Virus record (IMG/VR): IMGVR_UViG_2857429247_000001
Location: 49,386-113,385 of that record
Length of the DNA: 64,000 nt
Strand: one strand, 5' to 3'
From: a virus
Taxonomy: Duplodnaviria > Caudoviricetes
In this document: piece by piece, positions 1 to 64,000 of the stretch
Layout: each line of letters begins with the position of its first letter
Position numbering within the stretch: position 1 is the stretch's first letter
Notes under the pieces: generated by a model
What the model saw: only the letters and a program-made list of their open reading frames with translations
What the model was told of the DNA's origin: nothing
Databases searched by the model: none
Translations under genes and position numbers: made by a program

Positions 1-1764
1 ATGGATCCGGACGGGCTCGCCGAGCGCGCGCTCCAAGAGTTCGACGCCTGGGCCGCGTCCTTCGGCGAGACCCGCACCGAGCTCGAGTTGCAGCCCTCGG
101 GCCGCTACAAGCAGGTAACGCGCTTCGCCGAGTTCGTGAATGTGCCGGAGCTGATCAGCCAGTTCCGCGCCTTCGCCGACGTGGTCTCGGCCGAGGACCT
201 GCGCCAGCTCGTGCAGAGGCCCGACATCGCCGGCGGCAAGCGGCGGATCATCACCGCCCCGGCGACCGAGGCGTTCCGCGGGTATCAGCGCCACCTCGAC
301 GAGCGGATCAAGGCGATCGAGGCGCGCTCGGGCCGGCCGAAGCCTGGGGACGACATCATCCTGTCGGTGATCGGCGACGGGCGCCACGCCGCGATGGATC
401 TGCGCCTCGTGCTCCCAGGCCATCCCGACGAGCCGGAGAACAAGCTCAACCGGCTGGTGGCCGAGGTGCACCGCATCCACCTCGCGCACGCCGCGCAGGT
501 CTACCGGCAGCCGGACGGCTCGCCCTATGAGCGCCCCGGCGCGAGCCAGATGGTGTTTTCCGACCTCGGCACGCTCAACGCCGAAGCGCGCCGCGGCTTC
601 TCGGCCTATCGCTGGATCAAGGGCCGCCTCGTGCAACTCGGCGTGCCGGCCTCCGAGATCGCCTTCGTGCAGGACTACAAGGGCAGCCAGGCCAAGGCCC
701 GACTCTTCGCCGACATGCGCGCCGGGAAGGTGCGCATCGTCATCGGCTCGACCAAGAAGATGGGCACGGGCGTGAACGCGCAGAACCGCATGGTGGCGCT
801 GCATCACCTCGACGTGCCGTGGCTGCCCTCCGACATCGAGCAGCGCGAGGGGCGGATCGACCGCCAGGGCAATCAGAACCCGGTGATCGAGATCCTCGCC
901 TACGCCACCGAGGGCTCGATGGACGCCACCATGTGGCAGACGAACGAGCGCAAGGCCCGGTTCATCGCGGCCGCGCTCTCCGGCGACCGCTCGATCCGGC
1001 GCCTGGAGGATGTCGGCGAGGGCTCGGCCGATCAGTTCGCGATGGCCAAGGCGATCGCGAGCGGCGATCCGCGCCTGATGCAGAAGGCCGGCCTCGAGGC
1101 GGAGATCTCGCGGCTCGTGCGACTGCGCGACGCCCACCAAGACGAGCAACACTCCCTGCGCGCCCGGGTGCGGACCGCCGAGCGGGCGATCGCCGAGAAC
1201 ACCGCGGCCGCCGCAGCCCACCGCGCCGACATCGCCCGGCGCGAGCCGGCTGGGGAGGGGTTCCGGGCGGTCGTCGGTGGCCTCACCTTCACCGACCGCA
1301 CCGAGGCGGGCCGGGCGCTGCTCAAGGCGCTGCGCGATCTCGAGTTCAAGGTCGCCAATGGCCGGCCCGGTCGTGACCATCGGCGCGACCAGGACGTGGC
1401 GGTGGTGCGCGGCTTCACGGTCCACCACTGGTCGGCCCTGGAGCGGCTCGGCAAGGACAAGGACGTCGCGGTCGGCGAGATCGAGGTGATGATGTCCCAT
1501 CGCCCGATCAGCCTGCGGGGCAGCAGCGTGACGCCCGGCGCCGTGCTGTTCGACCAGATCGCCGAGGTGATCGACGGCCTCGACGGCCGGCTGTCGGCGG
1601 CCGAGCGGCGCATCGAGGCGGCGCAGGCCGAGATCGCCCGCGTCCGGCCGATGATCGGCCGGACCTTCGATCTCGAGGGCGAGCTCGTCGAGAAGCGCAC
1701 GCGGCTTGCCGAGATCACCGCGGCGCTGGCGAGCGACGACGTCGAAGAGGCGCGCGCGGCCTGA
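1..1764 (+). CDS. C-terminal part of a large SNF2-family helicase/methyltransferase (DarB-like), truncated by the window edge
   Basis: Helicase-C motifs QMVFSDL, GSTKKMGTGVNAQ, HHLDVPWLPSDIEQREGRIDRQGN, typical of DarB/N12-methylase-helicase polyvalent proteins. Confidence 0.85.
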   Translation: MDPDGLAERALQEFDAWAASFGETRTELELQPSGRYKQVTRFAEFVNVPELISQFRAFADVVSAEDLRQLVQRPDIAGGKRRIITAPATEAFRGYQRHLDERIKAIEARSGRPKPGDDIILSVIGDGRHAAMDLRLVLPGHPDEPENKLNRLVAEVHRIHLAHAAQVYRQPDGSPYERPGASQMVFSDLGTLNAEARRGFSAYRWIKGRLVQLGVPASEIAFVQDYKGSQAKARLFADMRAGKVRIVIGSTKKMGTGVNAQNRMVALHHLDVPWLPSDIEQREGRIDRQGNQNPVIEILAYATEGSMDATMWQTNERKARFIAAALSGDRSIRRLEDVGEGSADQFAMAKAIASGDPRLMQKAGLEAEISRLVRLRDAHQDEQHSLRARVRTAERAIAENTAAAAAHRADIARREPAGEGFRAVVGGLTFTDRTEAGRALLKALRDLEFKVANGRPGRDHRRDQDVAVVRGFTVHHWSALERLGKDKDVAVGEIEVMMSHRPISLRGSSVTPGAVLFDQIAEVIDGLDGRLSAAERRIEAAQAEIARVRPMIGRTFDLEGELVEKRTRLAEITAALASDDVEEARAA

Positions 1765-1803
1765 CAGTTCACGGGTCGAGCCCTGAACGCCTCGACCCGT
1801 GAA
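1764..1803. repeat. Phased octamer array (5 units), also forming a 13-bp inverted repeat (1768-1780/1791-1803)
   Basis: acagttca cgggtcga gccctgaa cgcctcga cccgtgaa. Confidence 0.75.
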
Positions 1804-1824
1804 AAAGATACGCCCACCCTCATT

Positions 1825-1911
1825 TTCCCTAGTGCCTTATCCAAGCGGCTTGGATAGAAAAGGACATCGGCACCGGGGCAGCGCCCCACTCCCCAGGGAG
1901 ACACCACCATG
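1825..1911 (+). promoter_or_regulatory. Promoter/leader cassette, family A copy 1 (TTCCCTAGTGCCT-N17-(-10)...CATCG...GGGC-NNN-GCCC-CTCC..GGAGAC..ATG)
   Basis: The 13-mer is identical to copies at 23882-23894, 25117-25129 and 31508-31520 (minus strand); palindrome tatccaagc-g-gcttggata at 1838-1856. Confidence 0.75.
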
Positions 1912-2484
1912 AGCAACCGCGGCCCCCTCGCCTGGACCACCACCGTCCTCCGCAGCCTCAAGGACGACCGCGCGGTCCGCGCCGACGTGCGCGAGCAGCG
2001 TCTCTCCGGCGGCCGGTTCAGCTGGCGCGGCGTCTCGAACCGCCGCTTCGTCACCACCCTCAAGCCGCGCGAACTGATGCCCCTCGGCTCGGTCGTCCTG
2101 GCTGTCTCCCGCAACGAGGTCGGACTCGCCTCCCTGGTCGCGGTCGCCGCCTTCGAGGGCGACGCGGCCGCCTTCCTCGCCTTCCGCGCCCAGGCCCACG
2201 CCGCCGGCGCCTGCGAGCTGCAGATCCACACCCTGGCCGACACCGCCGCCGACCGCGCCGCGATGGTCGCCGACCTGCTCCCCGGCGCGAAGCTGAAGGT
2301 CATCGCCGCGCCCGCGCCGGCCGCCACCGCCGCCTACGACCGCAAGGCGATCATGGCCGCCGCCTGCGCCGCCGCGAAGGCCCGGCGCGCCGAGACCGGG
2401 GAGGCCTGGACCGCCTGCCTCGGACCGGCGCTCAAGGCCGCTTGGAGCGAGGCGCGCGCCGCCCGCGCCGCCGCCCAGCACTGA
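1909..2484 (+). CDS. Hypothetical protein
   Basis: ORF with GGAG RBS and strong GC3 bias. Confidence 0.7.
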   Translation: MSNRGPLAWTTTVLRSLKDDRAVRADVREQRLSGGRFSWRGVSNRRFVTTLKPRELMPLGSVVLAVSRNEVGLASLVAVAAFEGDAAAFLAFRAQAHAAGACELQIHTLADTAADRAAMVADLLPGAKLKVIAAPAPAATAAYDRKAIMAAACAAAKARRAETGEAWTACLGPALKAAWSEARAARAAAQH

Positions 2485-2493
2485 GGATCCACG

Positions 2494-2841
2494 ATGCCCG
2501 CCCTCCAGCTCAGCTCCCACGCGGCCGTGCGGCGGCCGTCCGGCTGCATCGTGATCGCCTTCTCGCACGACGGGCGGGCCGAACCGCTGGGGCGGCGCAT
2601 CGTGGCGGTCCGGACGGCCGCGGAGGCGCGCCGCGCCTTCGACGCCTACGCGGCGGAGCTGCGCGCCACCGGCGCCAGCGCCCGGGCCGAGGGCGATCTC
2701 CTGCCCGGCGAGCGGGCGCCGCGCGGCTTCCGCGCCCTGGACCTGCGCACTTATGTGAACCTCGCCGCCTCGGCCGAGGCCGACGCGTTCACGCGTGAAG
2801 GCGTGGACCCGTCGATAGCTGATCTGGAGGGCCCGTTCTGA
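2494..2841 (+). CDS. Hypothetical protein
   Basis: ORF with GAGG RBS, operonic spacing. Confidence 0.6.
   Translation: MPALQLSSHAAVRRPSGCIVIAFSHDGRAEPLGRRIVAVRTAAEARRAFDAYAAELRATGASARAEGDLLPGERAPRGFRALDLRTYVNLAASAEADAFTREGVDPSIADLEGPF
2784..2815. repeat. Phased octamer array (4 units)
   Basis: cgcgttca cgcgtgaa ggcgtgga cccgtcga. Confidence 0.65.
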
Positions 2842-3347
2842 TGGGCGCGCCATTCGTCCTGCCCGCCGGTGCGGGCCTTGAGATCCCCGCGCCCTTCGCG
2901 CTGCCCGATTTCGACCCGTTCGACCCGAACACCTTCCCAGAGGAGTCGCCGGACGACGCGTGCTTCATCAGCCTGTCGAACGACCACGACCTCCACGCAA
3001 TCGTGGACCGGCAGGACTTCGCGTGGGCGAGGGCGCTCACGTGGTGCCACACCTACGGCTCGGGCGAGTTCGTCGAGCTCTTCCCGGACTACTGGGTCAG
3101 CCCGCGGCCGGATCACATCTACGCCCGCAACTGCGCCGGCGGCACGACGCGCTGGCTGCACCGCGAGATCCTGATCCGGGCCGAGGGCAAGCCCCGGTTC
3201 GCGCGCGCCGTGGGCGACCATAAGAACGGCAACACCCTGGACTGCCGCCGCCGGAACCTGCGCTGGGCGACCCCCTCGCAGAACGCGCGCAACACCCCGC
3301 GCTCGGCCGTCCGCAAGCGCTTCCTCAAGCAGATGGGGCTCCGATGA
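2841..3347 (+). CDS. HNH endonuclease family protein
   Basis: LHREI...GDHKNGNTLDCRRRNLRWAT..QN HNH_3-like signature. Confidence 0.85.
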   Translation: MGAPFVLPAGAGLEIPAPFALPDFDPFDPNTFPEESPDDACFISLSNDHDLHAIVDRQDFAWARALTWCHTYGSGEFVELFPDYWVSPRPDHIYARNCAGGTTRWLHREILIRAEGKPRFARAVGDHKNGNTLDCRRRNLRWATPSQNARNTPRSAVRKRFLKQMGLR

Positions 3348-4201
3348 TCGACACCTCCACGCTCAAGCCCGTCCAGCGCGACCATTTCCCGAATTATGCG
3401 GGCGTCAAGGACATCGACGACGCCCTGGCGGCCGAGCTGGAGGCGGCCGGCATCACGGTTCACCGGTTCGGCTTCCTCAAGGACGGTCGGCGCGAGGTCG
3501 ACACCGAGGTAGTGGGCGATCTCCACGGCTGGGGCTTCCGGCGCGCCTGGTACTATTGGGTCGCCGAAGGTCCTGGCATCGAGTTGGCCGCCGCCGAGAA
3601 GCTGCACGCCGCCCATGGGCAGCATGTTCGCGTGAACGGCCACTGCGGCTGCCCCAGCCCGCGCGAGCAGTTCAACGGCTTGGCCGTCGGCTCCTACCAC
3701 GTCGACCGGCCGTCCGGGTTGAAGGCCCTCGCCGACACGATCCGCGAACTCGTCGAGCGCGCCGCGTCCCCTGCGGGGCCTCGGGACGGAAGCTTTCAGG
3801 CGCGCAACGCCGCCTGGATGGCGAAGGCCTTCGAGGGCGATGCGACCGATCTGGCCGAGCGGGTGGCCCGGTTCGGCGAGGAGTCGCTGGAGCTTCAGCA
3901 GGCGCTCGGCCTGACGCGCGAGGATGCGCACCGGCTCGTCGACTATGTCTTCGACCGGCCGACCGGCTCACCGGCCACGGAGTTCGGCCAGGCGCATTCG
4001 ACGCTGGTGCTCCTCGCCGCCTTCACCGGCCACGACCTGCAGGCCTGCGGGGAAGCTGAACTGGTCCGCGTGTCCACGCCCGAGTTCATCGCGAAGCTGC
4101 GGGGCAAGCGAGCGACCCGACATGGGCGCGGCCCCCTGCCGGGCTTCTCGGCGCCGGGCACGAGCGGGCCGACAGCCCCTGTGGAGGCGGATCGTGGGTG
4201 A
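3344..4201 (+). CDS. Two-domain protein with a C-terminal MazG/NTP-pyrophosphatase-like domain
   Basis: ERVARFGEESLELQQA...EFGQ all-alpha NTP-PPase-like acidic pattern; N-terminal domain unknown. Confidence 0.55.
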   Translation: MIDTSTLKPVQRDHFPNYAGVKDIDDALAAELEAAGITVHRFGFLKDGRREVDTEVVGDLHGWGFRRAWYYWVAEGPGIELAAAEKLHAAHGQHVRVNGHCGCPSPREQFNGLAVGSYHVDRPSGLKALADTIRELVERAASPAGPRDGSFQARNAAWMAKAFEGDATDLAERVARFGEESLELQQALGLTREDAHRLVDYVFDRPTGSPATEFGQAHSTLVLLAAFTGHDLQACGEAELVRVSTPEFIAKLRGKRATRHGRGPLPGFSAPGTSGPTAPVEADRG

Positions 4202-4598
4202 GGCGCGCTTCTTCGTCGTCGACTTCCGTAAGGAATGGACCCGGCAGCCGTACATCACGCTCTGGGGGCCTGACAGCCGCGGCTACAACTGGTCGCTGTC
4301 GCACGCCGGCCGGTACACCGCCGAGGAACTGGACCGCTCGGCCGGCTATCACACGCGGCGCCGGTACGTCGCCAGCCGGGGCGCCTACGTCGGCCCGTGG
4401 GAGCGCTTCGGCGTGCCCTGCGAGGTTCTGGAGCGCCTTGGCTCCGAGCCCGACACCGAGGGCCGCTGGCGCCTCGAAAATGGCGGTCGCCCCATCGTCC
4501 GCAACTCGGCTGCTGTCCGCAAGCTGCTGACCGCCAAGCGCTACGTGCCGAAGCCCGCCGAAGCCAATCCCCACCCCTTGAGCGGAGGGAACGCATGA
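4194..4598 (+). CDS. Hypothetical protein
   Basis: GTG start after GGAGG; overlaps neighbours as in a coupled operon. Confidence 0.6.
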   Translation: MGEARFFVVDFRKEWTRQPYITLWGPDSRGYNWSLSHAGRYTAEELDRSAGYHTRRRYVASRGAYVGPWERFGVPCEVLERLGSEPDTEGRWRLENGGRPIVRNSAAVRKLLTAKRYVPKPAEANPHPLSGGNA

Positions 4599-5146
4599 GC
4601 GCGGTCATCTCACCCTGCGGACTGTACCGCTACCGGCTGGAGCGGAGCATCGGAGGCTTCCTGGCCGGGCCGACCGTGGCCTGGATCATGGTCAACCCGT
4701 CGACCGCCGACGCCGAGACGGATGACGCGACGATCCGGAAGGTGATCGGCTTCTCCGAGCGCCTTGGGTTCGGCGACATCGTGGTCGGCAACCTGTTCGC
4801 CTTCCGGGCAACGGACATCCGAGAACTGCGGACCGCTGCTGACCCCATCGGCCCGTTCGGAGGGGACTACCTTCGCGCGATCATGCGCGGGGCCGAGAAG
4901 GTGATCGTCGCCTGGGGGCCGTGCGCGAAGTTGCCTCGTTGGCTGCGCAGCCGCTGGATGGAAGTCGCCGGCATCGCAGAGGCGAATAGCATCCCGCTTT
5001 GGTGCCTCGGCACGGCGCAGGACGGACATCCGCTGCACCCGCTGATGCTCGGTTACGAGCGCCGGCTGAGCCTCTGGCAGCGGCCCGACCAAGCCTCCGC
5101 GCCCACCCCTTCCCCCGACCCGGCGAGCGGCGAGGCGGCGGTATGA
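4595..5146 (+). CDS. DUF1643 domain protein
   Basis: SAVISPCGLYRYRLER, WIMVNPSTADAETDDATIRK, NLFAFRATD, HPLHPL. Confidence 0.85.
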   Translation: MSAVISPCGLYRYRLERSIGGFLAGPTVAWIMVNPSTADAETDDATIRKVIGFSERLGFGDIVVGNLFAFRATDIRELRTAADPIGPFGGDYLRAIMRGAEKVIVAWGPCAKLPRWLRSRWMEVAGIAEANSIPLWCLGTAQDGHPLHPLMLGYERRLSLWQRPDQASAPTPSPDPASGEAAV

Positions 5147-5511
5147 TGACCCCTTTCATCAGCCCATGGCCAGCGCATGTCCCTCACATCGGCGGCATCC
5201 GTATCGTCGCCAGCGAGGCCATGCCGACAGACACGGTCGAAGACTGGTCACAGGTGCGCTCGCCATCGCGGGCGGCCCGACGGCAACGCCAGGGGCATCG
5301 CCAGCGGATCATCTATCGGCAGGTGCCTAGGCGCGAAATCCTGCACATGCCGGCGCAGAACCTGCTGTTCATGCACCCAGTCGTGTTGCGCGAGTTCCAA
5401 GCGGCGCTGAAGCGGCGCGAGGCGACCAACGACTATTGGGCCGCGGTGAAGAAGGCGCTTCTGGACGTCGGGTGCCGGCAAGCCGCTGCCAGCATGGGAG
5501 GCTCACGATGA
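5143..5511 (+). CDS. Hypothetical protein
   Basis: ATGA overlap with the upstream gene. Confidence 0.55.
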   Translation: MMTPFISPWPAHVPHIGGIRIVASEAMPTDTVEDWSQVRSPSRAARRQRQGHRQRIIYRQVPRREILHMPAQNLLFMHPVVLREFQAALKRREATNDYWAAVKKALLDVGCRQAAASMGGSR

Positions 5512-5581
5512 GCTTCGACCCTCCATCCCTTGCCCTTGCCGCCCTCCTCGGCGCGCTCGCGATCACTGCGGGAGACCGTTC

Positions 5582-5833
5582 ATGAACGACGCCTTCACCT
5601 TGCTGTGGCGCTGGATCGTCGGACCGCGCCTCTACCGGCTCCAATTCTTCATGCGCTCCGGCAACCAGTTCATCCTGGACGGCGTCGAGAGCTACGAGAT
5701 CGAGAACCGAGGCGACGAGATCTTCCGACTGCACCTGAAGCAGAAAGGGAGCCGCAATCGGCTGCTCGTGAAGACGATCGCTCTCGCTCAGATTGAAGCG
5801 ATTGTGGTCCTGTCCGGAAAGACCCCGGCATGA
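5582..5833 (+). CDS. Hypothetical protein
   Basis: ORF with GGAG RBS. Confidence 0.6.
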   Translation: MNDAFTLLWRWIVGPRLYRLQFFMRSGNQFILDGVESYEIENRGDEIFRLHLKQKGSRNRLLVKTIALAQIEAIVVLSGKTPA

Positions 5834-5988
5834 CCGTGACCGCCTCCCTCGCCCTGGCCACCGGTCTGCTCGCCTACGCCGCCGCATCAGGTGCTTTCGT
5901 TGGCCACCTCTTGGCCCCGCCTATCCGCGCAGCCGGTCAACGACGGACGTGGGGACGGGGACTGATCCGAAATCCGAACCGATAGGAG

Positions 5989-6462
5989 ATGACGATGCTG
6001 AGTGCAGTCGAGCAAGCCGCCGCAGAGGCGATCTACACCGCGCTGGAGGAGCGCCACACACTGACGCCGGAGGAGCAGGCGCTGAAGCCGTCCGAGCTGG
6101 CAGCCCGCCGTGCTCTGGCTGCCGCTGCAACGGCACAGGCGAGCACCGAGGCTGGCGATGGCTGGTCCTGGGCGGTCATTGAGGTCATGGGCCACCGCCG
6201 CCACGTCGGCCGCGTCCGCGAAGAGATGCGCTACGGCGTGCCCATGGTCCGGGTGGACGTGCCGATTGACGGCGATCCCGAGGCCAAGGGCTGGCTGACC
6301 CACTTCTATCCTGGCTCCGCGCTCTTCGGCGAGACGCCGTGCACCCGAGACGCCGCGCTGAAGGCGAACAAGCCCTATGAGCGCCCTGCGCAGCTCACTC
6401 TTCCTGCTCGGTACGCGGACGCAGACAGCGATCTCGGCGACGATCCCGACATGCCGCTCTGA
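5989..6462 (+). CDS. Conserved phage hypothetical protein
   Basis: WAVIEVMGHRRHVGRV...MVRVDVP pattern; AGGAG RBS. Confidence 0.7.
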   Translation: MTMLSAVEQAAAEAIYTALEERHTLTPEEQALKPSELAARRALAAAATAQASTEAGDGWSWAVIEVMGHRRHVGRVREEMRYGVPMVRVDVPIDGDPEAKGWLTHFYPGSALFGETPCTRDAALKANKPYERPAQLTLPARYADADSDLGDDPDMPL

Positions 6463-6517
6463 CCGCCTTCCCGACCACACCCGCACCCATACCGCGAGAA
6501 CAGAGGAGCCCTGAGCT

Positions 6518-7192
6518 ATGCCCGATTCCAGCACCATCGCACGCGAAGGCGATCAACCCTGCATCTCAACCCGCGACCAGTTCCCCGAGCGCCGGGGCGA
6601 CTGGATGCAGACCTTCTCGGGCAGGCGTTTCTGGCCGCTCCACCCGCGGGCAGAGGACGTCTGCGTCGAGGATATTGCCCATGCCCTGTCGCTTCAGTGC
6701 CGCTACGGCGGCCACTGCTTGTGGTTCTACTCGGTGGCCGAGCACAGCGTGCTGCTCGCAAAATGGGTTTTAGATCATGGCGCCGGCAGCATCGGCGACC
6801 GCATGCACCTCGCCCTGTGGCTCCTGCTGCACGACGGCGGCGAGAGCTACGTTTCCGACATGGTGCGGCCGCTCAAGCGGCACATGCCGGAATTTCGGAA
6901 CGTCGAAGACGGCGTCACTTGGGCGATCTACGAGCGCTTCGGCCTGGATCCGGCCATGGAGCCTCGCGAGGTCAAGCAGCTCGACAACCGGATCCTGATG
7001 GACGAGCGGGCGCAGGTTATGTGCCCGACCGGCGATGATTGGCACTTCGGCGGCGAGACCGAGCCGCTGGGCGTAAAGCTGCAGTTCTGGTCGCCCGAAC
7101 GCGCCGAGCAAGAATTTCTGGCGATGTTCGGGCATCTCGCCGCTCCGTCCGACATGGCGGCACCCCCCGCTCTCACCACCTCGGAGGCCTGA
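6518..7192 (+). CDS. HD-domain phosphohydrolase (YfbR/YfdR-like 5'-deoxynucleotidase)
   Basis: MQTFSGRRF, EDIAHALS..CRYGGH, YSVAEHS, LLHDGGESYVSDM.RPLK. Confidence 0.85.
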   Translation: MPDSSTIAREGDQPCISTRDQFPERRGDWMQTFSGRRFWPLHPRAEDVCVEDIAHALSLQCRYGGHCLWFYSVAEHSVLLAKWVLDHGAGSIGDRMHLALWLLLHDGGESYVSDMVRPLKRHMPEFRNVEDGVTWAIYERFGLDPAMEPREVKQLDNRILMDERAQVMCPTGDDWHFGGETEPLGVKLQFWSPERAEQEFLAMFGHLAAPSDMAAPPALTTSEA

Positions 7193-7196
7193 GACC

Positions 7197-7397
7197 ATGC
7201 CGGACATCAGCATGTGCCCCAGCGAGGACTGTCCGATCCGCGGCGACTGCTACCGGAACGAAGCCAGCGGGACGCGGCCGAACGAGCGCTGGCAGTCCTA
7301 CAGCGCCTTCACGTGGCAATCCGTGGCCGATGGCGACACCATCCTCTGCGACGGCTTCTGCCCTGCCCGTCCTGCTCTCACTCCCTCGGAGCTTTGA
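7197..7397 (+). CDS. Small Cys-rich phage protein
   Basis: MPDISMC..EDCP.RGDCYR pattern. Confidence 0.65.
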   Translation: MPDISMCPSEDCPIRGDCYRNEASGTRPNERWQSYSAFTWQSVADGDTILCDGFCPARPALTPSEL

Positions 7398-7399
7398 CC

Positions 7400-8410
7400 A
7401 TGTCCTCCGCAACCAAAGCACCGGGCGCTGAAGGGCCGGGCGCCTACGGGATCCCCGGCCTCCCTGACCGGCTAAGCCAGTCCGACCAGCTTCGGATCTT
7501 CAGCGCCTACTACGTCGATAGCCTGCCGGCAGAGGCTGCCGCCGAGCTGTGCGAGCTTGCCGACGAATGGGATGAGCAGATCGCATCCGCCCCCGCACCT
7601 TCTGATCCAGCCGGAGCTGGCGGGGATCTGGGGGAACTGGAAAGGCTGAGCAAGGCGGCCACGCCCGGCATGGCCCGCGCCTACATGGACAAGTATCGAC
7701 TGCGGGTCGGCCCGGAAGACAGCACTTTCGAAACCGAGTTCACGACGGTCGCAGTCACGTCGACCTGTGACAAGGCCGGCTCCAACCTCGTCTATCTCGC
7801 TGCGCTCTGGAACGCTCACCGCTCCGGCCAGCTCGTCGCCTCGACACCGGGACAAAAGGGCGCGGGAGAGGAGAAGACGGGCGCGTCCTCCGGACCGGGC
7901 TCTCGTGAACCGGGCCCTTCGGTCCCGGCCTCCGGCTTCGATCCCTCTCGCGGCTTTGCGGAGATCAGAGCGAAGCAGGCCACCCTGGGCCTCGGACTCG
8001 TCGACATCACCATCATCCGCCACGAGGGCAAGGCAGGTGTCCTGTTCAGCCCTCGCGGGGAGCACGTCGAGTTCGGCGATGAGGGGCGCATTGAAGCCGG
8101 TGAGCATTGGCCGGGCCCAGACGACATCGTGCTCTGGGTCGAAGGCAAGGGACCAAGGGTCGCTATCTCACATCTGGCACAGCTCGGGCCCGAGGGCCCG
8201 CCCGCAATGTCGGAATGGGAAGCTCTGGAGGTTATCGGGCAACTGCCGGCAGCTCTGACGGCCGACGAGCACGCCAGCGCGTTCCGTTCGGCAGCGACCC
8301 GATGCGCTTCGACGGCGCCCGCCCGGTCCCGTCGGCTGGACGCCCGCGCGGATAAGATCGAACTCGCCCTCCGCACCCTTCACGCTGCCGGGGAGGTGCG
8401 CCATGGATGA
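7400..8410 (+). CDS. Hypothetical protein
   Basis: Long ORF within the operon train. Confidence 0.55.
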   Translation: MSSATKAPGAEGPGAYGIPGLPDRLSQSDQLRIFSAYYVDSLPAEAAAELCELADEWDEQIASAPAPSDPAGAGGDLGELERLSKAATPGMARAYMDKYRLRVGPEDSTFETEFTTVAVTSTCDKAGSNLVYLAALWNAHRSGQLVASTPGQKGAGEEKTGASSGPGSREPGPSVPASGFDPSRGFAEIRAKQATLGLGLVDITIIRHEGKAGVLFSPRGEHVEFGDEGRIEAGEHWPGPDDIVLWVEGKGPRVAISHLAQLGPEGPPAMSEWEALEVIGQLPAALTADEHASAFRSAATRCASTAPARSRRLDARADKIELALRTLHAAGEVRHG

Positions 8411-8609
8411 TCGGCTGACCGGCGTCATCGACTGCTCAAGCCGGTGCATGATCCCGGCCGGCGTCACGCTCGTTCGGGTGCCAAAGCCTCGGCACGCTTG
8501 GGGTGACGTGATCGTCTGCCCGATCTGCGACAGCGCCTTTCTCAAGCTGCCTCAGGGCACAGAAGCCCCCTCCGAGTCCCCGTCCACCAAGGAGGCGTCG
8601 GATGCTTGA
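8403..8609 (+). CDS. Small hypothetical protein (CxxC)
   Basis: Overlapping start/stop, GGAGG RBS. Confidence 0.5.
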   Translation: MDDRLTGVIDCSSRCMIPAGVTLVRVPKPRHAWGDVIVCPICDSAFLKLPQGTEAPSESPSTKEASDA

Positions 8610-9057
8610 GAGCCCCGCCACCGATCCCGGCCGGGCGGCCGAGGAGATGCGGGAGGTCAGATACCTTCGCGCTGTGATCGACACCCTGCGACAGGAACTC
8701 GTCACCGAACGCAAGCTTGTGAAGGGCTTCGAAGCCGATCTCATCGCTGCACGGAAGGAGCGGGATGCACTCTCGGCGATTGTCATGGCCGACGATGCCA
8801 AGGCGCTCGCCGAGTACGAATGGGAGCGGGCCAACAAGCTGGCCGACGAAGCCGACCAACTCCGCGCTCGTCTCCACGAGGCTGAGAAGGGGAAAATAGT
8901 CGACCTCGATACGGCGATGAAGCGCGGCATCCGATCTTGGTCCGCCAAACTGCACATCCCGGTCACGCGGATGATGTCGCGGGTCCTCCGCGAAGAAATC
9001 CACGCCGCCCTCACCCCCGCACCAGAAGCAACCCAAGAGGCAGGCGATGGCCGCTGA
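8602..9057 (+). CDS. Coiled-coil hypothetical protein
   Basis: AAGGAGG RBS; heptad-rich sequence. Confidence 0.6.
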   Translation: MLESPATDPGRAAEEMREVRYLRAVIDTLRQELVTERKLVKGFEADLIAARKERDALSAIVMADDAKALAEYEWERANKLADEADQLRARLHEAEKGKIVDLDTAMKRGIRSWSAKLHIPVTRMMSRVLREEIHAALTPAPEATQEAGDGR

Positions 9058-9433
9058 TCAGATTGAGACGCTGAAGGGCCTGCTGGAACGGGTGAAGGCT
9101 GCCGAGGACGGCTCTCACCCACTGAACGTCGAGGTCGGCCGGGCGATGAACCGACTCACAGATCCGGTGCGTCTCCATCACCTCGAGCACATGCCGCTCG
9201 GCCTCGTCGGCCCGGAATGGGAGCCGGGCGGTGCCGAGTTCGAGGCGGCGCGCGCCTCGACTGCGAAAGCCCTGACCAAGCTGGCGCGGGTGGATTGGCC
9301 GACGGACGAGGTGATGGACTGGGAAGTTCGGTCCTGGCTGCGACAGCAGCACTACGGCGATCCCGGGATGGCCGGCTTGCGCGCGGCCGCCTCGGCCGAC
9401 GATGTGGCCGAGGCGAGAGGGCGACGGCTGTGA
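9047..9433 (+). CDS. Hypothetical protein
   Basis: Operonic overlap. Confidence 0.55.
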   Translation: MAADQIETLKGLLERVKAAEDGSHPLNVEVGRAMNRLTDPVRLHHLEHMPLGLVGPEWEPGGAEFEAARASTAKALTKLARVDWPTDEVMDWEVRSWLRQQHYGDPGMAGLRAAASADDVAEARGRRL

Positions 9434-9909
9434 CCCGACGCTACGCCGCCGACACGTCAGTTCCGATGGATCGGAGCATCGCCGAGATCTGGACCACCGT
9501 CCGGCGCTACGGCGCGACCGAGTTCGCCCACATGGAGCGTGAGGCCGAGGCCGCGATCGGCTTCACGATGCGCGGGCGCCGGATCCTTTTCCGGCTCGCC
9601 ATGCCGAACCCAAAGGACCGCGCCTTCACCCACACGCAGACCAAGCGGCAGCCGCGCTCGGCCGCCGGCGCCCACGAGGCCTGGGAGCAGGCGTGTCGCT
9701 CGCGCTGGCGCGCGCTCGCCTTGGCGATCAAGGCGAAGCTCGAGGCCGTTGAGATCGGCATCGTCACCTTCGAGGACGAGTTCCTCGCCAGCACGATACC
9801 GCCCGGGTCGAGCATCACCTTCGGCGAGATGGTGCGGGAGGACATGCGGCTCTCGCACGAGCGCGGCGAGCTGAAGCCGCTCCTCCCCTATCTCGGCCCG
9901 AGCACATAG
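9430..9909 (+). CDS. Conserved phage hypothetical protein
   Basis: YAADTSVPMDRSIAEI...RRYGA...RSRWRALALAIKAKLEAVE.GI.TFEDEFLA, a pattern I recognise from phage proteins. Confidence 0.75.
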   Translation: MTRRYAADTSVPMDRSIAEIWTTVRRYGATEFAHMEREAEAAIGFTMRGRRILFRLAMPNPKDRAFTHTQTKRQPRSAAGAHEAWEQACRSRWRALALAIKAKLEAVEIGIVTFEDEFLASTIPPGSSITFGEMVREDMRLSHERGELKPLLPYLGPST

Positions 9910-10194
9910 ATGGCGCCGCCGGAGCCACGCTGGCTGGATCCCGCCGCGCCCCGGCTCGCCCACCTGACCCGCGCGCATCTTCTCGCGATCGAGGCGGAGG
10001 CGCTGCGCGCGTGGCGGGCGTGGTTCGACGGGCTCGGAATCCCGTTCGTCGCGCGGGCGCGGCGCTGGCCGGACGAGATCGACTGCGCGACTGGGTTGTG
10101 GCCCCGTTGCCTGTTCGAGGCCGGCGTGCGCCTGGGCCTGCTGCCGTCGGGTGATGCAAATGCAGCGAAAGCCGCAAAAAACGCGGCAGCGTGA
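9910..10194 (+). CDS. Hypothetical protein
   Basis: Abuts the previous stop codon. Confidence 0.5.
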   Translation: MAPPEPRWLDPAAPRLAHLTRAHLLAIEAEALRAWRAWFDGLGIPFVARARRWPDEIDCATGLWPRCLFEAGVRLGLLPSGDANAAKAAKNAAA

Positions 10195-10200
10195 AAAAAG

Positions 10201-10295
10201 GGGCTTCCCCCCAAGTATCACTTGTGGCACGTCTGATGGCGCAAAGATGTCTTCGGCCCCGGCGGAACCCCCGTCCGGGGCCGTCGCCGTTTTTG
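10201..10295 (+). promoter_or_regulatory. Family B motif copy 1 (GGGCTTCCCCCCAAGTATC) followed by a terminator-like hairpin
   Basis: 19-mer identical to copies at 28682, 33974 and 47724; hairpin cggccccgg/ccggggccg 10254-10283, then a T-run. Confidence 0.7.
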
Positions 10296-10358
10296 GCTAT
10301 CCCTCACAATCGAACATCGATCCGATTGGCACCAACACGGTGAGACCAATGAAGTAGA

Positions 10359-10801
10359 CCTGCGCGCGCATGCGCCTCCCGTATTAGCAGGATAGCGGCC
10401 TCACACAGCCTGCCGGGCAACTATAGCTCGACGCCGGCCCGCCGTACGTAAATCCTTCGCACAGCCCGAATGGGCATAGGCCCGCACTCGTGTGTGGGCG
10501 ATCATCCTGGACCAACAGACGAACCCCGTTATGGGCTTGGGCCTCGGCTAAGCGCGAGGCGGCTTAGGGGGGAGTTGAGGCGGATCGACAAAGCACGTTC
10601 ACGACCCGGTCGCTCAACCCGGAATTCAGAGCCAAGGCCCCTGTGAGGTGAGGGCGGACCAGCACGCCAAGGTGCCTGCCCCCTGGTGCCATCGAGCGCC
10701 AGGGCGCGAGTTTTGCCCGAACGGGCATCCGTCCTGACGTCGCAAGCCTGTAAACCCGCGCGCCCCGGCTGATCGTCGAGCGGGCGGCGAACACGCGCAG
10801 G
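10359..10801 (+). ncRNA. Candidate large structured non-coding RNA
   Basis: No convincing ORF; closing stem cctgcgcg/cgcgcagg, nested long-range stems, many hairpins and a possible H-type pseudoknot (see findings); strand inferred. Confidence 0.45.
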
Positions 10802-10963
10802 CCTCGCGAACGCGAGCCGCCACCGTCCCGACCTCCGCGGCCGCCCTCTCCGGCCGGCGGACTGCCGCCGGGCCGTGGCGCAGAAGCCGGAGTCGCGTCC
10901 GGTCGACGTCATCGATCAACCCACGGTCTGGCAGTTGCCGGCCAGCAACCCAGTCAGGTCCCC

Positions 10964-11278
10964 ATGGATGAGGCCAAGTTCCGCGCCGCGATCGCGGCCG
11001 AGATCCGCACGTTCGCCAAGCGCGTCGACGGTCTGAAGCTCGCCGATCGCCGCGATCCCGAGAAGCCGGTCCTGGAGAAGATCGCTCTCGCCCAGGAGAT
11101 GCGCAAGCGCGCCGACCAGCTCGTGCGCGAGATGGCGCCGCCAGAGGGCGGGCTCGCCCTGGCCAAGGTGGTGTTCGGCACGAGCGGGCGCGTCGCGCAG
11201 GTCGAGCGCGGCACGGTCGCGGTGCGGGCGCCGCACGCGCGCCGGGCCGGACGGATCGGCCTGAAGCTGGCGGCCTGA
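10964..11278 (+). CDS. Hypothetical protein
   Basis: GC3-biased ORF. Confidence 0.65.
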   Translation: MDEAKFRAAIAAEIRTFAKRVDGLKLADRRDPEKPVLEKIALAQEMRKRADQLVREMAPPEGGLALAKVVFGTSGRVAQVERGTVAVRAPHARRAGRIGLKLAA

Positions 11279-11280
11279 CC

Positions 11281-11490
11281 ATGGCGATGCGCATCGCCTT
11301 CTGGACCGCGCTCCAGCCCGACAACCGGGAGGGCGCCGTCGCGATCGCCTCCGAGGCGAGCACGCGCACGGTGGCGCTCACCGTGAAGGACGCGGTCAGC
11401 GACCAGGCGTCCTCGCTGATCCTGCCGGCCCCGCGGGTGCGCCGCCTGATCGCTGACCTGCAGGAGGCCCTGCGCCACCTCGAGGACTGA
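11281..11490 (+). CDS. Hypothetical protein
   Basis: Operonic spacing. Confidence 0.6.
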   Translation: MAMRIAFWTALQPDNREGAVAIASEASTRTVALTVKDAVSDQASSLILPAPRVRRLIADLQEALRHLED

Positions 11491-11560
11491 CCCGACCGGT
11501 CCAAGCGGCGTGGAGCCGATCCAACCACCGGCCCGAGCCGAAGCCAGGAGGGAGCCGACC

Positions 11561-11767
11561 ATGCGCGCGTTCCGACACCTCGCACTGCCCGCCGCGATCC
11601 TGGCCCTCATCGCCCTGTGGGTGTTCATCCTGTCCGGGCCGGCGCAGGTCGATTATCCGCCCGCGACCAAGCTGGGGCTCGTGGCGGACCTGCTCGTGCT
11701 CCTCGCTGCCGTTGGCGTCGCTCTCGACGAGCGGAGCCGTTACCGCGGAGGCGAAGACGATTTATAG
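11561..11767 (+). CDS. Small membrane protein (2 TM)
   Basis: AGGAGG RBS, two hydrophobic segments. Confidence 0.6.
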   Translation: MRAFRHLALPAAILALIALWVFILSGPAQVDYPPATKLGLVADLLVLLAAVGVALDERSRYRGGEDDL

Positions 11768-11771
11768 AGCT

Positions 11772-11790
11772 TAGATCCTCCGAGGATCTA
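11772..11790. promoter_or_regulatory. Perfect palindrome, possible operator or recombinase-binding site
   Basis: tagatcctc-c-gaggatcta, immediately before the ATG at 11794 and covering its RBS. Confidence 0.45.
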
Positions 11791-11793
11791 CTT

Positions 11794-12303
11794 ATGAAGA
11801 CTGTCGCCGGGCGCGGCTCCAAGTATGTCGCGCTACGTCTCGAAAAGCTGAGGCAGGAGCGCCGTCGCATGGCGCGGCAACGCGCGACGGTGATCGGCTA
11901 CGTCGGGCCCGGCGATGATGGCGCCGCGGCGGCCGCCGAGATCCGCGCGCACTGTAAACGCAACGACTTGGTATTGACCGAGATCGTCTTCGAGATGCTT
12001 GGCGCGGACAGTATAGTCCCGCATCTTCGTCCCGGCTTCGCAATGGTTCTTGCGTCCTGCCGGGCCGGCCGCTGCGGCGCTGTCGTGGTATTCCGCGCCG
12101 CTTCGCTCGGATCTGCCGCCGTCCAGACGCACGCGGCGGTCGCGCTCGGCCCTGAAATCGGCCTCGCGGCAGCCTCCGGACGGCCGATCGACGGCCCTGG
12201 ATTGGTCCGCCGGTTGGCCCGTGCCGCGGCCAAGGCCAGACCCGCCCGCTGGCCCCGTTTCGGGGTGTCAAAAAAACCTGAGGCGGGCCGCGTCCTCGCG
12301 TAG
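11794..12303 (+). CDS. Degenerate serine-recombinase (resolvase-like) catalytic domain protein
   Basis: VIGYV.., IRAHCKRNDLVLTEIVFE, RPGFAMVLASCRAG..GAVVVFR resemble the resolvase fold; the RVS and DRLxR motifs are replaced. Confidence 0.55.
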   Translation: MKTVAGRGSKYVALRLEKLRQERRRMARQRATVIGYVGPGDDGAAAAAEIRAHCKRNDLVLTEIVFEMLGADSIVPHLRPGFAMVLASCRAGRCGAVVVFRAASLGSAAVQTHAAVALGPEIGLAAASGRPIDGPGLVRRLARAAAKARPARWPRFGVSKKPEAGRVLA

Positions 12304-12439
12304 CGGATTTAACCCGCGCAAACTGGCCTTAGCGAGGGCTATTCCGGCCATCCGGAATGGCCTAGGTTTACCCTCGCTAAGCGTTAACAAAGATGCGTCA
12401 GGCTCAACGGCCCACGCCACACCCCGGGAGCCGGATCCG

Positions 12440-13465
12440 GTGCTCGACGAGACCCCGCCGCGGCCCGCCGGCGAATACTGCGCGCCGGCGGTGATCGTCC
12501 CGGCCGAGTCGGGCGCCCCGCTGCCGCCGGCCCTGGTGCTGTCGGACGAGCTTGCCGCCTCGATCGCATCGGCCGACGCGTACGCGAAGGACGCGACCGC
12601 GGAACGGACCCGGCGCGAATACGCGTCGAGCTTCGCGCTGTTCGAGGCGTGGTGCGCCAAGCACGGCGCCCGCGCGCTGCCCGCGCATCCGGAAGCGGTG
12701 CGCGCGTATCTCGCCGGGCTCGCCGATCGCGGGCTGAAGCCGGCGACCATCGACACCCGGGCCGCGGCGATCGCCTACACCCACAAGGCCGCCGGCCTCG
12801 ACAACCCGACGGGCACGGCCGGCGTGCGGGCGACCATCCGAGGGATCCGCAACCGGGTCGGCACGAAGCCGAACAAGAAGGCGCCGGCCACCGCCGACCA
12901 CGTCCGGAAGATCCTGAAGAAGCTGCCGGACTCGCTGGTCGGCCTGCGCGACGCCGCGCTGATCTCGATCGGCTTCGCCGCGGCGCTGCGGCGCTCCGAG
13001 CTGGTCGCGCTCGACCTCGAGCACATCGAGCGCACACCCGAGGGCATGATCGTCCACGTCCTACGGTCGAAGACCGACCAGGAGGGCGCCGGCCATCAGG
13101 TGGCGGTGCCGGCCGGCACGAAGATCCGCCCGGTGAAGGCGCTCGACGCATGGCTCGCCGCCTCCGGAATCAAGAGCGGGCCGCTGTTCCGGCAGATCCG
13201 GAAGGGCGGCCATCTCACGGCCGACCGGCTGAAGGACGCCGCGGTCGCCACGATCATCAAGGAGCGCGCCGAGGCCGCGGGCCTCGATCCGCGTTTCTTC
13301 GCCGGGCACTCGCTGCGCTCCGGCTTCGTCACCTCGGCGCTCGCGAACGGCGCCGACGTCCTCAAGGTGATGGGCGTCACCCGGCACACGCAAGTGCAGA
13401 CGCTCAAGGGCTACGATCAGCGCGCGCAGGCCTTCAAGGACCACGCGGGGCGCGGCTTCCTCTAA
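12440..13465 (+). CDS. Tyrosine recombinase (Cre/XerCD-like with N-terminal SAM-like domain); start uncertain
   Basis: RDAALI..GFAAALRRSEL, SKTDQ, GHSLRSGF, TRH, C-terminal Tyr (LKGY). Confidence 0.92.
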   Translation: MLDETPPRPAGEYCAPAVIVPAESGAPLPPALVLSDELAASIASADAYAKDATAERTRREYASSFALFEAWCAKHGARALPAHPEAVRAYLAGLADRGLKPATIDTRAAAIAYTHKAAGLDNPTGTAGVRATIRGIRNRVGTKPNKKAPATADHVRKILKKLPDSLVGLRDAALISIGFAAALRRSELVALDLEHIERTPEGMIVHVLRSKTDQEGAGHQVAVPAGTKIRPVKALDAWLAASGIKSGPLFRQIRKGGHLTADRLKDAAVATIIKERAEAAGLDPRFFAGHSLRSGFVTSALANGADVLKVMGVTRHTQVQTLKGYDQRAQAFKDHAGRGFL

Positions 13466-13498
13466 CCGCCCGCCTTCGTCGGGCCGTAGGGTCTGATA

Positions 13499-14023
13499 AT
13501 GGGCGGCACGATCTCGATCATGGGCGCCGACGGCAGCCTGCCTCACGAGCCCGCGTTCGATCGCGGGTTCTACTTCGATGAGGTGGCCAGCTTCTCAGCC
13601 GAGCAGCTCGAGGCCGCGGTGAGTAAGCCGATGGCCCCCGCCTACAGCTTCCGCGACGCCACCCTCTCGATCGGCGAAGAGGTCTATCCGCTCACCGACG
13701 TCAGCCTGACCGAGCCCGAGATCGAGATCCGCCGGGACTTCGCGATGCCGGACAGCTGGTCGGGGACGTTCACGACCACGGTGCAGAAGCCGGGCAAGCT
13801 CTGGGCGGAAAGCACCGAGCGCGCGATGGCCCGGCTGCTCGACTTCCCCGGGCTCCTGCCGGAGGGGCCGCAACGCGCGGCCGAGATCCGGCGCGTCCGG
13901 CGCCGGGAGCGAAATCGGCAACTCGCCTTGCGCGGCGGGATGATCCCGCACCTGCCCTGGAAGATGCGCGTGCTGGCCGATCCGGACTGGCTCGCCGATC
14001 GCTTGGTGCGGCTGCGCCCCTGA
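13499..14023 (+). CDS. Hypothetical protein
   Basis: GC3-biased ORF. Confidence 0.55.
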   Translation: MGGTISIMGADGSLPHEPAFDRGFYFDEVASFSAEQLEAAVSKPMAPAYSFRDATLSIGEEVYPLTDVSLTEPEIEIRRDFAMPDSWSGTFTTTVQKPGKLWAESTERAMARLLDFPGLLPEGPQRAAEIRRVRRRERNRQLALRGGMIPHLPWKMRVLADPDWLADRLVRLRP

Positions 14024-14249
14024 TCCTTCGATCCCGGCTTCCCGGGATCCCCTGAAGTCTCGCCCCGCGCGGCCGCACCGGCCGCGCGGCCCGTCGTGCT
14101 GCACGCTCGCACCTACCGCCGGAGCATCCCATGCGCTTCCGCCCGATTGTCACCGACGGCCTGATGGCCGTGTTCGCCCTCATCGTCGTGGCCGCCTCGC
14201 TCGCGCGTGAATTCGCGCTGCCGGCCCACTTCGTCTGAAGGGGGCCACC

Positions 14250-14756
14250 ATGGACCAGATCCGCTCTCAGATCTTCGCCGGCGACGCCGCGCGTCTGCGT
14301 CGCTTGGGCGAGATGCTCATCCTCATCGCCGACCTGCCGGACAGCGGCGGTCACGTCTTGGTCGCCGACCGCAGGACGCGCGTCGAGGTTTACGACCTGA
14401 TCCTGCAGCATCGCGGCACCGCGGTGCTGTCCGGCACGAAGGTCTGCCTGACCGAGTCGGCCGACGACGAGCACGCCGCGGTCGGCGGCATCGATCCGGA
14501 CTATGTCTTCCTCGCTCCGGGCTACACGGCGCACTGGGTCATCGCCCGCGGCGGCCAGCCGAAGCCGGCGAAGGTGGCCTCGACCGGCCCGTCCGGCGTC
14601 TCTCCGCTGGGCGCGCTGGGCCCGAAGGGCCATCGGATCGAGGTGATGACGCGGTCCGAGGTGCCAGGCGCCTTGCGCCACGCTTGGCCGAGCCGTTCGG
14701 CGAGCCCGCCACCTGTGCCGGCGCCGGGCCCCTGGCATCGACCCGTGGTCGCCTGA
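14250..14756 (+). CDS. Hypothetical protein
   Basis: ORF with RBS. Confidence 0.55.
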   Translation: MDQIRSQIFAGDAARLRRLGEMLILIADLPDSGGHVLVADRRTRVEVYDLILQHRGTAVLSGTKVCLTESADDEHAAVGGIDPDYVFLAPGYTAHWVIARGGQPKPAKVASTGPSGVSPLGALGPKGHRIEVMTRSEVPGALRHAWPSRSASPPPVPAPGPWHRPVVA

Positions 14757-14789
14757 ACGAGTTCACGCCTGCGGCCCTGACCCGGTGAA
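14734..14789. repeat. Phased octamer array (7 units, degenerate)
   Basis: ggcatcga cccgtggt cgcctgaa cgagttca cgcctgcg gccctgac ccggtgaa. Confidence 0.6.
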
Positions 14790-14861
14790 CCCTTCGGTTG
14801 GACGCATTCCCGCGTCCGGCCCGATTTCGCGCGCGCCGCGCGCCTCAGCGGACCTTCGATC

Positions 14862-15083
14862 ATGGACAGCCCCAAGCCGGCGCGGACGCCGGATCCCGAG
14901 CCCGCGCGCCCGGCCGCCCCCGTCGTGGTCGTCGGCGAAACCTCGGCGATGACCCGCGCGGTCGCCGCCACGATCCGCAAGCACGTCACCACCGCGCCGG
15001 CTAACCGCCGCCAGCGTCGTCATCTCCTCAACCGGGAGAGCGCGATCCGCCGCTCCCTCGTCGGTGCGAAAGGCATGCGCTGA
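14862..15083 (+). CDS. Hypothetical protein
   Basis: Operonic overlap with the next gene. Confidence 0.5.
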   Translation: MDSPKPARTPDPEPARPAAPVVVVGETSAMTRAVAATIRKHVTTAPANRRQRRHLLNRESAIRRSLVGAKGMR

Positions 15084-16216
15084 TGGACACGATCCCCATG
15101 GTTCCCCGCTTCGTGGTCGAGCCCGCGCTCGAGGCGCTTGCCCGGCGTCTGCCGCCCGAGGGCGCCATCATCGTGACGGATCGGCCGGAGCGCCTCGGTC
15201 CGATCTCGTCGAACCTCCTGCGGGTGCTCGGTCTCGCCGCGACCGCAGGCTCCGTCATCATGATCGCGCCGACGACCGAGGCCGAGCGGGCCGAGGTCGA
15301 GCGGCTGAAGGCCACCGGCCAGCTGCGCCCGATCTTCCACGATCCGGCGATGCCGGCCTACCGCCAGCCGAAGCCCGTGCCGCCGCCGGAGTCGGTGGAG
15401 GATCTGATCGCCGCCCAGGCTCGCGACATGCGTCGCCGGCTCAAGCTCAAGAAGAGGGCCGCACGTCACGCGCGGCGCGCCGGCCACCACGCCGCGCTAC
15501 TCCGGTTGATCGACGGGCTCCATGCGCGCTCGTGCGTGATCCTGGTGCAGAATGCCGCCTACGGCCGGCACGTCGTGAACCAGATCCGCAGGAGCCGCCC
15601 GGACCTCGTGACGGGTCGGCTCGCGATCTTCGTGCATACCTGCGTGCCCGGGCGCGCTGAGAGCGAGGCGATCGGGGAACTGCCCGATTTCGCTTCGAGC
15701 CTGCCGGTTCTCCGGGCCCCGGGTCGCGAACTCGCGTGCCTGCGCAATGTCGCGCGCGAGCAGAAAGCGGCGGCCGCGCTCGCAGCGAAGACCGAAGCGG
15801 AGCGAGCCGAAGAGGCCGCCAAGGCCGAGGCCGAGCGTATCGCCGAGGTGAAGCGCGGCGAGGCGGCGGCGGTGCAGGCGGCGCACGACCGCGCAGTCGA
15901 GGAAGCCGAGCGTCAGGCGCGCGACCGGTTGAGGACACGCTTCGGCGAGTGGCCGCGGTACCCCTCGGCCTTCGTGGAGGTCGAGGCCGGCCCCGCGGTT
16001 CGGACCGTCGAGGATCGGCTCGCCATCTGCGAGCACGCGCTGGCCGAGCTGATGGCGTGGTTCGCCCGCTCCTTCGGTGCCCCCGACGCGCTGCCGGATG
16101 TGTCGATCTCGGAGCGTGGCGAGTGGCTGGCGGGTCTCCGCCAGAACCTGCGCGAGTCTCGCCACGGGGCGGTCCATATCAGCGGAGAATTCAGCGGCGA
16201 TTCGATCCTGTCATGA
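15083..16216 (+). CDS. Hypothetical protein with a coiled-coil segment
   Basis: 377-aa ORF, TGATG overlap. Confidence 0.6.
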   Translation: MDTIPMVPRFVVEPALEALARRLPPEGAIIVTDRPERLGPISSNLLRVLGLAATAGSVIMIAPTTEAERAEVERLKATGQLRPIFHDPAMPAYRQPKPVPPPESVEDLIAAQARDMRRRLKLKKRAARHARRAGHHAALLRLIDGLHARSCVILVQNAAYGRHVVNQIRRSRPDLVTGRLAIFVHTCVPGRAESEAIGELPDFASSLPVLRAPGRELACLRNVAREQKAAAALAAKTEAERAEEAAKAEAERIAEVKRGEAAAVQAAHDRAVEEAERQARDRLRTRFGEWPRYPSAFVEVEAGPAVRTVEDRLAICEHALAELMAWFARSFGAPDALPDVSISERGEWLAGLRQNLRESRHGAVHISGEFSGDSILS

Positions 16217-16389
16217 TCGACTGGACCTCCGCCGTTTTCTGGTCGGTCTCGGTTCGCCCCGGGGCCCTCCCCTTCGCCGCTCGCGCCACCGACGGGCGCG
16301 TCTCCGTCCTCATCCCGTACAAGACCCGACGCGAGGCGGTGGCCATGGCCCCCGCGCTCGCCCGGGCGCTCGCCCAGGCGAACCCCTGA
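16213..16389 (+). CDS. Small hypothetical protein
   Basis: ATGA overlap. Confidence 0.45.
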   Translation: MIDWTSAVFWSVSVRPGALPFAARATDGRVSVLIPYKTRREAVAMAPALARALAQANP

Positions 16390-16391
16390 CC

Positions 16392-16721
16392 ATGAGCCAC
16401 GCCAAGAGCCTCGCGCAGCCCAAGCTGTCGCGGGAGGAGACGACGCGCGCCAAGCAGGCCCGCGCGATCGTCCTCGAACTGCCCGACGACGGCGCCGTCC
16501 TGATCGTGCACGCCAAGCCGATGGTCCCCGTCATGCGCGCGCTCATCGCCAAGGTGCGCGGCGAGGCGGTCGCGAACGCGACCCGCATCTTCGTCGCCGC
16601 AACCGAGGTCGACGAGTTGCCGATCGTCTCGGGCCTCTCCGCGACCCCGGTGTTCCGGGAGCCCTTCGTCCTGCAGCAGCGCGAGCACTATCGCGCGCTC
16701 GCCGGCGCGTGGCGGCTCTGA
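16392..16721 (+). CDS. Hypothetical protein
   Basis: GC3-biased ORF. Confidence 0.6.
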   Translation: MSHAKSLAQPKLSREETTRAKQARAIVLELPDDGAVLIVHAKPMVPVMRALIAKVRGEAVANATRIFVAATEVDELPIVSGLSATPVFREPFVLQQREHYRALAGAWRL

Positions 16722-16842
16722 TGGACCGCCCTGTCCCGCTCCCGCCGCGGCCGACGCCGCTTCCCGCCGTGATCGCCTTCGAGGTTGGCACCGTCCTCCT
16801 CGCCTTCGCGATCCTGGGCATCATGGTGAGGATCAGCCCTCT

Positions 16843-17127
16843 ATGAGCGCGCTCGCCTCCATCACCCCCGCGCAGTACGAAGCGCTCGGGCCGAACGCGC
16901 GCGAGGTGATCGACCTCGACCGCGCCCACGAGGCGGCCACGGCCGAATGGGTCGAGGGCCTGCGCCTCGGGGGCAACGTCCTGAGCCTGGACGCGGCCCG
17001 GGCCAACCCGAAGCCGCAGCCCAAGGCGCGCCGCGCGTGGCTCACCCGGGCGCTCGCCGTCGCGTGCAACCGCGGCGGCAACCCGACCGGCGGCGGCCCG
17101 CGCACCGCGTCGATGGGGCGGCGCTGA
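16843..17127 (+). CDS. Hypothetical protein
   Basis: Operonic. Confidence 0.5.
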   Translation: MSALASITPAQYEALGPNAREVIDLDRAHEAATAEWVEGLRLGGNVLSLDAARANPKPQPKARRAWLTRALAVACNRGGNPTGGGPRTASMGRR

Positions 17128-17603
17128 TGCACCGCCTCTTCGAGGCGCTCGTCTTCAGCCTCGTCCTCCTGCCCCTCGCGCCCGCGGCCATCGTGCTGTG
17201 GGTCACGCGTCGAGACGTGAACCCGTGAACGGTGTCCTCGTCGCCGCCGCGGTCGCGCTGATCAGCGCGCCGCCCCCGCCTCCGCCCCCGCCGGGGCCGA
17301 AGCGACCACCCCTCCCCATCATCCTGGCAGCCGCGCCCGCGATCATCGATCGCCGCCGGCCGACCTACAGACCGGTGCACTGATCCATGGATTGGAAGTC
17401 GTTCAACCTCGGCCTCTGGCGCGGGGCGCATGGTCGCGCGCGTCACGTCCCGCTCGCCTCCGACATCGACGAGACGAGCTACGCGGCCGGCTTCGCCCAC
17501 GGCAAGCGCCACGCCCGCCTGATCCGCGCCGGCAAGAAGCCGCCGGAATAAGCCTCGGCCGGTCCCCGGCCGCACCACACCTCCCGCTCCCGGGCCCCTC
17601 ACC

Positions 17604-17963
17604 ATGATCTCGACGACGCTCCTGCCGCCCGCGCCTCGCGGGCCGGGCGGGCCGCACCCGCTCGTGCCGCTCGCCTTCATCGCCGGCTTTCTCGCCGGCG
17701 TGTTTCCGGCGCTGATCGCGCCGCCTGCGCGCGCGGCCGAGATCATCGGCTACCGCATCGCGCTGACCGCCTGCCGTGGCGGTCAGTGCCAGGACCTGCC
17801 TGTGCCGGCCTCCTTCTATGCAGGCCGATACGCCTGCCAGGGCCACGCGGCCAACCTCGCCACCCTCGCCGACATGATCGGGCCGAAGGCGCTCGGGCTG
17901 CCGCCCGGCCCGTGGCGCTTCGAGGGGATGTGCCCGCCCGTCCTCGGTCAGAAGGAGGCCTGA
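17604..17963 (+). CDS. Small secreted Cys-containing protein
   Basis: Hydrophobic leader ending ARA-A; four Cys. Confidence 0.55.
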   Translation: MISTTLLPPAPRGPGGPHPLVPLAFIAGFLAGVFPALIAPPARAAEIIGYRIALTACRGGQCQDLPVPASFYAGRYACQGHAANLATLADMIGPKALGLPPGPWRFEGMCPPVLGQKEA

Positions 17964-17966
17964 GCC

Positions 17967-18182
17967 ATGGCCGCTCCCTTCCTCGCCGTCGTCCTGGTCT
18001 GCGCCAGCGCCATCGCCGGATCCGACTGCGACCGCTCCACGGCCAGCACCGTCGTCGTCCAGCCCGTCGCGAGCGAGATCGCCTGCCTGAAGGTGGGCGA
18101 GAGCGTCGCGGCCGAGAGCCTCGGGGCCCCGGAGCCGGGGACCTACCACAAGATCGCCTGCGAACACCGGAAGGGCTCCTGA
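17967..18182 (+). CDS. Small Cys-containing exported protein
   Basis: AAGGAGG RBS, hydrophobic N-terminus, four Cys. Confidence 0.6.
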   Translation: MAAPFLAVVLVCASAIAGSDCDRSTASTVVVQPVASEIACLKVGESVAAESLGAPEPGTYHKIACEHRKGS

Positions 18183-18631
18183 TGCTCCCCCGTCCCCGTC
18201 CCGATCTCGTCGACGCCTGGGTCGAGCTCTGGCTCTCCACGGCCGTCGGCCTCGCCGCCGCGATGACCGCGCCCCTCGAGGCGTTCCGCGCGCCCCTCTC
18301 CGAGACGGGAGAGGGAGAGGTCTACGTCGCTTCGCCCGAGAGCGAGGAGCCCGAGGGGCTCCCCGAGGTGTCGACCGTGAGCCCCGTGCGGCCGGCCGAT
18401 GTCTCGGCCGCGCCCGGCGTCGGCCTCGCCGCGTCCGAGACCTGCGGCAACTGCCGCCACTTCCGCCGGGAGACCTCCCGGGCCGGCCAGTGCCGCCGCT
18501 ACAGCCCCGGCCTGCCCGAGGAGGGCATGCGCGCCGAGTGGCCGGTCGCCCTCGATGACGAGTGGTGCGGCCAGTTCTTCAAGGCCCACGTGCCGGGGCT
18601 CACCCGCGAGGACCTCGATGCTCTGCACTGA
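18182..18631 (+). CDS. Hypothetical protein with a C-terminal Cys cluster
   Basis: CGNCRHF...GQCRRYSP...WP.....WCGQF zinc-binding-like motif. Confidence 0.6.
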   Translation: MLPRPRPDLVDAWVELWLSTAVGLAAAMTAPLEAFRAPLSETGEGEVYVASPESEEPEGLPEVSTVSPVRPADVSAAPGVGLAASETCGNCRHFRRETSRAGQCRRYSPGLPEEGMRAEWPVALDDEWCGQFFKAHVPGLTREDLDALH

Positions 18632-19004
18632 CGCCGCCCCCGCCGTCGAGGAGACGCGCGTCCCCCTCGAGCAACTCGACGACACCACCTTGCGCGCGAT
18701 GTGCGACGGCGGGTGGCTCGACCACGGCGCCTATATCGCGCTCGCCCGGGCCCGCGGCACGCTCGTCGCCGAGGTCTCGACCACGGCCGGATCGCCGTCC
18801 GCCGCCCGACGCGAGAGCGGTTATGTGGTCATGCTGTCGGCCGACGCCGGCGCGCCCGCGCTTCTCGCGGCGCTCGCACCCCTCGGCGGCCGCGTCATCG
18901 CCGCTCTCGACTATCCCGTGCCCGGCGCCCTGACGCTGCCCGCGCCCGACACGCGGATGCAGCATCAGCGCCCGCGCGAGACCCCGACCATCTCGATCGC
19001 CTGA
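18618..19004 (+). CDS. Hypothetical protein
   Basis: Operonic overlap. Confidence 0.5.
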   Translation: MLCTDAAPAVEETRVPLEQLDDTTLRAMCDGGWLDHGAYIALARARGTLVAEVSTTAGSPSAARRESGYVVMLSADAGAPALLAALAPLGGRVIAALDYPVPGALTLPAPDTRMQHQRPRETPTISIA

Positions 19005-19023
19005 CGGCACTGGAGAACGGACC

Positions 19024-19206
19024 ATGCACACCGCCCGCGTCATCGCGGCGATGATCGCAGGCGGCTACGCCTCGATCGTCGCCGCCCACCTGATCGCTCA
19101 GACGGTCCCGCTCGACGCGGTGGTGAGCGCCGGCGTCGCCGGCTTCCTCCTCGGACCGCCGGCCGTGGGCGTCTGCGCCTTCGTCGTCGCGCTCATCCAC
19201 GAGTAG
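19024..19206 (+). CDS. Small membrane protein
   Basis: GGAG RBS, two hydrophobic segments. Confidence 0.55.
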   Translation: MHTARVIAAMIAGGYASIVAAHLIAQTVPLDAVVSAGVAGFLLGPPAVGVCAFVVALIHE

Positions 19207-19215
19207 GGCGCCCCG

Positions 19216-19482
19216 ATGGATGCCAGAGAGACTGCCGTCCCGACCCCGCAGCAGAAGGATTGCGCCTTGGCGCTCCTCACCCTGCTCCGCTCGAACGTCG
19301 CCTACGCCGATGCGCTGGCCCTGATCCAGTTCCTCGCGCGGGAGGGGAACAACGAGCGAACGAAGACGGTCGGCGCGTTCGTGATGAGCGGGATCCCGTT
19401 CGGGGAGGCAGAGCGCTATGCCGCTGATCCCGGGATGCGCGAGGCGCTGCTCGCCGAGATCAAGCGGGCGTCCCGGCCATGA
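19216..19482 (+). CDS. Hypothetical protein
   Basis: Operonic. Confidence 0.5.
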   Translation: MDARETAVPTPQQKDCALALLTLLRSNVAYADALALIQFLAREGNNERTKTVGAFVMSGIPFGEAERYAADPGMREALLAEIKRASRP

Positions 19483-19573
19483 TGATCCTCGATCCTCGGA
19501 CGGGCCAGACCGTCACCATCGATCCGCGGACCGGTCGGCCCGCTTCCTCGACCTCGACCTCCCGAGCCTGACC

Positions 19574-20524
19574 ATGCGCCCCGATCTCCTCCACGTCATC
19601 GTCCCGGTGTTCAACCCGCTGCGCAACCGCAGCCACACCCGCAACACCGCCCGCTTCCTGCTCCACATGATCGAGAGCGGCGTGCGGGTGATGGTCGTGG
19701 AGGCGACCTACGGCGACGCCGCCCCGGTCTTCGCCGGCGTGAAGGGCATCCAGCACGTCCACGTCCAGGCCTTCTCGGTCTGCTGGATCAAGGAGTGCCT
19801 CTACAACATCGGCATCCAGCACCTGCCGCGCGACTGGAAGGTGGTCGGCCTGTTCGACGGCGACATCCGCTTCAAGCGCCACGACTGGGCGGCCGAGGCG
19901 GTCTACGCGTCCCAGCACCACCCCGTGTTGCAGCCCTGGGAGCACTGCCACGACCTCGGCCCCGAGGGCGAGTTCATGGAGGTGCACTATTCGTTCTGCC
20001 GCCAGTGGGAGAAGGAGCCCGAGTCCGTCGGACACCACGGCGAGGGCCCGTACCGCTTCGCCCACCCCGGCTTCGCCTGGGTCTACACCCGGGACGCGCT
20101 GGAGAAACTCGGAGGCCTGATCGAGACCGCCGTCCTCGGCGCCGCGGACCACCACCAGGCGCTTGCCCTCGTCGGCATGGCCAAGGATTCGCTCCCGGGC
20201 GGGCTGACCGACGCCTATGCGAAGCCGATCTTCCAATGGGAGGCGCGCTGCAACCAGCACATCGCCGGGAACATCGGCTTCGTGCCTGGGACCATCGAGC
20301 ACGACTACCACGGCCAGAAGGCGGCTCGCGGCTACGTCTCGCGCTGGGACATCCTCAAGCGCCACGCCTTCGACCCAACCACCGACCTGAAGCGCAACAC
20401 CTCGGGGGTGTGGGAACTCGCCGGCAACAAGCCAGGCCTGCGCCGGGACATCCTCGGCTACTTCAAGAGCAGGAACGAGGATCACACCACGATCCGCGCG
20501 GAGCGGATGCGCGAGGCCGCCTGA
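19574..20524 (+). CDS. Glycosyltransferase-like protein (GT-A fold)
   Basis: LHVIVPVFNP, VMVVE, WIKECLYNIG, DxD motif (FDGDI), HPGFAW..TR, LGAADH. Confidence 0.6.
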   Translation: MRPDLLHVIVPVFNPLRNRSHTRNTARFLLHMIESGVRVMVVEATYGDAAPVFAGVKGIQHVHVQAFSVCWIKECLYNIGIQHLPRDWKVVGLFDGDIRFKRHDWAAEAVYASQHHPVLQPWEHCHDLGPEGEFMEVHYSFCRQWEKEPESVGHHGEGPYRFAHPGFAWVYTRDALEKLGGLIETAVLGAADHHQALALVGMAKDSLPGGLTDAYAKPIFQWEARCNQHIAGNIGFVPGTIEHDYHGQKAARGYVSRWDILKRHAFDPTTDLKRNTSGVWELAGNKPGLRRDILGYFKSRNEDHTTIRAERMREAA

Positions 20525-20543
20525 TCCCCGCATAGGAAGGCCC

Positions 20544-20712
20544 ACGACGGCCGCTATCCGTTCGCGCCCCGTACTGCGCGAGAAGGCGGACACGGCTGCC
20601 CTGGGCCGACCTGATTAAATCCAGGGCCGGTCCAGGGATCGGGAAGAATTCAGATCGCGCGACTCGGCGGCTCGCCTCCTCATGGGGGGGAGAGAGACCA
20701 GGGACACCGCGC
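20544..20712 (+). ncRNA. Candidate structured RNA between the GT-like gene and the parB-N/dpdA-like operon
   Basis: Consecutive stems (e.g. tcgcgc/gcgcga, ccctgggccg/cggtccaggg, cctcctc/ggggggg) in a 346-bp intergenic region. Confidence 0.3.
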
Positions 20713-20870
20713 CACCGCATGGGAGCTCACCCGAGCCCACCGCCTTACCCCCCTCTGCGGAGAGGGCCTCGCCCGCCTCCCGGGACCGCCTGCCATCCCG
20801 CGCCCCGCGTGTGTGGGGCCGATCGCGCGCACCGCGCGCGCTGCCTCGAACCTCCGGAATTTATCCGCCT

Positions 20871-21500
20871 ATGGCTCAGACCAAAGCGAAGCCCTCGAAC
20901 GCCGGCATCCCGCAGGTCGAGCTGCGCCCGATCTCCGCCCTCGTGGGCTATGCCCGCAACAGCCGCACCCACTCGCCCGAGCAGGTGGCCCAGCTGAAGG
21001 CCAGCATCGTCGAGTGGGGTTTTACCAACCCCATCCTCGTGGATGCGGCGAGCACGGTGGCCGGGCATGGCCGCTCCATGGCGATGCGCGAGCTGCACGC
21101 GGCCGGCGTCGAAGTGCGCTTCCCCAACGGGACGCCGATCCCCGCGGGCATGATCCCGGTGATCGACTGCACGGGCTGGAGCGAGACGCAGCGGCGCGCC
21201 TACATCATCGCCGACAACAAGCTCGCGCTGAACGCCGGGTGGGACACCGAGATGCTCCGGGTCGAGATGGTCGACCTGCAGACCGAGGCGTTCGATCTGG
21301 GCCTCACCGGTTTCTCGGCGGAGGAGGTCGACCTCACCCTGAACGGCTGGGACAGCGACATCGACGTCGCCGAGCGCGACGGCGAGCACACCGACGGCAT
21401 CCAGGCGGTCGTGAAGGTGAAGGTCGACCAAGACGCCAAGGACCGCGCCGAGGCGATCGTGCACGAGGCGCTGCGCAACGCCGGGATCTCCTTCGAGTGA
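20871..21500 (+). CDS. ParB/Srx N-terminal domain protein
   Basis: YARNSRTHS..QVAQLKASI.EWGFTNPILVD...VAGHGR...RRAYIIADNKLALNAGWD. Confidence 0.88.
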   Translation: MAQTKAKPSNAGIPQVELRPISALVGYARNSRTHSPEQVAQLKASIVEWGFTNPILVDAASTVAGHGRSMAMRELHAAGVEVRFPNGTPIPAGMIPVIDCTGWSETQRRAYIIADNKLALNAGWDTEMLRVEMVDLQTEAFDLGLTGFSAEEVDLTLNGWDSDIDVAERDGEHTDGIQAVVKVKVDQDAKDRAEAIVHEALRNAGISFE

Positions 21501-22354
21501 TCCCCGACTCCGAGGCGCGGCTCAACATCCTGGTCGCCTATCCGTACGCGACCGCGACCATCCTCGCCGAGCTCACCCGCTACGCCGCCGACGTCCGGTG
21601 GGTGCTCGACTGCGGCGCCTTCACCGCGTGGAAGTCCGGCAAGACGATCGCGCTGGACGACTACTGCCGGTTCATCGAGCGGCTGCCGGTGCGCCCGTGG
21701 CGGTACTTCGCGCTCGACGTCGTCGGCGATCCCGAGGCGTCGATGCGGAACTACGAGGCCATGCGGGCGCGCGGGTTCGATCCCATGCCCGTGTTCACGC
21801 GCGGCGAGGCACTCGCGGCGCTCGACACGTACTACGAGACCTCCGAGGTCGTGGGCGTGGGCGGTCTCGTCGGCACGCCCGGCAACAAGGGGTTCGTGAA
21901 CGGCCTGATGCGCCACGTCGCGGGCCGCCGCGTGCACCTGCTGGGCTTCGCCAACGACGACTACGTCCGGACCTACCGGCCGTACATGTGCGACTCCTCC
22001 ACGTGGATCTCGCCGCTGCGCTTCGGGCTGATCAAGCTCTACCAGGACGGCCGGCCGATCAGCGTGAAGAAGGCGGATTTCGCCAAGCGGCCGAGCGCCG
22101 AGGTGCTCGCGCTGATCCGCGAGTTCGGTATCGACCCGCGCGAGCTGGGCCGGGCTGCACAGTGGGTGAACAACGGGCGCGGCGAGAGTGCGCTGGAGCT
22201 GCTGACCTTCCGCACCACGGTCCGCCACCAGCTCGAGACGCGCCGGATGCTCGGCACGCACCTGTTCATGGCCGTGACGACCTTCGAGCAGATCGCGCCC
22301 GCGCACGCTGCCCTCCTGTTCTGGCGGGACCGCCGTCCGGACCTGTTCGCCTGA
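21497..22354 (+). CDS. dpdA: DpdA-like DNA:7-deazaguanine transglycosylase (TGT-like fold)
   Basis: LDCGAFTAW, ALDVVGD, PVFT.GE, GVGGLV, VHLLG, CDSSTW motifs; adjacent to queC/folE/queD/queE. Confidence 0.75.
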   Translation: MIPDSEARLNILVAYPYATATILAELTRYAADVRWVLDCGAFTAWKSGKTIALDDYCRFIERLPVRPWRYFALDVVGDPEASMRNYEAMRARGFDPMPVFTRGEALAALDTYYETSEVVGVGGLVGTPGNKGFVNGLMRHVAGRRVHLLGFANDDYVRTYRPYMCDSSTWISPLRFGLIKLYQDGRPISVKKADFAKRPSAEVLALIREFGIDPRELGRAAQWVNNGRGESALELLTFRTTVRHQLETRRMLGTHLFMAVTTFEQIAPAHAALLFWRDRRPDLFA

Positions 22355-22361
22355 CCCGAGC

Positions 22362-22520
22362 GGCCCCCGCCCGTGCCGAAAGGTGTTGAGGCCGGCCCGC
22401 GCGGCTTAGCGCCCGGCCGAGACGGTCCTAGTCTCGTTCTGTCCAGATGTCGCCCGGCGGCGCGCCTCGCAATCCAGTAGCGACGGGCACGAGCGCGGCA
22501 GGTGAACCCGAGGAAAGGGC
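22362..22520 (+). ncRNA. Candidate cis-regulatory structured RNA in the queC leader
   Basis: Nested stems ggccc/gggcc, gcccgt/acgggc, gaggc/gcctc, hairpins cc-gaaa-gg and cgagac/gtctcg; ends at the queC RBS. Confidence 0.35.
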
Positions 22521-22526
22521 CAGTCC

Positions 22527-23285
22527 ATGACGAAAGCGCTCGTCGTTCTATCCGGCGGCCAGGACAGCACCACGTGCCTGTTCTGGGCCAAGCAGCATTT
22601 CTCCGAGGTGCACGCGGTCACCTTCGATTACGGCCAGCGCCACCGGCGCGAGATCGATGCCGCGCGGCGGGTGGCCGGTCTCGCCGGCGTGGCGAGCCAT
22701 GAGGTCGTGACGCTGGGGCCGATCCTGAAAGGCCGCTCGCCGCTCACCGACCCCGCCCAGCCGCTGGAGCAGTACGAGACCTTCGCGCAGATGGATTCGG
22801 TGATCGGCGACCGGGTGGAACTCACCTTCGTGCCGATGCGCAACACGCTGTTCCTGACGCTGGCGGCCAACCGTGCGGTGGTGCTGGACTGCTTCGACCT
22901 CGTCACGGGCGTGTGCGAGCAGGACAACGCGAACTATCCCGATTGCACGGCGCCGTTCGTCGACGCGATGGCCACCGCGATCACGCGCAGCCTGGACGTG
23001 GAGCGCTTCACCATCCACGCGCCGCTGATCGAGCTCTCAAAGGCCGAGAGCATCCACCTCGCGCGCACGATCCCCGGCGCGTTCGAGGCGCTGGCCTACA
23101 GCCACACCGCCTACGATGGCGCCTATCCGCCGACCGGGCGTGATCACGCCACCCTGTTGCGCGCCGAGGGCTTCCGCGAGGCCGGGCTTCCCGACCCGCT
23201 GGTGGTGCGCGCGTATCACGAGGGCCTGATGGCGCTGCCCGAGACCGCGAACTACGACGCCCTGCGCCGAGCCTCCGCGGCCTGA
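22527..23285 (+). CDS. queC: 7-cyano-7-deazaguanine synthase
   Basis: [38 protein letters not shown]. Confidence 0.95.
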
Positions 23286-23290
23286 GCCGT

Positions 23291-23338
23291 TGCACGAACG
23301 CGTTCACGCCTCGATTGATCGAAGCGTGAACGCCTGAA
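23291..23338. repeat. Phased octamer array (6 units) at the convergent queC / cassette junction
   Basis: tgcacgaa cgcgttca cgcctcga ttgatcga agcgtgaa cgcctgaa. Confidence 0.75.
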
Positions 23339-23346
23339 CTGCGCGA

Positions 23347-23613
23347 TCAGCGAGCGCGGCGCGGGTAAGGCTTGCCGCAGAAGTCGAACTCCGAGGTCAC
23401 CTCGGCCTTGCGGCAGTCGAAGCGGGCAGGGTCCCGGGCCGGGATGGTCTCGCCCGCGCAGAACGCCCGCTCCGACGCGGCGCGCGCCAGCCGGCAGGTG
23501 ATCACCCCGCCGTGCACGTTGAGCAGGAAGGTGCCGGGATCGCGCGGGGCTGCCTCGGCCTGGGTGGCGGACAGGGCGGCGATCGCCAGGATCGTGGCGG
23601 CGTAACGGGTCAT
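23347..23613 (-). CDS. Small secreted protein (4 Cys)
   Basis: Signal peptide MTRYAATILAIAALSATQAEA; AGGAG RBS within the leader hairpin. Confidence 0.7.
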   Translation of the reverse strand: MTRYAATILAIAALSATQAEAAPRDPGTFLLNVHGGVITCRLARAASERAFCAGETIPARDPARFDCRKAEVTSEFDFCGKPYPRRAR

Positions 23614-23656
23614 GGGTTGTCTCCTGAGGAGGTGGGCGTAGCCCGGTGGTGGTCTG

Positions 23657-23812
23657 TTATCGGCCGGCTCCGTCTCGATGCACGAATACCCTCGCGCCGA
23701 GGCCAAGCATGTTGCGCAAGTAGGTCTCCTCCTGACTGGCTGCGACGAGCGATCGGAAAGTTTCGACCAGCTTCCAAGAGCCGTTCGCGGGGATGAACAC
23801 GCCGTAGGTCAT
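23657..23812 (-). CDS. Small hypothetical protein (51 aa)
   Basis: First gene behind family A cassette copy 2; GGAG RBS. Confidence 0.6.
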   Translation of the reverse strand: MTYGVFIPANGSWKLVETFRSLVAASQEETYLRNMLGLGARVFVHRDGAGR

Positions 23813-23924
23813 CTCGGTGTCTCCGTCAGGAGGTGGGCGCTGCCCGTTCGATGACTTGAACATACGGCGTACCCAGCCGATAGGCACTAGGGAATTTACG
23901 CCTGAATGTATGAAAGCGTGAACT
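23810..23924 (-). promoter_or_regulatory. Family A promoter/leader cassette copy 2, with octamer array 23891-23922
   Basis: 115-bp near-identical direct repeat with 25045-25159 (about 12 mismatches by eye); GTGCCT-N17-TATGTT. Confidence 0.85.
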
Positions 23925-23966
23925 GCCGGGCGAGCCGCACCGCAGAGGGTCGCCTCGCTCGGGAGG

Positions 23967-24368
23967 TCAGTTCCCGGCCTGCCGATCATCCGGCTGGCGC
24001 TTCCTCGAGAGCGACGTCTCCAGGCGCGCGATGTCGGCCTTGAGTGCGTCCCCCTCCGCTATCCGCCGTGCTGTGATGTCCGCGGCGCGTCCCAGACGGG
24101 CGCGGAGCTTCGCCTGCGCGGCCCGGGCCCGTTCGACCTCGACGGCATCGCGCTTCTCTTGGATCTGGCGATCAATCGCGATGAGGTCTGACCCGTCCTG
24201 GCTGCGCCGCTCCTTCAGGCGCTGGATCTCGGCCTCGAGGACCGAGACGCGCAGCGTGCGCGTTTCCGCCTCCGCGGCGTCGGCCTTGGCCTCCATCCGG
24301 TCGCAGGCCTGATCGTAGCGGGCTCGCATGCGCGCGAGCGCGCGACCGATGATCGAGAACGGGTTCAC
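23967..24368 (-). CDS. Coiled-coil hypothetical protein
   Basis: GGAGG RBS, GTG start. Confidence 0.6.
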   Translation of the reverse strand: MNPFSIIGRALARMRARYDQACDRMEAKADAAEAETRTLRVSVLEAEIQRLKERRSQDGSDLIAIDRQIQEKRDAVEVERARAAQAKLRARLGRAADITARRIAEGDALKADIARLETSLSRKRQPDDRQAGN

Positions 24369-24441
24369 GGCGGCACCTCCCAGGTGTGATCTAGGCTCGG
24401 CGGGTGGATCGGCGAGGCGCCTGAGCGCCCCGCCGCGCGGC

Positions 24442-25047
24442 TCAGAGGCCGGCGCAGCGCCGGCGGGCGTCGCGATAGATCAAGTCGGAGAGCCAGGCGT
24501 TCCAAGACGGGATGTAGACGTCCCGGCTCATCTCGACCTGGGTGAAGGTATGGCGGCCGTAGGTCCGCTGGGTCTCGGTGAAGACCACGTCCGAGACGTC
24601 GATGTCGCCCAGGTGCAGCGTAGCCCGCACCTTGTCGAGGGACCGGGTCCGCAGGCCGGCCGACAGCTCGCGGCTCGTGCTGACGCTGCTCGAGCCGAAG
24701 TGCACCCGCTCGGCGCCCTCGACGTGGGGCGGGTTCTCGATGCGCGGGGCGTAACCGCGCGATCCCTCGGTGCCCGGGGTGTAAGCCACCGAGATGGAGC
24801 CGTCGGCGCCGAGCCAGTGATCGATCGAGTAAGCCATGTCGATCGAGCCGTCGAAGCCGCGGCCGCCGTACTGGCTGGTGATGGTCTCGACCATCGCGGT
24901 GGTCGGGCCGTCGGTCCAGCCCACGCGGATCGAGGAGCCGCCGGCGTAACGGTCCGAGCGGACCGTGAAGGTGGTGCGCGGGAACGCGGCCTTGAGGCGG
25001 CGGCGGATGATCTTGGCGACTTCGGCGGTGTCGATGTGGCGGGTCAT
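24442..25047 (-). CDS. LPD29 (large polyvalent protein-associated domain 29) protein
   Basis: AEVAKIIRRRLKAAFP.TTFTVRSDRYAGGSSIRVGWTDGPT...YGGRGFDGSIDM. Confidence 0.8.
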   Translation of the reverse strand: MTRHIDTAEVAKIIRRRLKAAFPRTTFTVRSDRYAGGSSIRVGWTDGPTTAMVETITSQYGGRGFDGSIDMAYSIDHWLGADGSISVAYTPGTEGSRGYAPRIENPPHVEGAERVHFGSSSVSTSRELSAGLRTRSLDKVRATLHLGDIDVSDVVFTETQRTYGRHTFTQVEMSRDVYIPSWNAWLSDLIYRDARRRCAGL

Positions 25048-25159
25048 ATCGGTGTCTCCGTCTGGAGTTGGGCGCTGCCCGTTCGATGACTTGAACATAC
25101 GGCGTGCCCCGCCGAGAGGCACTAGGGAATTCACGCCTCGACGCCTGAAAGCGTGAACT
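25045..25159 (-). promoter_or_regulatory. Family A promoter/leader cassette copy 3, with octamer array 25126-25157
   Basis: Direct repeat of 23810-23924. Confidence 0.85.
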
Positions 25160-25197
25160 TTTTTCGGGCCGCCCTGGCCCGGCTGCTCAGGATCCCC

Positions 25198-25872
25198 ATG
25201 ACGCCTTCCGAGACGATCCGGGCCCGGCTGGCCGCGGCCGGCGTGCCGTTCCGCGCCAACGACAGCATCGCGGCGCACCTCGAGCCCGGGGAGGCGGAGG
25301 CGCTGCTCGCCGAGGTCACCGAGAAGGCCGGCGCGCTCCTCGACGCGCTGGTGATCGACCGAACGGCGGACCACAACACCGCCGACACCGCGCGCCGCAT
25401 GGCGAAGCTCTACCTGCGCGAGGTGTTCCGCGGCCGCTACGAGCCGGCGCCCGCGCTCACCGACTTCCCCAACGCGGCCGGCGTGGATCAGCCCTACGTG
25501 GTCGGCCCGATCTCGATCCGCTCCACCTGCTCGCACCACTTCGCCCCGATCCTCGGCCGGGCCTGGGTCGGCGTCGTCCCAGGCGAGCGGGTGATCGGGC
25601 TCTCGAAGTTCAACCGCATCGCCGACTGGGTCTTCTCGCGCCCGCAGATCCAGGAAGAGGCCGTCGTGCAGCTCGCCGACGCCCTCGAGGAGGCCGTGCG
25701 CCCTCGCGGTCTCGGCATCGTCGTCCGCGCCCGGCACCAGTGCTGTTCATGGCGCGGCGTGCGCGACGAGACCGCGATGGTCTCGACCGAGATGCGCGGC
25801 GTGTTCCGCACCGATCCATCCGCCCGGGCCGAGCTGATGGCCCTCATCGGCCAGGGAGTGACCTGCTCGTGA
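25198..25872 (+). CDS. folE: GTP cyclohydrolase I
   Basis: T..RMAKLY..E.F.G, STCSHHFAP, IGLSKFNRI, RPQIQE, HQCC.WRGV. Confidence 0.95.
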   Translation: MTPSETIRARLAAAGVPFRANDSIAAHLEPGEAEALLAEVTEKAGALLDALVIDRTADHNTADTARRMAKLYLREVFRGRYEPAPALTDFPNAAGVDQPYVVGPISIRSTCSHHFAPILGRAWVGVVPGERVIGLSKFNRIADWVFSRPQIQEEAVVQLADALEEAVRPRGLGIVVRARHQCCSWRGVRDETAMVSTEMRGVFRTDPSARAELMALIGQGVTCS

Positions 25873-26315
25873 AGTACCGCTCGACCAAGACCTACGGCCA
25901 CGAGATCGGCCTCTCGGCCGTATTCCGGCAGTGGCGCGCCGCGTCGCATTGCCGGCTGCTCCACGGCTACGCGCTCGCCGTGCACCTCGAGTTCGAGGCC
26001 TCCTCGCTCGATGGCCAGAACTGGGTGGTGGACTTCGGGTCGCTGAAGCCGATCAAGCAGTGGCTCCAGGAGACCTTCGACCACAAGCTTCTCGTCGCCC
26101 AGGACGATCCGGAACTGCCGTTCCTGCGCTCGCTGGCGGCGATCGGGCTCGCGGACGTCGTCGTGGTGCCGGCCACGGGCTGCGAGGCCTTCGCGGCGCA
26201 GATCTACGGCCACGTTGCGGGCTGGCTGCGCGAGATCGGCCAGGCGCCGCGCGTGCGGCTCGCCGAGGTGCACGTGCGCGAGCACGGCGCCAACGCGGCG
26301 AAGCTAGTCGCCTGA
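25869..26315 (+). CDS. queD: 6-carboxy-5,6,7,8-tetrahydropterin synthase
   Basis: SHCRLLHGY, WVVDFG.LK, FDHK, EVHVREH. Confidence 0.92.
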   Translation: MKYRSTKTYGHEIGLSAVFRQWRAASHCRLLHGYALAVHLEFEASSLDGQNWVVDFGSLKPIKQWLQETFDHKLLVAQDDPELPFLRSLAAIGLADVVVVPATGCEAFAAQIYGHVAGWLREIGQAPRVRLAEVHVREHGANAAKLVA

Positions 26316-26665
26316 GTGGGAGATCTAGAATGCTGCCGTTCGACCAGGTCACCCACATTGCGGTAGCCCCACCGCCGCTCCCCGTCAGCGAGATCTTCGA
26401 GTCGATACAGGGTGAGGCATCCTTCACCGGATCGCCCGCGGTGTTCATCCGCCTGCAGGGCTGCCCGGTCGGCTGCGGTTTTTGCGACACCAAGCATACT
26501 TGGGCGGTGGATCCGGCCAACGTCGTGCCGGCGGCCGAGATGGCCGCGAAGGTCGCGGATGCGCCCACCTTCGCCCGCATGACGCCGGCGGAGATCGTCG
26601 CCCACGTGGAGGCCACAACCCGCGCCCGCCACGTCGTCATCACCGGCGGCGAGCCGGCGCTCTAT

Positions 26666-28280
26666 CCCGCTTTATTCACCAGGGTTTGGCTGGCGACGTG
26701 TTTTGAGCTGAAGGCGAGCGGGATCGTGCGTCTGTCCTGACGCGTATGGATCTGGTTGTGCTGTCGGCGCTGGAGGGACGGGAGCGGTGTCGATGGGGCA
26801 TCACGCCCCGTGGTTCAGGCTGGCGCTGGGGCGAGTGCGCCCGCGATATGGCGCAGCAAGTCGGCCTCGGGACAGGCGGCGGCGAAGGCGAGACGAACAC
26901 GGGCAGTGGTCTCGTGGATGCGAGCCCCAAGCTTGAGCAGGCGCAGGCGGATCGTCGCGAACTCGGCCTTGGCCAGGCGATGGGGAGCCGGGATGGCGTC
27001 GCGCACGGTCAGCATCAGCCAATAGGCGGCGGTGTGCAGCACGAGCCGCATCTGGTTGGCGGCCGGATGCCGGCAGGAGGTGCGGTCGGAAGCGAGCTGG
27101 CCCTTATGGAGCTTGATCAGGTTCTCGGCCTGTCCGCGGGCGCAGTACAGCTCGGCGTAGAGCCATTCGGGCGTACCGGTGGCGATGTTCGTGACCACGT
27201 AGCGGATGTCGAGGCCAAGGCGGGTCGCCTCGATGCGGGCGGCGACGCGGCGGTGCTGCCGCCAGGATTTGGCTGCGTGCGTGGTCTCAGCAAAGCCGCG
27301 CACGGCATCTGTGTTGCTGAGGGCCCGCTCGACCCGGATGTGATCGGCGGTCGGCTCGACCTTGGCGGTGAGCGACTTGGTGCCGGTCAGGCCGAAGACG
27401 TAAGCGACGTCGTTGTCCTCGCACCAGTCCATCGCTTCGGGCCGCCCGTAATGGCCGTCGCCACGGATCGTGATCGCGGTCGTCGGCCAGTGTCGGCGGA
27501 TCGCCCGGACCAGACGACGCAGATGGCCCCGGACTTCGCGACCCGAAGGCGTCTTGCCCGGCCGCAGGATCATCGCCACCGGGCGCGAGGTGGCGGTGTC
27601 GTAGACGTGGATGGGGAGAAAGCAGCGTTCGTCGTGGTGGGCGTTGAACAGCGACAGTTGCTGCTGGCCATGGACCACGTCGCAGGTGTCGTCGATATCC
27701 AGCGTGACAGCCGCCGGTGGCGCGGCGTAGCTGGCGCAGTAGAGGTCGACCAGCACCCGTCCGAGCCGGATCAGGTCACGCAGGCCCGGCGTGTTCTCCA
27801 GCCGCGAGACGGTGGGCTGGCTCATCAAGTCGCGTCCGCTGTCGGGTAGGCGACCACAGGCGAGCTTGAAGGCGGGATCGACGCGCAGGTGATCGAGGTC
27901 GTCGGCATCCTCGTACCCGCAGGCGATGGCCAGGATGCGCGCCAGCAGGATCTCGGGCAGAGGATGCACGATCCGGCTCGGGTCACGCCGGTCGGGGATC
28001 ACCGCGGCGAGCTTCTCACCGATCTGCATCCGCCGGGCAGCCTGAGCGAGCAACAGGACGCCCCCGTCCGAGGTCAGGCGTCCGCCGTCGAAAGCAGCTG
28101 TGAGCTTCTTGCCTCGAACCGATGGAAACGCGAACGGCAGACACGTAGGATCGGACATGGCGGGCGTGGCGGGCTCGATCTGGTCTGAGGACTTGGCGTC
28201 AGCACCCAATCCCTAAGCCACATCAATGCTTTACGCTACGCTCGCCACCACAGATCCACTGCCCTCGTGAATAAGACGGG
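26666..28280 (-). mobile_element. IS1380-family insertion sequence (1615 bp)
   Basis: Imperfect terminal IRs cccgctttattcac / gtgaataagacggg; 4-bp target duplication CTAT at 26662-26665 and 28281-28284. Confidence 0.93.
26815..28158 (-). CDS. IS1380-family DDE transposase
   Basis: FDGGRLTSDGG, GYEDADD..LR.DP, SQPTVSRLEN, LDIDDT, RGDGHY, YCARGQAENLIK. Confidence 0.95.
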   Translation of the reverse strand: MSDPTCLPFAFPSVRGKKLTAAFDGGRLTSDGGVLLLAQAARRMQIGEKLAAVIPDRRDPSRIVHPLPEILLARILAIACGYEDADDLDHLRVDPAFKLACGRLPDSGRDLMSQPTVSRLENTPGLRDLIRLGRVLVDLYCASYAAPPAAVTLDIDDTCDVVHGQQQLSLFNAHHDERCFLPIHVYDTATSRPVAMILRPGKTPSGREVRGHLRRLVRAIRRHWPTTAITIRGDGHYGRPEAMDWCEDNDVAYVFGLTGTKSLTAKVEPTADHIRVERALSNTDAVRGFAETTHAAKSWRQHRRVAARIEATRLGLDIRYVVTNIATGTPEWLYAELYCARGQAENLIKLHKGQLASDRTSCRHPAANQMRLVLHTAAYWLMLTVRDAIPAPHRLAKAEFATIRLRLLKLGARIHETTARVRLAFAAACPEADLLRHIAGALAPAPA

Positions 28281-28681
28281 CTATGACCTGCGCCCTCTGT
28301 CCGCGGCCCTGATCAAGGCCGGGCGCTCGGTGCAGCTCGAGACCTCGGGGACAAGCGAGATCCGCATTGACCCGCGGGCCTTCGTGACGGTCTCGCCCAA
28401 GATCGGCATGCCCGGCGGCCTCAAGGTGCGTGACGACGCCCTGGCGCGCGCGGACGAGATCAAGATGCCCGTCGGCAAGCCTGCCGACGTCGAGCGCCTG
28501 CACGCGGTGGTGGATCGGCTGATGGCCGCGAAGGATCCGCGCCTCGACCGAATCCCGAAGGTGTGGCTGCAGCCGCTCTCCCAGTCCCCGAAGGCGACAG
28601 CGCTGTGCGTGGCCGCCGCGACGGCGAACGGGTGGCGCATCAGTCTGCAGACGCACAAGTATCTCGGCGTGCGATGACGAG

Positions 28682-28776
28682 GGGCTTCCCCCCAAGTATC
28701 GCTTGACGTAGAACACAAAACGAGAACTTCCCGCAGCGGCCCCGGCGATGAACCGGGGCCGTTTCGCATTTCAGGG
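28682..28776 (+). promoter_or_regulatory. Family B motif copy 2 with terminator-like hairpin
   Basis: GGGCTTCCCCCCAAGTATCGCTTGACGTA; hairpin 28736-28762 then ttcgcatttcaggg. Confidence 0.75.
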
Positions 28777-28783
28777 ACACGTC

Positions 28784-29014
28784 ATGGGTTACCGCAATGC
28801 TCTGCCCGGCGGCTCGTCCGACCAAGGGCCGAGCCGCCACTTCCCGGCCCTCGAAGGGTGCTTCGATCCTCCCGACTACTTCGGGCTGGAGACGACGGTC
28901 GGCTTGGTCGACGTAAGTAGCACGGAGGCTCAGCGTACGGTCGGAGGCGTGAAGCTCCTCTCTGGGCTGCGGCAGAGCAACGTTCTGCGGAAGCGAAGCC
29001 GCCGACGCGTATAG
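28784..29014 (+). CDS. Possible small protein
   Basis: ATG after AGGGA just downstream of the family B leader; weak codon bias. Confidence 0.3.
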   Translation: MGYRNALPGGSSDQGPSRHFPALEGCFDPPDYFGLETTVGLVDVSSTEAQRTVGGVKLLSGLRQSNVLRKRSRRRV

Positions 29015-29072
29015 TGGCCCCCGTGCGGCTCAGGCCGTGCCGGCCCGGTCTGCCGGGCCGCATGTGCAGCGC

Positions 29073-29876
29073 TCATGATGGGTTCCCCTGTTCGGCTCCC
29101 GCAGTCGCGGCGCGCCGCTCCCGCAGGATGGTGTTGAGCGCGTCGATCACCGCATTCTGGATAGCCACCGAGCGCCGGCGCGGGTCGGTCTCGCCGCCGG
29201 GCTGGTGCAGCGCATACACGGTCTGGGCGGCGATCTCCGCCGCGCGCACGGTCTGGCTCGACATGGTCGCAGTAGCCATGAACTCGCGCGCCGCGTGGCA
29301 CGGGTCACGGAAGGCGTGGACGGCGGCATTCGGCGGATACGCCCCGGGCGTGTCGCGCTCCGGACCGGCCAGGTCCTGCCGCATGGTCTCGAACGGGTTC
29401 TCGCCGTGCTGCGCGAAGCGCTGCATGAGGCTGACGATCTGGTAGTAGGCGTCCGACTTCGTCACCCGGTGGTGCACGGCGAGCGGCTTGCCCTCGGTCA
29501 GCCAATGGTCGGCTTGACGCATCAGGATGCCGATCTGGCGGTCGAAGTAAGCGGCAACGACCGCGGCGATGCGGCGCTCGAGCGCCTCCTGGACTTCGGC
29601 CCAGCCGGCGCGCTCCTCGGAGCCTACGTGCTCCCAGGGACAGGTGCCGAAGGTCAGCGTGCGCCGCTCCTCGACCTCGCAGCGGGCCTCGTGGATCTCC
29701 CGGCCCGCGTCGGCGTCGCGCCGGCGGGCCGGAGCGCCCAGGATCTCCCGGGCCTCGGCGTTCGTCAGCTTGAGGGTGATGGTCCCGTCATCGTTGTAGC
29801 GATAGCCGCGGCCGCTGCGGTGAGCCGCGAATAGGCGTTCGCGCTCGGGTTCGAGCATCTGGCGAAGGTCGCGCAT
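29073..29876 (-). CDS. Hypothetical protein
   Basis: 267-aa ORF, GAGG RBS. Confidence 0.65.
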   Translation of the reverse strand: MRDLRQMLEPERERLFAAHRSGRGYRYNDDGTITLKLTNAEAREILGAPARRRDADAGREIHEARCEVEERRTLTFGTCPWEHVGSEERAGWAEVQEALERRIAAVVAAYFDRQIGILMRQADHWLTEGKPLAVHHRVTKSDAYYQIVSLMQRFAQHGENPFETMRQDLAGPERDTPGAYPPNAAVHAFRDPCHAAREFMATATMSSQTVRAAEIAAQTVYALHQPGGETDPRRRSVAIQNAVIDALNTILRERRAATAGAEQGNPS

Positions 29877-29939
29877 GTGATCATCCTCTCTGGCGTCCTG
29901 TGCGTGGCCCGGATCGCACCCAGGCCACGAGGCGGGACG

Positions 29940-30329
29940 TCAGTCGATGTGTCCGGCGAGACCGCAGAAGCCGACCCGATCACGCTCGCGCCGCGCCTTG
30001 AATTCGTCCTCGGGCTCCAGCCACCGCCCGGCCGCGTCGAAACCCGGCGGCGACCACGTGTAGCTTGCGGGCAGGTCTGCCGGCCGCTCCGGCTCGTTTA
30101 TCTCGTCCCACGGAGCGTCCGAGGTCGAGGCGACGTGCGCGCGGCGCGGCTGATGGCTCGGGGTGGCCCAGCGCCAAGCCATGCAGTCGCTGGCGATGCA
30201 TCGGTGGCTGCCGTGCACTTGACCATCATACAGCCGGTTTGCCGCGCAGACGGGTTCCCCGGGCTTCTCGCTGTCCGGTGTCCGCGTGAAGGGACACCAC
30301 ATCGCGCGGGCTTGTGTCTGGGTGTGCAT
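29940..30329 (-). CDS. Cys-containing phage hypothetical protein
   Basis: ARAMWCPF...CIASDCMAWRW...GFCGLAG pattern. Confidence 0.7.
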   Translation of the reverse strand: MHTQTQARAMWCPFTRTPDSEKPGEPVCAANRLYDGQVHGSHRCIASDCMAWRWATPSHQPRRAHVASTSDAPWDEINEPERPADLPASYTWSPPGFDAAGRWLEPEDEFKARRERDRVGFCGLAGHID

Positions 30330-30358
30330 GGGATCCTCTCGGGGTTCGGCCGTTCTGA

Positions 30359-30751
30359 TCAGGCCGGCAGGCGGTTGAAGGCGGAGAACAGGTCGCGGAC
30401 GATCGCGATGGTGCGGTGCGCCTCGCGCAGACGCAGCGCCCGGACGGCGGGGTGCAGGCGCCAGGACGCGGCCGCCTGCCGGCACTCACCGGCGTGGGCG
30501 AGCTCCTGCGCGGCGCGGGCCCGCAGCGGGCGGTCGGCCAGCGTGCGGATGACGATCCCGGCCGGGCGGCCAGTGACCGCCCAGCCGCCGTCGGGCAGCC
30601 GCTTCGCCTCGCGCGTGGCGAAGATCATCGCGAAGTGGCCCTGGTGGGTGAACCGCTCGGTCGCCGAGCGCGGGTCGGCGTCGCGGAGGGCGAGTTCGCG
30701 TGCAGCAGTGCGGGTGCGGCGGTGGGCGGCGTAGTATTCTGCTCGGTTCAT
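30359..30751 (-). CDS. Hypothetical protein
   Basis: Preceded by a leader hairpin GGGC-CAC-GCCC-GACTCC. Confidence 0.6.
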   Translation of the reverse strand: MNRAEYYAAHRRTRTAARELALRDADPRSATERFTHQGHFAMIFATREAKRLPDGGWAVTGRPAGIVIRTLADRPLRARAAQELAHAGECRQAAASWRLHPAVRALRLREAHRTIAIVRDLFSAFNRLPA

Positions 30752-30790
30752 TGTCTCGCTCCGGAGTCGGGCGTGGCCCTGGCGGGATGA

Positions 30791-30822
30791 AGCGTGCACC
30801 CGTGAAGGCATGCACGCGTGAA
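30791..30822. repeat. Phased octamer array (4 units)
   Basis: agcgtgca cccgtgaa ggcatgca cgcgtgaa. Confidence 0.7.
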
Positions 30823-30830
30823 CTTGCGGG

Positions 30831-31439
30831 TCAGCGCGCCTTCGGCGTGCCGAAATAGCGGGTGAGGCGGCCTTCCTTCTCGCGGCGCAGGCTGATCTCG
30901 GCCTTCTCGCAGGCCTTCATCGCCATGGGCAGACACGCGGTCCAGCCGACCACCTGGCACAGCTCGTCGTGCGTCGCGCCCGTGGGCCGGCAGATGGTGT
31001 CGGCGAGCAGCGCCAGCTTCGTGCCGGCGCGCAGACCATCCAGGCGCACGGCGCCGGCCGCCGGCGCAGCGGGCGGCAACGTCATCGGCGCGGTGGGCTC
31101 CGGCGGCTGGCGGGTCTCGGGCGTGATCGTCACGTCCTCGAACGCCGCGGCGTCGCTGGCGCGCTGCGCGGCGCTGCGCTCGGCCTCGGCGGCGGCCCGC
31201 GCCGCCTCCTGCCGGCCGACCGCATCGGCCTCGGCCGCCTTGCGCTGCCAGTCCGCGTCGTCCTCCTCGTCCACGGCGTTCGCCTGGACCTCTGGGACGT
31301 CGTCGGCCGGGTGTGCGTCGACCGCCCAGGTCCAGCGGCCGTCGCGCTGCACGAAGTCGAGCGTCTCAGGATTGAGGCCGAGTTGCTTGGCACCGCGGAC
31401 CGCGCTGCGCTTATCGGCATAGGTCTTCCTGTTCACCAT
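30831..31439 (-). CDS. Protein with a C-terminal DUF3489-like (HTH-like) domain
   Basis: GTKLALLADTICRPTGATHDELCQVVGW. Confidence 0.6.
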   Translation of the reverse strand: MVNRKTYADKRSAVRGAKQLGLNPETLDFVQRDGRWTWAVDAHPADDVPEVQANAVDEEDDADWQRKAAEADAVGRQEAARAAAEAERSAAQRASDAAAFEDVTITPETRQPPEPTAPMTLPPAAPAAGAVRLDGLRAGTKLALLADTICRPTGATHDELCQVVGWTACLPMAMKACEKAEISLRREKEGRLTRYFGTPKAR

Positions 31440-31520
31440 CGCTTTGTCTCCCTCGAGTCGGGCGGCGCCCGTTGCGATGGACTGACCATGCCGCAGTCCC
31501 GGCCGAGAGGCACTAGGGAA
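31437..31520 (-). promoter_or_regulatory. Family A promoter/leader cassette copy 4
   Basis: TTCCCTAGTGCCT-N17-CATGGT...CATCG..GGGC-GCC-GCCC-GACTC..GGAGAC. Confidence 0.75.
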
Positions 31521-31628
31521 ATCGCGGCCTCTACCTGAAATCTCCTCGCCCGCGATCACGGGGGCGAGCCGATCCACCCTTCAGCCCGTCTCGGGCTGGC
31601 TCGGGCGTAGAGCCCCCGCGTGGTCGCG

Positions 31629-32075
31629 ATGCCCAGAGGACGTCCCCCATACCAGCCGACGGACAAGGCGCGCGGTCTCGTGCGCGGTCTGGCCTTGGCT
31701 GGCACGACCGAGGAGTCGATCGCCCGCATCGTCGGCATCGATCCGAAGACGCTGCGCAAATACTATCGGGACGAGCTCGACCTCGCGACCGCGCAGGCCT
31801 GCGCCAACGTCGCCCGCGCGCTCTACGAGACCGCCATCGACCGCAAGGCCGGCGTGAAGCACGTCACCGCGGCGATGTTCTTCCTTGAGTGCAAGGGCGG
31901 ATGGCGGCGCAAGGAGACGCTGCCTCCAGGCGCGATCGATCCTGGCGCGCCGGGCGGCGGCGCCCCCCAGACCGTGCGCATCGAGTTCGTCGGCCCCGCC
32001 GGCGGCGAGGAACTGGGCAGCGGCCCGCTCGAGCCCGACGCCGCCGCGCCCGAACCGGCCGACGCCGAGGCCTGA
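31629..32075 (+). CDS. terS: Terminase small subunit
   Basis: GRPPYQPT, HTH IARIVGIDPKTLRKYY.DEL, AAMFFLE..GGW; directly upstream of TerL. Confidence 0.8.
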   Translation: MPRGRPPYQPTDKARGLVRGLALAGTTEESIARIVGIDPKTLRKYYRDELDLATAQACANVARALYETAIDRKAGVKHVTAAMFFLECKGGWRRKETLPPGAIDPGAPGGGAPQTVRIEFVGPAGGEELGSGPLEPDAAAPEPADAEA

Positions 32076-32111
32076 CACCCCCGACATCACCGAGACCGGA
32101 GTTCGCGCGGC

Positions 32112-33461
32112 ATGTCCGGCAACGTCCAGATCCCGGCGTGCTTCCAGTTCCTCTACGATCCCCGCCCGGCCCGCTATCGCGCGGCCTTCGGCGGTCGCGG
32201 ATCGGGGAAAAGCCACGCCTTCGCCCAGGCCCTCGTGATCCGCGGCGCGCAGAGCCCGCAGCGCTGGCTGTGCTGCCGCGAGATCCAGAAGTCGCTGAAG
32301 TCCTCAGTCAAGCGGCTCCTGTCGGACAAGATCAAGGGCTGCGGGCTCTCGCACCTCTACAGCGAGACCGAGACCGAGATCCGCGGCCCCAACGGCACGC
32401 TGTTCCTGTTCGAGGGCCTGCGCTCGAACCCGGACTCGGTGAAGTCCATGGAGGGGCTCGACGGCGCGTGGGTCGAGGAGGCCAACACGGTCTCGCAGCG
32501 CTCGCTCGACCTGCTGATCCCGACGGTGCGCAAGCCGGGTTCCGAGATCTGGTTCACGTGGAACCCGAAGAGCCCCAAGGACCCGGTCGACAATCTGCTG
32601 CGCGGCAAGATCAAGCCGCCGGGCTCCATGATCCGGCGGGTCAACTTCGACCTGAACCAGTTCTTCCCGGACGTGCTCCGGCGCGACCTCGACTTCGACC
32701 GCCAGCGCGATCCGGACAAGTACGCGCACGTCTGGCTGGGCGAGTACCTCAAGAACAGCGAGGCCCGGGTCTTCAAGAACTGGGTGGAGGAGGAATTCGA
32801 GACCCCGGACGACGCGGAGTTCTACTTCGGCGCGGACTGGGGCTATTCGATCGATCCTACGGTGCTCATCCGCTGCTGGATAAAGGGCCGCACGCTCCAC
32901 GTCGATCAGGAGGCCTACGACCACGGTGTCGAGATCGACCACCTTCCGGCGTTCTTCGCAGGCAATGCGCCGGCCAAAGAGTGGAGTAACCCGCGCTTCT
33001 ACAAGGGCGTGGCTGGCTCCTATCGCTGGCCGATCCGCGGCGACAGCGCGAACCCGCAGGCGATCTCATACCTGCGTCGGCACGGCTTCAACATCGAACC
33101 GGCGGTGAAGGGCACAGGATCCATCGAGGAAGGCGTGGAGTTCCTGCGAACCTACGACATCAAGGTGCACCCGCGTTGCCGGCACACGATCGACGAGTTG
33201 ACCCTCTACAGCTTCAAGACCGACAAGCTCACCGACCGCGTGCTGCCCGTTCTCGCCGACAAGGACAACCACGTCATCGACGCGCTGCGCTACTCGATCG
33301 AGCCGCTCCGGATCGCGATGGCGTCGCAGGGCCTGCACGATCTCACCCGGCGCGAGGCGGAAGAGGCGATGGCCGCCGAGCAGCGCCTGCTCGAGACCGC
33401 GCGGCCGAAGCCGGACTATGCGGCTGGGTCGATGGAAGCCTTCATGGCCGCCCAAGGATAA
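32112..33461 (+). CDS. terL: Terminase large subunit (PBSX/SPP1-like)
   Basis: Walker A GGRGSGKS, CCREIQKSL, Walker B WVEEA, PTVRK, WNP, GADWGY, DNHVIDALRY. Confidence 0.95.
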   Translation: MSGNVQIPACFQFLYDPRPARYRAAFGGRGSGKSHAFAQALVIRGAQSPQRWLCCREIQKSLKSSVKRLLSDKIKGCGLSHLYSETETEIRGPNGTLFLFEGLRSNPDSVKSMEGLDGAWVEEANTVSQRSLDLLIPTVRKPGSEIWFTWNPKSPKDPVDNLLRGKIKPPGSMIRRVNFDLNQFFPDVLRRDLDFDRQRDPDKYAHVWLGEYLKNSEARVFKNWVEEEFETPDDAEFYFGADWGYSIDPTVLIRCWIKGRTLHVDQEAYDHGVEIDHLPAFFAGNAPAKEWSNPRFYKGVAGSYRWPIRGDSANPQAISYLRRHGFNIEPAVKGTGSIEEGVEFLRTYDIKVHPRCRHTIDELTLYSFKTDKLTDRVLPVLADKDNHVIDALRYSIEPLRIAMASQGLHDLTRREAEEAMAAEQRLLETARPKPDYAAGSMEAFMAAQG

Positions 33462-33550
33462 GTGCGCAGCGGTGAGGAGCCAGCTTGACGCGGCTCCGAC
33501 CACGACGTTCTGATCGAATTCAGGCGGAACGAAGCGAGTGCGGCAACGCG

Positions 33551-33916
33551 ATGGAGCTGACCCTCAAACCTCTGATGGACCACTATGGGGCGGTTTCTCC
33601 GGTCGAGGGCGATCCGGATGAGCATGATTTCTGGCACATCATCTTCGTCTCCGTCTGTCTCGGCAATCTGCAGCTGTTGAACCGGCATGCTCTGCGGGAA
33701 GGATGGTCCGACGCGCAGGTCGATGAGATCATGGACCGGTATCATGCGGCCCGGCGTTCCGCGCTCAAGAAGCCGGCTGCCGGCAACAAGGGACGCGTCG
33801 CCCTCGCGGTCCTGGCCATGGCCGACATGAGCCTGTCATCCGTCCGCGAAGGAAACGATCTGGCGGCCATGACGACGCTGGCCCTCGCCGAGGACCTGAT
33901 CGCGCAGATCATGTGA
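33551..33916 (+). CDS. Hypothetical protein (moron-like, between terL and portal)
   Basis: ORF with weaker GC3 bias. Confidence 0.45.
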   Translation: MELTLKPLMDHYGAVSPVEGDPDEHDFWHIIFVSVCLGNLQLLNRHALREGWSDAQVDEIMDRYHAARRSALKKPAAGNKGRVALAVLAMADMSLSSVREGNDLAAMTTLALAEDLIAQIM

Positions 33917-33929
33917 TCGCGGCGCCCAC

Positions 33930-33969
33930 GCCCTTCACCCATCGACGGTCTCACGCGTGAACGGGTGAA
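33930..33969. repeat. Phased octamer array (5 units) abutting the family B motif
   Basis: gcccttca cccatcga cggtctca cgcgtgaa cgggtgaa. Confidence 0.7.
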
Positions 33970-33973
33970 AAAG

Positions 33974-34071
33974 GGGCTTCCCCCCAAGTATCGCTTGACG
34001 TATAGACCAACACGCAAACATCGATCAGGCGCCGGCGGGACCACCCGCGCGGCGCCTTTCTCGTTTCGGGG
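33974..34071 (+). promoter_or_regulatory. Family B motif copy 3 with terminator-like hairpin, upstream of the portal gene
   Basis: 36 bp identical to 47724-47759; hairpin 34027-34057 then ttctcgtttcgggg. Confidence 0.8.
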
Positions 34072-34183
34072 TGGCGGCGTCTAGCGCCCGCCCCCATGCG
34101 CGCCTCATGGCGCGCCCGCGCTCTCACGCGCCGCATCACCCCGAATTCCCTGCCCCGCCGCCAGCCCGAGCGAGGATCCCCGC

Positions 34184-35659
34184 ATGCCCCCAGAAGGCGG
34201 CAATCGCACGCCTCTGAGCGTGAGCGCACGGTTTTCCGGAAACTGGTCGGTGTTCTCGCCCGGACTTCCGGTCGCCCCGATCGGCAGCGAGCCGGTGCGC
34301 ACCTGGGATTTCCAGGTCGGGCAGAACACGATCGTCACGCCGCGTTCCTACGAGCCGTTCGGCTTCCCGCAGTTGCGGGCGTTCTCCAACGTCGAACTGG
34401 TGCGTCTCGCCATCGAGACCCGCAAGGATCAGGTCGAGCGCTTCGACTGGTCGGTGAAGCCGCGCAAGATCCCGGGGCGGCAGCGCCACTACGACCGGGA
34501 CGGCCGCATCGCCAAGGTCGAGGAGCGGCTGCGCCGCCCCGACGGCGTCACCCCGTTCGCGACGTGGCTGCGGCTCCTGCTCGAGGACCTCCTCGCCCTG
34601 GACGCCCCCGCGATCGAGCGGCGGCGCAATCTCGGCGGCGACGTCATCGGCTATGACGTGGTCGACGGCTCGACCATCAAGGCGCTGGTCGATCAGACCG
34701 GGCGCCGTCCGGTCCCGCCCGATCCGGCCTTCCAGCAGGTGATCAAGGGCGTGCCGTGGGCCGATCTCACCACGGACGACCTGATCTACTGCCCGCGCAA
34801 TCCGCGGCCCGGACACCTCTACGGCCTCGGACCGGTCGAGCAGATCATCGTCACGCTGACGACGGTCATGCGTCGCCAGAGCGCGCAGCTCGCCTACTTC
34901 ACCGAGGGCAACACGCCGGCCGGCATCCTGAACGCGCCCGCCGGGTGGTCGAAGGAGCACATCAAGGATTTCCAGACTTGGTTCGAGGCCAAGCTCGCGG
35001 GCAACACCGCCGAGCGCTCGAAGCTGCTCTGGGTTCCGGAGGGCACGAAGTACTCGGCCTTCAAGGAGTCGCCGATCAAGGACGAGTTCGACGAGTGGCT
35101 CGCCCGCATCGTCGCCTTCGCGTTCTCGCTGCCGCCGACCCCCTTCATCAAGCAGCTCAACCGCTCCACCGCGGAAGAGGGCGGCGCCCGGGCACTCGAG
35201 GAAGGCCTCCAGCCGATCCTGCGTTGGGTGAAGCGGCTGATCGACGGCATTATCCAAGACGACCTCGCCCATCCCGACCTTGAGTTCGTCTGGGAGGTCT
35301 CGCGCGACATCGATCCGAAGGTGCAGTCCGAGATCGACGACCGGAACCTGAAGAACGGCTCCGAGGTCATCGACGAGGTGCGCGACCGCCGCGGCCAGGA
35401 CCCGCTGCCCGGCGGCGTCGGCGCGATCGCGCGGATCTACACCAACAACGGCGCCATCGACCTCGTGTCGAACGACGCGCTGACCGCGGCCTCGGTCGCC
35501 GGTGCCGCTCGCGCCGCGCAGGCGGATCCCGAGCCGGCCGGCAAGCCCGATGGCAAGGACGGTGGCGGCGCGGATGATCCGCCGAAGGGTTCGGGATCCG
35601 AGTCGGATGGCGACGCCGGGGAGGACGCAGGGAAGGACGGCCAGGAGGACGCGGAATGA
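34184..35659 (+). CDS. Phage portal protein
   Basis: Position after TerL; LYGLGPVEQI, YFTEGNTPAGIL, ARIVAFAF portal-like motifs. Confidence 0.9.
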   Translation: MPPEGGNRTPLSVSARFSGNWSVFSPGLPVAPIGSEPVRTWDFQVGQNTIVTPRSYEPFGFPQLRAFSNVELVRLAIETRKDQVERFDWSVKPRKIPGRQRHYDRDGRIAKVEERLRRPDGVTPFATWLRLLLEDLLALDAPAIERRRNLGGDVIGYDVVDGSTIKALVDQTGRRPVPPDPAFQQVIKGVPWADLTTDDLIYCPRNPRPGHLYGLGPVEQIIVTLTTVMRRQSAQLAYFTEGNTPAGILNAPAGWSKEHIKDFQTWFEAKLAGNTAERSKLLWVPEGTKYSAFKESPIKDEFDEWLARIVAFAFSLPPTPFIKQLNRSTAEEGGARALEEGLQPILRWVKRLIDGIIQDDLAHPDLEFVWEVSRDIDPKVQSEIDDRNLKNGSEVIDEVRDRRGQDPLPGGVGAIARIYTNNGAIDLVSNDALTAASVAGAARAAQADPEPAGKPDGKDGGGADDPPKGSGSESDGDAGEDAGKDGQEDAE

Positions 35660-36012
35660 GCCTCCATCGCACCGGCAACGGCGACCTCTCGGTCGGCGTC
35701 GTCCCGGAGCGCGTTCCGGTCTCCTACACCTCGGTCCCCGGCTCGCCGTTCACGCTCGGCCCGGACTGGCAGCGGGTCGCGACCACCTCGACCACGACGC
35801 GGGCCCTGCGAGTCTCGCCGCTGGCCAGCGCCGTGACCTACGACATCGAGTGGACCTCGGTGGCGGCAGGGGGCGACGCGCCCGCCGACGCGCATGGCGA
35901 GCCGATCATGGGCGGCGAGGACTTCCTCGGCGGCATTCCGCTGGGCGACATCTACCTGAAGAGCGCCACGGGGCAGATCGCGATCGTGCGCATCGGTGAG
36001 TACGCCGCGTGA
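35656..36012 (+). CDS. Hypothetical virion-associated protein
   Basis: Beta-rich, in the head module. Confidence 0.6.
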   Translation: MSLHRTGNGDLSVGVVPERVPVSYTSVPGSPFTLGPDWQRVATTSTTTRALRVSPLASAVTYDIEWTSVAAGGDAPADAHGEPIMGGEDFLGGIPLGDIYLKSATGQIAIVRIGEYAA

Positions 36013-36320
36013 GGCCGGTTCCGATCCCTCCTGCCGCGGTCGCCGCGATCCTGACCGGCGCCGGACTCGTGCCGGAACTGGCGATCGTCTCGGACGGTGA
36101 TCGGCGCGTCCTGCAGGTCGGCCCGTGGCGCACCGCGGCGGTGCCCGACCCGTCCACGGTCAGCTTCGCCGGCCCGAACGGGCTCACCGACACGATCACC
36201 GAGGCCGCCGATCTGCGTGGCCCGGCGACCATCGCCACGCTCACCTCAGCCGATGATCCCAGCGCGTCCCTGACGCTCGATCCGGTCAACGGTGACGTCT
36301 TCCGCACGACCGGGACCTGA
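36009..36320 (+). CDS. Hypothetical protein
   Basis: GTGA overlap. Confidence 0.55.
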   Translation: MRPVPIPPAAVAAILTGAGLVPELAIVSDGDRRVLQVGPWRTAAVPDPSTVSFAGPNGLTDTITEAADLRGPATIATLTSADDPSASLTLDPVNGDVFRTTGT

Positions 36321-36324
36321 CCCG

Positions 36325-36567
36325 ATGGCCTCGACCACCACCAAGATCGGCAATCTGCGCGGGCCCGCCGGCCCGGCCGGCCCCACGGGCGCCACCGGTG
36401 CGCCGGGCGCCAACGGAGCCACCGGTCAGACCGGCGCCGCCGGCGCGCGCGGCGCCTCGGTCTTTTCCGGGAACGGCGCCCCCTCGGCCGCGATCATCGC
36501 CCAGGCGGTGGCCGGCCAGGACAGCTATCTCGACCTCGTCTCCGGCGACACCTACAGCTTCGCTTAA
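36325..36567 (+). CDS. Short collagen-like (G-X-Y) protein
   Basis: [24 protein letters not shown]...YLDLVSGDTY. Confidence 0.75.
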   Translation: MASTTTKIGNLRGPAGPAGPTGATGAPGANGATGQTGAAGARGASVFSGNGAPSAAIIAQAVAGQDSYLDLVSGDTYSFA

Positions 36568-36570
36568 GCC

Positions 36571-36909
36571 GTGGCGAACGCAGCGACCAAGGTCGGCCGC
36601 ATCGGCATCGCCCCGTTCGCGAAGGCCTACACCACCGACGCGAGCGGTCAGGTGAAGGTCTCGTTCGGCGCCCTGTTCTCGGCCGCACCCGTGGTTACGG
36701 CCACCGGGATATCGGGCGGCGACGGGCGCCCGATCATGGTCTCGATCGTGGCCGGCAGCCTGACGAAGGACGGCGTCACCCTCCAGGCCTATCGGTCGGT
36801 GGCGATGCCGGTCACGGCCACGCTGTCCCAGCTGCTCGGCTCGGACCTCCTGCCGCCCGCGGGCGCGAATGTCGGCATGCACGTCCACGCCGCTCCCGCC
36901 TCGGCCTGA
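36571..36909 (+). CDS. Hypothetical virion protein (fibre-tip-like beta domain)
   Basis: VSFGALFSAAPVVTAT motif. Confidence 0.55.
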   Translation: MANAATKVGRIGIAPFAKAYTTDASGQVKVSFGALFSAAPVVTATGISGGDGRPIMVSIVAGSLTKDGVTLQAYRSVAMPVTATLSQLLGSDLLPPAGANVGMHVHAAPASA

Positions 36910-36949
36910 CGCGCCCAGCGCGAAATCCCACGATATCCGGAGGGGCGCG

Positions 36950-38428
36950 ATGCTGCGCACGCTCTACTCCCCGCTCCTCAAGACCGAGGAGAACGACGAC
37001 GGCACGCTGACCGTCGAGGGCATCGCCTCGGCCGAGACGGTCGACGCCACCGGCGAGACCGTCCTCGCGTCCGCCATGGAGGCGGCGCTGCCCGAATTCT
37101 TCGCCTACGGCACCGGCAACCTGCGCGAGATGCACCAGCTCTCGGCCGCCGGCACGGTCGACGTGGCCGAAGTGAACGACGATGGCCTGACCCGCATCTC
37201 GGCCACCGTCGTCGATCCCGTCGCGATCAAGAAGGTCCAGAGCGGGACGTACAAGGGGTTCTCGATCGGCGGGAAGGTGCTCGCCCGGGATCCGAAAGAC
37301 CGCAAGGTCATCACCAAGATCAGGCTCGTCGAGATCTCGCTCGTGGATCGTCCGTGTAACCCGGACGCCAAGATCGAGGTCTGGAAGGCCGATGCAGAAG
37401 GCACCAGCATGGATCCCGAGACCGAGGGCGCCGCCGCGCCCGAGCCCGTGACGCCGCCCGTCGCGGCCCCGGCCGCCGCCACGACCGCCCCGGTCCCGGC
37501 CGCCGACGTCGCCAAGTCCGAGTCGGCCAAGTCCGAGCCGGCCGCCGTCGAGGCGCCCGCCGCCCCCGCGGTCGAGGCCGCCGCCGCGGCGGCCGCCGAG
37601 ATCGCTCCGGCCGCCGTCGAGCCCCCGGCCGCCGCCGCGGTCGAGCCGACCACCGAGACCGCAGCCGAGACCGTCGTCGAGGAGGCCGCGAAGGCCGAGG
37701 TGGCGCCGGCCGCGCCCGCGCCGCTGGCGCGCGCCATGGCCGCCCTGGACGCGCTGGATGCCGCGGTCACCAAGGCCGCCGGCGGCGAGGGTCTCGCCAA
37801 GGGCATGTACACCGTCCGCTCGTTCGCGGAGGTGCTGTCCTCGATCGCCTACATCGTCTCCGACCTGAAGTCGGAAGCCGAGTTCGAGGGCGACGGCTCG
37901 CCGGTCCCGGCCAAGATGCAGGCGTGGCTCCTCGCCGGCGTGCCGCTCTTCAAGGAGATGGCCGCCGAGGAGATCGACGAGCTCGTCGCGCGCGTCACCG
38001 CCCAGAAGGCCGAGGGCGCCTCCGCGCTCAGCGCGGCCGCCGAGGCCGACGCGCTCGCCAAGGCGCAGGCGCTCGTCGCCGACGAGACCGCCGCCCTCAA
38101 GGCCCAGATCGACGAGCGGGACAGCGCGCTGGTGAAGCTCGCCGACCGCGTCGAACCCCTCGCCGCCACGGTGGACGCGCTCTCCAAGCGCCTCGCCGCC
38201 GTCGAGGCTCAGCCCGCCCCGCCGAAGACGGCCGGGGTGCTCGGCAAGGCTGCCGTGGTCTCCGTCTCCAAGGAGCAGGACTCGGCCGGCATCGCCGCTT
38301 CGGAGCCGCAGTCGGCCACGCTGACCCCGGAAGATGCTCGCAAGGCCCTCGAGGCCATGCCGGAGCAGGAGCGTGGGCATCTGCTGATGAAGGCCGCGCT
38401 GGCCATGCCGCGGCGCATCGGCGGCTAA
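36950..38428 (+). CDS. Prohead protease fused to an Ala/Pro-rich and coiled-coil scaffold region
   Basis: VEGIASAE.VD..GE, LREMHQ, GTYKGFSIGG, LVEISLVDRPCNPDA. Confidence 0.88.
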   Translation: MLRTLYSPLLKTEENDDGTLTVEGIASAETVDATGETVLASAMEAALPEFFAYGTGNLREMHQLSAAGTVDVAEVNDDGLTRISATVVDPVAIKKVQSGTYKGFSIGGKVLARDPKDRKVITKIRLVEISLVDRPCNPDAKIEVWKADAEGTSMDPETEGAAAPEPVTPPVAAPAAATTAPVPAADVAKSESAKSEPAAVEAPAAPAVEAAAAAAAEIAPAAVEPPAAAAVEPTTETAAETVVEEAAKAEVAPAAPAPLARAMAALDALDAAVTKAAGGEGLAKGMYTVRSFAEVLSSIAYIVSDLKSEAEFEGDGSPVPAKMQAWLLAGVPLFKEMAAEEIDELVARVTAQKAEGASALSAAAEADALAKAQALVADETAALKAQIDERDSALVKLADRVEPLAATVDALSKRLAAVEAQPAPPKTAGVLGKAAVVSVSKEQDSAGIAASEPQSATLTPEDARKALEAMPEQERGHLLMKAALAMPRRIGG

Positions 38429-38467
38429 CCGCCCTCCCCCTTCGACCCGGCTCCGCCGGCCCCGTCC

Positions 38468-38494
38468 ACCGCCCCTCACCTGGGCGGTTTTTTT
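38468..38494 (+). terminator. Intrinsic terminator between protease and capsid genes
   Basis: accgccc-ctcacct-gggcggt followed by TTTTTT. Confidence 0.7.
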
Positions 38495-38516
38495 GTGCCG
38501 TCAGGAACGACCCTTC

Positions 38517-40055
38517 ATGTCCACCATCAACGACCAGAACGCGACCGCCGACCTGGTGAAGGCTTCCTTCGCCAAGCCGTCCGAGGACATCGCCCGCACC
38601 ATCCTGACCGCGGCCGGTCTCGGCACCGACGAGCTCGCCAAGTCGATCACGACCGGCACCGGCCTCGTCGCCTACGACCTGCAGGCCCCGGCCAAGAACC
38701 TCTACCCGGTCGTCACCCCGCTCCGGAACCGCATCCCGCGCATCCCCGGCGGCATCGGCACCGCGACGAACTGGAAGCAGGTCAACGCGATCCTGGGCTC
38801 CGGCTTCGACAACACCGGCTGGGTGCCCGAGGGCCAGCGCTCCGGCACGATGTCCTACTCGACCTCGAACAAGTCGGCCGCCTACGCCACGCTCGGCGAG
38901 GAGGACAACGCGACCTTCGAGGCGATCAACGCCGGTCGCGGCTTCGAGGACATCCGCGCCTCGATGTCGATGCGCCTGCTCCAGAAGACCATGCTCAAGG
39001 AGGAGACCGCCATTCTCGGCGGCAACGCCTCCCTGCAGCTCGGCACCCCCGCCGCTCCGGTCCTCTCGGCCGCCGGCTCCAGCGCCACGCTCGCCGCCGC
39101 CACCTACTCGGTCATCGTCGTCGCCCTGACGCTCGAGGGCTATCGCAACTCGTCCGTCACCAACGGCGTCGCGACCAGCAAGACCGTCACCGGCGCCGAC
39201 GGCAACAACTTCACGGTGTTCGGTGGCTCGTCCAACAAGTCGGCGGGCGCCACCCAGGCCGTGACCCTCGGCCAGGCCCTGTCGGCCACCGTCGCCCCGA
39301 TCCAGGGCGCGATGGGCTACGCGTGGTTCGCCGGCCCGGCGGGCTCCGAGACGCTCCAGGCGATCACCCCGATCAACTCGGTGGTGTTCTCCGCGCCGCT
39401 GTCCACCGGCGGTCAGCCGGTCTCGGCCGTTACCCAGGACTGCTCGACCAACTCGACCGCCTTCGACGGTCTGGCCACCGTCGCGCTGAAGACCGGCAAC
39501 GGCGCCTACGTGCGCTATCTGCCGACCGGCAACGCCGGCCAGGGCACCACGCTGACCCCGTCGGGCCGCGGCTCCTGCGTCGAGGTCGACGACATGCTCC
39601 AGAGCATGTGGGACGCCTACCAAGTGTCGCCCGACGTGCTCTACGTGAACTCCCAGGAGATCCGGAGCCTGTCGGCCGTGTGCCTGTCGAGCGGCTCCTC
39701 GCCGCTGCTCCAGTACTTCCAGAGCCCGGAGGCGGCCTACGGCCTCACCGGTGGCGGCACGATCTCGTACTACTACAACCCGTTCATGCTGAACGGCGGC
39801 CAGCGGATGCCGGTGAAGATCCACCCGCAGGTGCCCCCGGGCACGATCCTGGCGTGGTGCGAGACCCTCCCGGTCCAGTACCAGTCGAACGAGGTCCCGA
39901 ACGTTGCCGAGATGAAGGTGCGTCAGGACTATTACCAGATCGACTGGCCGATCAAGACGCGCCGCCGCGAGTCGGGCGTCTACGTCGAGGAGACCCTGGC
40001 TGTTTATGCTCCGTTTGCAATGGGCGTAATCAGCAATATCGCGAAGCGCAGCTGA
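38517..40055 (+). CDS. Major capsid protein (512 aa, probable inserted domain)
   Basis: Position after the protease, very strong codon bias, YDLQAPAKNLYP..TPLRNRIPR N-terminus. Confidence 0.85.
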   Translation: MSTINDQNATADLVKASFAKPSEDIARTILTAAGLGTDELAKSITTGTGLVAYDLQAPAKNLYPVVTPLRNRIPRIPGGIGTATNWKQVNAILGSGFDNTGWVPEGQRSGTMSYSTSNKSAAYATLGEEDNATFEAINAGRGFEDIRASMSMRLLQKTMLKEETAILGGNASLQLGTPAAPVLSAAGSSATLAAATYSVIVVALTLEGYRNSSVTNGVATSKTVTGADGNNFTVFGGSSNKSAGATQAVTLGQALSATVAPIQGAMGYAWFAGPAGSETLQAITPINSVVFSAPLSTGGQPVSAVTQDCSTNSTAFDGLATVALKTGNGAYVRYLPTGNAGQGTTLTPSGRGSCVEVDDMLQSMWDAYQVSPDVLYVNSQEIRSLSAVCLSSGSSPLLQYFQSPEAAYGLTGGGTISYYYNPFMLNGGQRMPVKIHPQVPPGTILAWCETLPVQYQSNEVPNVAEMKVRQDYYQIDWPIKTRRRESGVYVEETLAVYAPFAMGVISNIAKRS

Positions 40056-40125
40056 TATTCGTTGCGGCGGGCATCTGCTCCGTTATGATCGGTTGATCTT
40101 CTGGACGCTCAACGGTCCCGCCGCG

Positions 40126-40989
40126 ATGAACTACTGCGAACAGGGCCGATCCGGCATATACGTCATTCGCTGTGTACTCAGCGGGCGCGTCTACGTCGGG
40201 TCGGCAGTGCGAGTTAGGAAGCGTTGGGAAGCCCATCGTCGTCTTCTGAGATCGGGCAAGCATCATTCCCAGGTGCTGCAGCGGTCCTGGGACAAGTATG
40301 GTGCGGAGTCGTTCTCGTTCGAGCTGGTCGAGCCAGTTTCGGATTTGGCGATGCTGATCCCGCGCGAGCAGGCCTGGATCGATGCCCTGAGCGCTGCATG
40401 TCCGAGACGAGGCATGAACCGCTCACCGACGGCAGGGAACTGCCTCGGCGTCGTCCATTCCTTGGAGACGCGTCAGAAGCTTTCAGCGCAGCGCCGCGGT
40501 GTTCCGAAGACGGTAGCGCATCGCGCGGCCATCGGAGCGGCTCAGGTTGGAAGGATCATTCCGCCCGACCAGCGTGCGCTGCTTTCTGATGCGACCCGCC
40601 GGTTCTTCGCCGATAATGCCGGGGCCCGGGAGCGAATGCGCGAAGTCGGCCTTCGAAATGGGGCCGCTAGCAAGGGGCGTCAGGTCGATTTCGAAGAGCG
40701 GCGGATGATGTCGGAGGTCAGAAAAGCCTCCCTGACCTTTAGGACTGCGGCGATCGCGAACTTGGCGAAAGTCACACCTGAGCACCGTGCCGCCGCCGCT
40801 CTGAAGACCTCTGAGAAGCTGAAGGGCAGACCGCGTCACGACAAGCGATCGCTTTCTTTCGAGCAGGCTGAGCAAATCAGAGCCGAGAAGGCGGAGGGCT
40901 GCACGTACGCTCAGCTGTCCGCCCGATACGGACTCTCTCGGCCCACCCTGTTCTTAATCGTGAAACGCCAGACCTACGCGGCTCCCTAG
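40126..40989 (+). CDS. Free-standing GIY-YIG homing endonuclease with NUMOD3-like and C-terminal HTH motifs
   Basis: SGIYVIRC..SGRVYVGSA..R.RW..H, LQRSWDKYG..SF.FE, REQAWID, HSLETRQKLS. Confidence 0.9.
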   Translation: MNYCEQGRSGIYVIRCVLSGRVYVGSAVRVRKRWEAHRRLLRSGKHHSQVLQRSWDKYGAESFSFELVEPVSDLAMLIPREQAWIDALSAACPRRGMNRSPTAGNCLGVVHSLETRQKLSAQRRGVPKTVAHRAAIGAAQVGRIIPPDQRALLSDATRRFFADNAGARERMREVGLRNGAASKGRQVDFEERRMMSEVRKASLTFRTAAIANLAKVTPEHRAAAALKTSEKLKGRPRHDKRSLSFEQAEQIRAEKAEGCTYAQLSARYGLSRPTLFLIVKRQTYAAP

Positions 40990-41033
40990 CCGATCCGATA
41001 GGGGTCGGCGGCCGCCTCCTTGATGAGGACGAG

Positions 41034-41564
41034 ATGGCCCAGAACCCCCGCAAGACGAAGCTCCGGGCCGCGCCCGGCACCACCGACGTGACCGTCGGAA
41101 CCGAGACCCTGCCGATCGCCTCCGACGGCACCGTGACCGTGCCGTCGGAAGCCGTCGCCAGCCTCACTGGGGTCGGCGGCTTCGCGCTCGACCCGGTCGA
41201 CATCGCCCCGCCCCCGGACGGGCACGTCGAGGTCGATCACGACGACGCCGGCGCCACTCTCTCGATCGACGGCCGCACGTTCGGCCGCGGCGAGGACGGG
41301 CGCATGTTCCTGCCGATGTCGGCCGTGCCGAGCCTGGAAGCCCACGGTTTCCGGCTGATCAGCCTGGAGCAGGTCGCCGCCAAGGCCCGGGCCGCCCTCG
41401 GGGCGCTCGAGCAGGGCGACGAAGCGGACTCCGCCGAGGACGAGCCCGACGCTCCCAACCCGGACGAGACCGATCCGCCCACCGACCCGGCGGCAGATCC
41501 GGCGCCGGCGCCCGACGCGTCCCAGCCCGACGACGCCGACTCGACCGCCGCGCCGGCGGCCTGA
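41034..41564 (+). CDS. Hypothetical head-associated protein
   Basis: GAGG RBS; internally repeated beta motif, acidic tail. Confidence 0.65.
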   Translation: MAQNPRKTKLRAAPGTTDVTVGTETLPIASDGTVTVPSEAVASLTGVGGFALDPVDIAPPPDGHVEVDHDDAGATLSIDGRTFGRGEDGRMFLPMSAVPSLEAHGFRLISLEQVAAKARAALGALEQGDEADSAEDEPDAPNPDETDPPTDPAADPAPAPDASQPDDADSTAAPAA

Positions 41565-41610
41565 TCCACGCCCGCCCGCGCCTCCGCGGGATCTCCGGAA
41601 GGTCTCAGCG

Positions 41611-42234
41611 ATGCCCCTGCCCACCGGGACCTCTCCGGACGATCTCGTCGACGTCGCGACCGCACGGGCCTGGATCGGCCTGCCGCCGCTCGCCGACGGC
41701 GCCACCGACCCCGTGATGCAGCTCGCGATCACGGCAGTCTCGCAGCGGATCGCGACGTGGTGCTCGCGCACCTTCGTCCCGACGGCCGCCACCGAGGTCT
41801 ATGACGGCGTCGGATCGGCCCTGCTGTGCCTGCGCCGCTTCCCGATCATCAGCCTGGACAGCGTCGTCGTCGACGGCGTCCCGGCGCCGCTGATCGAGGC
41901 AGGCAGCATGGCCTACGGCGTCTCGCACGATGGCCGGCGCACGCTGAGCTACCGCGGCGGCGAGTTCAGTCGCGGGCGCCAGAACGTGCTGATCGGCTAC
42001 ACGGCCGGACTCGATCCGATCCCGGCCGATATCGGCATGGCCTGCCTCGACTGGCTCGCGGCTGGCTACCTCGCGCGCGGGCGCTCGCCCGACGTGGTGG
42101 AGCGCAAGGACGGTGACTCCTCCGAGAAGTACGCCGCCTCCAGCGCGACCGTGACGATCCGGGGGCGCACCGTGCCGATGCCGGCCTCCGTCTATGCGAC
42201 CCTGTCGCGAATCCAGGACAACGTGCCGGTCTGA
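41611..42234 (+). CDS. Head-tail connector/adaptor protein
   Basis: CSRTF...EVYDG, LRRFPI.SLDSV, YTAG...IPADI..AC. Confidence 0.8.
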   Translation: MPLPTGTSPDDLVDVATARAWIGLPPLADGATDPVMQLAITAVSQRIATWCSRTFVPTAATEVYDGVGSALLCLRRFPIISLDSVVVDGVPAPLIEAGSMAYGVSHDGRRTLSYRGGEFSRGRQNVLIGYTAGLDPIPADIGMACLDWLAAGYLARGRSPDVVERKDGDSSEKYAASSATVTIRGRTVPMPASVYATLSRIQDNVPV

Positions 42235-42240
42235 TCCGCC

Positions 42241-42603
42241 ATGCCCCCGTTCTACTTCGAGCGGACGATCACGATCGCCCGCCCCGGGATCCGCGCCGGC
42301 ATCGCGCCGGTGGGCAAGCAGGGCTACGGCGGCTCGTCCCGTGCGGACGAGGTCGTGCGCTACACCGACATCCCGGCGACGATCCAGTATTCCGCGACCG
42401 CGCGCACCACCGGCGTGCAGCTGCCCTCCGACGCGCGCGTGCTCACCGACTGGAAGATCATCGTGCCCGTCGGCTACCTGCCCGACGACGCGGTGATCGA
42501 GCGCGACATCGTCACCTCCGACCTGGGCAAGCGCTACCAGGTGCTCGCCGCGCGCCCCAGCCGCCTCGGCTTCCAGATGCGCGCCTCGCTCCTGCAGGTC
42601 TGA
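42241..42603 (+). CDS. Putative head-closure (stopper) protein
   Basis: Position; RTITI.RP...DIV.SDLGKRYQV. Confidence 0.65.
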   Translation: MPPFYFERTITIARPGIRAGIAPVGKQGYGGSSRADEVVRYTDIPATIQYSATARTTGVQLPSDARVLTDWKIIVPVGYLPDDAVIERDIVTSDLGKRYQVLAARPSRLGFQMRASLLQV

Positions 42604-42638
42604 CCGCTGGCCCGAGACGCCCCCCTTCAGGATCGACC

Positions 42639-42839
42639 ATGGCCGACACCGTATCGCTTCGCGTGCGCTTCACGCTGCGCTGGTGGGCGCGTCCGCTCGT
42701 GCGGGCCGCGCTCATCGCCGCGCTGCTCCGCGTGCCGGTCGACATCGACCGGCTGGGGCAGCTGATCGCCACCCACGGCGCGCGCTACCACGTCGAGAGC
42801 CGCGCGGCCGACCGCGTGAGCGAGACCGCCCGTGGCTGA
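42639..42839 (+). CDS. Small hypothetical protein
   Basis: AGGA RBS, operonic. Confidence 0.45.
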   Translation: MADTVSLRVRFTLRWWARPLVRAALIAALLRVPVDIDRLGQLIATHGARYHVESRAADRVSETARG

Positions 42840-43683
42840 CGAGAGCGAGGTCGAGGACGCGCTCTGCGACTTCATCGTCGCCACGTTGTACCCCGGCGGC
42901 ACCGAGGGGCTGGACGCGTCCGCGCCGAGCCTCGCTGGCGCACCCGCGAAGGTCCAGCGCGGGATGCCGCTCTCCCTCGATCTCGAGGCGATGATCGCGG
43001 CCGGTGTGATCGATATCGCGGTTGCGGCGCGCAACGGCGTGGAACGGGTGACGACGCGCTATTCGCGCAAGTGGGAGATGCTGATCCCGCCTGTGCACAC
43101 CATCACGGTGACGCCGCCGAGCCAGACGATCACCCTCGGCGGCACCGTCTCGGTGCCGCAGAACGTGGCTCTCGGCTGGGGGCCGCACGCGCACACGATC
43201 CATGCCGTCCAGGCCGGCGAGAGCCTCCAAGACATCGCCGCGGCGCTCGCCGCCGCCCTGGTCGCGCAGGGCGCGCCGGTCGTGGCCTCGGGCACGAGCC
43301 TCACCGTCGCGTCGGGCCCGGACCTGCGGGCGCGTGTCGGCGGCTTCGGGACGATGGCGCGGGAGCTGAAACGGCAGGACAAGTCGTTTCAGATCACGAT
43401 CTTCACGCCGACGCCGGAGCTGCGCGACGACGTCGCCAAGATCATCGATCCCGCTCTGGCGAACATCAATTTCCTCACACTTCCCGACCGCACGCGAGGA
43501 CTGGTCCGTTACGAGCGGACCATCGTCATCGACACGTACGAGAAGATGACGGAATACCGTCGCGATCTGTTCTTCTGGGTAGAGTACCCGACGATCACGA
43601 CGATGCAGGCGCCGGAGGTGATCGCGATCGGATCGACCAGCGGGTCGGACGACACGCCTCGCCCCCAACGCTTCTTCCCCTGA
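42832..43683 (+). CDS. Putative tail terminator/neck protein
   Basis: Position upstream of sheath; YRRDLFFWVEYPT. Confidence 0.6.
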   Translation: MADESEVEDALCDFIVATLYPGGTEGLDASAPSLAGAPAKVQRGMPLSLDLEAMIAAGVIDIAVAARNGVERVTTRYSRKWEMLIPPVHTITVTPPSQTITLGGTVSVPQNVALGWGPHAHTIHAVQAGESLQDIAAALAAALVAQGAPVVASGTSLTVASGPDLRARVGGFGTMARELKRQDKSFQITIFTPTPELRDDVAKIIDPALANINFLTLPDRTRGLVRYERTIVIDTYEKMTEYRRDLFFWVEYPTITTMQAPEVIAIGSTSGSDDTPRPQRFFP

Positions 43684-43697
43684 TCAGGAGACGCCGC

Positions 43698-43976
43698 ATG
43701 CCCGGCATCGAACTCACCGTCCTGCACGACTTCGGCCAGTACGTCCGCGGGATGTTCATCACCGCCGAGGAGGAGATCCTGGCGGTCCTCGGTAGCGAGA
43801 ACGCCAACCGCGTCACCAAGGTCGCCGCCGGCACCCACGCGGCGGCCGAAGCCGCGGTCGCCAAGGTCGAGGCCGTCGCCGCCGCCGTCGAGTCCGCGCC
43901 CGCGAAGGTCGAGGCGGCCGCGAAGGCTGCCGTGGCCGACGTGAAGGCCGCTGCGGCTGACGGCGCGAAGGCCTGA
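43698..43976 (+). CDS. Small tail-associated hypothetical protein
   Basis: AGGAG RBS, Ala/Lys-rich tail. Confidence 0.6.
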   Translation: MPGIELTVLHDFGQYVRGMFITAEEEILAVLGSENANRVTKVAAGTHAAAEAAVAKVEAVAAAVESAPAKVEAAAKAAVADVKAAAADGAKA

Positions 43977-43980
43977 TCCG

Positions 43981-44262
43981 ATGCGGCGCACGCGCACCCG
44001 CCAGGAGCGGAGACACGTGGATCGGGGCTGCCCCGCCGAACTGCGGCGGCGCGCCTACCAGTCCCTGATGCTGGGCATCCGGCAGCAGGGCATCCTGCGC
44101 GGCGAGCGGCTCCCCGATCTCGTCGCGCGCGTCTGCCCCTCGGTTCTCTCCTTCGTGGCGCTGGAGGGCTACCGGGCCGATCTCGATCTGCCCGAGAACA
44201 CGCACGAGGCCCTGTGCCGCGGCGTGATCGCCATGGAGCTGCGCCGGCTCCCCGCGGCCTGA
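43981..44262 (+). CDS. Hypothetical protein
   Basis: Operonic; start may be the GTG at 44017. Confidence 0.5.
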   Translation: MRRTRTRQERRHVDRGCPAELRRRAYQSLMLGIRQQGILRGERLPDLVARVCPSVLSFVALEGYRADLDLPENTHEALCRGVIAMELRRLPAA

Positions 44263-44396
44263 TCGGCCGTCATAGCGGCCTCGCGCCGCCCTCCTCACAC
44301 CAGGCCCTCTCCAGGCCCTCAGATCCGGCCCGCCCGCGGCGCCGGACCCGCGCGCACGCGCCGACGGCTCTCGCCGTCTCGGAGTGATCCTCTTCC

Positions 44397-45929
44397 ATGC
44401 CCCAGGTCGTCCAGCAGGGCCAGATCAACACGGCCGCGCTGTCGGTCGCGGACCTCTACGTCACGATCGTCCCGCCGCAGCTCCTCATCAACGGCGTCGC
44501 CACCAACGTCATCGGACTCGTCTGCACGGCGAGCTGGGGGCAGGTGAACGGCTCGCCCGGCATCGTCGGCAGCTATGCCAGCCACGCGCTCCAGTACGGG
44601 CCGATGCAGGCGCGCAAGTACGATGGCGGGACCGCGGTCTTCAACATCTACCAGCAGGGCAATCAGCCCGTCGTGATGGTCTCCCGCGTCACCGATGGCA
44701 GCGACGTCGCGGCCACGGTGATCGTGCAGACGAACTGCCTGACCCTCACCTCGAAGTTCACCGGTTCGCTCGCCAACAAGGACCAGGCCTCGATTGGGCC
44801 CGGCTCGGCGGTCGGAACCTTCAAGGTGGTGCTCACGCGGCCCGGCCAAGTCGGCGAGGTGTTCGACAACATCGCCGGCACCGGCAATGCCCTGTGGGTG
44901 AACATCGCCAACGCGATCAACCTCGGGCAGTTCGGCGCCCGCGGGCCGTCGAACCTGTTCATCGCCACGGCCGGCGCCGGCACGACCGCCCCGACCACGG
45001 CGGTCTACACGGCGTCCGGCGGCACCGACGGCGCCGACACCGTGACCGGCTCGACGCTGCTCGGCGTCGACAGCCTGCCGCGTTCCGGCCTCTACGCGCT
45101 GCGCGGGTCGGGCGCCCAGATCGGCATGCTGACCGATTGCGACGACTCGACCACGTGGACGGCTCAGATCGCCTACGGTCTCGGCGAGGGCACCTACATG
45201 GTGGCATGCGGGCCGTCCGGCGATACGATCAGCAACGCGGTCTCGGTGAAGGCGTCGGCCGGCATCGACAGCTACGCGCTGAAGCTGATGCTCGGCGACT
45301 GGGTCTACTTCAATGACACGACCAACGGCCAGATCCGTCTGACCTCGCCGCAAGCGTTCGTCGCCGGCCAGCTCGGCAATCTCGCGCCGAACCAGTCGAC
45401 CCTGAACAAGCCGATGAACGGCATCGTCGGTACGCAGAAGTCCGTCACCGGAGTGAAATACACCAACGCCGAGCTTCAGGTGCTGGCCAATGCCGGCATC
45501 GATGTCATCTGTAACCCGATCCCGTATGGCTCGGTCTTCGGCTGCCGCAACGGGCGCAACACGTCGTCCAACGCCTCGATCCGCGGCGACAACTACACGC
45601 GTATGACCAACTTCATCGCGTTCACGATCGCATCCGGGCTCGGCAAATACGTCGGCACGCTCAACACGCCGGAGCAGCGCCTGGATGCGAAGGCGACGCT
45701 CGATCTGTTCTTCTTCAACGTCCAGCAGCAGGGCCTGATCGGCTCGCGCTCCGGGCCGGACGCGTGGAACACGGTGCTGGACGACTCCAACAACCCGGAC
45801 TCGCGTACCTCGCTCGGCTACGAGCAGGCCGACGTTCAGGTGAAGTACCAGAGCGTGACCGAATTCTTCCTGGTGAACATGCAGGGCGGCCAGACCGTCA
45901 CGATCACCAAGACGACGACCACGAACTGA
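44397..45929 (+). CDS. Tail sheath protein
   Basis: 510 aa; DLYVTIVPP, IGLV.TASWG, GGTDG, GLYAL, NYTRMTNFI, VKYQSVTEFF. Confidence 0.9.
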   Translation: MPQVVQQGQINTAALSVADLYVTIVPPQLLINGVATNVIGLVCTASWGQVNGSPGIVGSYASHALQYGPMQARKYDGGTAVFNIYQQGNQPVVMVSRVTDGSDVAATVIVQTNCLTLTSKFTGSLANKDQASIGPGSAVGTFKVVLTRPGQVGEVFDNIAGTGNALWVNIANAINLGQFGARGPSNLFIATAGAGTTAPTTAVYTASGGTDGADTVTGSTLLGVDSLPRSGLYALRGSGAQIGMLTDCDDSTTWTAQIAYGLGEGTYMVACGPSGDTISNAVSVKASAGIDSYALKLMLGDWVYFNDTTNGQIRLTSPQAFVAGQLGNLAPNQSTLNKPMNGIVGTQKSVTGVKYTNAELQVLANAGIDVICNPIPYGSVFGCRNGRNTSSNASIRGDNYTRMTNFIAFTIASGLGKYVGTLNTPEQRLDAKATLDLFFFNVQQQGLIGSRSGPDAWNTVLDDSNNPDSRTSLGYEQADVQVKYQSVTEFFLVNMQGGQTVTITKTTTTN

Positions 45930-46050
45930 TCTCGCAGCCGGGGCGCGTCTTCGCCCCGGCCCTCAGCCCTGCCCTTCATTCCGCCACGCCCTGACGGCGC
46001 CGCCCCCCCGTGCGCGCCGCCGTCCGCGTGCGCATCTGCCAGGGATCCCC

Positions 46051-46479
46051 ATGGCCGGAGATTTCAACACCGGGCGCGACATCACCGTCGTGATCACCGG
46101 TCCGAACGGCACCGTCACGCTCAACTACGTGACGTCGTTCGACCGCAAGCAGAACGTCACGAAGCTCAAGTCGAGCTGCATCGACGGCATCACACGTCAC
46201 GAGAACATCCCGGACGACTGGAGCGGCTCGATCGGCCTCGACCGCGCCGGACGCGAGGTCGACGATCTGATCTACGCCCTCGAGGCCGGTTATTTCGCCG
46301 GTCAGAAGACCGCGAAGGGCACGATCACCGAGACGATCCAGGAGGTCGACCAGTCGATCTCCCAGTGGCGCTATGCGCCGTGCGTATTCGACCTCTCCGA
46401 CGCCGGCAAGTGGGCCAAGGACTCGAAGGTCGAGCCCAAGCTCGAGTTCGCCGCGAGCCGCCGCACCCTCGTCAAGTGA
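46051..46479 (+). CDS. Tail tube protein
   Basis: 142 aa directly after the sheath gene. Confidence 0.8.
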   Translation: MAGDFNTGRDITVVITGPNGTVTLNYVTSFDRKQNVTKLKSSCIDGITRHENIPDDWSGSIGLDRAGREVDDLIYALEAGYFAGQKTAKGTITETIQEVDQSISQWRYAPCVFDLSDAGKWAKDSKVEPKLEFAASRRTLVK

Positions 46480-46562
46480 TCGGCAAGGCCGGCGCGCCCG
46501 CGCGCCGGCTCCCCGATCCCTTGGCAGTCCCCTGCCCTTCAACCTGCCCCAGAGAGACGCCC

Positions 46563-46976
46563 ATGTCGAAAGTCACCGTGCGCTCCGGCGCCTCCCGAGC
46601 TGCCGCGCCCGAACTCGCCGCGCTGCCGGATGAAGAGTTCTTCGTCGACGCGAAGGGCCGCCGCATCGCCATGCGCACCCTGAGCATCCTTGATCAGATG
46701 CGCCTGCTCCGGATGCTCGGCGGCGAGAACGGGCCCTACTACACGTTCTGCATGCGTCTCGCCCGCGTTGCCTCGATCGACGGCGACCCGATCCCGGTCC
46801 CGCAGAAGGCCATCACGTTCGAGCACCTCGCCCAGCGCTTGGGTGACGCCGGCGTGATCGCGCTGACGATGCACCTCGCCGGCGGCGAGGAGGAGGACGA
46901 GGAGGCAGATCCGGTCGCCGCCAAGGCCGAGGCCGAGGCGCGGGACAAGGCGGAGCGGGCCGCCGTAAAAAACTAG
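46563..46976 (+). CDS. Tail assembly chaperone (gpG-like)
   Basis: Position after the tube gene; ends ...AVKN* on a slippery sequence. Confidence 0.8.
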   Translation: MSKVTVRSGASRAAAPELAALPDEEFFVDAKGRRIAMRTLSILDQMRLLRMLGGENGPYYTFCMRLARVASIDGDPIPVPQKAITFEHLAQRLGDAGVIALTMHLAGGEEEDEEADPVAAKAEAEARDKAERAAVKN

Positions 46977-47167
46977 TCGAGCACCCGGGCTTCATCGCCT
47001 CCGTCGCCCTGATCACCTCCGGCGTGCCGAAGGAGATCGTGTTCGGGTCGGGCCAGACCTACCCCGAACTCGAGGCCATTGAGCGCGAGGCGTGGCTCAT
47101 CGCGACCGGGATCGCCCAGGGCGCGAAGTGGGACTGGAGCTCGTGGTGCTGGAAGAAGGAAGGGTGA
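46967..47167 (+). other. Programmed -1 frameshift site (A AAA AAC) and gpT-like extension
   Basis: The -1 frame is open from 46973 to the TGA at 47165-47167 (LVEHPGFIAS...WDWSSWCWKKEG) and has no ATG start of its own. Confidence 0.8.
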
Positions 47168-47170
47168 GCG

Positions 47171-47617
47171 GTGTCGCGCAACTTCGCCTCGATCGGTGAC
47201 TTCGTGCGCTTCATGAGCCGCCAGGTTGCGACGCTCCCGGCCGCGCAGCGGCATGCGCTGGCCGAGGGCGCCGAGATCGTCTTGGAGGAAGCAAAGAGCT
47301 ACCCAGGCGAGTATCAGACCGGCTGGCCAGCGTTGGCGGAAGCCACGAAGGACCGGCGCGCGGCCGCGGGACACGCGCCCGACGAGCCTCTGAAGGTGAC
47401 CGGGGAGTTGCAGGCCTCCTATCGCAGCAAGGTGTCAGACGCGCACCACGCCGCCGTCGGCTCCGACAACGACAAGGCGCTCTGGCAGGAACTCGGAACC
47501 GCGACGATCCCGCGGCGCCCCGTACTGGCCTTGGCCGGGTCCACGAAGGAAGCCGAGGTCGTTCGCACGATCGGCCACGTCATCGCCCGCCACATGGTGG
47601 GCGGATCGAACGCCTAG
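47171..47617 (+). CDS. Virion morphogenesis protein (HK97 gp10-like)
   Basis: W.ALAEAT...PLKVTGELQAS...VGS...A.WQELGT..IPRRPVL. Confidence 0.8.
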   Translation: MSRNFASIGDFVRFMSRQVATLPAAQRHALAEGAEIVLEEAKSYPGEYQTGWPALAEATKDRRAAAGHAPDEPLKVTGELQASYRSKVSDAHHAAVGSDNDKALWQELGTATIPRRPVLALAGSTKEAEVVRTIGHVIARHMVGGSNA

Positions 47618-47691
47618 AGCAGTCGTCGAATTCGAGCCGTGGGGGTGCCTCTGACACCTCTGCGGCTCGTTGCGCGTTTGTGGGCCGGGTG

Positions 47692-47723
47692 AGCGTGAAA
47701 ACGTCGACGCGTGAACGCGTGAA
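47692..47723. repeat. Phased octamer array (4 units) abutting the family B motif
   Basis: agcgtgaa aacgtcga cgcgtgaa cgcgtgaa. Confidence 0.75.
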
Positions 47724-47848
47724 GGGCTTCCCCCCAAGTATCGCTTGACGTATAGACCAGATCGCGAGTTACCGATCTGAGCCGCCGGCACCGCCGCGGT
47801 CGTTCCGAAGCCCCCAGCGCAATGCGCGGGGGCTTTCGTGTTTCGGGG
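47724..47848 (+). promoter_or_regulatory. Family B motif copy 4 with terminator-like hairpin, upstream of the tape measure gene
   Basis: GGGCTTCCCCCCAAGTATCGCTTGACGTATAGACCA; hairpin 47807-47837 then gtgtttcgggg. Confidence 0.8.
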
Positions 47849-47926
47849 CTCGCGAGGCGCCCCTACCCCCGCTGTTCCCGACCGCTTCATAACGGTCGGA
47901 TGAGCGCGGGGGTGGGGGAGATCGCC

Positions 47927-48235
47927 TCAAGGCGCGCAGCGCTGCATTTCGGTCGCGACAAGCCCGGCGGCGATGCCGAGCTTGAGCAGCGCATCGCCCG
48001 CCTCGTTCTGAGCGCCGATCAGATCCAAGATCTTCTGCTTGGTCGCACCGTCCGACCGGGCCAGCATGCCCTGGAATTCCGGGGCCTTGAGCGTCATGCG
48101 CAAGTTCAGGGCGAGGTCGCTCATCCGGCGCAGGTTCTGCTCGGCCGCGGCGCATTGGGCCGACGTCATCGGCGCCGCAGCGGCGGGCCCGATCAGCGCG
48201 ATCAGCACCGCGCCCTCCACGCAAAACTTCAACAT
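47927..48235 (-). CDS. Small exported protein (reverse-strand moron)
   Basis: Signal-peptide-like N-terminus, Cys near both ends of the mature chain. Confidence 0.5.
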   Translation of the reverse strand: MLKFCVEGAVLIALIGPAAAAPMTSAQCAAAEQNLRRMSDLALNLRMTLKAPEFQGMLARSDGATKQKILDLIGAQNEAGDALLKLGIAAGLVATEMQRCAP

Positions 48236-48255
48236 GCGACGTCTCGGAGTGTGCT

Positions 48256-51105
48256 GTGGCTGAGGTGTTCCGCATCCAGACCGCCCTGGAACTCGGCGGA
48301 AACCTCGCTCCGGAAACGATTAAGCTTCTCCGAACGATGGAGAAGATCGAGACGAAGGCCAAGGCGATCCCGCGCGAGCTGCGTGCATGGGAGCGACCGA
48401 TCCTCGATGCCGCAAGGGCCGTTGAGCGCTTGGCCTCGGCGATGAGTCGGGTCAGCCGCGCCGGCGCGAAGCGGACCGCCCCTCAGAACGACATCGTCAA
48501 GTGGGCCTCGGCCTCCGCCAAGGAACTCGGCGCCACCAAAAAGGCGGCGCAAGGCGTCGGGAATGCCGCCCGCGGCGTCGGCCGGTCGTTCGAGTCCTGG
48601 GAAGGCAAGATCAGCAAGGCCACGCGTGCGCTGGAGCGCATGGAGCGCGTGGCCAGCAGCATGCGCATGCCCGCGATGCCAGCGGCTCCGCAGGGCGGCT
48701 ATGGCCGGGGTGGATCCCAGCGCGGAAGCGGCAGCGGGGGTCACGGTGGCTCCTCAAGCCGTCGAGGCCATGGACGGCACGGGCCGGAATACCACGATGG
48801 CTCCGCGCTCGCCGGCATGGTCGGCGTGGGCGGCGGCGTGCACACGATCGAGAAAGTTCTCGAGACCGGCATCGACATGGAGCACATCGCGCTCGGCATG
48901 CGCCAGACCGGCGCGACCGACGCGCAGGTGGCCGAGGCCAAGCGAGTCTCGGAGGCGGGATCGAAGGCGTTTCCCAACCTGTCGACGCTGGAGATCTTCG
49001 AGCACATCAACGATCTGCGCGGCATCCTGGGCGACATGGACAAGGCGATCCATGAGGCGCCGGACATCCTGCCCGAGTTCTCCGCGCTCAAAGCCAAAGC
49101 GGGCAACCGCGGCGCGAAGAGCGCGGTCGGGGAAATCTACAACGCGGTCAAGTCGGCCGAGACGGCGAACGAGATCACGGCTGAGGGCGTGCAGAAGCAC
49201 GTCAACTCGCTGACGCGCCTCGCGTTCTGGTACGGCGACAAGCTGAACCCGTCGCAGTATTTCTCGGCCCAGAAGGCCGGCGGCCAGATGCTCAATCTGA
49301 CATCGGACCGGTTCCGGTTCGGCGCTTTCTCGGCGCTGACCCAGGAAATCGGCCAGCGCGCCGGCACCCAGTTCGGCACCTTCGCCGCCAAGGGCGTGGC
49401 CGGCCTGAAGATGACGGTTGCGGGCCTTGATCGTGCCGCCAAGTTCGGGCTGCTCGACGTCGATACGATCCAGCGCAGCAAGAACAACAGCGTCAAACCG
49501 GGTGCACAGTTCTCCGACATCGGACTGGATGGCGTAAAGTACGATCGAGCAAAAGACCCTGATCTGTGGCTCTACAAGAACGTCATCCCGAAGTTGAAAG
49601 CGGGCGGCGTCAACACGGATGACAAGGCCGAGCTCCTGCGGGAGTTGGGCCGGATTTTCACGGACAAGAACGCCTACGGCTTCCTGTTCGAGTTGGCGCA
49701 GCAGCGCACGAAGATCGACAAGGACTGGCACGGTTTCGTCGGGACCTCCGGCGATTTCCGTTCGTACCTCGGCAAGGACCCGATGGCAGCCGTTCAGGGC
49801 ACCCAGGCTCAGGCCAACGCCCTGATGACCGCCCTGTCCGGTCCTGCGATCCCCGGCATCGTCGAGAACCTGGGCAAGCTGAACACCGGTCTGGCGGACG
49901 TCGCGGGCTTCTTCGAGAAGCACCCGCTCGGCGCACAGTCTGTGATGGGCACCGGTATGGGCGTCGTCGGCGGCCTCGCCACGGCCGGCGTCGTCGGACT
50001 GACCGTGATGGCGGTATCGACGCTGTCTCTGCCGGCTCTGGCGATCGGCACAGTCGCCGGTCTGACCATCGCGGCCCTGACTATCCCGTGGGATAAGATC
50101 TACGAGACCATGGGCTGGAAGCCTGGGATCGGGATGGGCGGCAAGGACGTCGGCGGCCTGAAGAGCAACGCCGAGGATGGGCTTCCCGGTGTCGGGCCTG
50201 GCGTCACACAGGCGCAGGCCGAGCGTGACCGGAAGCGCGCCGCCGGCATCCAGGGCCTCGGCAACAGCTACCAGAACGTGATCGACGCGCAGAAGCGTCT
50301 GGCCGACGCGACCGGGCGAACCGGGACCATGGCCGACTCGACTCGGCCGTTGGTGGATCGTCTGGGGAATGCCCTCCTGGAATTCGCCAAGAAGCTGATC
50401 ATCACCGAGGGCGTGCTGAGCAACATCTCTTTCGGCGGAGGCGGCGGAGGTGGAGGTGGATCGGGCGGTCTGATCCAGAAGGCCAGTCTCGGCGGCGGGG
50501 GCGGCGGGCGTGACGTCCCGGACTTTGGTGGCGGAGCTGGCGGATCCGGTTCGACGGCCTTCGATGCGATCATGCGCGCTGAGGGGACGGCGGGAAAGGA
50601 TCCCTACAACGTCGTGCTCGGGAACGGTAAGTACGGGCTGCCGAACAAGCCGCTCACCGAGATGACGCTGCGGGAGGCCTATGCGTTCGGACGTACGGTC
50701 CGGGCCCGGCACGGGTCGTCTTCAGCGCTGGGGGCGTTCCAGATCGTCGGACACACCATGAAGCGACACATGGGCGCCGTCGGTCTCGGCTGGGACGACA
50801 AGTTCAGTCCGGAGAACCAGCGGAAGCTGGCCCGCGATATCGCCAGAACCGAGGGGCTCGGCGCTTGGGAGGGCTTCAAATCTCACCCACACGAGCGCGC
50901 GAAGGCGAGGTCGGGCACATGGAACACGCGCCCTGATGTGCCGCCGCCGCCGAAGTCGAAGGAACTGGTCGCGCACCTCCACACCCATCTCGATGGGCGG
51001 AAGGTCGCTTCGGTCGTGACGCGTCACCAGTTCGACGCGGCCAATGGCCCGGCCACGGGCGCCAACTTCGCCGACGCCTCCGAGCTCTACCCGCAGCTCG
51101 GCTGA
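48256..51105 (+). CDS. Tape measure protein with C-terminal lysozyme-like (muramidase) domain
   Basis: 949 aa, helical with a hydrophobic segment; Gly linker then AIMRAEG..DPYNVV.G, SSALGAFQIV..T, FSPENQRKLA. Confidence 0.85.
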   Translation: MAEVFRIQTALELGGNLAPETIKLLRTMEKIETKAKAIPRELRAWERPILDAARAVERLASAMSRVSRAGAKRTAPQNDIVKWASASAKELGATKKAAQGVGNAARGVGRSFESWEGKISKATRALERMERVASSMRMPAMPAAPQGGYGRGGSQRGSGSGGHGGSSSRRGHGRHGPEYHDGSALAGMVGVGGGVHTIEKVLETGIDMEHIALGMRQTGATDAQVAEAKRVSEAGSKAFPNLSTLEIFEHINDLRGILGDMDKAIHEAPDILPEFSALKAKAGNRGAKSAVGEIYNAVKSAETANEITAEGVQKHVNSLTRLAFWYGDKLNPSQYFSAQKAGGQMLNLTSDRFRFGAFSALTQEIGQRAGTQFGTFAAKGVAGLKMTVAGLDRAAKFGLLDVDTIQRSKNNSVKPGAQFSDIGLDGVKYDRAKDPDLWLYKNVIPKLKAGGVNTDDKAELLRELGRIFTDKNAYGFLFELAQQRTKIDKDWHGFVGTSGDFRSYLGKDPMAAVQGTQAQANALMTALSGPAIPGIVENLGKLNTGLADVAGFFEKHPLGAQSVMGTGMGVVGGLATAGVVGLTVMAVSTLSLPALAIGTVAGLTIAALTIPWDKIYETMGWKPGIGMGGKDVGGLKSNAEDGLPGVGPGVTQAQAERDRKRAAGIQGLGNSYQNVIDAQKRLADATGRTGTMADSTRPLVDRLGNALLEFAKKLIITEGVLSNISFGGGGGGGGGSGGLIQKASLGGGGGGRDVPDFGGGAGGSGSTAFDAIMRAEGTAGKDPYNVVLGNGKYGLPNKPLTEMTLREAYAFGRTVRARHGSSSALGAFQIVGHTMKRHMGAVGLGWDDKFSPENQRKLARDIARTEGLGAWEGFKSHPHERAKARSGTWNTRPDVPPPPKSKELVAHLHTHLDGRKVASVVTRHQFDAANGPATGANFADASELYPQLG

Positions 51106-51183
51106 CCCGCCCGGGTCCTCCACCACTGACGCGGCCCGCCCGGGCTCGGGGATGACCCGGCCGGGCGCGATCGGAGGCGGACC

Positions 51184-51936
51184 ATGACGGTCACGCTCGG
51201 CGGGTTCGCCTTCCAAGACCTCGAGATCCCCGAGTCGATCAGCTGGGGCGGCCCGCATCTGCAGGCCCGCCACCAGCTGATCGGCGGCGACCGCGTGTTC
51301 GACGCCATGGGCGACGATCCGCGGCCGATCGAATGGAGTGGGATATTCCTCTACGGCGACGCCGCCGACCGCGCGCGAGAGGTCGAGGCCATGAAGGCCT
51401 CCGGAGGCGCGTTCCTCCTGACGTGGGGCTCGTTCTCGCGCCAGGTTGTGATCAAATCCTTCGACCCGGACTACCAGTTCGAGTTCCGGATCCCTTATCG
51501 GATCTGCTGCGAGGTCATTCCGGACGGAACTGGCGACGAGCCGGGTCTCGGCGACCTGCTCGCCTCCGACTTCGCCACCCTCGCCGGACTCCCGCTCGGT
51601 GATGTGGCCCTGGGCGCGCTCACAGGCGTGCAGGCGGCCATCGGCATCGCGGCAACCGCCGCCACCTCCGGCCAGCTCGTCGATGCGCCGCTCTACGCCC
51701 TTCAGACCGCAGCAGGGGCCGCGCAGGCCGCCGCAGACACCTTCCTGGGCATGCAGGCCGCCGCCGACGCCGCGCTCCCCGAGGTCGATCTCGGCGCGAT
51801 CCCCGGCCTTGCCCCCGTCGAGATGGGTGCCTCGCTCCTCAGCCTCGCGGGGGCGTCTGGAACGCTGTCCGATGCGACGGTGGCCGCAGCCTACATGAGC
51901 CGGATCGCCGGCAACCTCGGACTCTACGGAGGCTGA
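51184..51936 (+). CDS. Tail tube initiator/baseplate-proximal protein
   Basis: VTLGGFAFQDLEIPESISWGG..LIGG.RV.DAMG, after the tape measure gene. Confidence 0.65.
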   Translation: MTVTLGGFAFQDLEIPESISWGGPHLQARHQLIGGDRVFDAMGDDPRPIEWSGIFLYGDAADRAREVEAMKASGGAFLLTWGSFSRQVVIKSFDPDYQFEFRIPYRICCEVIPDGTGDEPGLGDLLASDFATLAGLPLGDVALGALTGVQAAIGIAATAATSGQLVDAPLYALQTAAGAAQAAADTFLGMQAAADAALPEVDLGAIPGLAPVEMGASLLSLAGASGTLSDATVAAAYMSRIAGNLGLYGG

Positions 51937-51937
51937 C

Positions 51938-52195
51938 ATGCCGGTCCTGAGCCGGACGCCGCGCGGCGTCCAGACGATCTCGGTCGTCTCGGCCAACCTC
52001 TTCGTCCTCGCCGAGCAGTATCTCGGCGACGCGACGCAATGGCAGCGGATCGCTGACCTCAACAGCTTCCCCGGCACCGAGCCGGATTTCTTGGTCGCGG
52101 GGCCGACGACCCTGAAGATGCCGTCGCGGCTGGCGGGCGGCTCCGGCGCCGCGCCCGTTCCGATCGAGCAGATGCTTTTTGGCGTGAGTTCCTGA
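51938..52195 (+). CDS. LysM-like / tail protein X
   Basis: NLFVLAEQYLGDATQWQRIADLN. Confidence 0.75.
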   Translation: MPVLSRTPRGVQTISVVSANLFVLAEQYLGDATQWQRIADLNSFPGTEPDFLVAGPTTLKMPSRLAGGSGAAPVPIEQMLFGVSS

Positions 52196-53379
52196 TGGCA
52201 TCCGGAAGCCGGAAGCCGCGCGTGCGGTTGCTCATCGATGGCCAGGCTGTGCCGTGCGTCCAGGCGAGCGTCCAGGTCTCACGCCATCCCCGGGCCGACA
52301 CCTTTACCGCAGTCGCCCCCCTGGCTTCCTCGGGGCGGTCTCTCGAATACTGGTCGAACGTCGGGCCGGTCGAGTGCATCGTACAGGCCTGCAACGATGT
52401 CGATGAGGGCTGGGTCGAACTCCTGAGCGGTCAACTCGACCGCTGCGTCGTGCGCGGCGAGTTCGCCGGCGGCGTGCGCGTGGAATTGTCGGGCCGGGAC
52501 AAGACGGCCAAGCTCCTCGACGCGCGGCGCACCCGGAAGGACTCGAACAAGAAGGCCTCCGACATCGTCAAGGACCTCGCGCAGCAGCACGGTCTCGACG
52601 CAGATGTCGACGAAAGCGACTCGGACGCCGGCAAGATCCACACAGACGAGACCGCCCACCTCATCGACAACGACACGGACTGGAACGTCATCTCCAGGCT
52701 CGCCGAGCGCGAGGGGGTGTTCCACTTCCTGAAGGGCAACACGCTCTATTTCAAGAAGCCCGGCAACGACGATGTTGGGTTCGGGAAGTTTCCGATCCGG
52801 TTCACGCCCCCGAGCCGAGGACGCAAGGCCCGGGGCAACGTGATGGACATCACGCTCGTCCAGAACGTGCACCTCAATCGCGGCGTGAAACAGACGGTGC
52901 GCTCCTTCCACACCCGGAAGGAGAAGAACATCTGCACGACGAAAGAGGCCCAGGCGGCCGGCTACGGCCAGCCGCTGGAGTGGATCGACCACATCCCAGG
53001 GCTTACGGACGCGCAGGTCGAGCAGGTCGCGACGAAGAAGCAACTTGAGAAGCAGCGCCACGAGATGGGGCTGCAAGTCACCATGCCCGGTGACGTCACG
53101 ATCGATCCCCGGATGATGCTTGAGGTCTCGGGCACGGGATCGTCCTGGGACCAAGACTACCACATCGACACGATCAACCACTCCTTTGGCCCGCTCGAAG
53201 GTTACCTGATGACCATCGCGGGCAAGAACGCCAAGGGCGGCGAGGGTGGGGGGCAGGACAGCGGCGCGGGCGGAGGCACGCCTACGGGTGCCGCAGCGGG
53301 GGCTTCCGGCACCGTTCAGGGACCGCCGGCGCCGATCTCCGGGGCGCCGCTGCCCCCGTCCCGCCCGGCCGGACTGTGA
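52195..53379 (+). CDS. Baseplate hub (gpD/late control D-like)
   Basis: LSGRDKTAKL, ASDIVKDLA..HGL, TDWNVISRLAEREG, YHID.INH.F. Confidence 0.8.
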   Translation: MASGSRKPRVRLLIDGQAVPCVQASVQVSRHPRADTFTAVAPLASSGRSLEYWSNVGPVECIVQACNDVDEGWVELLSGQLDRCVVRGEFAGGVRVELSGRDKTAKLLDARRTRKDSNKKASDIVKDLAQQHGLDADVDESDSDAGKIHTDETAHLIDNDTDWNVISRLAEREGVFHFLKGNTLYFKKPGNDDVGFGKFPIRFTPPSRGRKARGNVMDITLVQNVHLNRGVKQTVRSFHTRKEKNICTTKEAQAAGYGQPLEWIDHIPGLTDAQVEQVATKKQLEKQRHEMGLQVTMPGDVTIDPRMMLEVSGTGSSWDQDYHIDTINHSFGPLEGYLMTIAGKNAKGGEGGGQDSGAGGGTPTGAAAGASGTVQGPPAPISGAPLPPSRPAGL

Positions 53380-53386
53380 GGCTCGC

Positions 53387-54085
53387 ATGATCGACATGGC
53401 CCTGATCCGCGGCCTCGTGCGGCAGGAGGTCGAGCGGGTGAACGCGTCGCGCAAGCATCCGCGCGACGCGATCATCACCTCGGTTGATCCCGACACCTAC
53501 TCGGCCAAGGTGCGCTTCGAGCCCCACGATCCGGACGATCCGGACAATGGCGGCTCCGGGTCCATCCCGATCCAGGCGGTTGCCACCGGCAAGGGCTTCG
53601 GGATCTTCTCGCTGCCCAAGGTCGGCGATCCCGTCCAGGTCACCTTCCGCGAGGGTGATCACATGACGGGGCAAATCCAGCAGCGCCACGCCTCGGAGCA
53701 GCATCAGCCACCGGCCGGCATGAAGGAGGGCGAGCACTGGATGGTGCATGAGAGTGGGACCGTCCTCGCTCTGAAAGCCGACGGCACGGTATTCGTAGGT
53801 GGAGCCGGCACGGTGAAGAACCGCGGCGGCAAGGACCCCGCCACCGGCAAGGACTCGCAACCAAAGGGGCAGCAGCCTCAAGCAAAGCAGTCCCTAACCA
53901 TGGCTCCTGATGGGTCGCTTACCCTCGCGCACAAATCGGGCGGGACGATCACCATGAGTCCGGAAGGCAAGATCACGATCAAGCCTAAGGGGCAGGACGC
54001 AGTGATCGACGCCTCGAACATCATCCAGCAGGCCGCCAAGAAAATGATTGGGCAGGCTGGCAAGATACTGATGAACTGCGGGTGA
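53387..54085 (+). CDS. Baseplate central spike (gpV/gp5 OB-fold)
   Basis: ITSVDP..YSAKVR, SLPKVGDPVQV.F, C-terminal beta-helix ending ILMNCG. Confidence 0.8.
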   Translation: MIDMALIRGLVRQEVERVNASRKHPRDAIITSVDPDTYSAKVRFEPHDPDDPDNGGSGSIPIQAVATGKGFGIFSLPKVGDPVQVTFREGDHMTGQIQQRHASEQHQPPAGMKEGEHWMVHESGTVLALKADGTVFVGGAGTVKNRGGKDPATGKDSQPKGQQPQAKQSLTMAPDGSLTLAHKSGGTITMSPEGKITIKPKGQDAVIDASNIIQQAAKKMIGQAGKILMNCG

Positions 54086-54089
54086 GCGC

Positions 54090-54866
54090 ATGCCTATCGA
54101 GATCGGACAGGCTCTGAAGCTTCTCGGCGGCGCCCCGCACCTCAAGGTCGCATCCTTCATCGCCGAAAACCTTCCGATCGCGAAGGTACTCGACAGCGGT
54201 CCGATCGGAGATCTGCTCGCGAACGTCCTGCAGAACGGCCCGGGGGCATTGATGCAAAACCCCATCGCCGCAGTGGCAGGTCAGTTGCAAGGCGCGATAG
54301 CATCAGCCGCCAACGCCCTTGGGGCTGTACCTGGCGCCGCGGGTCTCGTCTCCGCAATCACGGGCGCCAGTGGCCTGGCTGGCGCCGTCTCACGGCTGTC
54401 TGCGGCCGCTGATCTTCTCTCGGGTGTCACGATGCCTGGAGATGGTCAATTCGGGCTCCTCGACGTCGTGACGCATACCTCGATCACCGACATGCTGGGT
54501 GATGCGCTGCCGGCGAGCATGGGGCTAGATCGGGTGCTCGGTCCGCTGAACGCAGGCGCAGCTCTCGGCAGCATCGCGACGGCCCTGCCGGGCGTCATAT
54601 CGAACGTGGCGAGCGGGGCGATGAGCATCGCGGATGCTACGGCGTGGGTTTCCGGCCAAAGCGCCGCGCTCGGGGCGATTTCGGAAGCCAGCGCGACCGC
54701 GCTGCAATCCGCTCAGGATGCGGCGCACGCTCTGGTCTCAGTATCCAGTGCGGCAGCACTTCTGGCGACGCCGAATGAGGCGCTGCGTGCCCTGGTGCCG
54801 ATGATCGTGCAGCCCGCCTTCCTCTCGACGATGAGGGGCGCCGTCGCTAGCCACCAGGAAGTCTGA
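54090..54866 (+). CDS. Ala/Ser/Leu-rich hypothetical protein in the baseplate module
   Basis: 258-aa ORF between spike and gp25-like genes. Confidence 0.6.
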   Translation: MPIEIGQALKLLGGAPHLKVASFIAENLPIAKVLDSGPIGDLLANVLQNGPGALMQNPIAAVAGQLQGAIASAANALGAVPGAAGLVSAITGASGLAGAVSRLSAAADLLSGVTMPGDGQFGLLDVVTHTSITDMLGDALPASMGLDRVLGPLNAGAALGSIATALPGVISNVASGAMSIADATAWVSGQSAALGAISEASATALQSAQDAAHALVSVSSAAALLATPNEALRALVPMIVQPAFLSTMRGAVASHQEV

Positions 54867-54870
54867 GCCG

Positions 54871-55263
54871 ATGGCCGATCTCGATCACTTCTGGGGCAAC
54901 GATCTGTCCCTTTCGCCGACTGGCGATCTCGCCAGCGTCGAGGGGCCGGCCCGCGGTGAGCAACGCATCATCCGGAGGCTATGCACGAACGGTTCGGACG
55001 CGCTCAATCAACCGGTGGGCGAGTACGTCTTCCATCCGGGTTACGGCGCCGGACTTCCCCGCGAGGTCGGCCAGCCCGGCAATCTGGGCCGGGTCGAGGG
55101 TATCGCACGCCAGCAGATGCTGAATGAGGCGGCGGTGGTGCAATCTCCGCCGCCCACCGTGTCGGCGACCGAGGACGGGCTCGGAACCCTGACGATGGGC
55201 ATCACCTACACCGACTCCGAGACGCGCGAACCCCGCGAACTCTCCTTCGACATCGGGAACTAG
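54871..55263 (+). CDS. Baseplate wedge gp25/gpW-like protein
   Basis: GDLASVEG...QRIIRRL.T..GEYVFHP.YGAGL. Confidence 0.8.
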   Translation: MADLDHFWGNDLSLSPTGDLASVEGPARGEQRIIRRLCTNGSDALNQPVGEYVFHPGYGAGLPREVGQPGNLGRVEGIARQQMLNEAAVVQSPPPTVSATEDGLGTLTMGITYTDSETREPRELSFDIGN

Positions 55264-55267
55264 CGCC

Positions 55268-56413
55268 ATGGCTGCACCGCAGACGAAGCGCCACGCGACC
55301 ATCGTCTCCGACTTTGCGGCGGCGGCCCAGGGCGCGAGCGCGACTCCGCTCGATTTCACGGAGGGGTCGATCTTCCTGGCGCTCGCCGAGGCAACGGCGG
55401 GGCTCGGGACGTGGCTCCAACGCCTGTATATCTACGCGCTGTCGGTGACACGGCTGGTCTCCTCGCAGGGGATCTGGGTCGACACCTTCATCGGCCCGTT
55501 CGGCATGACGCGGCTCGTCGCCTCGGCCGCGAGCGGCTTGGTGAACTTCACCCGCTTCACCAGTTCGGGCAACGTCGTCATCCCGGTCGGGACCAGGGTG
55601 GCCACCGGCGACGGAACACAGTCGTTCCAAGTCGTGGCCGATCCCACGAATGGCGCCTTCTCGCCGACGGTCGCGGCGGGCGGCGGCTATCTGCTGCTCG
55701 CCGGTGCGCTCACGGTTCCTGTTCCGGTCCAGGCCACCACGGCCGGCACGGGCGGCAACGTCATCGCCGGGGCCATCACCAAGCTGCAATCTCCGGTCAC
55801 CGGGGTGACCGCGGTGGTCAACACGGCGGCCTTCACAAACGGCAAGGCGGCGGAGACCGATCCGGCAGTCAAGATCAGGTTTCCCAAGTATATCGCATCG
55901 CTATCCAAGGCGACGCGCGGCGCACTGGACTATGCGATCATGGCCCTGGGGCTGGGCCTCCAGGCGCGGTTCTTCGAATTCCAGCAACCTGGCGGCACGT
56001 CCGATCCAAACTTCAACACGGTGTTCGTCGATGACGGCTCCGGCGCGCCATCCGCGGAGCTGGTCGCGTCGGCCGCGCAGGCGGTCAACGATTACCGCGC
56101 GTTCGGCGTGCGGGTCGGCGTGTTCGGAGCCTCGCGCCTGCCTGCCGATATCCAGATGACGGTCGAGATCGACACCGCCTACGACGCCGAGAGCGTCGTG
56201 GCTGCGATCGTGGCCGCGCTCACCCTCTACATCAACGGCCTCGGGTTCGGCGCCCCGCTCCGATACACCCGTCTGGAGCAGATCGCCTATAATACGTCGC
56301 CCGCCGTCACCAACGTGACCGGCGTGTCGTTGAACGGCGGGAAGGTCGATCTCGTGCCCACCCTCGGGCAGACGATCAAGACGAACAACGTCGTCGTGAA
56401 CCCGGCCGTGTGA
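55268..56413 (+). CDS. Baseplate J-like protein
   Basis: IPVGTRV.T, VQATTAGTGGNV.AGAIT, N..AFTNG..AETD. Confidence 0.9.
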   Translation: MAAPQTKRHATIVSDFAAAAQGASATPLDFTEGSIFLALAEATAGLGTWLQRLYIYALSVTRLVSSQGIWVDTFIGPFGMTRLVASAASGLVNFTRFTSSGNVVIPVGTRVATGDGTQSFQVVADPTNGAFSPTVAAGGGYLLLAGALTVPVPVQATTAGTGGNVIAGAITKLQSPVTGVTAVVNTAAFTNGKAAETDPAVKIRFPKYIASLSKATRGALDYAIMALGLGLQARFFEFQQPGGTSDPNFNTVFVDDGSGAPSAELVASAAQAVNDYRAFGVRVGVFGASRLPADIQMTVEIDTAYDAESVVAAIVAALTLYINGLGFGAPLRYTRLEQIAYNTSPAVTNVTGVSLNGGKVDLVPTLGQTIKTNNVVVNPAV

Positions 56414-56420
56414 GGGCGAC

Positions 56421-57188
56421 ATGGCTGATCCGAACATGCCGATCCGCCTGCGCGGGCTTCTGCCCGCCTCGTGGTTCTCCGACGGCCCGACACCGGTTCT
56501 GGATACGGTGCTGGCCGGCCTCGGCGCCCCCCTGGCCTGGGCCTACAGTCTGTACGCCTTCGTGTTGGCCCAGGCGCGCCTCCGTACGTCGAGCGGCGTC
56601 TTCCTGGACCTCTTCGCGCTCGACTTCTTCGGCACACGCTTCCCCCGCCGCCCCGCGGAAAGCGACCCGAACTATGAGGCGCGCATCGAAGCCGAACTCG
56701 TCCGCCCGCGCGCGACGCGTGCGGCCATGATGCAGGCGCTCACCGATCTCACCGGACGGCCGCCGGTCCTGCGAGAACTGTGGAACACCGCAGATGTCGG
56801 GGCCTACAACACGCCGACGAGGGCCTATGCCGGCGGACTCGCGGTGGCGCCGCGCGTCACCGGGTATGGGATCTCGATCGGCGGTTATGGGCGCGGGCGC
56901 ATCGGCTACGGCGTGCGCTCCCAGGCTGCGGGCACCTCGGCCGGAGCCGGCCGCTACGGCTCGCTGTCATTCCCGAACCAAGTGTTCATCACGGCTTATC
57001 GTCCGCAGCGTATCTCGCTGCGCTACCGCTCCGGCTACGGGGCGCCCCGTGGCGGATACGGACGCGGTCGCCTCGCCTACACCTCGCTGAGCGAGACCGA
57101 GAGCGCCGTCTCCGACGCCGACATCCTGGCCACCGTCGCCGCCACCAAGGCGGAGGGCATCACGGCCTGGGTCCGCATCACCGACTGA
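56421..57188 (+). CDS. Baseplate wedge protein (gpI-like)
   Basis: LDLFALDFFG..R...ESD..Y.ARI; follows baseplate J. Confidence 0.7.
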   Translation: MADPNMPIRLRGLLPASWFSDGPTPVLDTVLAGLGAPLAWAYSLYAFVLAQARLRTSSGVFLDLFALDFFGTRFPRRPAESDPNYEARIEAELVRPRATRAAMMQALTDLTGRPPVLRELWNTADVGAYNTPTRAYAGGLAVAPRVTGYGISIGGYGRGRIGYGVRSQAAGTSAGAGRYGSLSFPNQVFITAYRPQRISLRYRSGYGAPRGGYGRGRLAYTSLSETESAVSDADILATVAATKAEGITAWVRITD

Positions 57189-57260
57189 TCCCCCTTTCTC
57201 GCGACCGCCACCGACCCCGCCAGCGCGCGGGCGTGCGGACGCGCGCCCAAAGAGGTCCCC

Positions 57261-58703
57261 ATGACCGATCGCGTGACCGTCTACGCCGATGCGATCCCGC
57301 TCGAGACCGATCTCCTTCGCGCCGGCCAGTACGCCATGGTCGGCGACGCAAAGCTGGCCGAGGCCATGCTCGGCACCGCCACCGTCGTCAGCGGATTCAC
57401 CCTGACGCCCACCGCTCCGGCCTCGCTGGCCGCCGTTCTCGGGCCGGGACAGGTCTACCAGCAGGAGAACCTGGAGGCCTCGCCGTGGTCCTCCATGCCG
57501 GCCGATACGCACACCATCGTCAAGCAAGGGCTGCTCCTCGACGCGGTCAACCTGACCTTCACGCCGCCCACGACCGTCGGCTACGCACAGGCCTTCCTCG
57601 TTGAGGTGCAGTACTCCGAGGCTGACACCAACCCGGTGGTGTACCCCTATTTCAACGCCTCCAATCCGGACGTGCAATACAACGGTCCGGACAACAGCGG
57701 TTCGGCTCAGAGTTCGACGCGCAAGGGGGTCGTCGCCTACCAGATCAAGGCGGGCGTCGCCGCCACCGCGGGAACGCAGGCGTCCCCGACCCCGGATCCG
57801 GGTTGGGCGGGCCTCTTCGTGGTCACGCTGGCGCAGGGCGCCACTTCGATCACCCAGGGCAACATCGCCCCCTATGCCTTCGCCCCGTTTCTCCCGGCGA
57901 CGCTGCCGCAGGTTCCGGCCGCCGTGCAGTCGGGCAAGTGGACTTATGCCGAGGACAGCGGCACGGCCGACAACTACGTCGTCACGCTCACTCCGAACGC
58001 GGGGGCGCCCATCAAGGGGCAGCGGATCTTCGTCAAATTCGCCAACTCGAACATGACGACGAGCCCGGTCATCAACTTCAACGGTGCCGGGAACCAGCTC
58101 CTTCTGCGCAAGGATGGCACGGCGCCCGCGGTCGGCGACGTCCCGGTCGGGTGGCAGGAGGTGTTCTGCGACGGCACCGCGATCCGCTTCGCCAGCGTGG
58201 CCAAGAGCGATTATTCGCTCATCATCAACGCCACGACCATCAACCAGATCTCCGCGGCGCTGGAAAGCAACATCAAGACGACGGTGTTCAGCGCCGCGCA
58301 GAACACGAATATGTCCAACGGCGCGGCGACATCTCTCGTCTTCACGGACGCCAGCACGGCGGACTTCACCAACAACGGCGCCGGTGTCTTCACCTGCCAG
58401 ACGCCCGGCGCGTACAACATCTCGATCAGCTCGACGATCAGCACCAACCTGAGCCAGTCCGGCTCGAACGACGTGTTCGTGCGCATCTATGTGAACGGGC
58501 AGAGCGCGGCGTTCAACAAGTCGCCCTACTACGCGGCCGGCGCCGCCACCTACGATGAATACGTGCTCGCCAACCTCACGGCCGGCATCCTCCGGCTGAA
58601 CGTGGGCGACCAGATCGTCTTCGGTGGGGGCGTGACAGTCCCGTCCGGCTTCAACAGCGCCGTCGCCAAGGGCTTCGTCGCCGTCTTCACGCGTCTGTTC
58701 TGA
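57261..58703 (+). CDS. Tail fibre protein
   Basis: Baseplate-attachment N-terminus, YAEDSGTADNY, C-terminal C1q-like beta domain. Confidence 0.75.
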   Translation: MTDRVTVYADAIPLETDLLRAGQYAMVGDAKLAEAMLGTATVVSGFTLTPTAPASLAAVLGPGQVYQQENLEASPWSSMPADTHTIVKQGLLLDAVNLTFTPPTTVGYAQAFLVEVQYSEADTNPVVYPYFNASNPDVQYNGPDNSGSAQSSTRKGVVAYQIKAGVAATAGTQASPTPDPGWAGLFVVTLAQGATSITQGNIAPYAFAPFLPATLPQVPAAVQSGKWTYAEDSGTADNYVVTLTPNAGAPIKGQRIFVKFANSNMTTSPVINFNGAGNQLLLRKDGTAPAVGDVPVGWQEVFCDGTAIRFASVAKSDYSLIINATTINQISAALESNIKTTVFSAAQNTNMSNGAATSLVFTDASTADFTNNGAGVFTCQTPGAYNISISSTISTNLSQSGSNDVFVRIYVNGQSAAFNKSPYYAAGAATYDEYVLANLTAGILRLNVGDQIVFGGGVTVPSGFNSAVAKGFVAVFTRLF

Positions 58704-58712
58704 GGGTCTGCC

Positions 58713-59279
58713 ATGAACCCCTTCATGTACTATGCCGAAGCTCACGGCATGGACATCGCCTCCTTCTCGAAGGCGGCCGGTTTCCTGAATGTCGGCGGGA
58801 CTTGGTCGGTCACCGAATGGGATTGGTCGGCCCTCGGCACCCCTCCGTCCGCGGAGGACCTCGCCAAGGTCGCCGCGCTCCCTGAGCCGGCTCCGACGTC
58901 GGCGCAACTCGTCGCCTACGCGGAGGCAAAACAGGCCTCCCTGGTGAGTGGCGGGTTCTCGTTCAACATCGCCGCGCCCGGGCAGCCGGAGAACGTCATC
59001 CTCGCGGACACCGATCTCAGCGGCCGGACCAACCTCAACGGCCTCGTCGATCTCGCCAAGCTCGATGACGGTTTCACGTCGGTATGGGTCCAGGGAGGCA
59101 AGGGCGTCACCGTGACCGCGCCCGAGATCATCGCCCTCGGCGTCGCGGTCGGCAAGTTCGTCGTGGCGACCTACCAGACGCTCGCCGCCGTCTTCGCCGG
59201 CATCTCGGGCGGCTCGATCACGACGATCGCGCAGATCGACGCCGCGTCCTGGCCGAGCAACACGGGGGCGTCGGCCTAA
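58713..59279 (+). CDS. DUF4376-like fibre assembly protein
   Basis: LVAYAEAKQ..L..GG, I.GGSITTIAQIDAASWP. Confidence 0.65.
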   Translation: MNPFMYYAEAHGMDIASFSKAAGFLNVGGTWSVTEWDWSALGTPPSAEDLAKVAALPEPAPTSAQLVAYAEAKQASLVSGGFSFNIAAPGQPENVILADTDLSGRTNLNGLVDLAKLDDGFTSVWVQGGKGVTVTAPEIIALGVAVGKFVVATYQTLAAVFAGISGGSITTIAQIDAASWPSNTGASA

Positions 59280-59336
59280 AACCCGCCCGACCGTCCAACC
59301 CCTTCCACACAGAGGGGGCTGCGGGGAGAACCTTGC

Positions 59337-59969
59337 ATGACGTCCATCCTACAGCTCCCGCTGCTGCAGGTCGCGATCGAGACGGCGACCAACGAGGATT
59401 GGCGGGACGGGATCGCCTTCGCCACGGCGTCCGAAGCCGAGATGTACGCCGCACCCGGCAACACCGGCACCGCTACGCTCACGGCACTGTCGGTTCAACC
59501 CGGCGCGTCCGTGGGCGTCCATGCCGTGGCGATGAGCGACGCGGCCAACTTCCAGGTCTCGGATCCGGATGGGTTCGTGCTCGGATCTGGAGTCGTGGGC
59601 GTCCCGTTCAGCCGTTCCGGTCTGAGCTTCACGCTCCAGAGCAGCGGCGCGGCCTTCGTCGGCGGGGACACGCTCTACATCGCGGTCCTGCCTGGTCCGA
59701 TCGATCTCACCGGTCTGACCTTCCGCCTCCAGATCCGGACGGCGCCCGAGCAGACGCGCCTGTTCATGGACGTTTCGACAGCGGCCGGAACGATCATCAA
59801 CGGCGGCGTATCCGGCGTTCTGGGTCTGTCGGTGGAATCCGCTGTGATGAGCGGGCTGCCGCCCGGAGCGTATGTCTTCGACATCGTAGCCAGTGGCGAC
59901 GGAGTGGATCGGCGGTGCGTCACCGGCACGATCAACCACGTCACCGGCGTGACCCGCGCGGCCGCATGA
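59337..59969 (+). CDS. Virion structural adaptor protein (BppU-like)
   Basis: [28 protein letters not shown]-terminus. Confidence 0.6.
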
Positions 59970-59976
59970 GGTCGCC

Positions 59977-60282
59977 ATGACGTTCACGCCCCATCTCGTT
60001 CGACCGATCCCCAACGCGCCGCGACAGGCCGCGACCACGGGGGCGTCCGCGCCGGTCCCCGCCCCGATCCCCACAGTCGAGGTTCCCGCACGTATCCAGC
60101 CAGGCGGCCTGATCGCCGGTCCGGCAGGCGTGGCAGGTCCCGCGGGAGCGCCGGGTACGCAAGGATCGGCTGGACCGGCCGGGCCGGCCGGCCCCGAGGG
60201 GCCGGCGGGGCCGGCCGGACCGCAGGGCCCGAAGGGTGACCCAGGCGACACCGTCGCGACGATCGACGGAGGATTTTTCTGA
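59977..60282 (+). CDS. Collagen-like protein ending IDGGFF
   Basis: About 15 G-X-Y triplets. Confidence 0.75.
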
Positions 60283-60284
60283 CC

Positions 60285-61475
60285 ATGGCGACGATCAAGC
60301 TCAAGCGCCGCACGTCGGGCGTGGCCGGATCTCCGTCCGCGCTGGCCTCCGGCGAGGTCGCGTTCAACGAGGCCGGTTCGGACCTCAATCTCTACTACGG
60401 ATCCGGGGACAACGGATCCGGCAACGCCACGAGCATCATCGCCATCGGCGGGTTCGGCTCGGCTTGGCTCGCCAAGACGACGGCGCTGCGCCTCGACCAA
60501 TTCGCGGCCGCGACCGCGCCGCTGACCGGCGTCGATCCGACTTTGCCGGGGCATCTCGCGACCAAGAACTACGTCGACAACGCGATCCAGGGGCTGGATC
60601 CGAAGGCCTCGGTCCAGTTCGCCACGTACCAAGCTGCGCTGCCCACCTACACGGTGAGCGGCATGACCCTGACCGCTTCGGCGAACGGGGCGTTGACGGT
60701 CGATGGCGGGACGCCAGGCGTGGGCCAGCGCGTGCTGGTGAAGGATGAGGCGACGCAGGCCAATAACGGCATCTACGTCGTCACCGCCACCGGCAGTTCG
60801 ACGGCGCCGTGGGTTCTGACCCGCGCGCCCGATTTCAACACGTGGGCTGAGATCCCAAGCGCATTCACCTTCGTCGAGCAGGGCGCGAACAACGCCGACA
60901 CCGGTTGGCTGTGCTCGGCCGATCAGGGCGGATCGGTCGGCACAACGGCGATCACGTGGGTGCAGTTCTCCTCAGCCGGCATCGTGACGGCTGGAGTGGG
61001 TCTCGCGAAGACGGGCAATACGCTTTCCGTCGCGGCCGATACGGGCATCTCCGTGTCGGCCGCAGGCGTCCGGATCTCCGCCACCTATATCGGCCAAGCC
61101 TCGATCACGACGCTCGGCACGATCACGGCCGGCACATGGAATGGGACGGCGATCGGAGCGCCCTACGGTGGAACGGGGCTCACGGCAGCTGTCAACGGTC
61201 TGCTCAAGGGCAACGGGACCACCTACGCGGCGGCAGTCGCGGGGACCGACTATCTCGGGCCCTCCGGCGGGACGACCGTCACAACGGTCGGGACGATCGG
61301 CACCGGCACGTGGAATGGATCCGCGATCAGCCTCGCCTACGGCGGGTCTGGCGCCGATCTGAGCGCCGCGGCCGACGGCGCGATCTTCAAGAAGTCGGGA
61401 ACCACCCTCGTCGCCGCGGTCGTGGGAACAGACTTCTTGGCTCCCTCATCCGTAATCGATGGCGGGACCTTCTAA
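60285..61475 (+). CDS. Fibre protein ending IDGGTF
   Basis: N-terminal TIKLKR..GEVA module, ATKNYVD, RVLVKDE...NNGIYVV, repeated GTWNG..I...YGG.G. Confidence 0.75.
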
Positions 61476-61810
61476 TGACGATCACGGCTCTCAGCGTCAT
61501 CCGTCGCGACCCGACGCAGGTCAGCGCGTCCGGATTGATCGCCGGCGCGACGGGGGCTCCCGGCGCGCCAGGAACCCCGGGTGCGGCCGGCCCGGCCGGG
61601 CCGCAAGGGCCGCCCGGCGCTCCAGGCGTTGACGGACTGCCCGGCGCCATGGGGGCTCCCGGTATCCCTGGATCTCCCGGCCGCGGCGTCTCCAGCGTGT
61701 CGGTCGATAACAACGGCCACCTCATCGTGACGTTCAGCGACGGCGCGCAGGCAGACGCGGGCGCGCTGCCGGCCACGGGTTCTGGCGCCGTGGACGGCGG
61801 CGACTTCTAG
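61475..61810 (+). CDS. Collagen-like protein ending VDGGDF
   Basis: G-X-Y repeats, [22 protein letters not shown]. Confidence 0.75.
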
Positions 61811-61919
61811 CCTTCGGGCCACCCAGTCGCACTCATCCCCCCCCCTCGGTTTTCCCGCGTGCCTCCGTCCGGACAGCCGGGCGCGTCCGTGCGCGTGCGT
61901 CTGCTCCGCGTGAGAGATT

Positions 61920-63770
61920 ATGGCCAACACCATCCGGCTCCGCCGGTCGAGCACCGCTGGAAACACCCCTTCATCGCTGCAGGACGGCGAGGTCGCCATC
62001 CAGCAGGCCGACGGCATCTTCTTCTGGCGCGACTCGGCTAGCGCGGTTCGGCGAATGCTGTTCCCGAAGCGGTCGCCGGTCTCCGATGCCGCCTACACCA
62101 TCAAGGCGACGGACACCTACATCGCGATCTCCAGCCTCACGACGGGCCGGTCCTTCGCGTTGCCGCCAGCTTCCGCTTACGCGCCTGGGCAGGTCCTGAA
62201 GATCTGGGACGAGTCCGGATCCTGCGGAGCGAGCGCGCCCGTCACGCTCACCCCGTCCGGGTCGGACACGATCAACGCCACGACCAGCTACGTCATCCAG
62301 AACCCGTACGCGATCGTGCTCCTGTCGAGCGACGGCAGTTCGAAATGGCGGGCGATCAATCTCCTCGGCATCGGGGGGGACGCGTCGAAGGCCACGGTTC
62401 AGCCGACGCTCACTTCCGCGATCTCCCGCCTGTTGTCGGATCGCGCCGGCGATGTCGTCAACGTGAGGGATTTCGGGGCCATCGGCAACGGTTCGGCCGA
62501 CGACACCGCGAAGATCCAGGCCGCGGCCAATGCCGCGATCGCGACCGGCAAGGCGCTGTATTTCCCCGCCGGGCTGTATCTCATCAGCAGCACGATCAGG
62601 CTGTCCGGTGTGATGAACATCTACGGGGATGGCGAGGGAACGACGACCGTCGTCACGACCGCGAACGACGCTGTATTCACGTGGGATTTCGGAACTTCGG
62701 GCGGCGAGAACTTCTCGATGCAGGACATGCGCCTGCTTGGCCAATACTCCAGCGGCGCCGCAACGAGCAGTTCTGCCGGCATCACCTTCACGGGCTCTGG
62801 GTATATCCAATACGGTCGGTTCAAAAACCTGACGGTCCAGAGCCTTAATTATGGCTTTGTCAATAACGTTAGCACGCGCGTCACGTCGTTCGGCAACGAA
62901 AACAACATGAATTGGATCGCCTGGGACAATATCAATCTCCGGGCGGGATCGATCACCATGACATATGGCTGGTTCTCGGCCAAGGGATCGGGCACGGGCA
63001 ACACGTTCGTCCACATCAAGAGCGGCGGTGTCACCGGGTCGGTCCTGCGCTTTCAGGCCAACAGCCTGAATTCCTCCGATACGGTGGTCGTCGGAGACAT
63101 TGTCGTGCTCTCGGGCCACTTCGGCAGCGTCGACAGCGTCATCTCGGTCGGGCCGAACACGAACTATCGATCCAACATCGGTATCGTCGGCTCTCAGCTC
63201 GACGCTGGCGTCAACCGGCCGTTCGATTTCGATACCGACATCTCCAGCGTCCGGTTCGCCCGCATCCTCTATATGGGGAACAACAGCGGCGGCGGCGTCG
63301 ATATCACACTCAATCTTCCGCCGCTGGTCAACAGCGTCATCCAAGATCAGCTCGTCAGCGAGTCGTCGGCCGGCCAATACTGGCAGGGCAACGTCACGGC
63401 CATGAGCGGATCGAATTACTATACGGCCGCCGTCGTATCGGTCACGATCCTGCCATATCAGCTGGCGGCCGGGTCTGGCGCATGGTCTGCCACAGTTCTG
63501 GATCTCACCGCGGTCGGCGTTGCCGCAGGACTTGGAGCCATCGCGAGTTTCGCGAAGTATGCGATCAATCTGAACAACGGAACCGTGACCGTCACGCAAT
63601 TGCAGGCGACGCAGAAGAACTCGAACGGGCTGGATTTTACGTATTCCATCTCCGGCTCGACGGTTAAATTCTTTCTGCTTTTCCCGCAGTCTGCGTCTGG
63701 AGCCAGCTACGCGGACGTCCAGGCCCGCTGCCGCGGCGGAACGCACGTCCTCAAGCGCATCTCCTCGTAA
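61920..63770 (+). CDS. Tailspike/depolymerase with pectate-lyase-like beta-helix
   Basis: VNVRDFGAIGNGSADDTAKIQAA...LYFPAGLY; lower-GC C-terminal half. Confidence 0.85.
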   Translation: MANTIRLRRSSTAGNTPSSLQDGEVAIQQADGIFFWRDSASAVRRMLFPKRSPVSDAAYTIKATDTYIAISSLTTGRSFALPPASAYAPGQVLKIWDESGSCGASAPVTLTPSGSDTINATTSYVIQNPYAIVLLSSDGSSKWRAINLLGIGGDASKATVQPTLTSAISRLLSDRAGDVVNVRDFGAIGNGSADDTAKIQAAANAAIATGKALYFPAGLYLISSTIRLSGVMNIYGDGEGTTTVVTTANDAVFTWDFGTSGGENFSMQDMRLLGQYSSGAATSSSAGITFTGSGYIQYGRFKNLTVQSLNYGFVNNVSTRVTSFGNENNMNWIAWDNINLRAGSITMTYGWFSAKGSGTGNTFVHIKSGGVTGSVLRFQANSLNSSDTVVVGDIVVLSGHFGSVDSVISVGPNTNYRSNIGIVGSQLDAGVNRPFDFDTDISSVRFARILYMGNNSGGGVDITLNLPPLVNSVIQDQLVSESSAGQYWQGNVTAMSGSNYYTAAVVSVTILPYQLAAGSGAWSATVLDLTAVGVAAGLGAIASFAKYAINLNNGTVTVTQLQATQKNSNGLDFTYSISGSTVKFFLLFPQSASGASYADVQARCRGGTHVLKRISS

Positions 63771-63835
63771 GCGCTCCGCCTCCCCTGGCCCGTCCCGCTC
63801 CGGGACGGGTCCTCGTTCAAAACCCAGAGTTCCCG

Positions 63836-64000
63836 ATGTCCCTGCGCTCTCTCGCGCGGGCTGCCCTCGCTTGCCTTGTGCTCGCGGGACCGGCCGCGCT
63901 CGCACCAGCCCACGCCGAGGTCGGGAAGGCCTCCTTCTATGGATACGAGACGAGCCGTCGTGGCGCCCTGCGCGCGGATGGCTATGCCTTCGATCCGGAG
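63836..64000 (+). CDS. N-terminus of an RlpA-like (DPBB) lytic transglycosylase with signal peptide (truncated by window edge)
   Basis: MSLRSLARAALACLVLAGPAALAPAHA-EVGKASFYG...ADGYAFDP resembles the RlpA G.AS(W/F)YG...A.G..FDP start. Confidence 0.6.
   Translation, partial: MSLRSLARAALACLVLAGPAALAPAHAEVGKASFYGYETSRRGALRADGYAFDPE

Follow-up and report, generated by a model that had tools for sequence, protein, structure and literature searches.

The genome of a 113-kb phage of Methylobacterium type carries approximately 80 four-base boxes in approximately 20 arrays of 3–6 boxes with a period of 8 bp. We consider it somewhat probable that these arrays are coated by the ribbon-helix-helix (RHH) protein encoded next to a ParA-like gene of the phage, serving as partition sites and operators. 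On this reading, the phage would be a phage-plasmid. The virus record (IMGVR_UViG_2857429247_000001) comprises 113,385 bp, of which 84% is coding. The 64,000-nucleotide stretch of it from which the arrays were initially described, here called the window, spans positions 49,386 to 113,385; coordinates below are those of the window unless given as genome positions. Two genomes served for comparison: a sister phage, represented by three contigs of an 8-Mb Methylobacterium metagenome-assembled genome (MAG) and 65–85% identical to this phage except in the virion module, and a distant relative, a 105-kb record that is only 80% complete.

Phased four-base boxes between genes

Across the whole genome, same-strand distances from GTGAA to GTGAA peaked at 8 bp (11 pairs), 16 bp (3 pairs) and 24 bp (6 pairs), with other distances occurring 0–2 times. 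These 20 pairs compare with a mean of 0.53 and a maximum of 2 in 60 third-order Markov simulations. Strict runs of TNNA boxes with a period of 8 bp were likewise in excess in the 113,385-bp record, with 13 runs of at least four boxes against 0.05 expected, and 19 of at least three against 2.8 expected. Phasing and runs thus both lie far above Markov expectation, and the phased octamers that an earlier, sequence-only reading of the window had reported are real; the comparison with shuffled sequence for which it had called is answered in the same way. As a background, other viral loci contained 0 GTGAA pairs at a distance of 8 bp and 5 four-box runs in 900 kb, and 5 and 0, respectively, in 800 kb.

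The boxes are mostly TGAA or TTCA, the TGAA box being found in either orientation, and also include the symmetric TCGA and TGCA. They are separated by GC-rich 4-bp spacers that approximate CGCG and differ among the units of an array, such that repeat units are not identical. Boxes have no uniform orientation with respect to transcription. Despite the high coding density, 17 of 19 arrays are intergenic (P ≈ 4 × 10−12), and the gaps that hold them are short and spread through early, accessory and late-promoter regions.

Similar dispersed GTGAA-octamer arrays were also seen in two unrelated viral contigs, L133 (TTAGTGAA units) and L142 (GAGTGAA units between head genes), hinting that the dispersed octamer-array design may be commoner in phages.

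Arrays of the window and neighbouring motifs

Six of the nine sites listed in the sequence-only reading carry four or five boxes exactly as placed. The array at 1764–1803 (genome 51149; TTCA TCGA TGAA TCGA TGAA) begins at the stop codon of a gene for a 1,703-aa helicase, with the next gene 106 bp further on, and doubles as an inverted repeat with a 13-bp stem. At 2784–2815 (genome 52169), the boxes TTCA TGAA TGGA TCGA lie within the final 60 nt of a 115-aa open reading frame, immediately upstream of an HNH gene, and include the palindrome TTCACGCGTGAA. The remaining four of these sites have four boxes each: 23891–23922 (TTTA TGAA TGAA TGAA); 25126–25157 (TTCA TCGA TGAA TGAA), flanked by a divergent LPD29 gene and folE; 30791–30822 (TGCA TGAA TGCA TGAA), where two minus-strand genes are 79 bp apart; and 47692–47723 (TGAA TCGA TGAA TGAA).

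The other three listed sites hold in part. Of the stretch given as 23291–23338, the first octamer has no box, and five boxes (TTCA TCGA TCGA TGAA TGAA) occupy 23299–23338 (genome 72684), between convergent genes and with a possible hairpin. The site at 33930–33969, 14 bp past a stop codon, combines four good boxes with one deviant (TTCA TCGA cTCA TGAA TGAA). At 14734–14789, the array is degenerate, with a TNNA box in four of seven octamers and a longest strict run of two; the corresponding place in the sister phage carries a better array. An array absent from the earlier list, at 17206–17229 (TCGA TGAA TGAA, preceded by GTCA), is almost identical in the sister phage.

Promoter-like motifs beside five of the arrays were found where they had been described. 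The GGCACTAGGG core is present at 1827–1836 (minus strand), at 23883–23892 and at 25118–25127, adjoining the arrays at 23891–23922 and 25126–25157 in the latter two cases. The 30-bp motif GCTTCCCCCCAAGTATCGCTTGACGTATAG is present at 33976–34005, upstream of the portal gene, and at 47726–47755, adjoining the arrays at 33930–33969 and 47692–47723. Arrays thus adjoin conserved promoter-like motifs at five window sites, and an array also lies upstream of parA. They may overlap promoters in the manner of omega-type arrays, which cover several promoters, the par promoters among them; promoter consensus scans gave no match in the scanned regions.

Next to the first array, at 1838–1856, lies a 19-bp palindrome (TATCCAAGCGGCTTGGATA) that recurs outside the window between CI-like and Cro-like genes. 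The gene for the CI-like HTH_3 protein has this palindrome at its own promoter, and there are three other sites. The palindrome is a separate operator type, distinct from the arrays, and the CI-like repressor, which appears to have this target of its own, is an unlikely array binder. The OmpR-type gene 38 is unlikely as well, as it is missing from the sister phage, which has arrays.

Conservation in a sister phage

Array-bearing junctions correspond between this phage and its sister, and array position is conserved at 15 of them. The T and A positions of the boxes are 94% identical between the two phages and the inner box positions 87% and 81%, compared with 67–78% for spacers and 74% for flanks (box T/A versus spacers, Fisher P = 3 × 10−8). 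Judged from this comparison, selection acts on the boxes and not on the spacers. Insertions and deletions within arrays are mostly exactly 8 bp long. In the 8-Mb MAG that contains the sister phage, 15 of the 16 matches to GTGAA-N3-GTGAA (GTGAANNNGTGAA) fall on the three phage contigs, and the reversed control pattern gave a single match. The arrays are therefore neither a general property of host DNA nor private to one phage, two possibilities that the sequence-only reading had named as counting against its proposal. The 105-kb relative had 0 TNNA runs against 3 expected and no homolog of the RHH protein, a joint absence seen in this single record.

A par locus outside the window

A parA gene with a small RHH gene and an array upstream had been predicted to lie elsewhere on the element, and such a locus is present at genome positions 8304–9265, with the RHH identity at sub-threshold level. 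The ParA-like ATPase (genome 8615–9265, minus strand; 216 aa) matches MipZ (E = 3 × 10−13), AAA_31, CbiA and phrog_164 (1.5 × 10−28) and is 41% identical to a Methylobacterium plasmid ParA. With its N-terminal GQKGGPGKST it belongs to the small Walker-type ParA proteins (approximately 200–220 aa, no N-terminal helix-turn-helix (HTH), deviant Walker A). Directly after it follows a gene for a 103-aa protein (genome 8304–8615, minus strand). The largest array, of six boxes, precedes the parA start by 101 bp and is found in the sister phage too, with box-preserving changes; a second array, which follows the RHH gene, lacks a conserved counterpart there. With approximately 20 arrays and approximately 60 usable gaps, the chance of an array beside the par operon is about one in three.

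The 103-aa protein matches Antitox_RHH with an E value of 1.8 × 10−4 and 22 bits, against a Pfam cut-off of 27.2, a match found in all four homologs. This is the only RHH-type match in the six frames of the genome, in which ParG (PF09274) gave no match at E ≤ 1 and RHH_1 gave none; the protein had no sequence match in the PDB. Its neighbours in the ESM Atlas all belong to the RHH clan, headed by a cluster with ParG in 25% of its members. An AlphaFold2 monomer model was poor (pLDDT 61.6), with two confident C-terminal helices and residues 1–50 disordered, and the RHH region and four arginines of the tail are invariant among homologs. Based on the sub-threshold Pfam match and the language model, the protein is predicted to combine a disordered, arginine-rich N-terminal tail with a C-terminal RHH-like domain.

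Comparison with known systems

In the MetJ system, RHH dimers bind cooperatively to tandem 8-bp metboxes, 2–5 per operator; MetJ is a host metabolic regulator and, unlike the par locus of the phage, has no ParA link. Partition-protein sites that are scattered over a replicon and also affect transcription are known for KorB/IncC of RK2 and SopB of N15. The phage arrays are similarly dispersed over the replicon at gene junctions. However, KorB and SopB are HTH proteins of the ParB family that act on single palindromes, whereas the phage has a putative RHH protein and phased box arrays.

In their anatomy, the arrays are of the ParG type: their tetramer boxes are degenerate, regularly separated by 4 bp, present in both orientations and specifically conserved. 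ParG of TP228 places one dimer on each ACTC box, with 4-bp spacers and boxes that are direct or inverted (PMC3130281). The phage shares with this type Ib system (ParF/ParG–parH/OF) the 4-bp boxes and spacers, the resulting 8-bp period and the use of both orientations, as well as the order of arrays, a small Walker-type ParA gene and a protein of approximately 100 aa with a flexible tail that bears arginines and a C-terminal RHH domain, which in the phage is predicted (PMC3130281). By contrast, TP228 pairs its ACTC box with AT-rich spacers and has 20 boxes at one locus, compared with TGAA, TCGA or TGCA boxes, GC-rich spacers and a genome-wide spread in the phage, and the 103-aa protein differs from TP228 ParG in lacking a Pfam ParG match.

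Omega of pSM19035 uses six parS arrays at promoters, and at least four contiguous repeats are needed for ParA activation (PMC9499535), a number found in 13 of the phage arrays. As in the omega/delta system, in which delta is the ParA and omega, an RHH-type ParB, is both centromere binder and multi-promoter regulator, the phage protein is a candidate for both roles, and contiguous short repeats occur in mixed orientation, most phage arrays having 4–6 boxes. Omega heptads (WATCACW) are 7 bp long and occur in 7–10 copies at three promoters (six sites by duplication), whereas the phage has a period of 8 bp, a TGAA-type box, 3–6 boxes per array and approximately 20 sites, many of them at operon-internal junctions and all in a phage context.

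Cluster A mycobacteriophages such as L5, Bxb1 and RedRock carry approximately 20–30 stoperators across a temperate genome, most of which fall in short gaps between genes and which are not confined to promoters (PMC6550527), a scatter that the phage arrays share. Stoperators, however, are single asymmetric 13-bp sites that share one orientation relative to transcription and are targets of the immunity repressor, whereas the phage has phased multi-box arrays of mixed polarity and a different palindrome in its CI-like gene region. Some cluster A phages are extrachromosomal, with parABS and an 8-bp-repeat parS (PMC7157519). The parallel to tandem octamers drawn in the sequence-only reading holds for RedRock (PMC7157519), but the RHH-type ParB that it invoked was not confirmed there.

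Proposed function of the arrays

We infer the identity of the binder, its cooperative coating and the centromere and regulatory functions of the arrays along the following lines. Like the ParG sites of TP228, the arrays, with 4-bp boxes and 4-bp GC-rich spacers, would be protein-coating sites. Each box would take one dimer of a phage-encoded RHH protein, for which the 103-aa protein is the best candidate; as each dimer would touch its neighbours, runs of 3–6 boxes would be coated cooperatively. With the phage kept as a plasmid-prophage, coated arrays would act as partition sites that engage ParA. Because arrays adjoin promoter-like motifs and gene junctions, they would, as operators or roadblocks, also modulate or silence transcription units. 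The earlier idea of a distributed centromere or global repressor is thus supported, in that every computational refutation test named with it was run and none went against it. A more ambitious version, which we put forward tentatively and hold to be possible but doubtful, is that one RHH protein couples plasmid-prophage segregation to genome-wide transcription control through the approximately 20 arrays, as an RHH counterpart of KorB and stoperators. Known type Ib centromeres comprise one locus or three promoters and, to our knowledge, no RHH partition protein has been described with twenty dispersed sites.

Alternative explanations

The arrays could instead be operators or roadblocks of a different phage DNA-binding protein that exerts stoperator-like, genome-wide silencing, with ParA and the RHH protein unrelated or concerned only with the array at their own promoter. 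We regard this as rather unlikely. The placement of arrays in short gaps across early, accessory and late-promoter regions does resemble that of stoperators (PMC6550527), and other binders are conceivable among the numerous small proteins without a known function: Pfam gave no match for most proteins of the window, and dozens of unannotated genes show the same profile as the RHH gene, present in the sister phage and absent from the distant relative. Gene 15 (phrog_15967), divergent from parA, is a further candidate, as the parA-upstream array also lies 290 bp upstream of it. However, 4-bp boxes that recur every 8 bp and may point either way are characteristic of RHH dimers such as ParG, and likewise of MetJ, rather than of HTH repressors. 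No second RHH protein was found in the six frames, the only recognisable repressor is the CI-like protein with its distinct palindrome, and the boxes, unlike stoperators, keep no fixed orientation with respect to transcription. Binding by a MucR/Ros-type zinc-finger protein (genome 36187–36600), as an H-NS-like silencer, is improbable. Its ROS_MUCR match is strong (E = 1.9 × 10−38), its gene is directly flanked by arrays at genome 36079–36114 and 36633–36676 that are both conserved in the sister phage, and no feature of these flanking gaps is more AT-rich than the TNNA boxes. Yet MucR prefers AT-rich DNA without a strict 8-bp register, whereas the spacers here are GC-rich and selection falls on T and A within each 4-bp box; moreover, the 105-kb relative retains a MucR homolog (48% identity) without any array.

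Four of the 20 arrays (genome 45929, 51149, 52169 and 72684) form strong hairpins (z = −2.8 to −4.2), an 8-bp insertion has left the hairpin after the helicase gene intact in the sister phage, and many arrays begin directly after a stop codon, as if the arrays worked at the RNA level, their hairpins serving termination, attenuation or processing and the 8-bp phase being a by-product of stem symmetry. This, too, we find hardly credible, as most arrays have no RNA structure (z ≈ 0), some are direct repeats that cannot pair (for example, the pure direct repeat at genome 19448, z = +2), the scanned regions near arrays contain no terminator-like stem with a T-run, orientation with respect to transcription varies, and conservation follows the box T and A and not paired columns. 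With boxes in both orientations and most arrays lacking RNA structure, the read-out is therefore at the DNA level. It is very improbable that selfish or neutral repeats of a microsatellite-like kind, without function, account for the arrays: the two phages do differ in box number in steps of 8 bp, as slippage predicts, but the array positions are conserved, purifying selection is box-specific, arrays are largely confined to intergenic DNA and their spacers are heterogeneous.

Implications

On small plasmids, RHH partition proteins are known to occupy a single cluster of repeats or a few clusters at promoters. If the arrays are indeed coated by the RHH protein encoded beside parA, approximately 20 conserved arrays on a 113-kb phage-plasmid would extend the RHH partition design to a whole-genome network. 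This would provide a simple, testable model in which a large temperate phage couples its stable inheritance to the silencing of early, accessory and late units. Natural mutants for such tests are offered by the 8-bp box grammar, the comparison with the sister phage and the array-free relative, and phased TNNA boxes would serve as a search pattern for similar systems in high-GC phages.

Phased TNNA boxes form intergenic arrays across the genome

Tandem octamers held in exact 8-bp phase, claimed by the sequence-only reading, are real and far exceed Markov expectation. Across the whole genome, GTGAA-to-GTGAA distances on the same strand were 8 bp in 11 cases, 16 bp in 3 and 24 bp in 6, with 0–2 pairs at any other distance up to 48; these 20 phased pairs compare with 0.53 in third-order Markov simulations. 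With the earlier consensus set aside and arrays defined only by a T and an A at the fifth and eighth positions of consecutive octamers (TNNA boxes), we counted 13 runs of at least four boxes genome-wide (0.05 expected) and 19 of at least three (2.8 expected). Seventeen of the latter lie between called genes, in a genome that is 84% coding (P about 4e-12). Essentially no such phasing or arrays were seen in ~1.7 Mb of other viral loci. Seven of the nine sites originally listed are strict arrays of 4–5 boxes; the site at window position 33930 has one deviant box, and that at 14734 is degenerate in this phage, with a better array in its sister phage (see below). An array at window 17206–17229 had been overlooked. 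Two further runs were discounted: one inside gene 34 (genome 25533), which is not conserved and has coding-like substitutions, and a three-box run at genome 23368, which has no homolog and is probably due to chance.

Among the 75 boxes in strict arrays of at least three boxes, TGAA or its complement TTCA accounts for 63%, compared with a genome-wide share of 17% among TNNA words; the remaining types include TCGA (19%) and TGCA (9%). The mean spacer is C-G-C-G, and TTCA-TCGA-TGAA-TGAA is a frequent order. Some arrays double as inverted repeats, since TTCA, TCGA and TGAA are symmetric to one another; others are pure direct repeats. Significant RNA folding was confined to four arrays (z −2.8 to −4.2), most z values being near 0, and box polarity relative to flanking genes is mixed. 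The scarcity of folded arrays, the pure direct repeats and the mixed polarity therefore argue for a signal read in double-stranded DNA, not RNA.

Arrays mark operon heads and promoter-like motifs

The source is a single record of 113,385 bp with ~70% G+C, of which the window is the final 64 kb. Encoded in the window are terminase, portal, prohead protease, a tyrosine recombinase, an IS transposase and folE (GTP cyclohydrolase I); the other 49 kb carries a CI/Cro-like pair, DNA methylases, dCMP deaminase, TerB, TerC, a HigB-like toxin, a MucR/Ros protein, an SNF2 helicase, ISL3 and TnpB elements and a ParA-like ATPase. The head and tail operons have arrays where they begin but not in their interiors. 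Arrays also lie beside conserved promoter-like motifs, flank the giant helicase gene and mucR, and occupy small intergenic gaps of early operons. An array lies 176 bp upstream of the Gp49/HigB-like toxin gene (L081:5023–5394, minus strand; E 3.8e-20), and the 1.3 kb beyond it is devoid of called genes.

Two motifs recur beside arrays. A conserved cassette of ~60 bp ending in GGCACTAGGG (window 23855–23896, 25090–25131, 31509–31518 and 1827–1836 (minus strand)) lies ~70–80 bp upstream of the start codons of divergent genes; beside three of the four copies, on the side facing away from the gene that the motif precedes, lies an array, which abuts GGCACTAGGG in two cases and is ~23 bp from it at 1827–1836. 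The 30-bp motif GCTTCCCCCCAAGTATCGCTTGACGTATAG (window 28684–28713, 33976–34005 and 47726–47755) is identical in the sister phage, where its flanks have diverged, and an array directly precedes two of its three copies. Scans for E. coli-type promoters and terminators gave no useful matches. A 19-bp palindrome, TATCCAAGCGGCTTGGATA (window 1838–1856; genome 25375–25393, 45976–45994 and 21248–21266), lies between the CI-like (HTH_3) and Cro-like genes (this copy is L082:10375–10393) and in three other upstream regions, and is probably the operator of the immunity repressor. The half-site is similar to a DnaA box, and genome 19927–20469 encodes a protein carrying the C-terminal domain of DnaA.

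Arrays and their phase are conserved in a sister phage

Homologs of a 103-amino-acid ParA-adjacent protein of this phage are only a handful, one of them in an uncultured Methylobacterium MAG of 8 Mb. The array pattern GTGAANNNGTGAA matched this MAG 16 times, and the reversed control pattern once. Fifteen of the 16 matches fall on contigs C10, C80 and C98, which belong to the sister phage; clusters equally common in host DNA, which would have counted against the original claim, were thus not seen. The sixteenth lies on a 10-kb contig without similarity to this phage. Together the three contigs tile the whole genome at 65–85% identity over most of its length and at 99.4% over the virion module (window 41022–64000 plus genome 1–4656, compared with C10), which suggests that this ~28-kb module was recently exchanged between two diverged phage-plasmids. 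A Methylobacterium MAG contig also joins the end of the record to its start, so the molecule is circular or circularly permuted. All three of its insertion elements, each of a different type, are absent from the sister phage (DDE_Tnp_1_4 transposase, window 26815–28209, minus strand; ISL3 transposase, genome 21464–22756; TnpB/OrfB_IS605, genome 32581–33774).

At the 15 array sites with an alignable homologous junction, both phages have an array, as expected if the arrays are conserved among related phages. Identity between the two by octamer register was 0.68, 0.67, 0.78 and 0.67 in the spacer and 0.94, 0.87, 0.81 and 0.94 in the box, compared with 0.74 in the flanks (Fisher P = 3e-8 for box T/A versus spacer). 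Permitted boxes substitute for each other (TGAA for TCGA, for instance), and indels within arrays are mostly exactly 8 bp. Box conservation and 8-bp indels are the footprint that a putative factor recognizing the boxes, and dependent on their phase, would leave.

A ParA-adjacent RHH-like protein is the favoured candidate binder

The sequence-only reading had predicted, elsewhere on the element, a parA gene with a small ribbon-helix-helix (RHH) gene and an array upstream. Such a locus is present outside the window at genome 8304–9265, with an RHH assignment below threshold. It comprises a gene for a 216-amino-acid ParA-like ATPase (8615–9265, minus strand) and, overlapping it as the next gene, that for the 103-amino-acid protein (8304–8615, minus strand). 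The largest array (six boxes) precedes parA by 101 bp and persists in the sister phage with box-preserving changes. The N-terminal half of the small protein is disordered and arginine-rich; its C-terminal region matches Antitox_RHH at E 1.8e-4, under the family cut-off, but each of the four homologs gives this match too, and six frames of the genome contain no other RHH-type match. With overall identity of only 70–81%, the homologs show no variation in the RHH region or at four arginines of the tail; one of them (P0002, 81%) is on a 79-kb contig. ESM Atlas neighbours belong to the RHH clan, the top one being a cluster with ParG in 25% of its members. A PDB sequence search gave only chance matches, and the AF2 monomer model was too poor for a fold search. 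No matches came from an RHH profile search of viral and metagenome contigs, and the only matches to a 21-mer conserved upstream of par were two unrelated metagenome sequences. Arrays are also lacking in the 2.5 kb around the nearest plasmid homolog, on pMNOD03, which is 45% identical and differs in the beta-strand, a comparison of little weight.

Other candidates for array binding fare worse than this protein. The CI-like HTH repressor was rejected since it probably has its own operator, the 19-bp palindrome, and the OmpR-type gene 38 since it is absent from the sister phage. For the MucR/Ros zinc-finger regulator (L083:6187–6600, genome 36187–36600; E 1.9e-38), tetramer-box arrays lie directly before and after the gene; it was rejected because a homolog (48% identity) is kept in an array-free relative, G004. 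Searches of viral contigs with TerL, portal and ParA found only distant array-free kin, G004 among them, and no match in the phage collection came from megablast with a 20-kb query. G004 (IMGVR_UViG_2900261899_000001, loci L279–L284; 105 kb, 66% G+C) shares helicase, integrase, terminase, portal (69% identical), capsid and tail genes with this phage. Its 80%-complete record yielded no TNNA runs, compared with 3 expected, and no RHH homolog. This profile, a single data point from an incomplete record, favours the RHH-like protein over MucR. Many unannotated genes are likewise present in the sister phage and absent from G004, and one of them may instead supply the binder.

Dispersed tandem octamers ending in GTGAA also occur in two unrelated viral contigs (L142:230–4149 and L133:1022–11423), as 3–6 copies of GAGTGAA and TTAGTGAA in both orientations; those of L142 are interspersed among genes for capsid, connector and tail completion. 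Neither record, each only 41% complete, yielded an RHH protein.

Arrays as putative partition sites and operators

ParG of TP228 cooperatively coats degenerate tetramer boxes, direct and inverted, at a regular 4-bp separation; each box takes one RHH dimer, and a flexible tail stimulates the ParA partner (PMC3130281); the phage arrays match this site anatomy. The RHH-like protein would, as with ParG, place one dimer on each box and coat arrays cooperatively. Omega of pSM19035, an RHH protein that both binds the centromere and regulates several promoters, requires at least four contiguous repeats for ParA activation (PMC9499535); its arrays are similarly dispersed, and the phage has 13 arrays of 4–6 boxes. 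Stoperators resemble the arrays in their short-gap placement (PMC6550527) but differ in site structure and orientation.

Because the arrays lie at operon heads, promoter-like motifs, helicase-gene ends, mucR and early-operon gaps, we favour a dual role in which they would serve as distributed partition sites and as operators of, or roadblocks on, transcription, every functional step of which is inferred. The elements of this grammar are already known, as is the idea of a partition protein with a second role in global regulation. The novelty lies in scale and setting: ~20 conserved RHH-type arrays across a large phage-plasmid.
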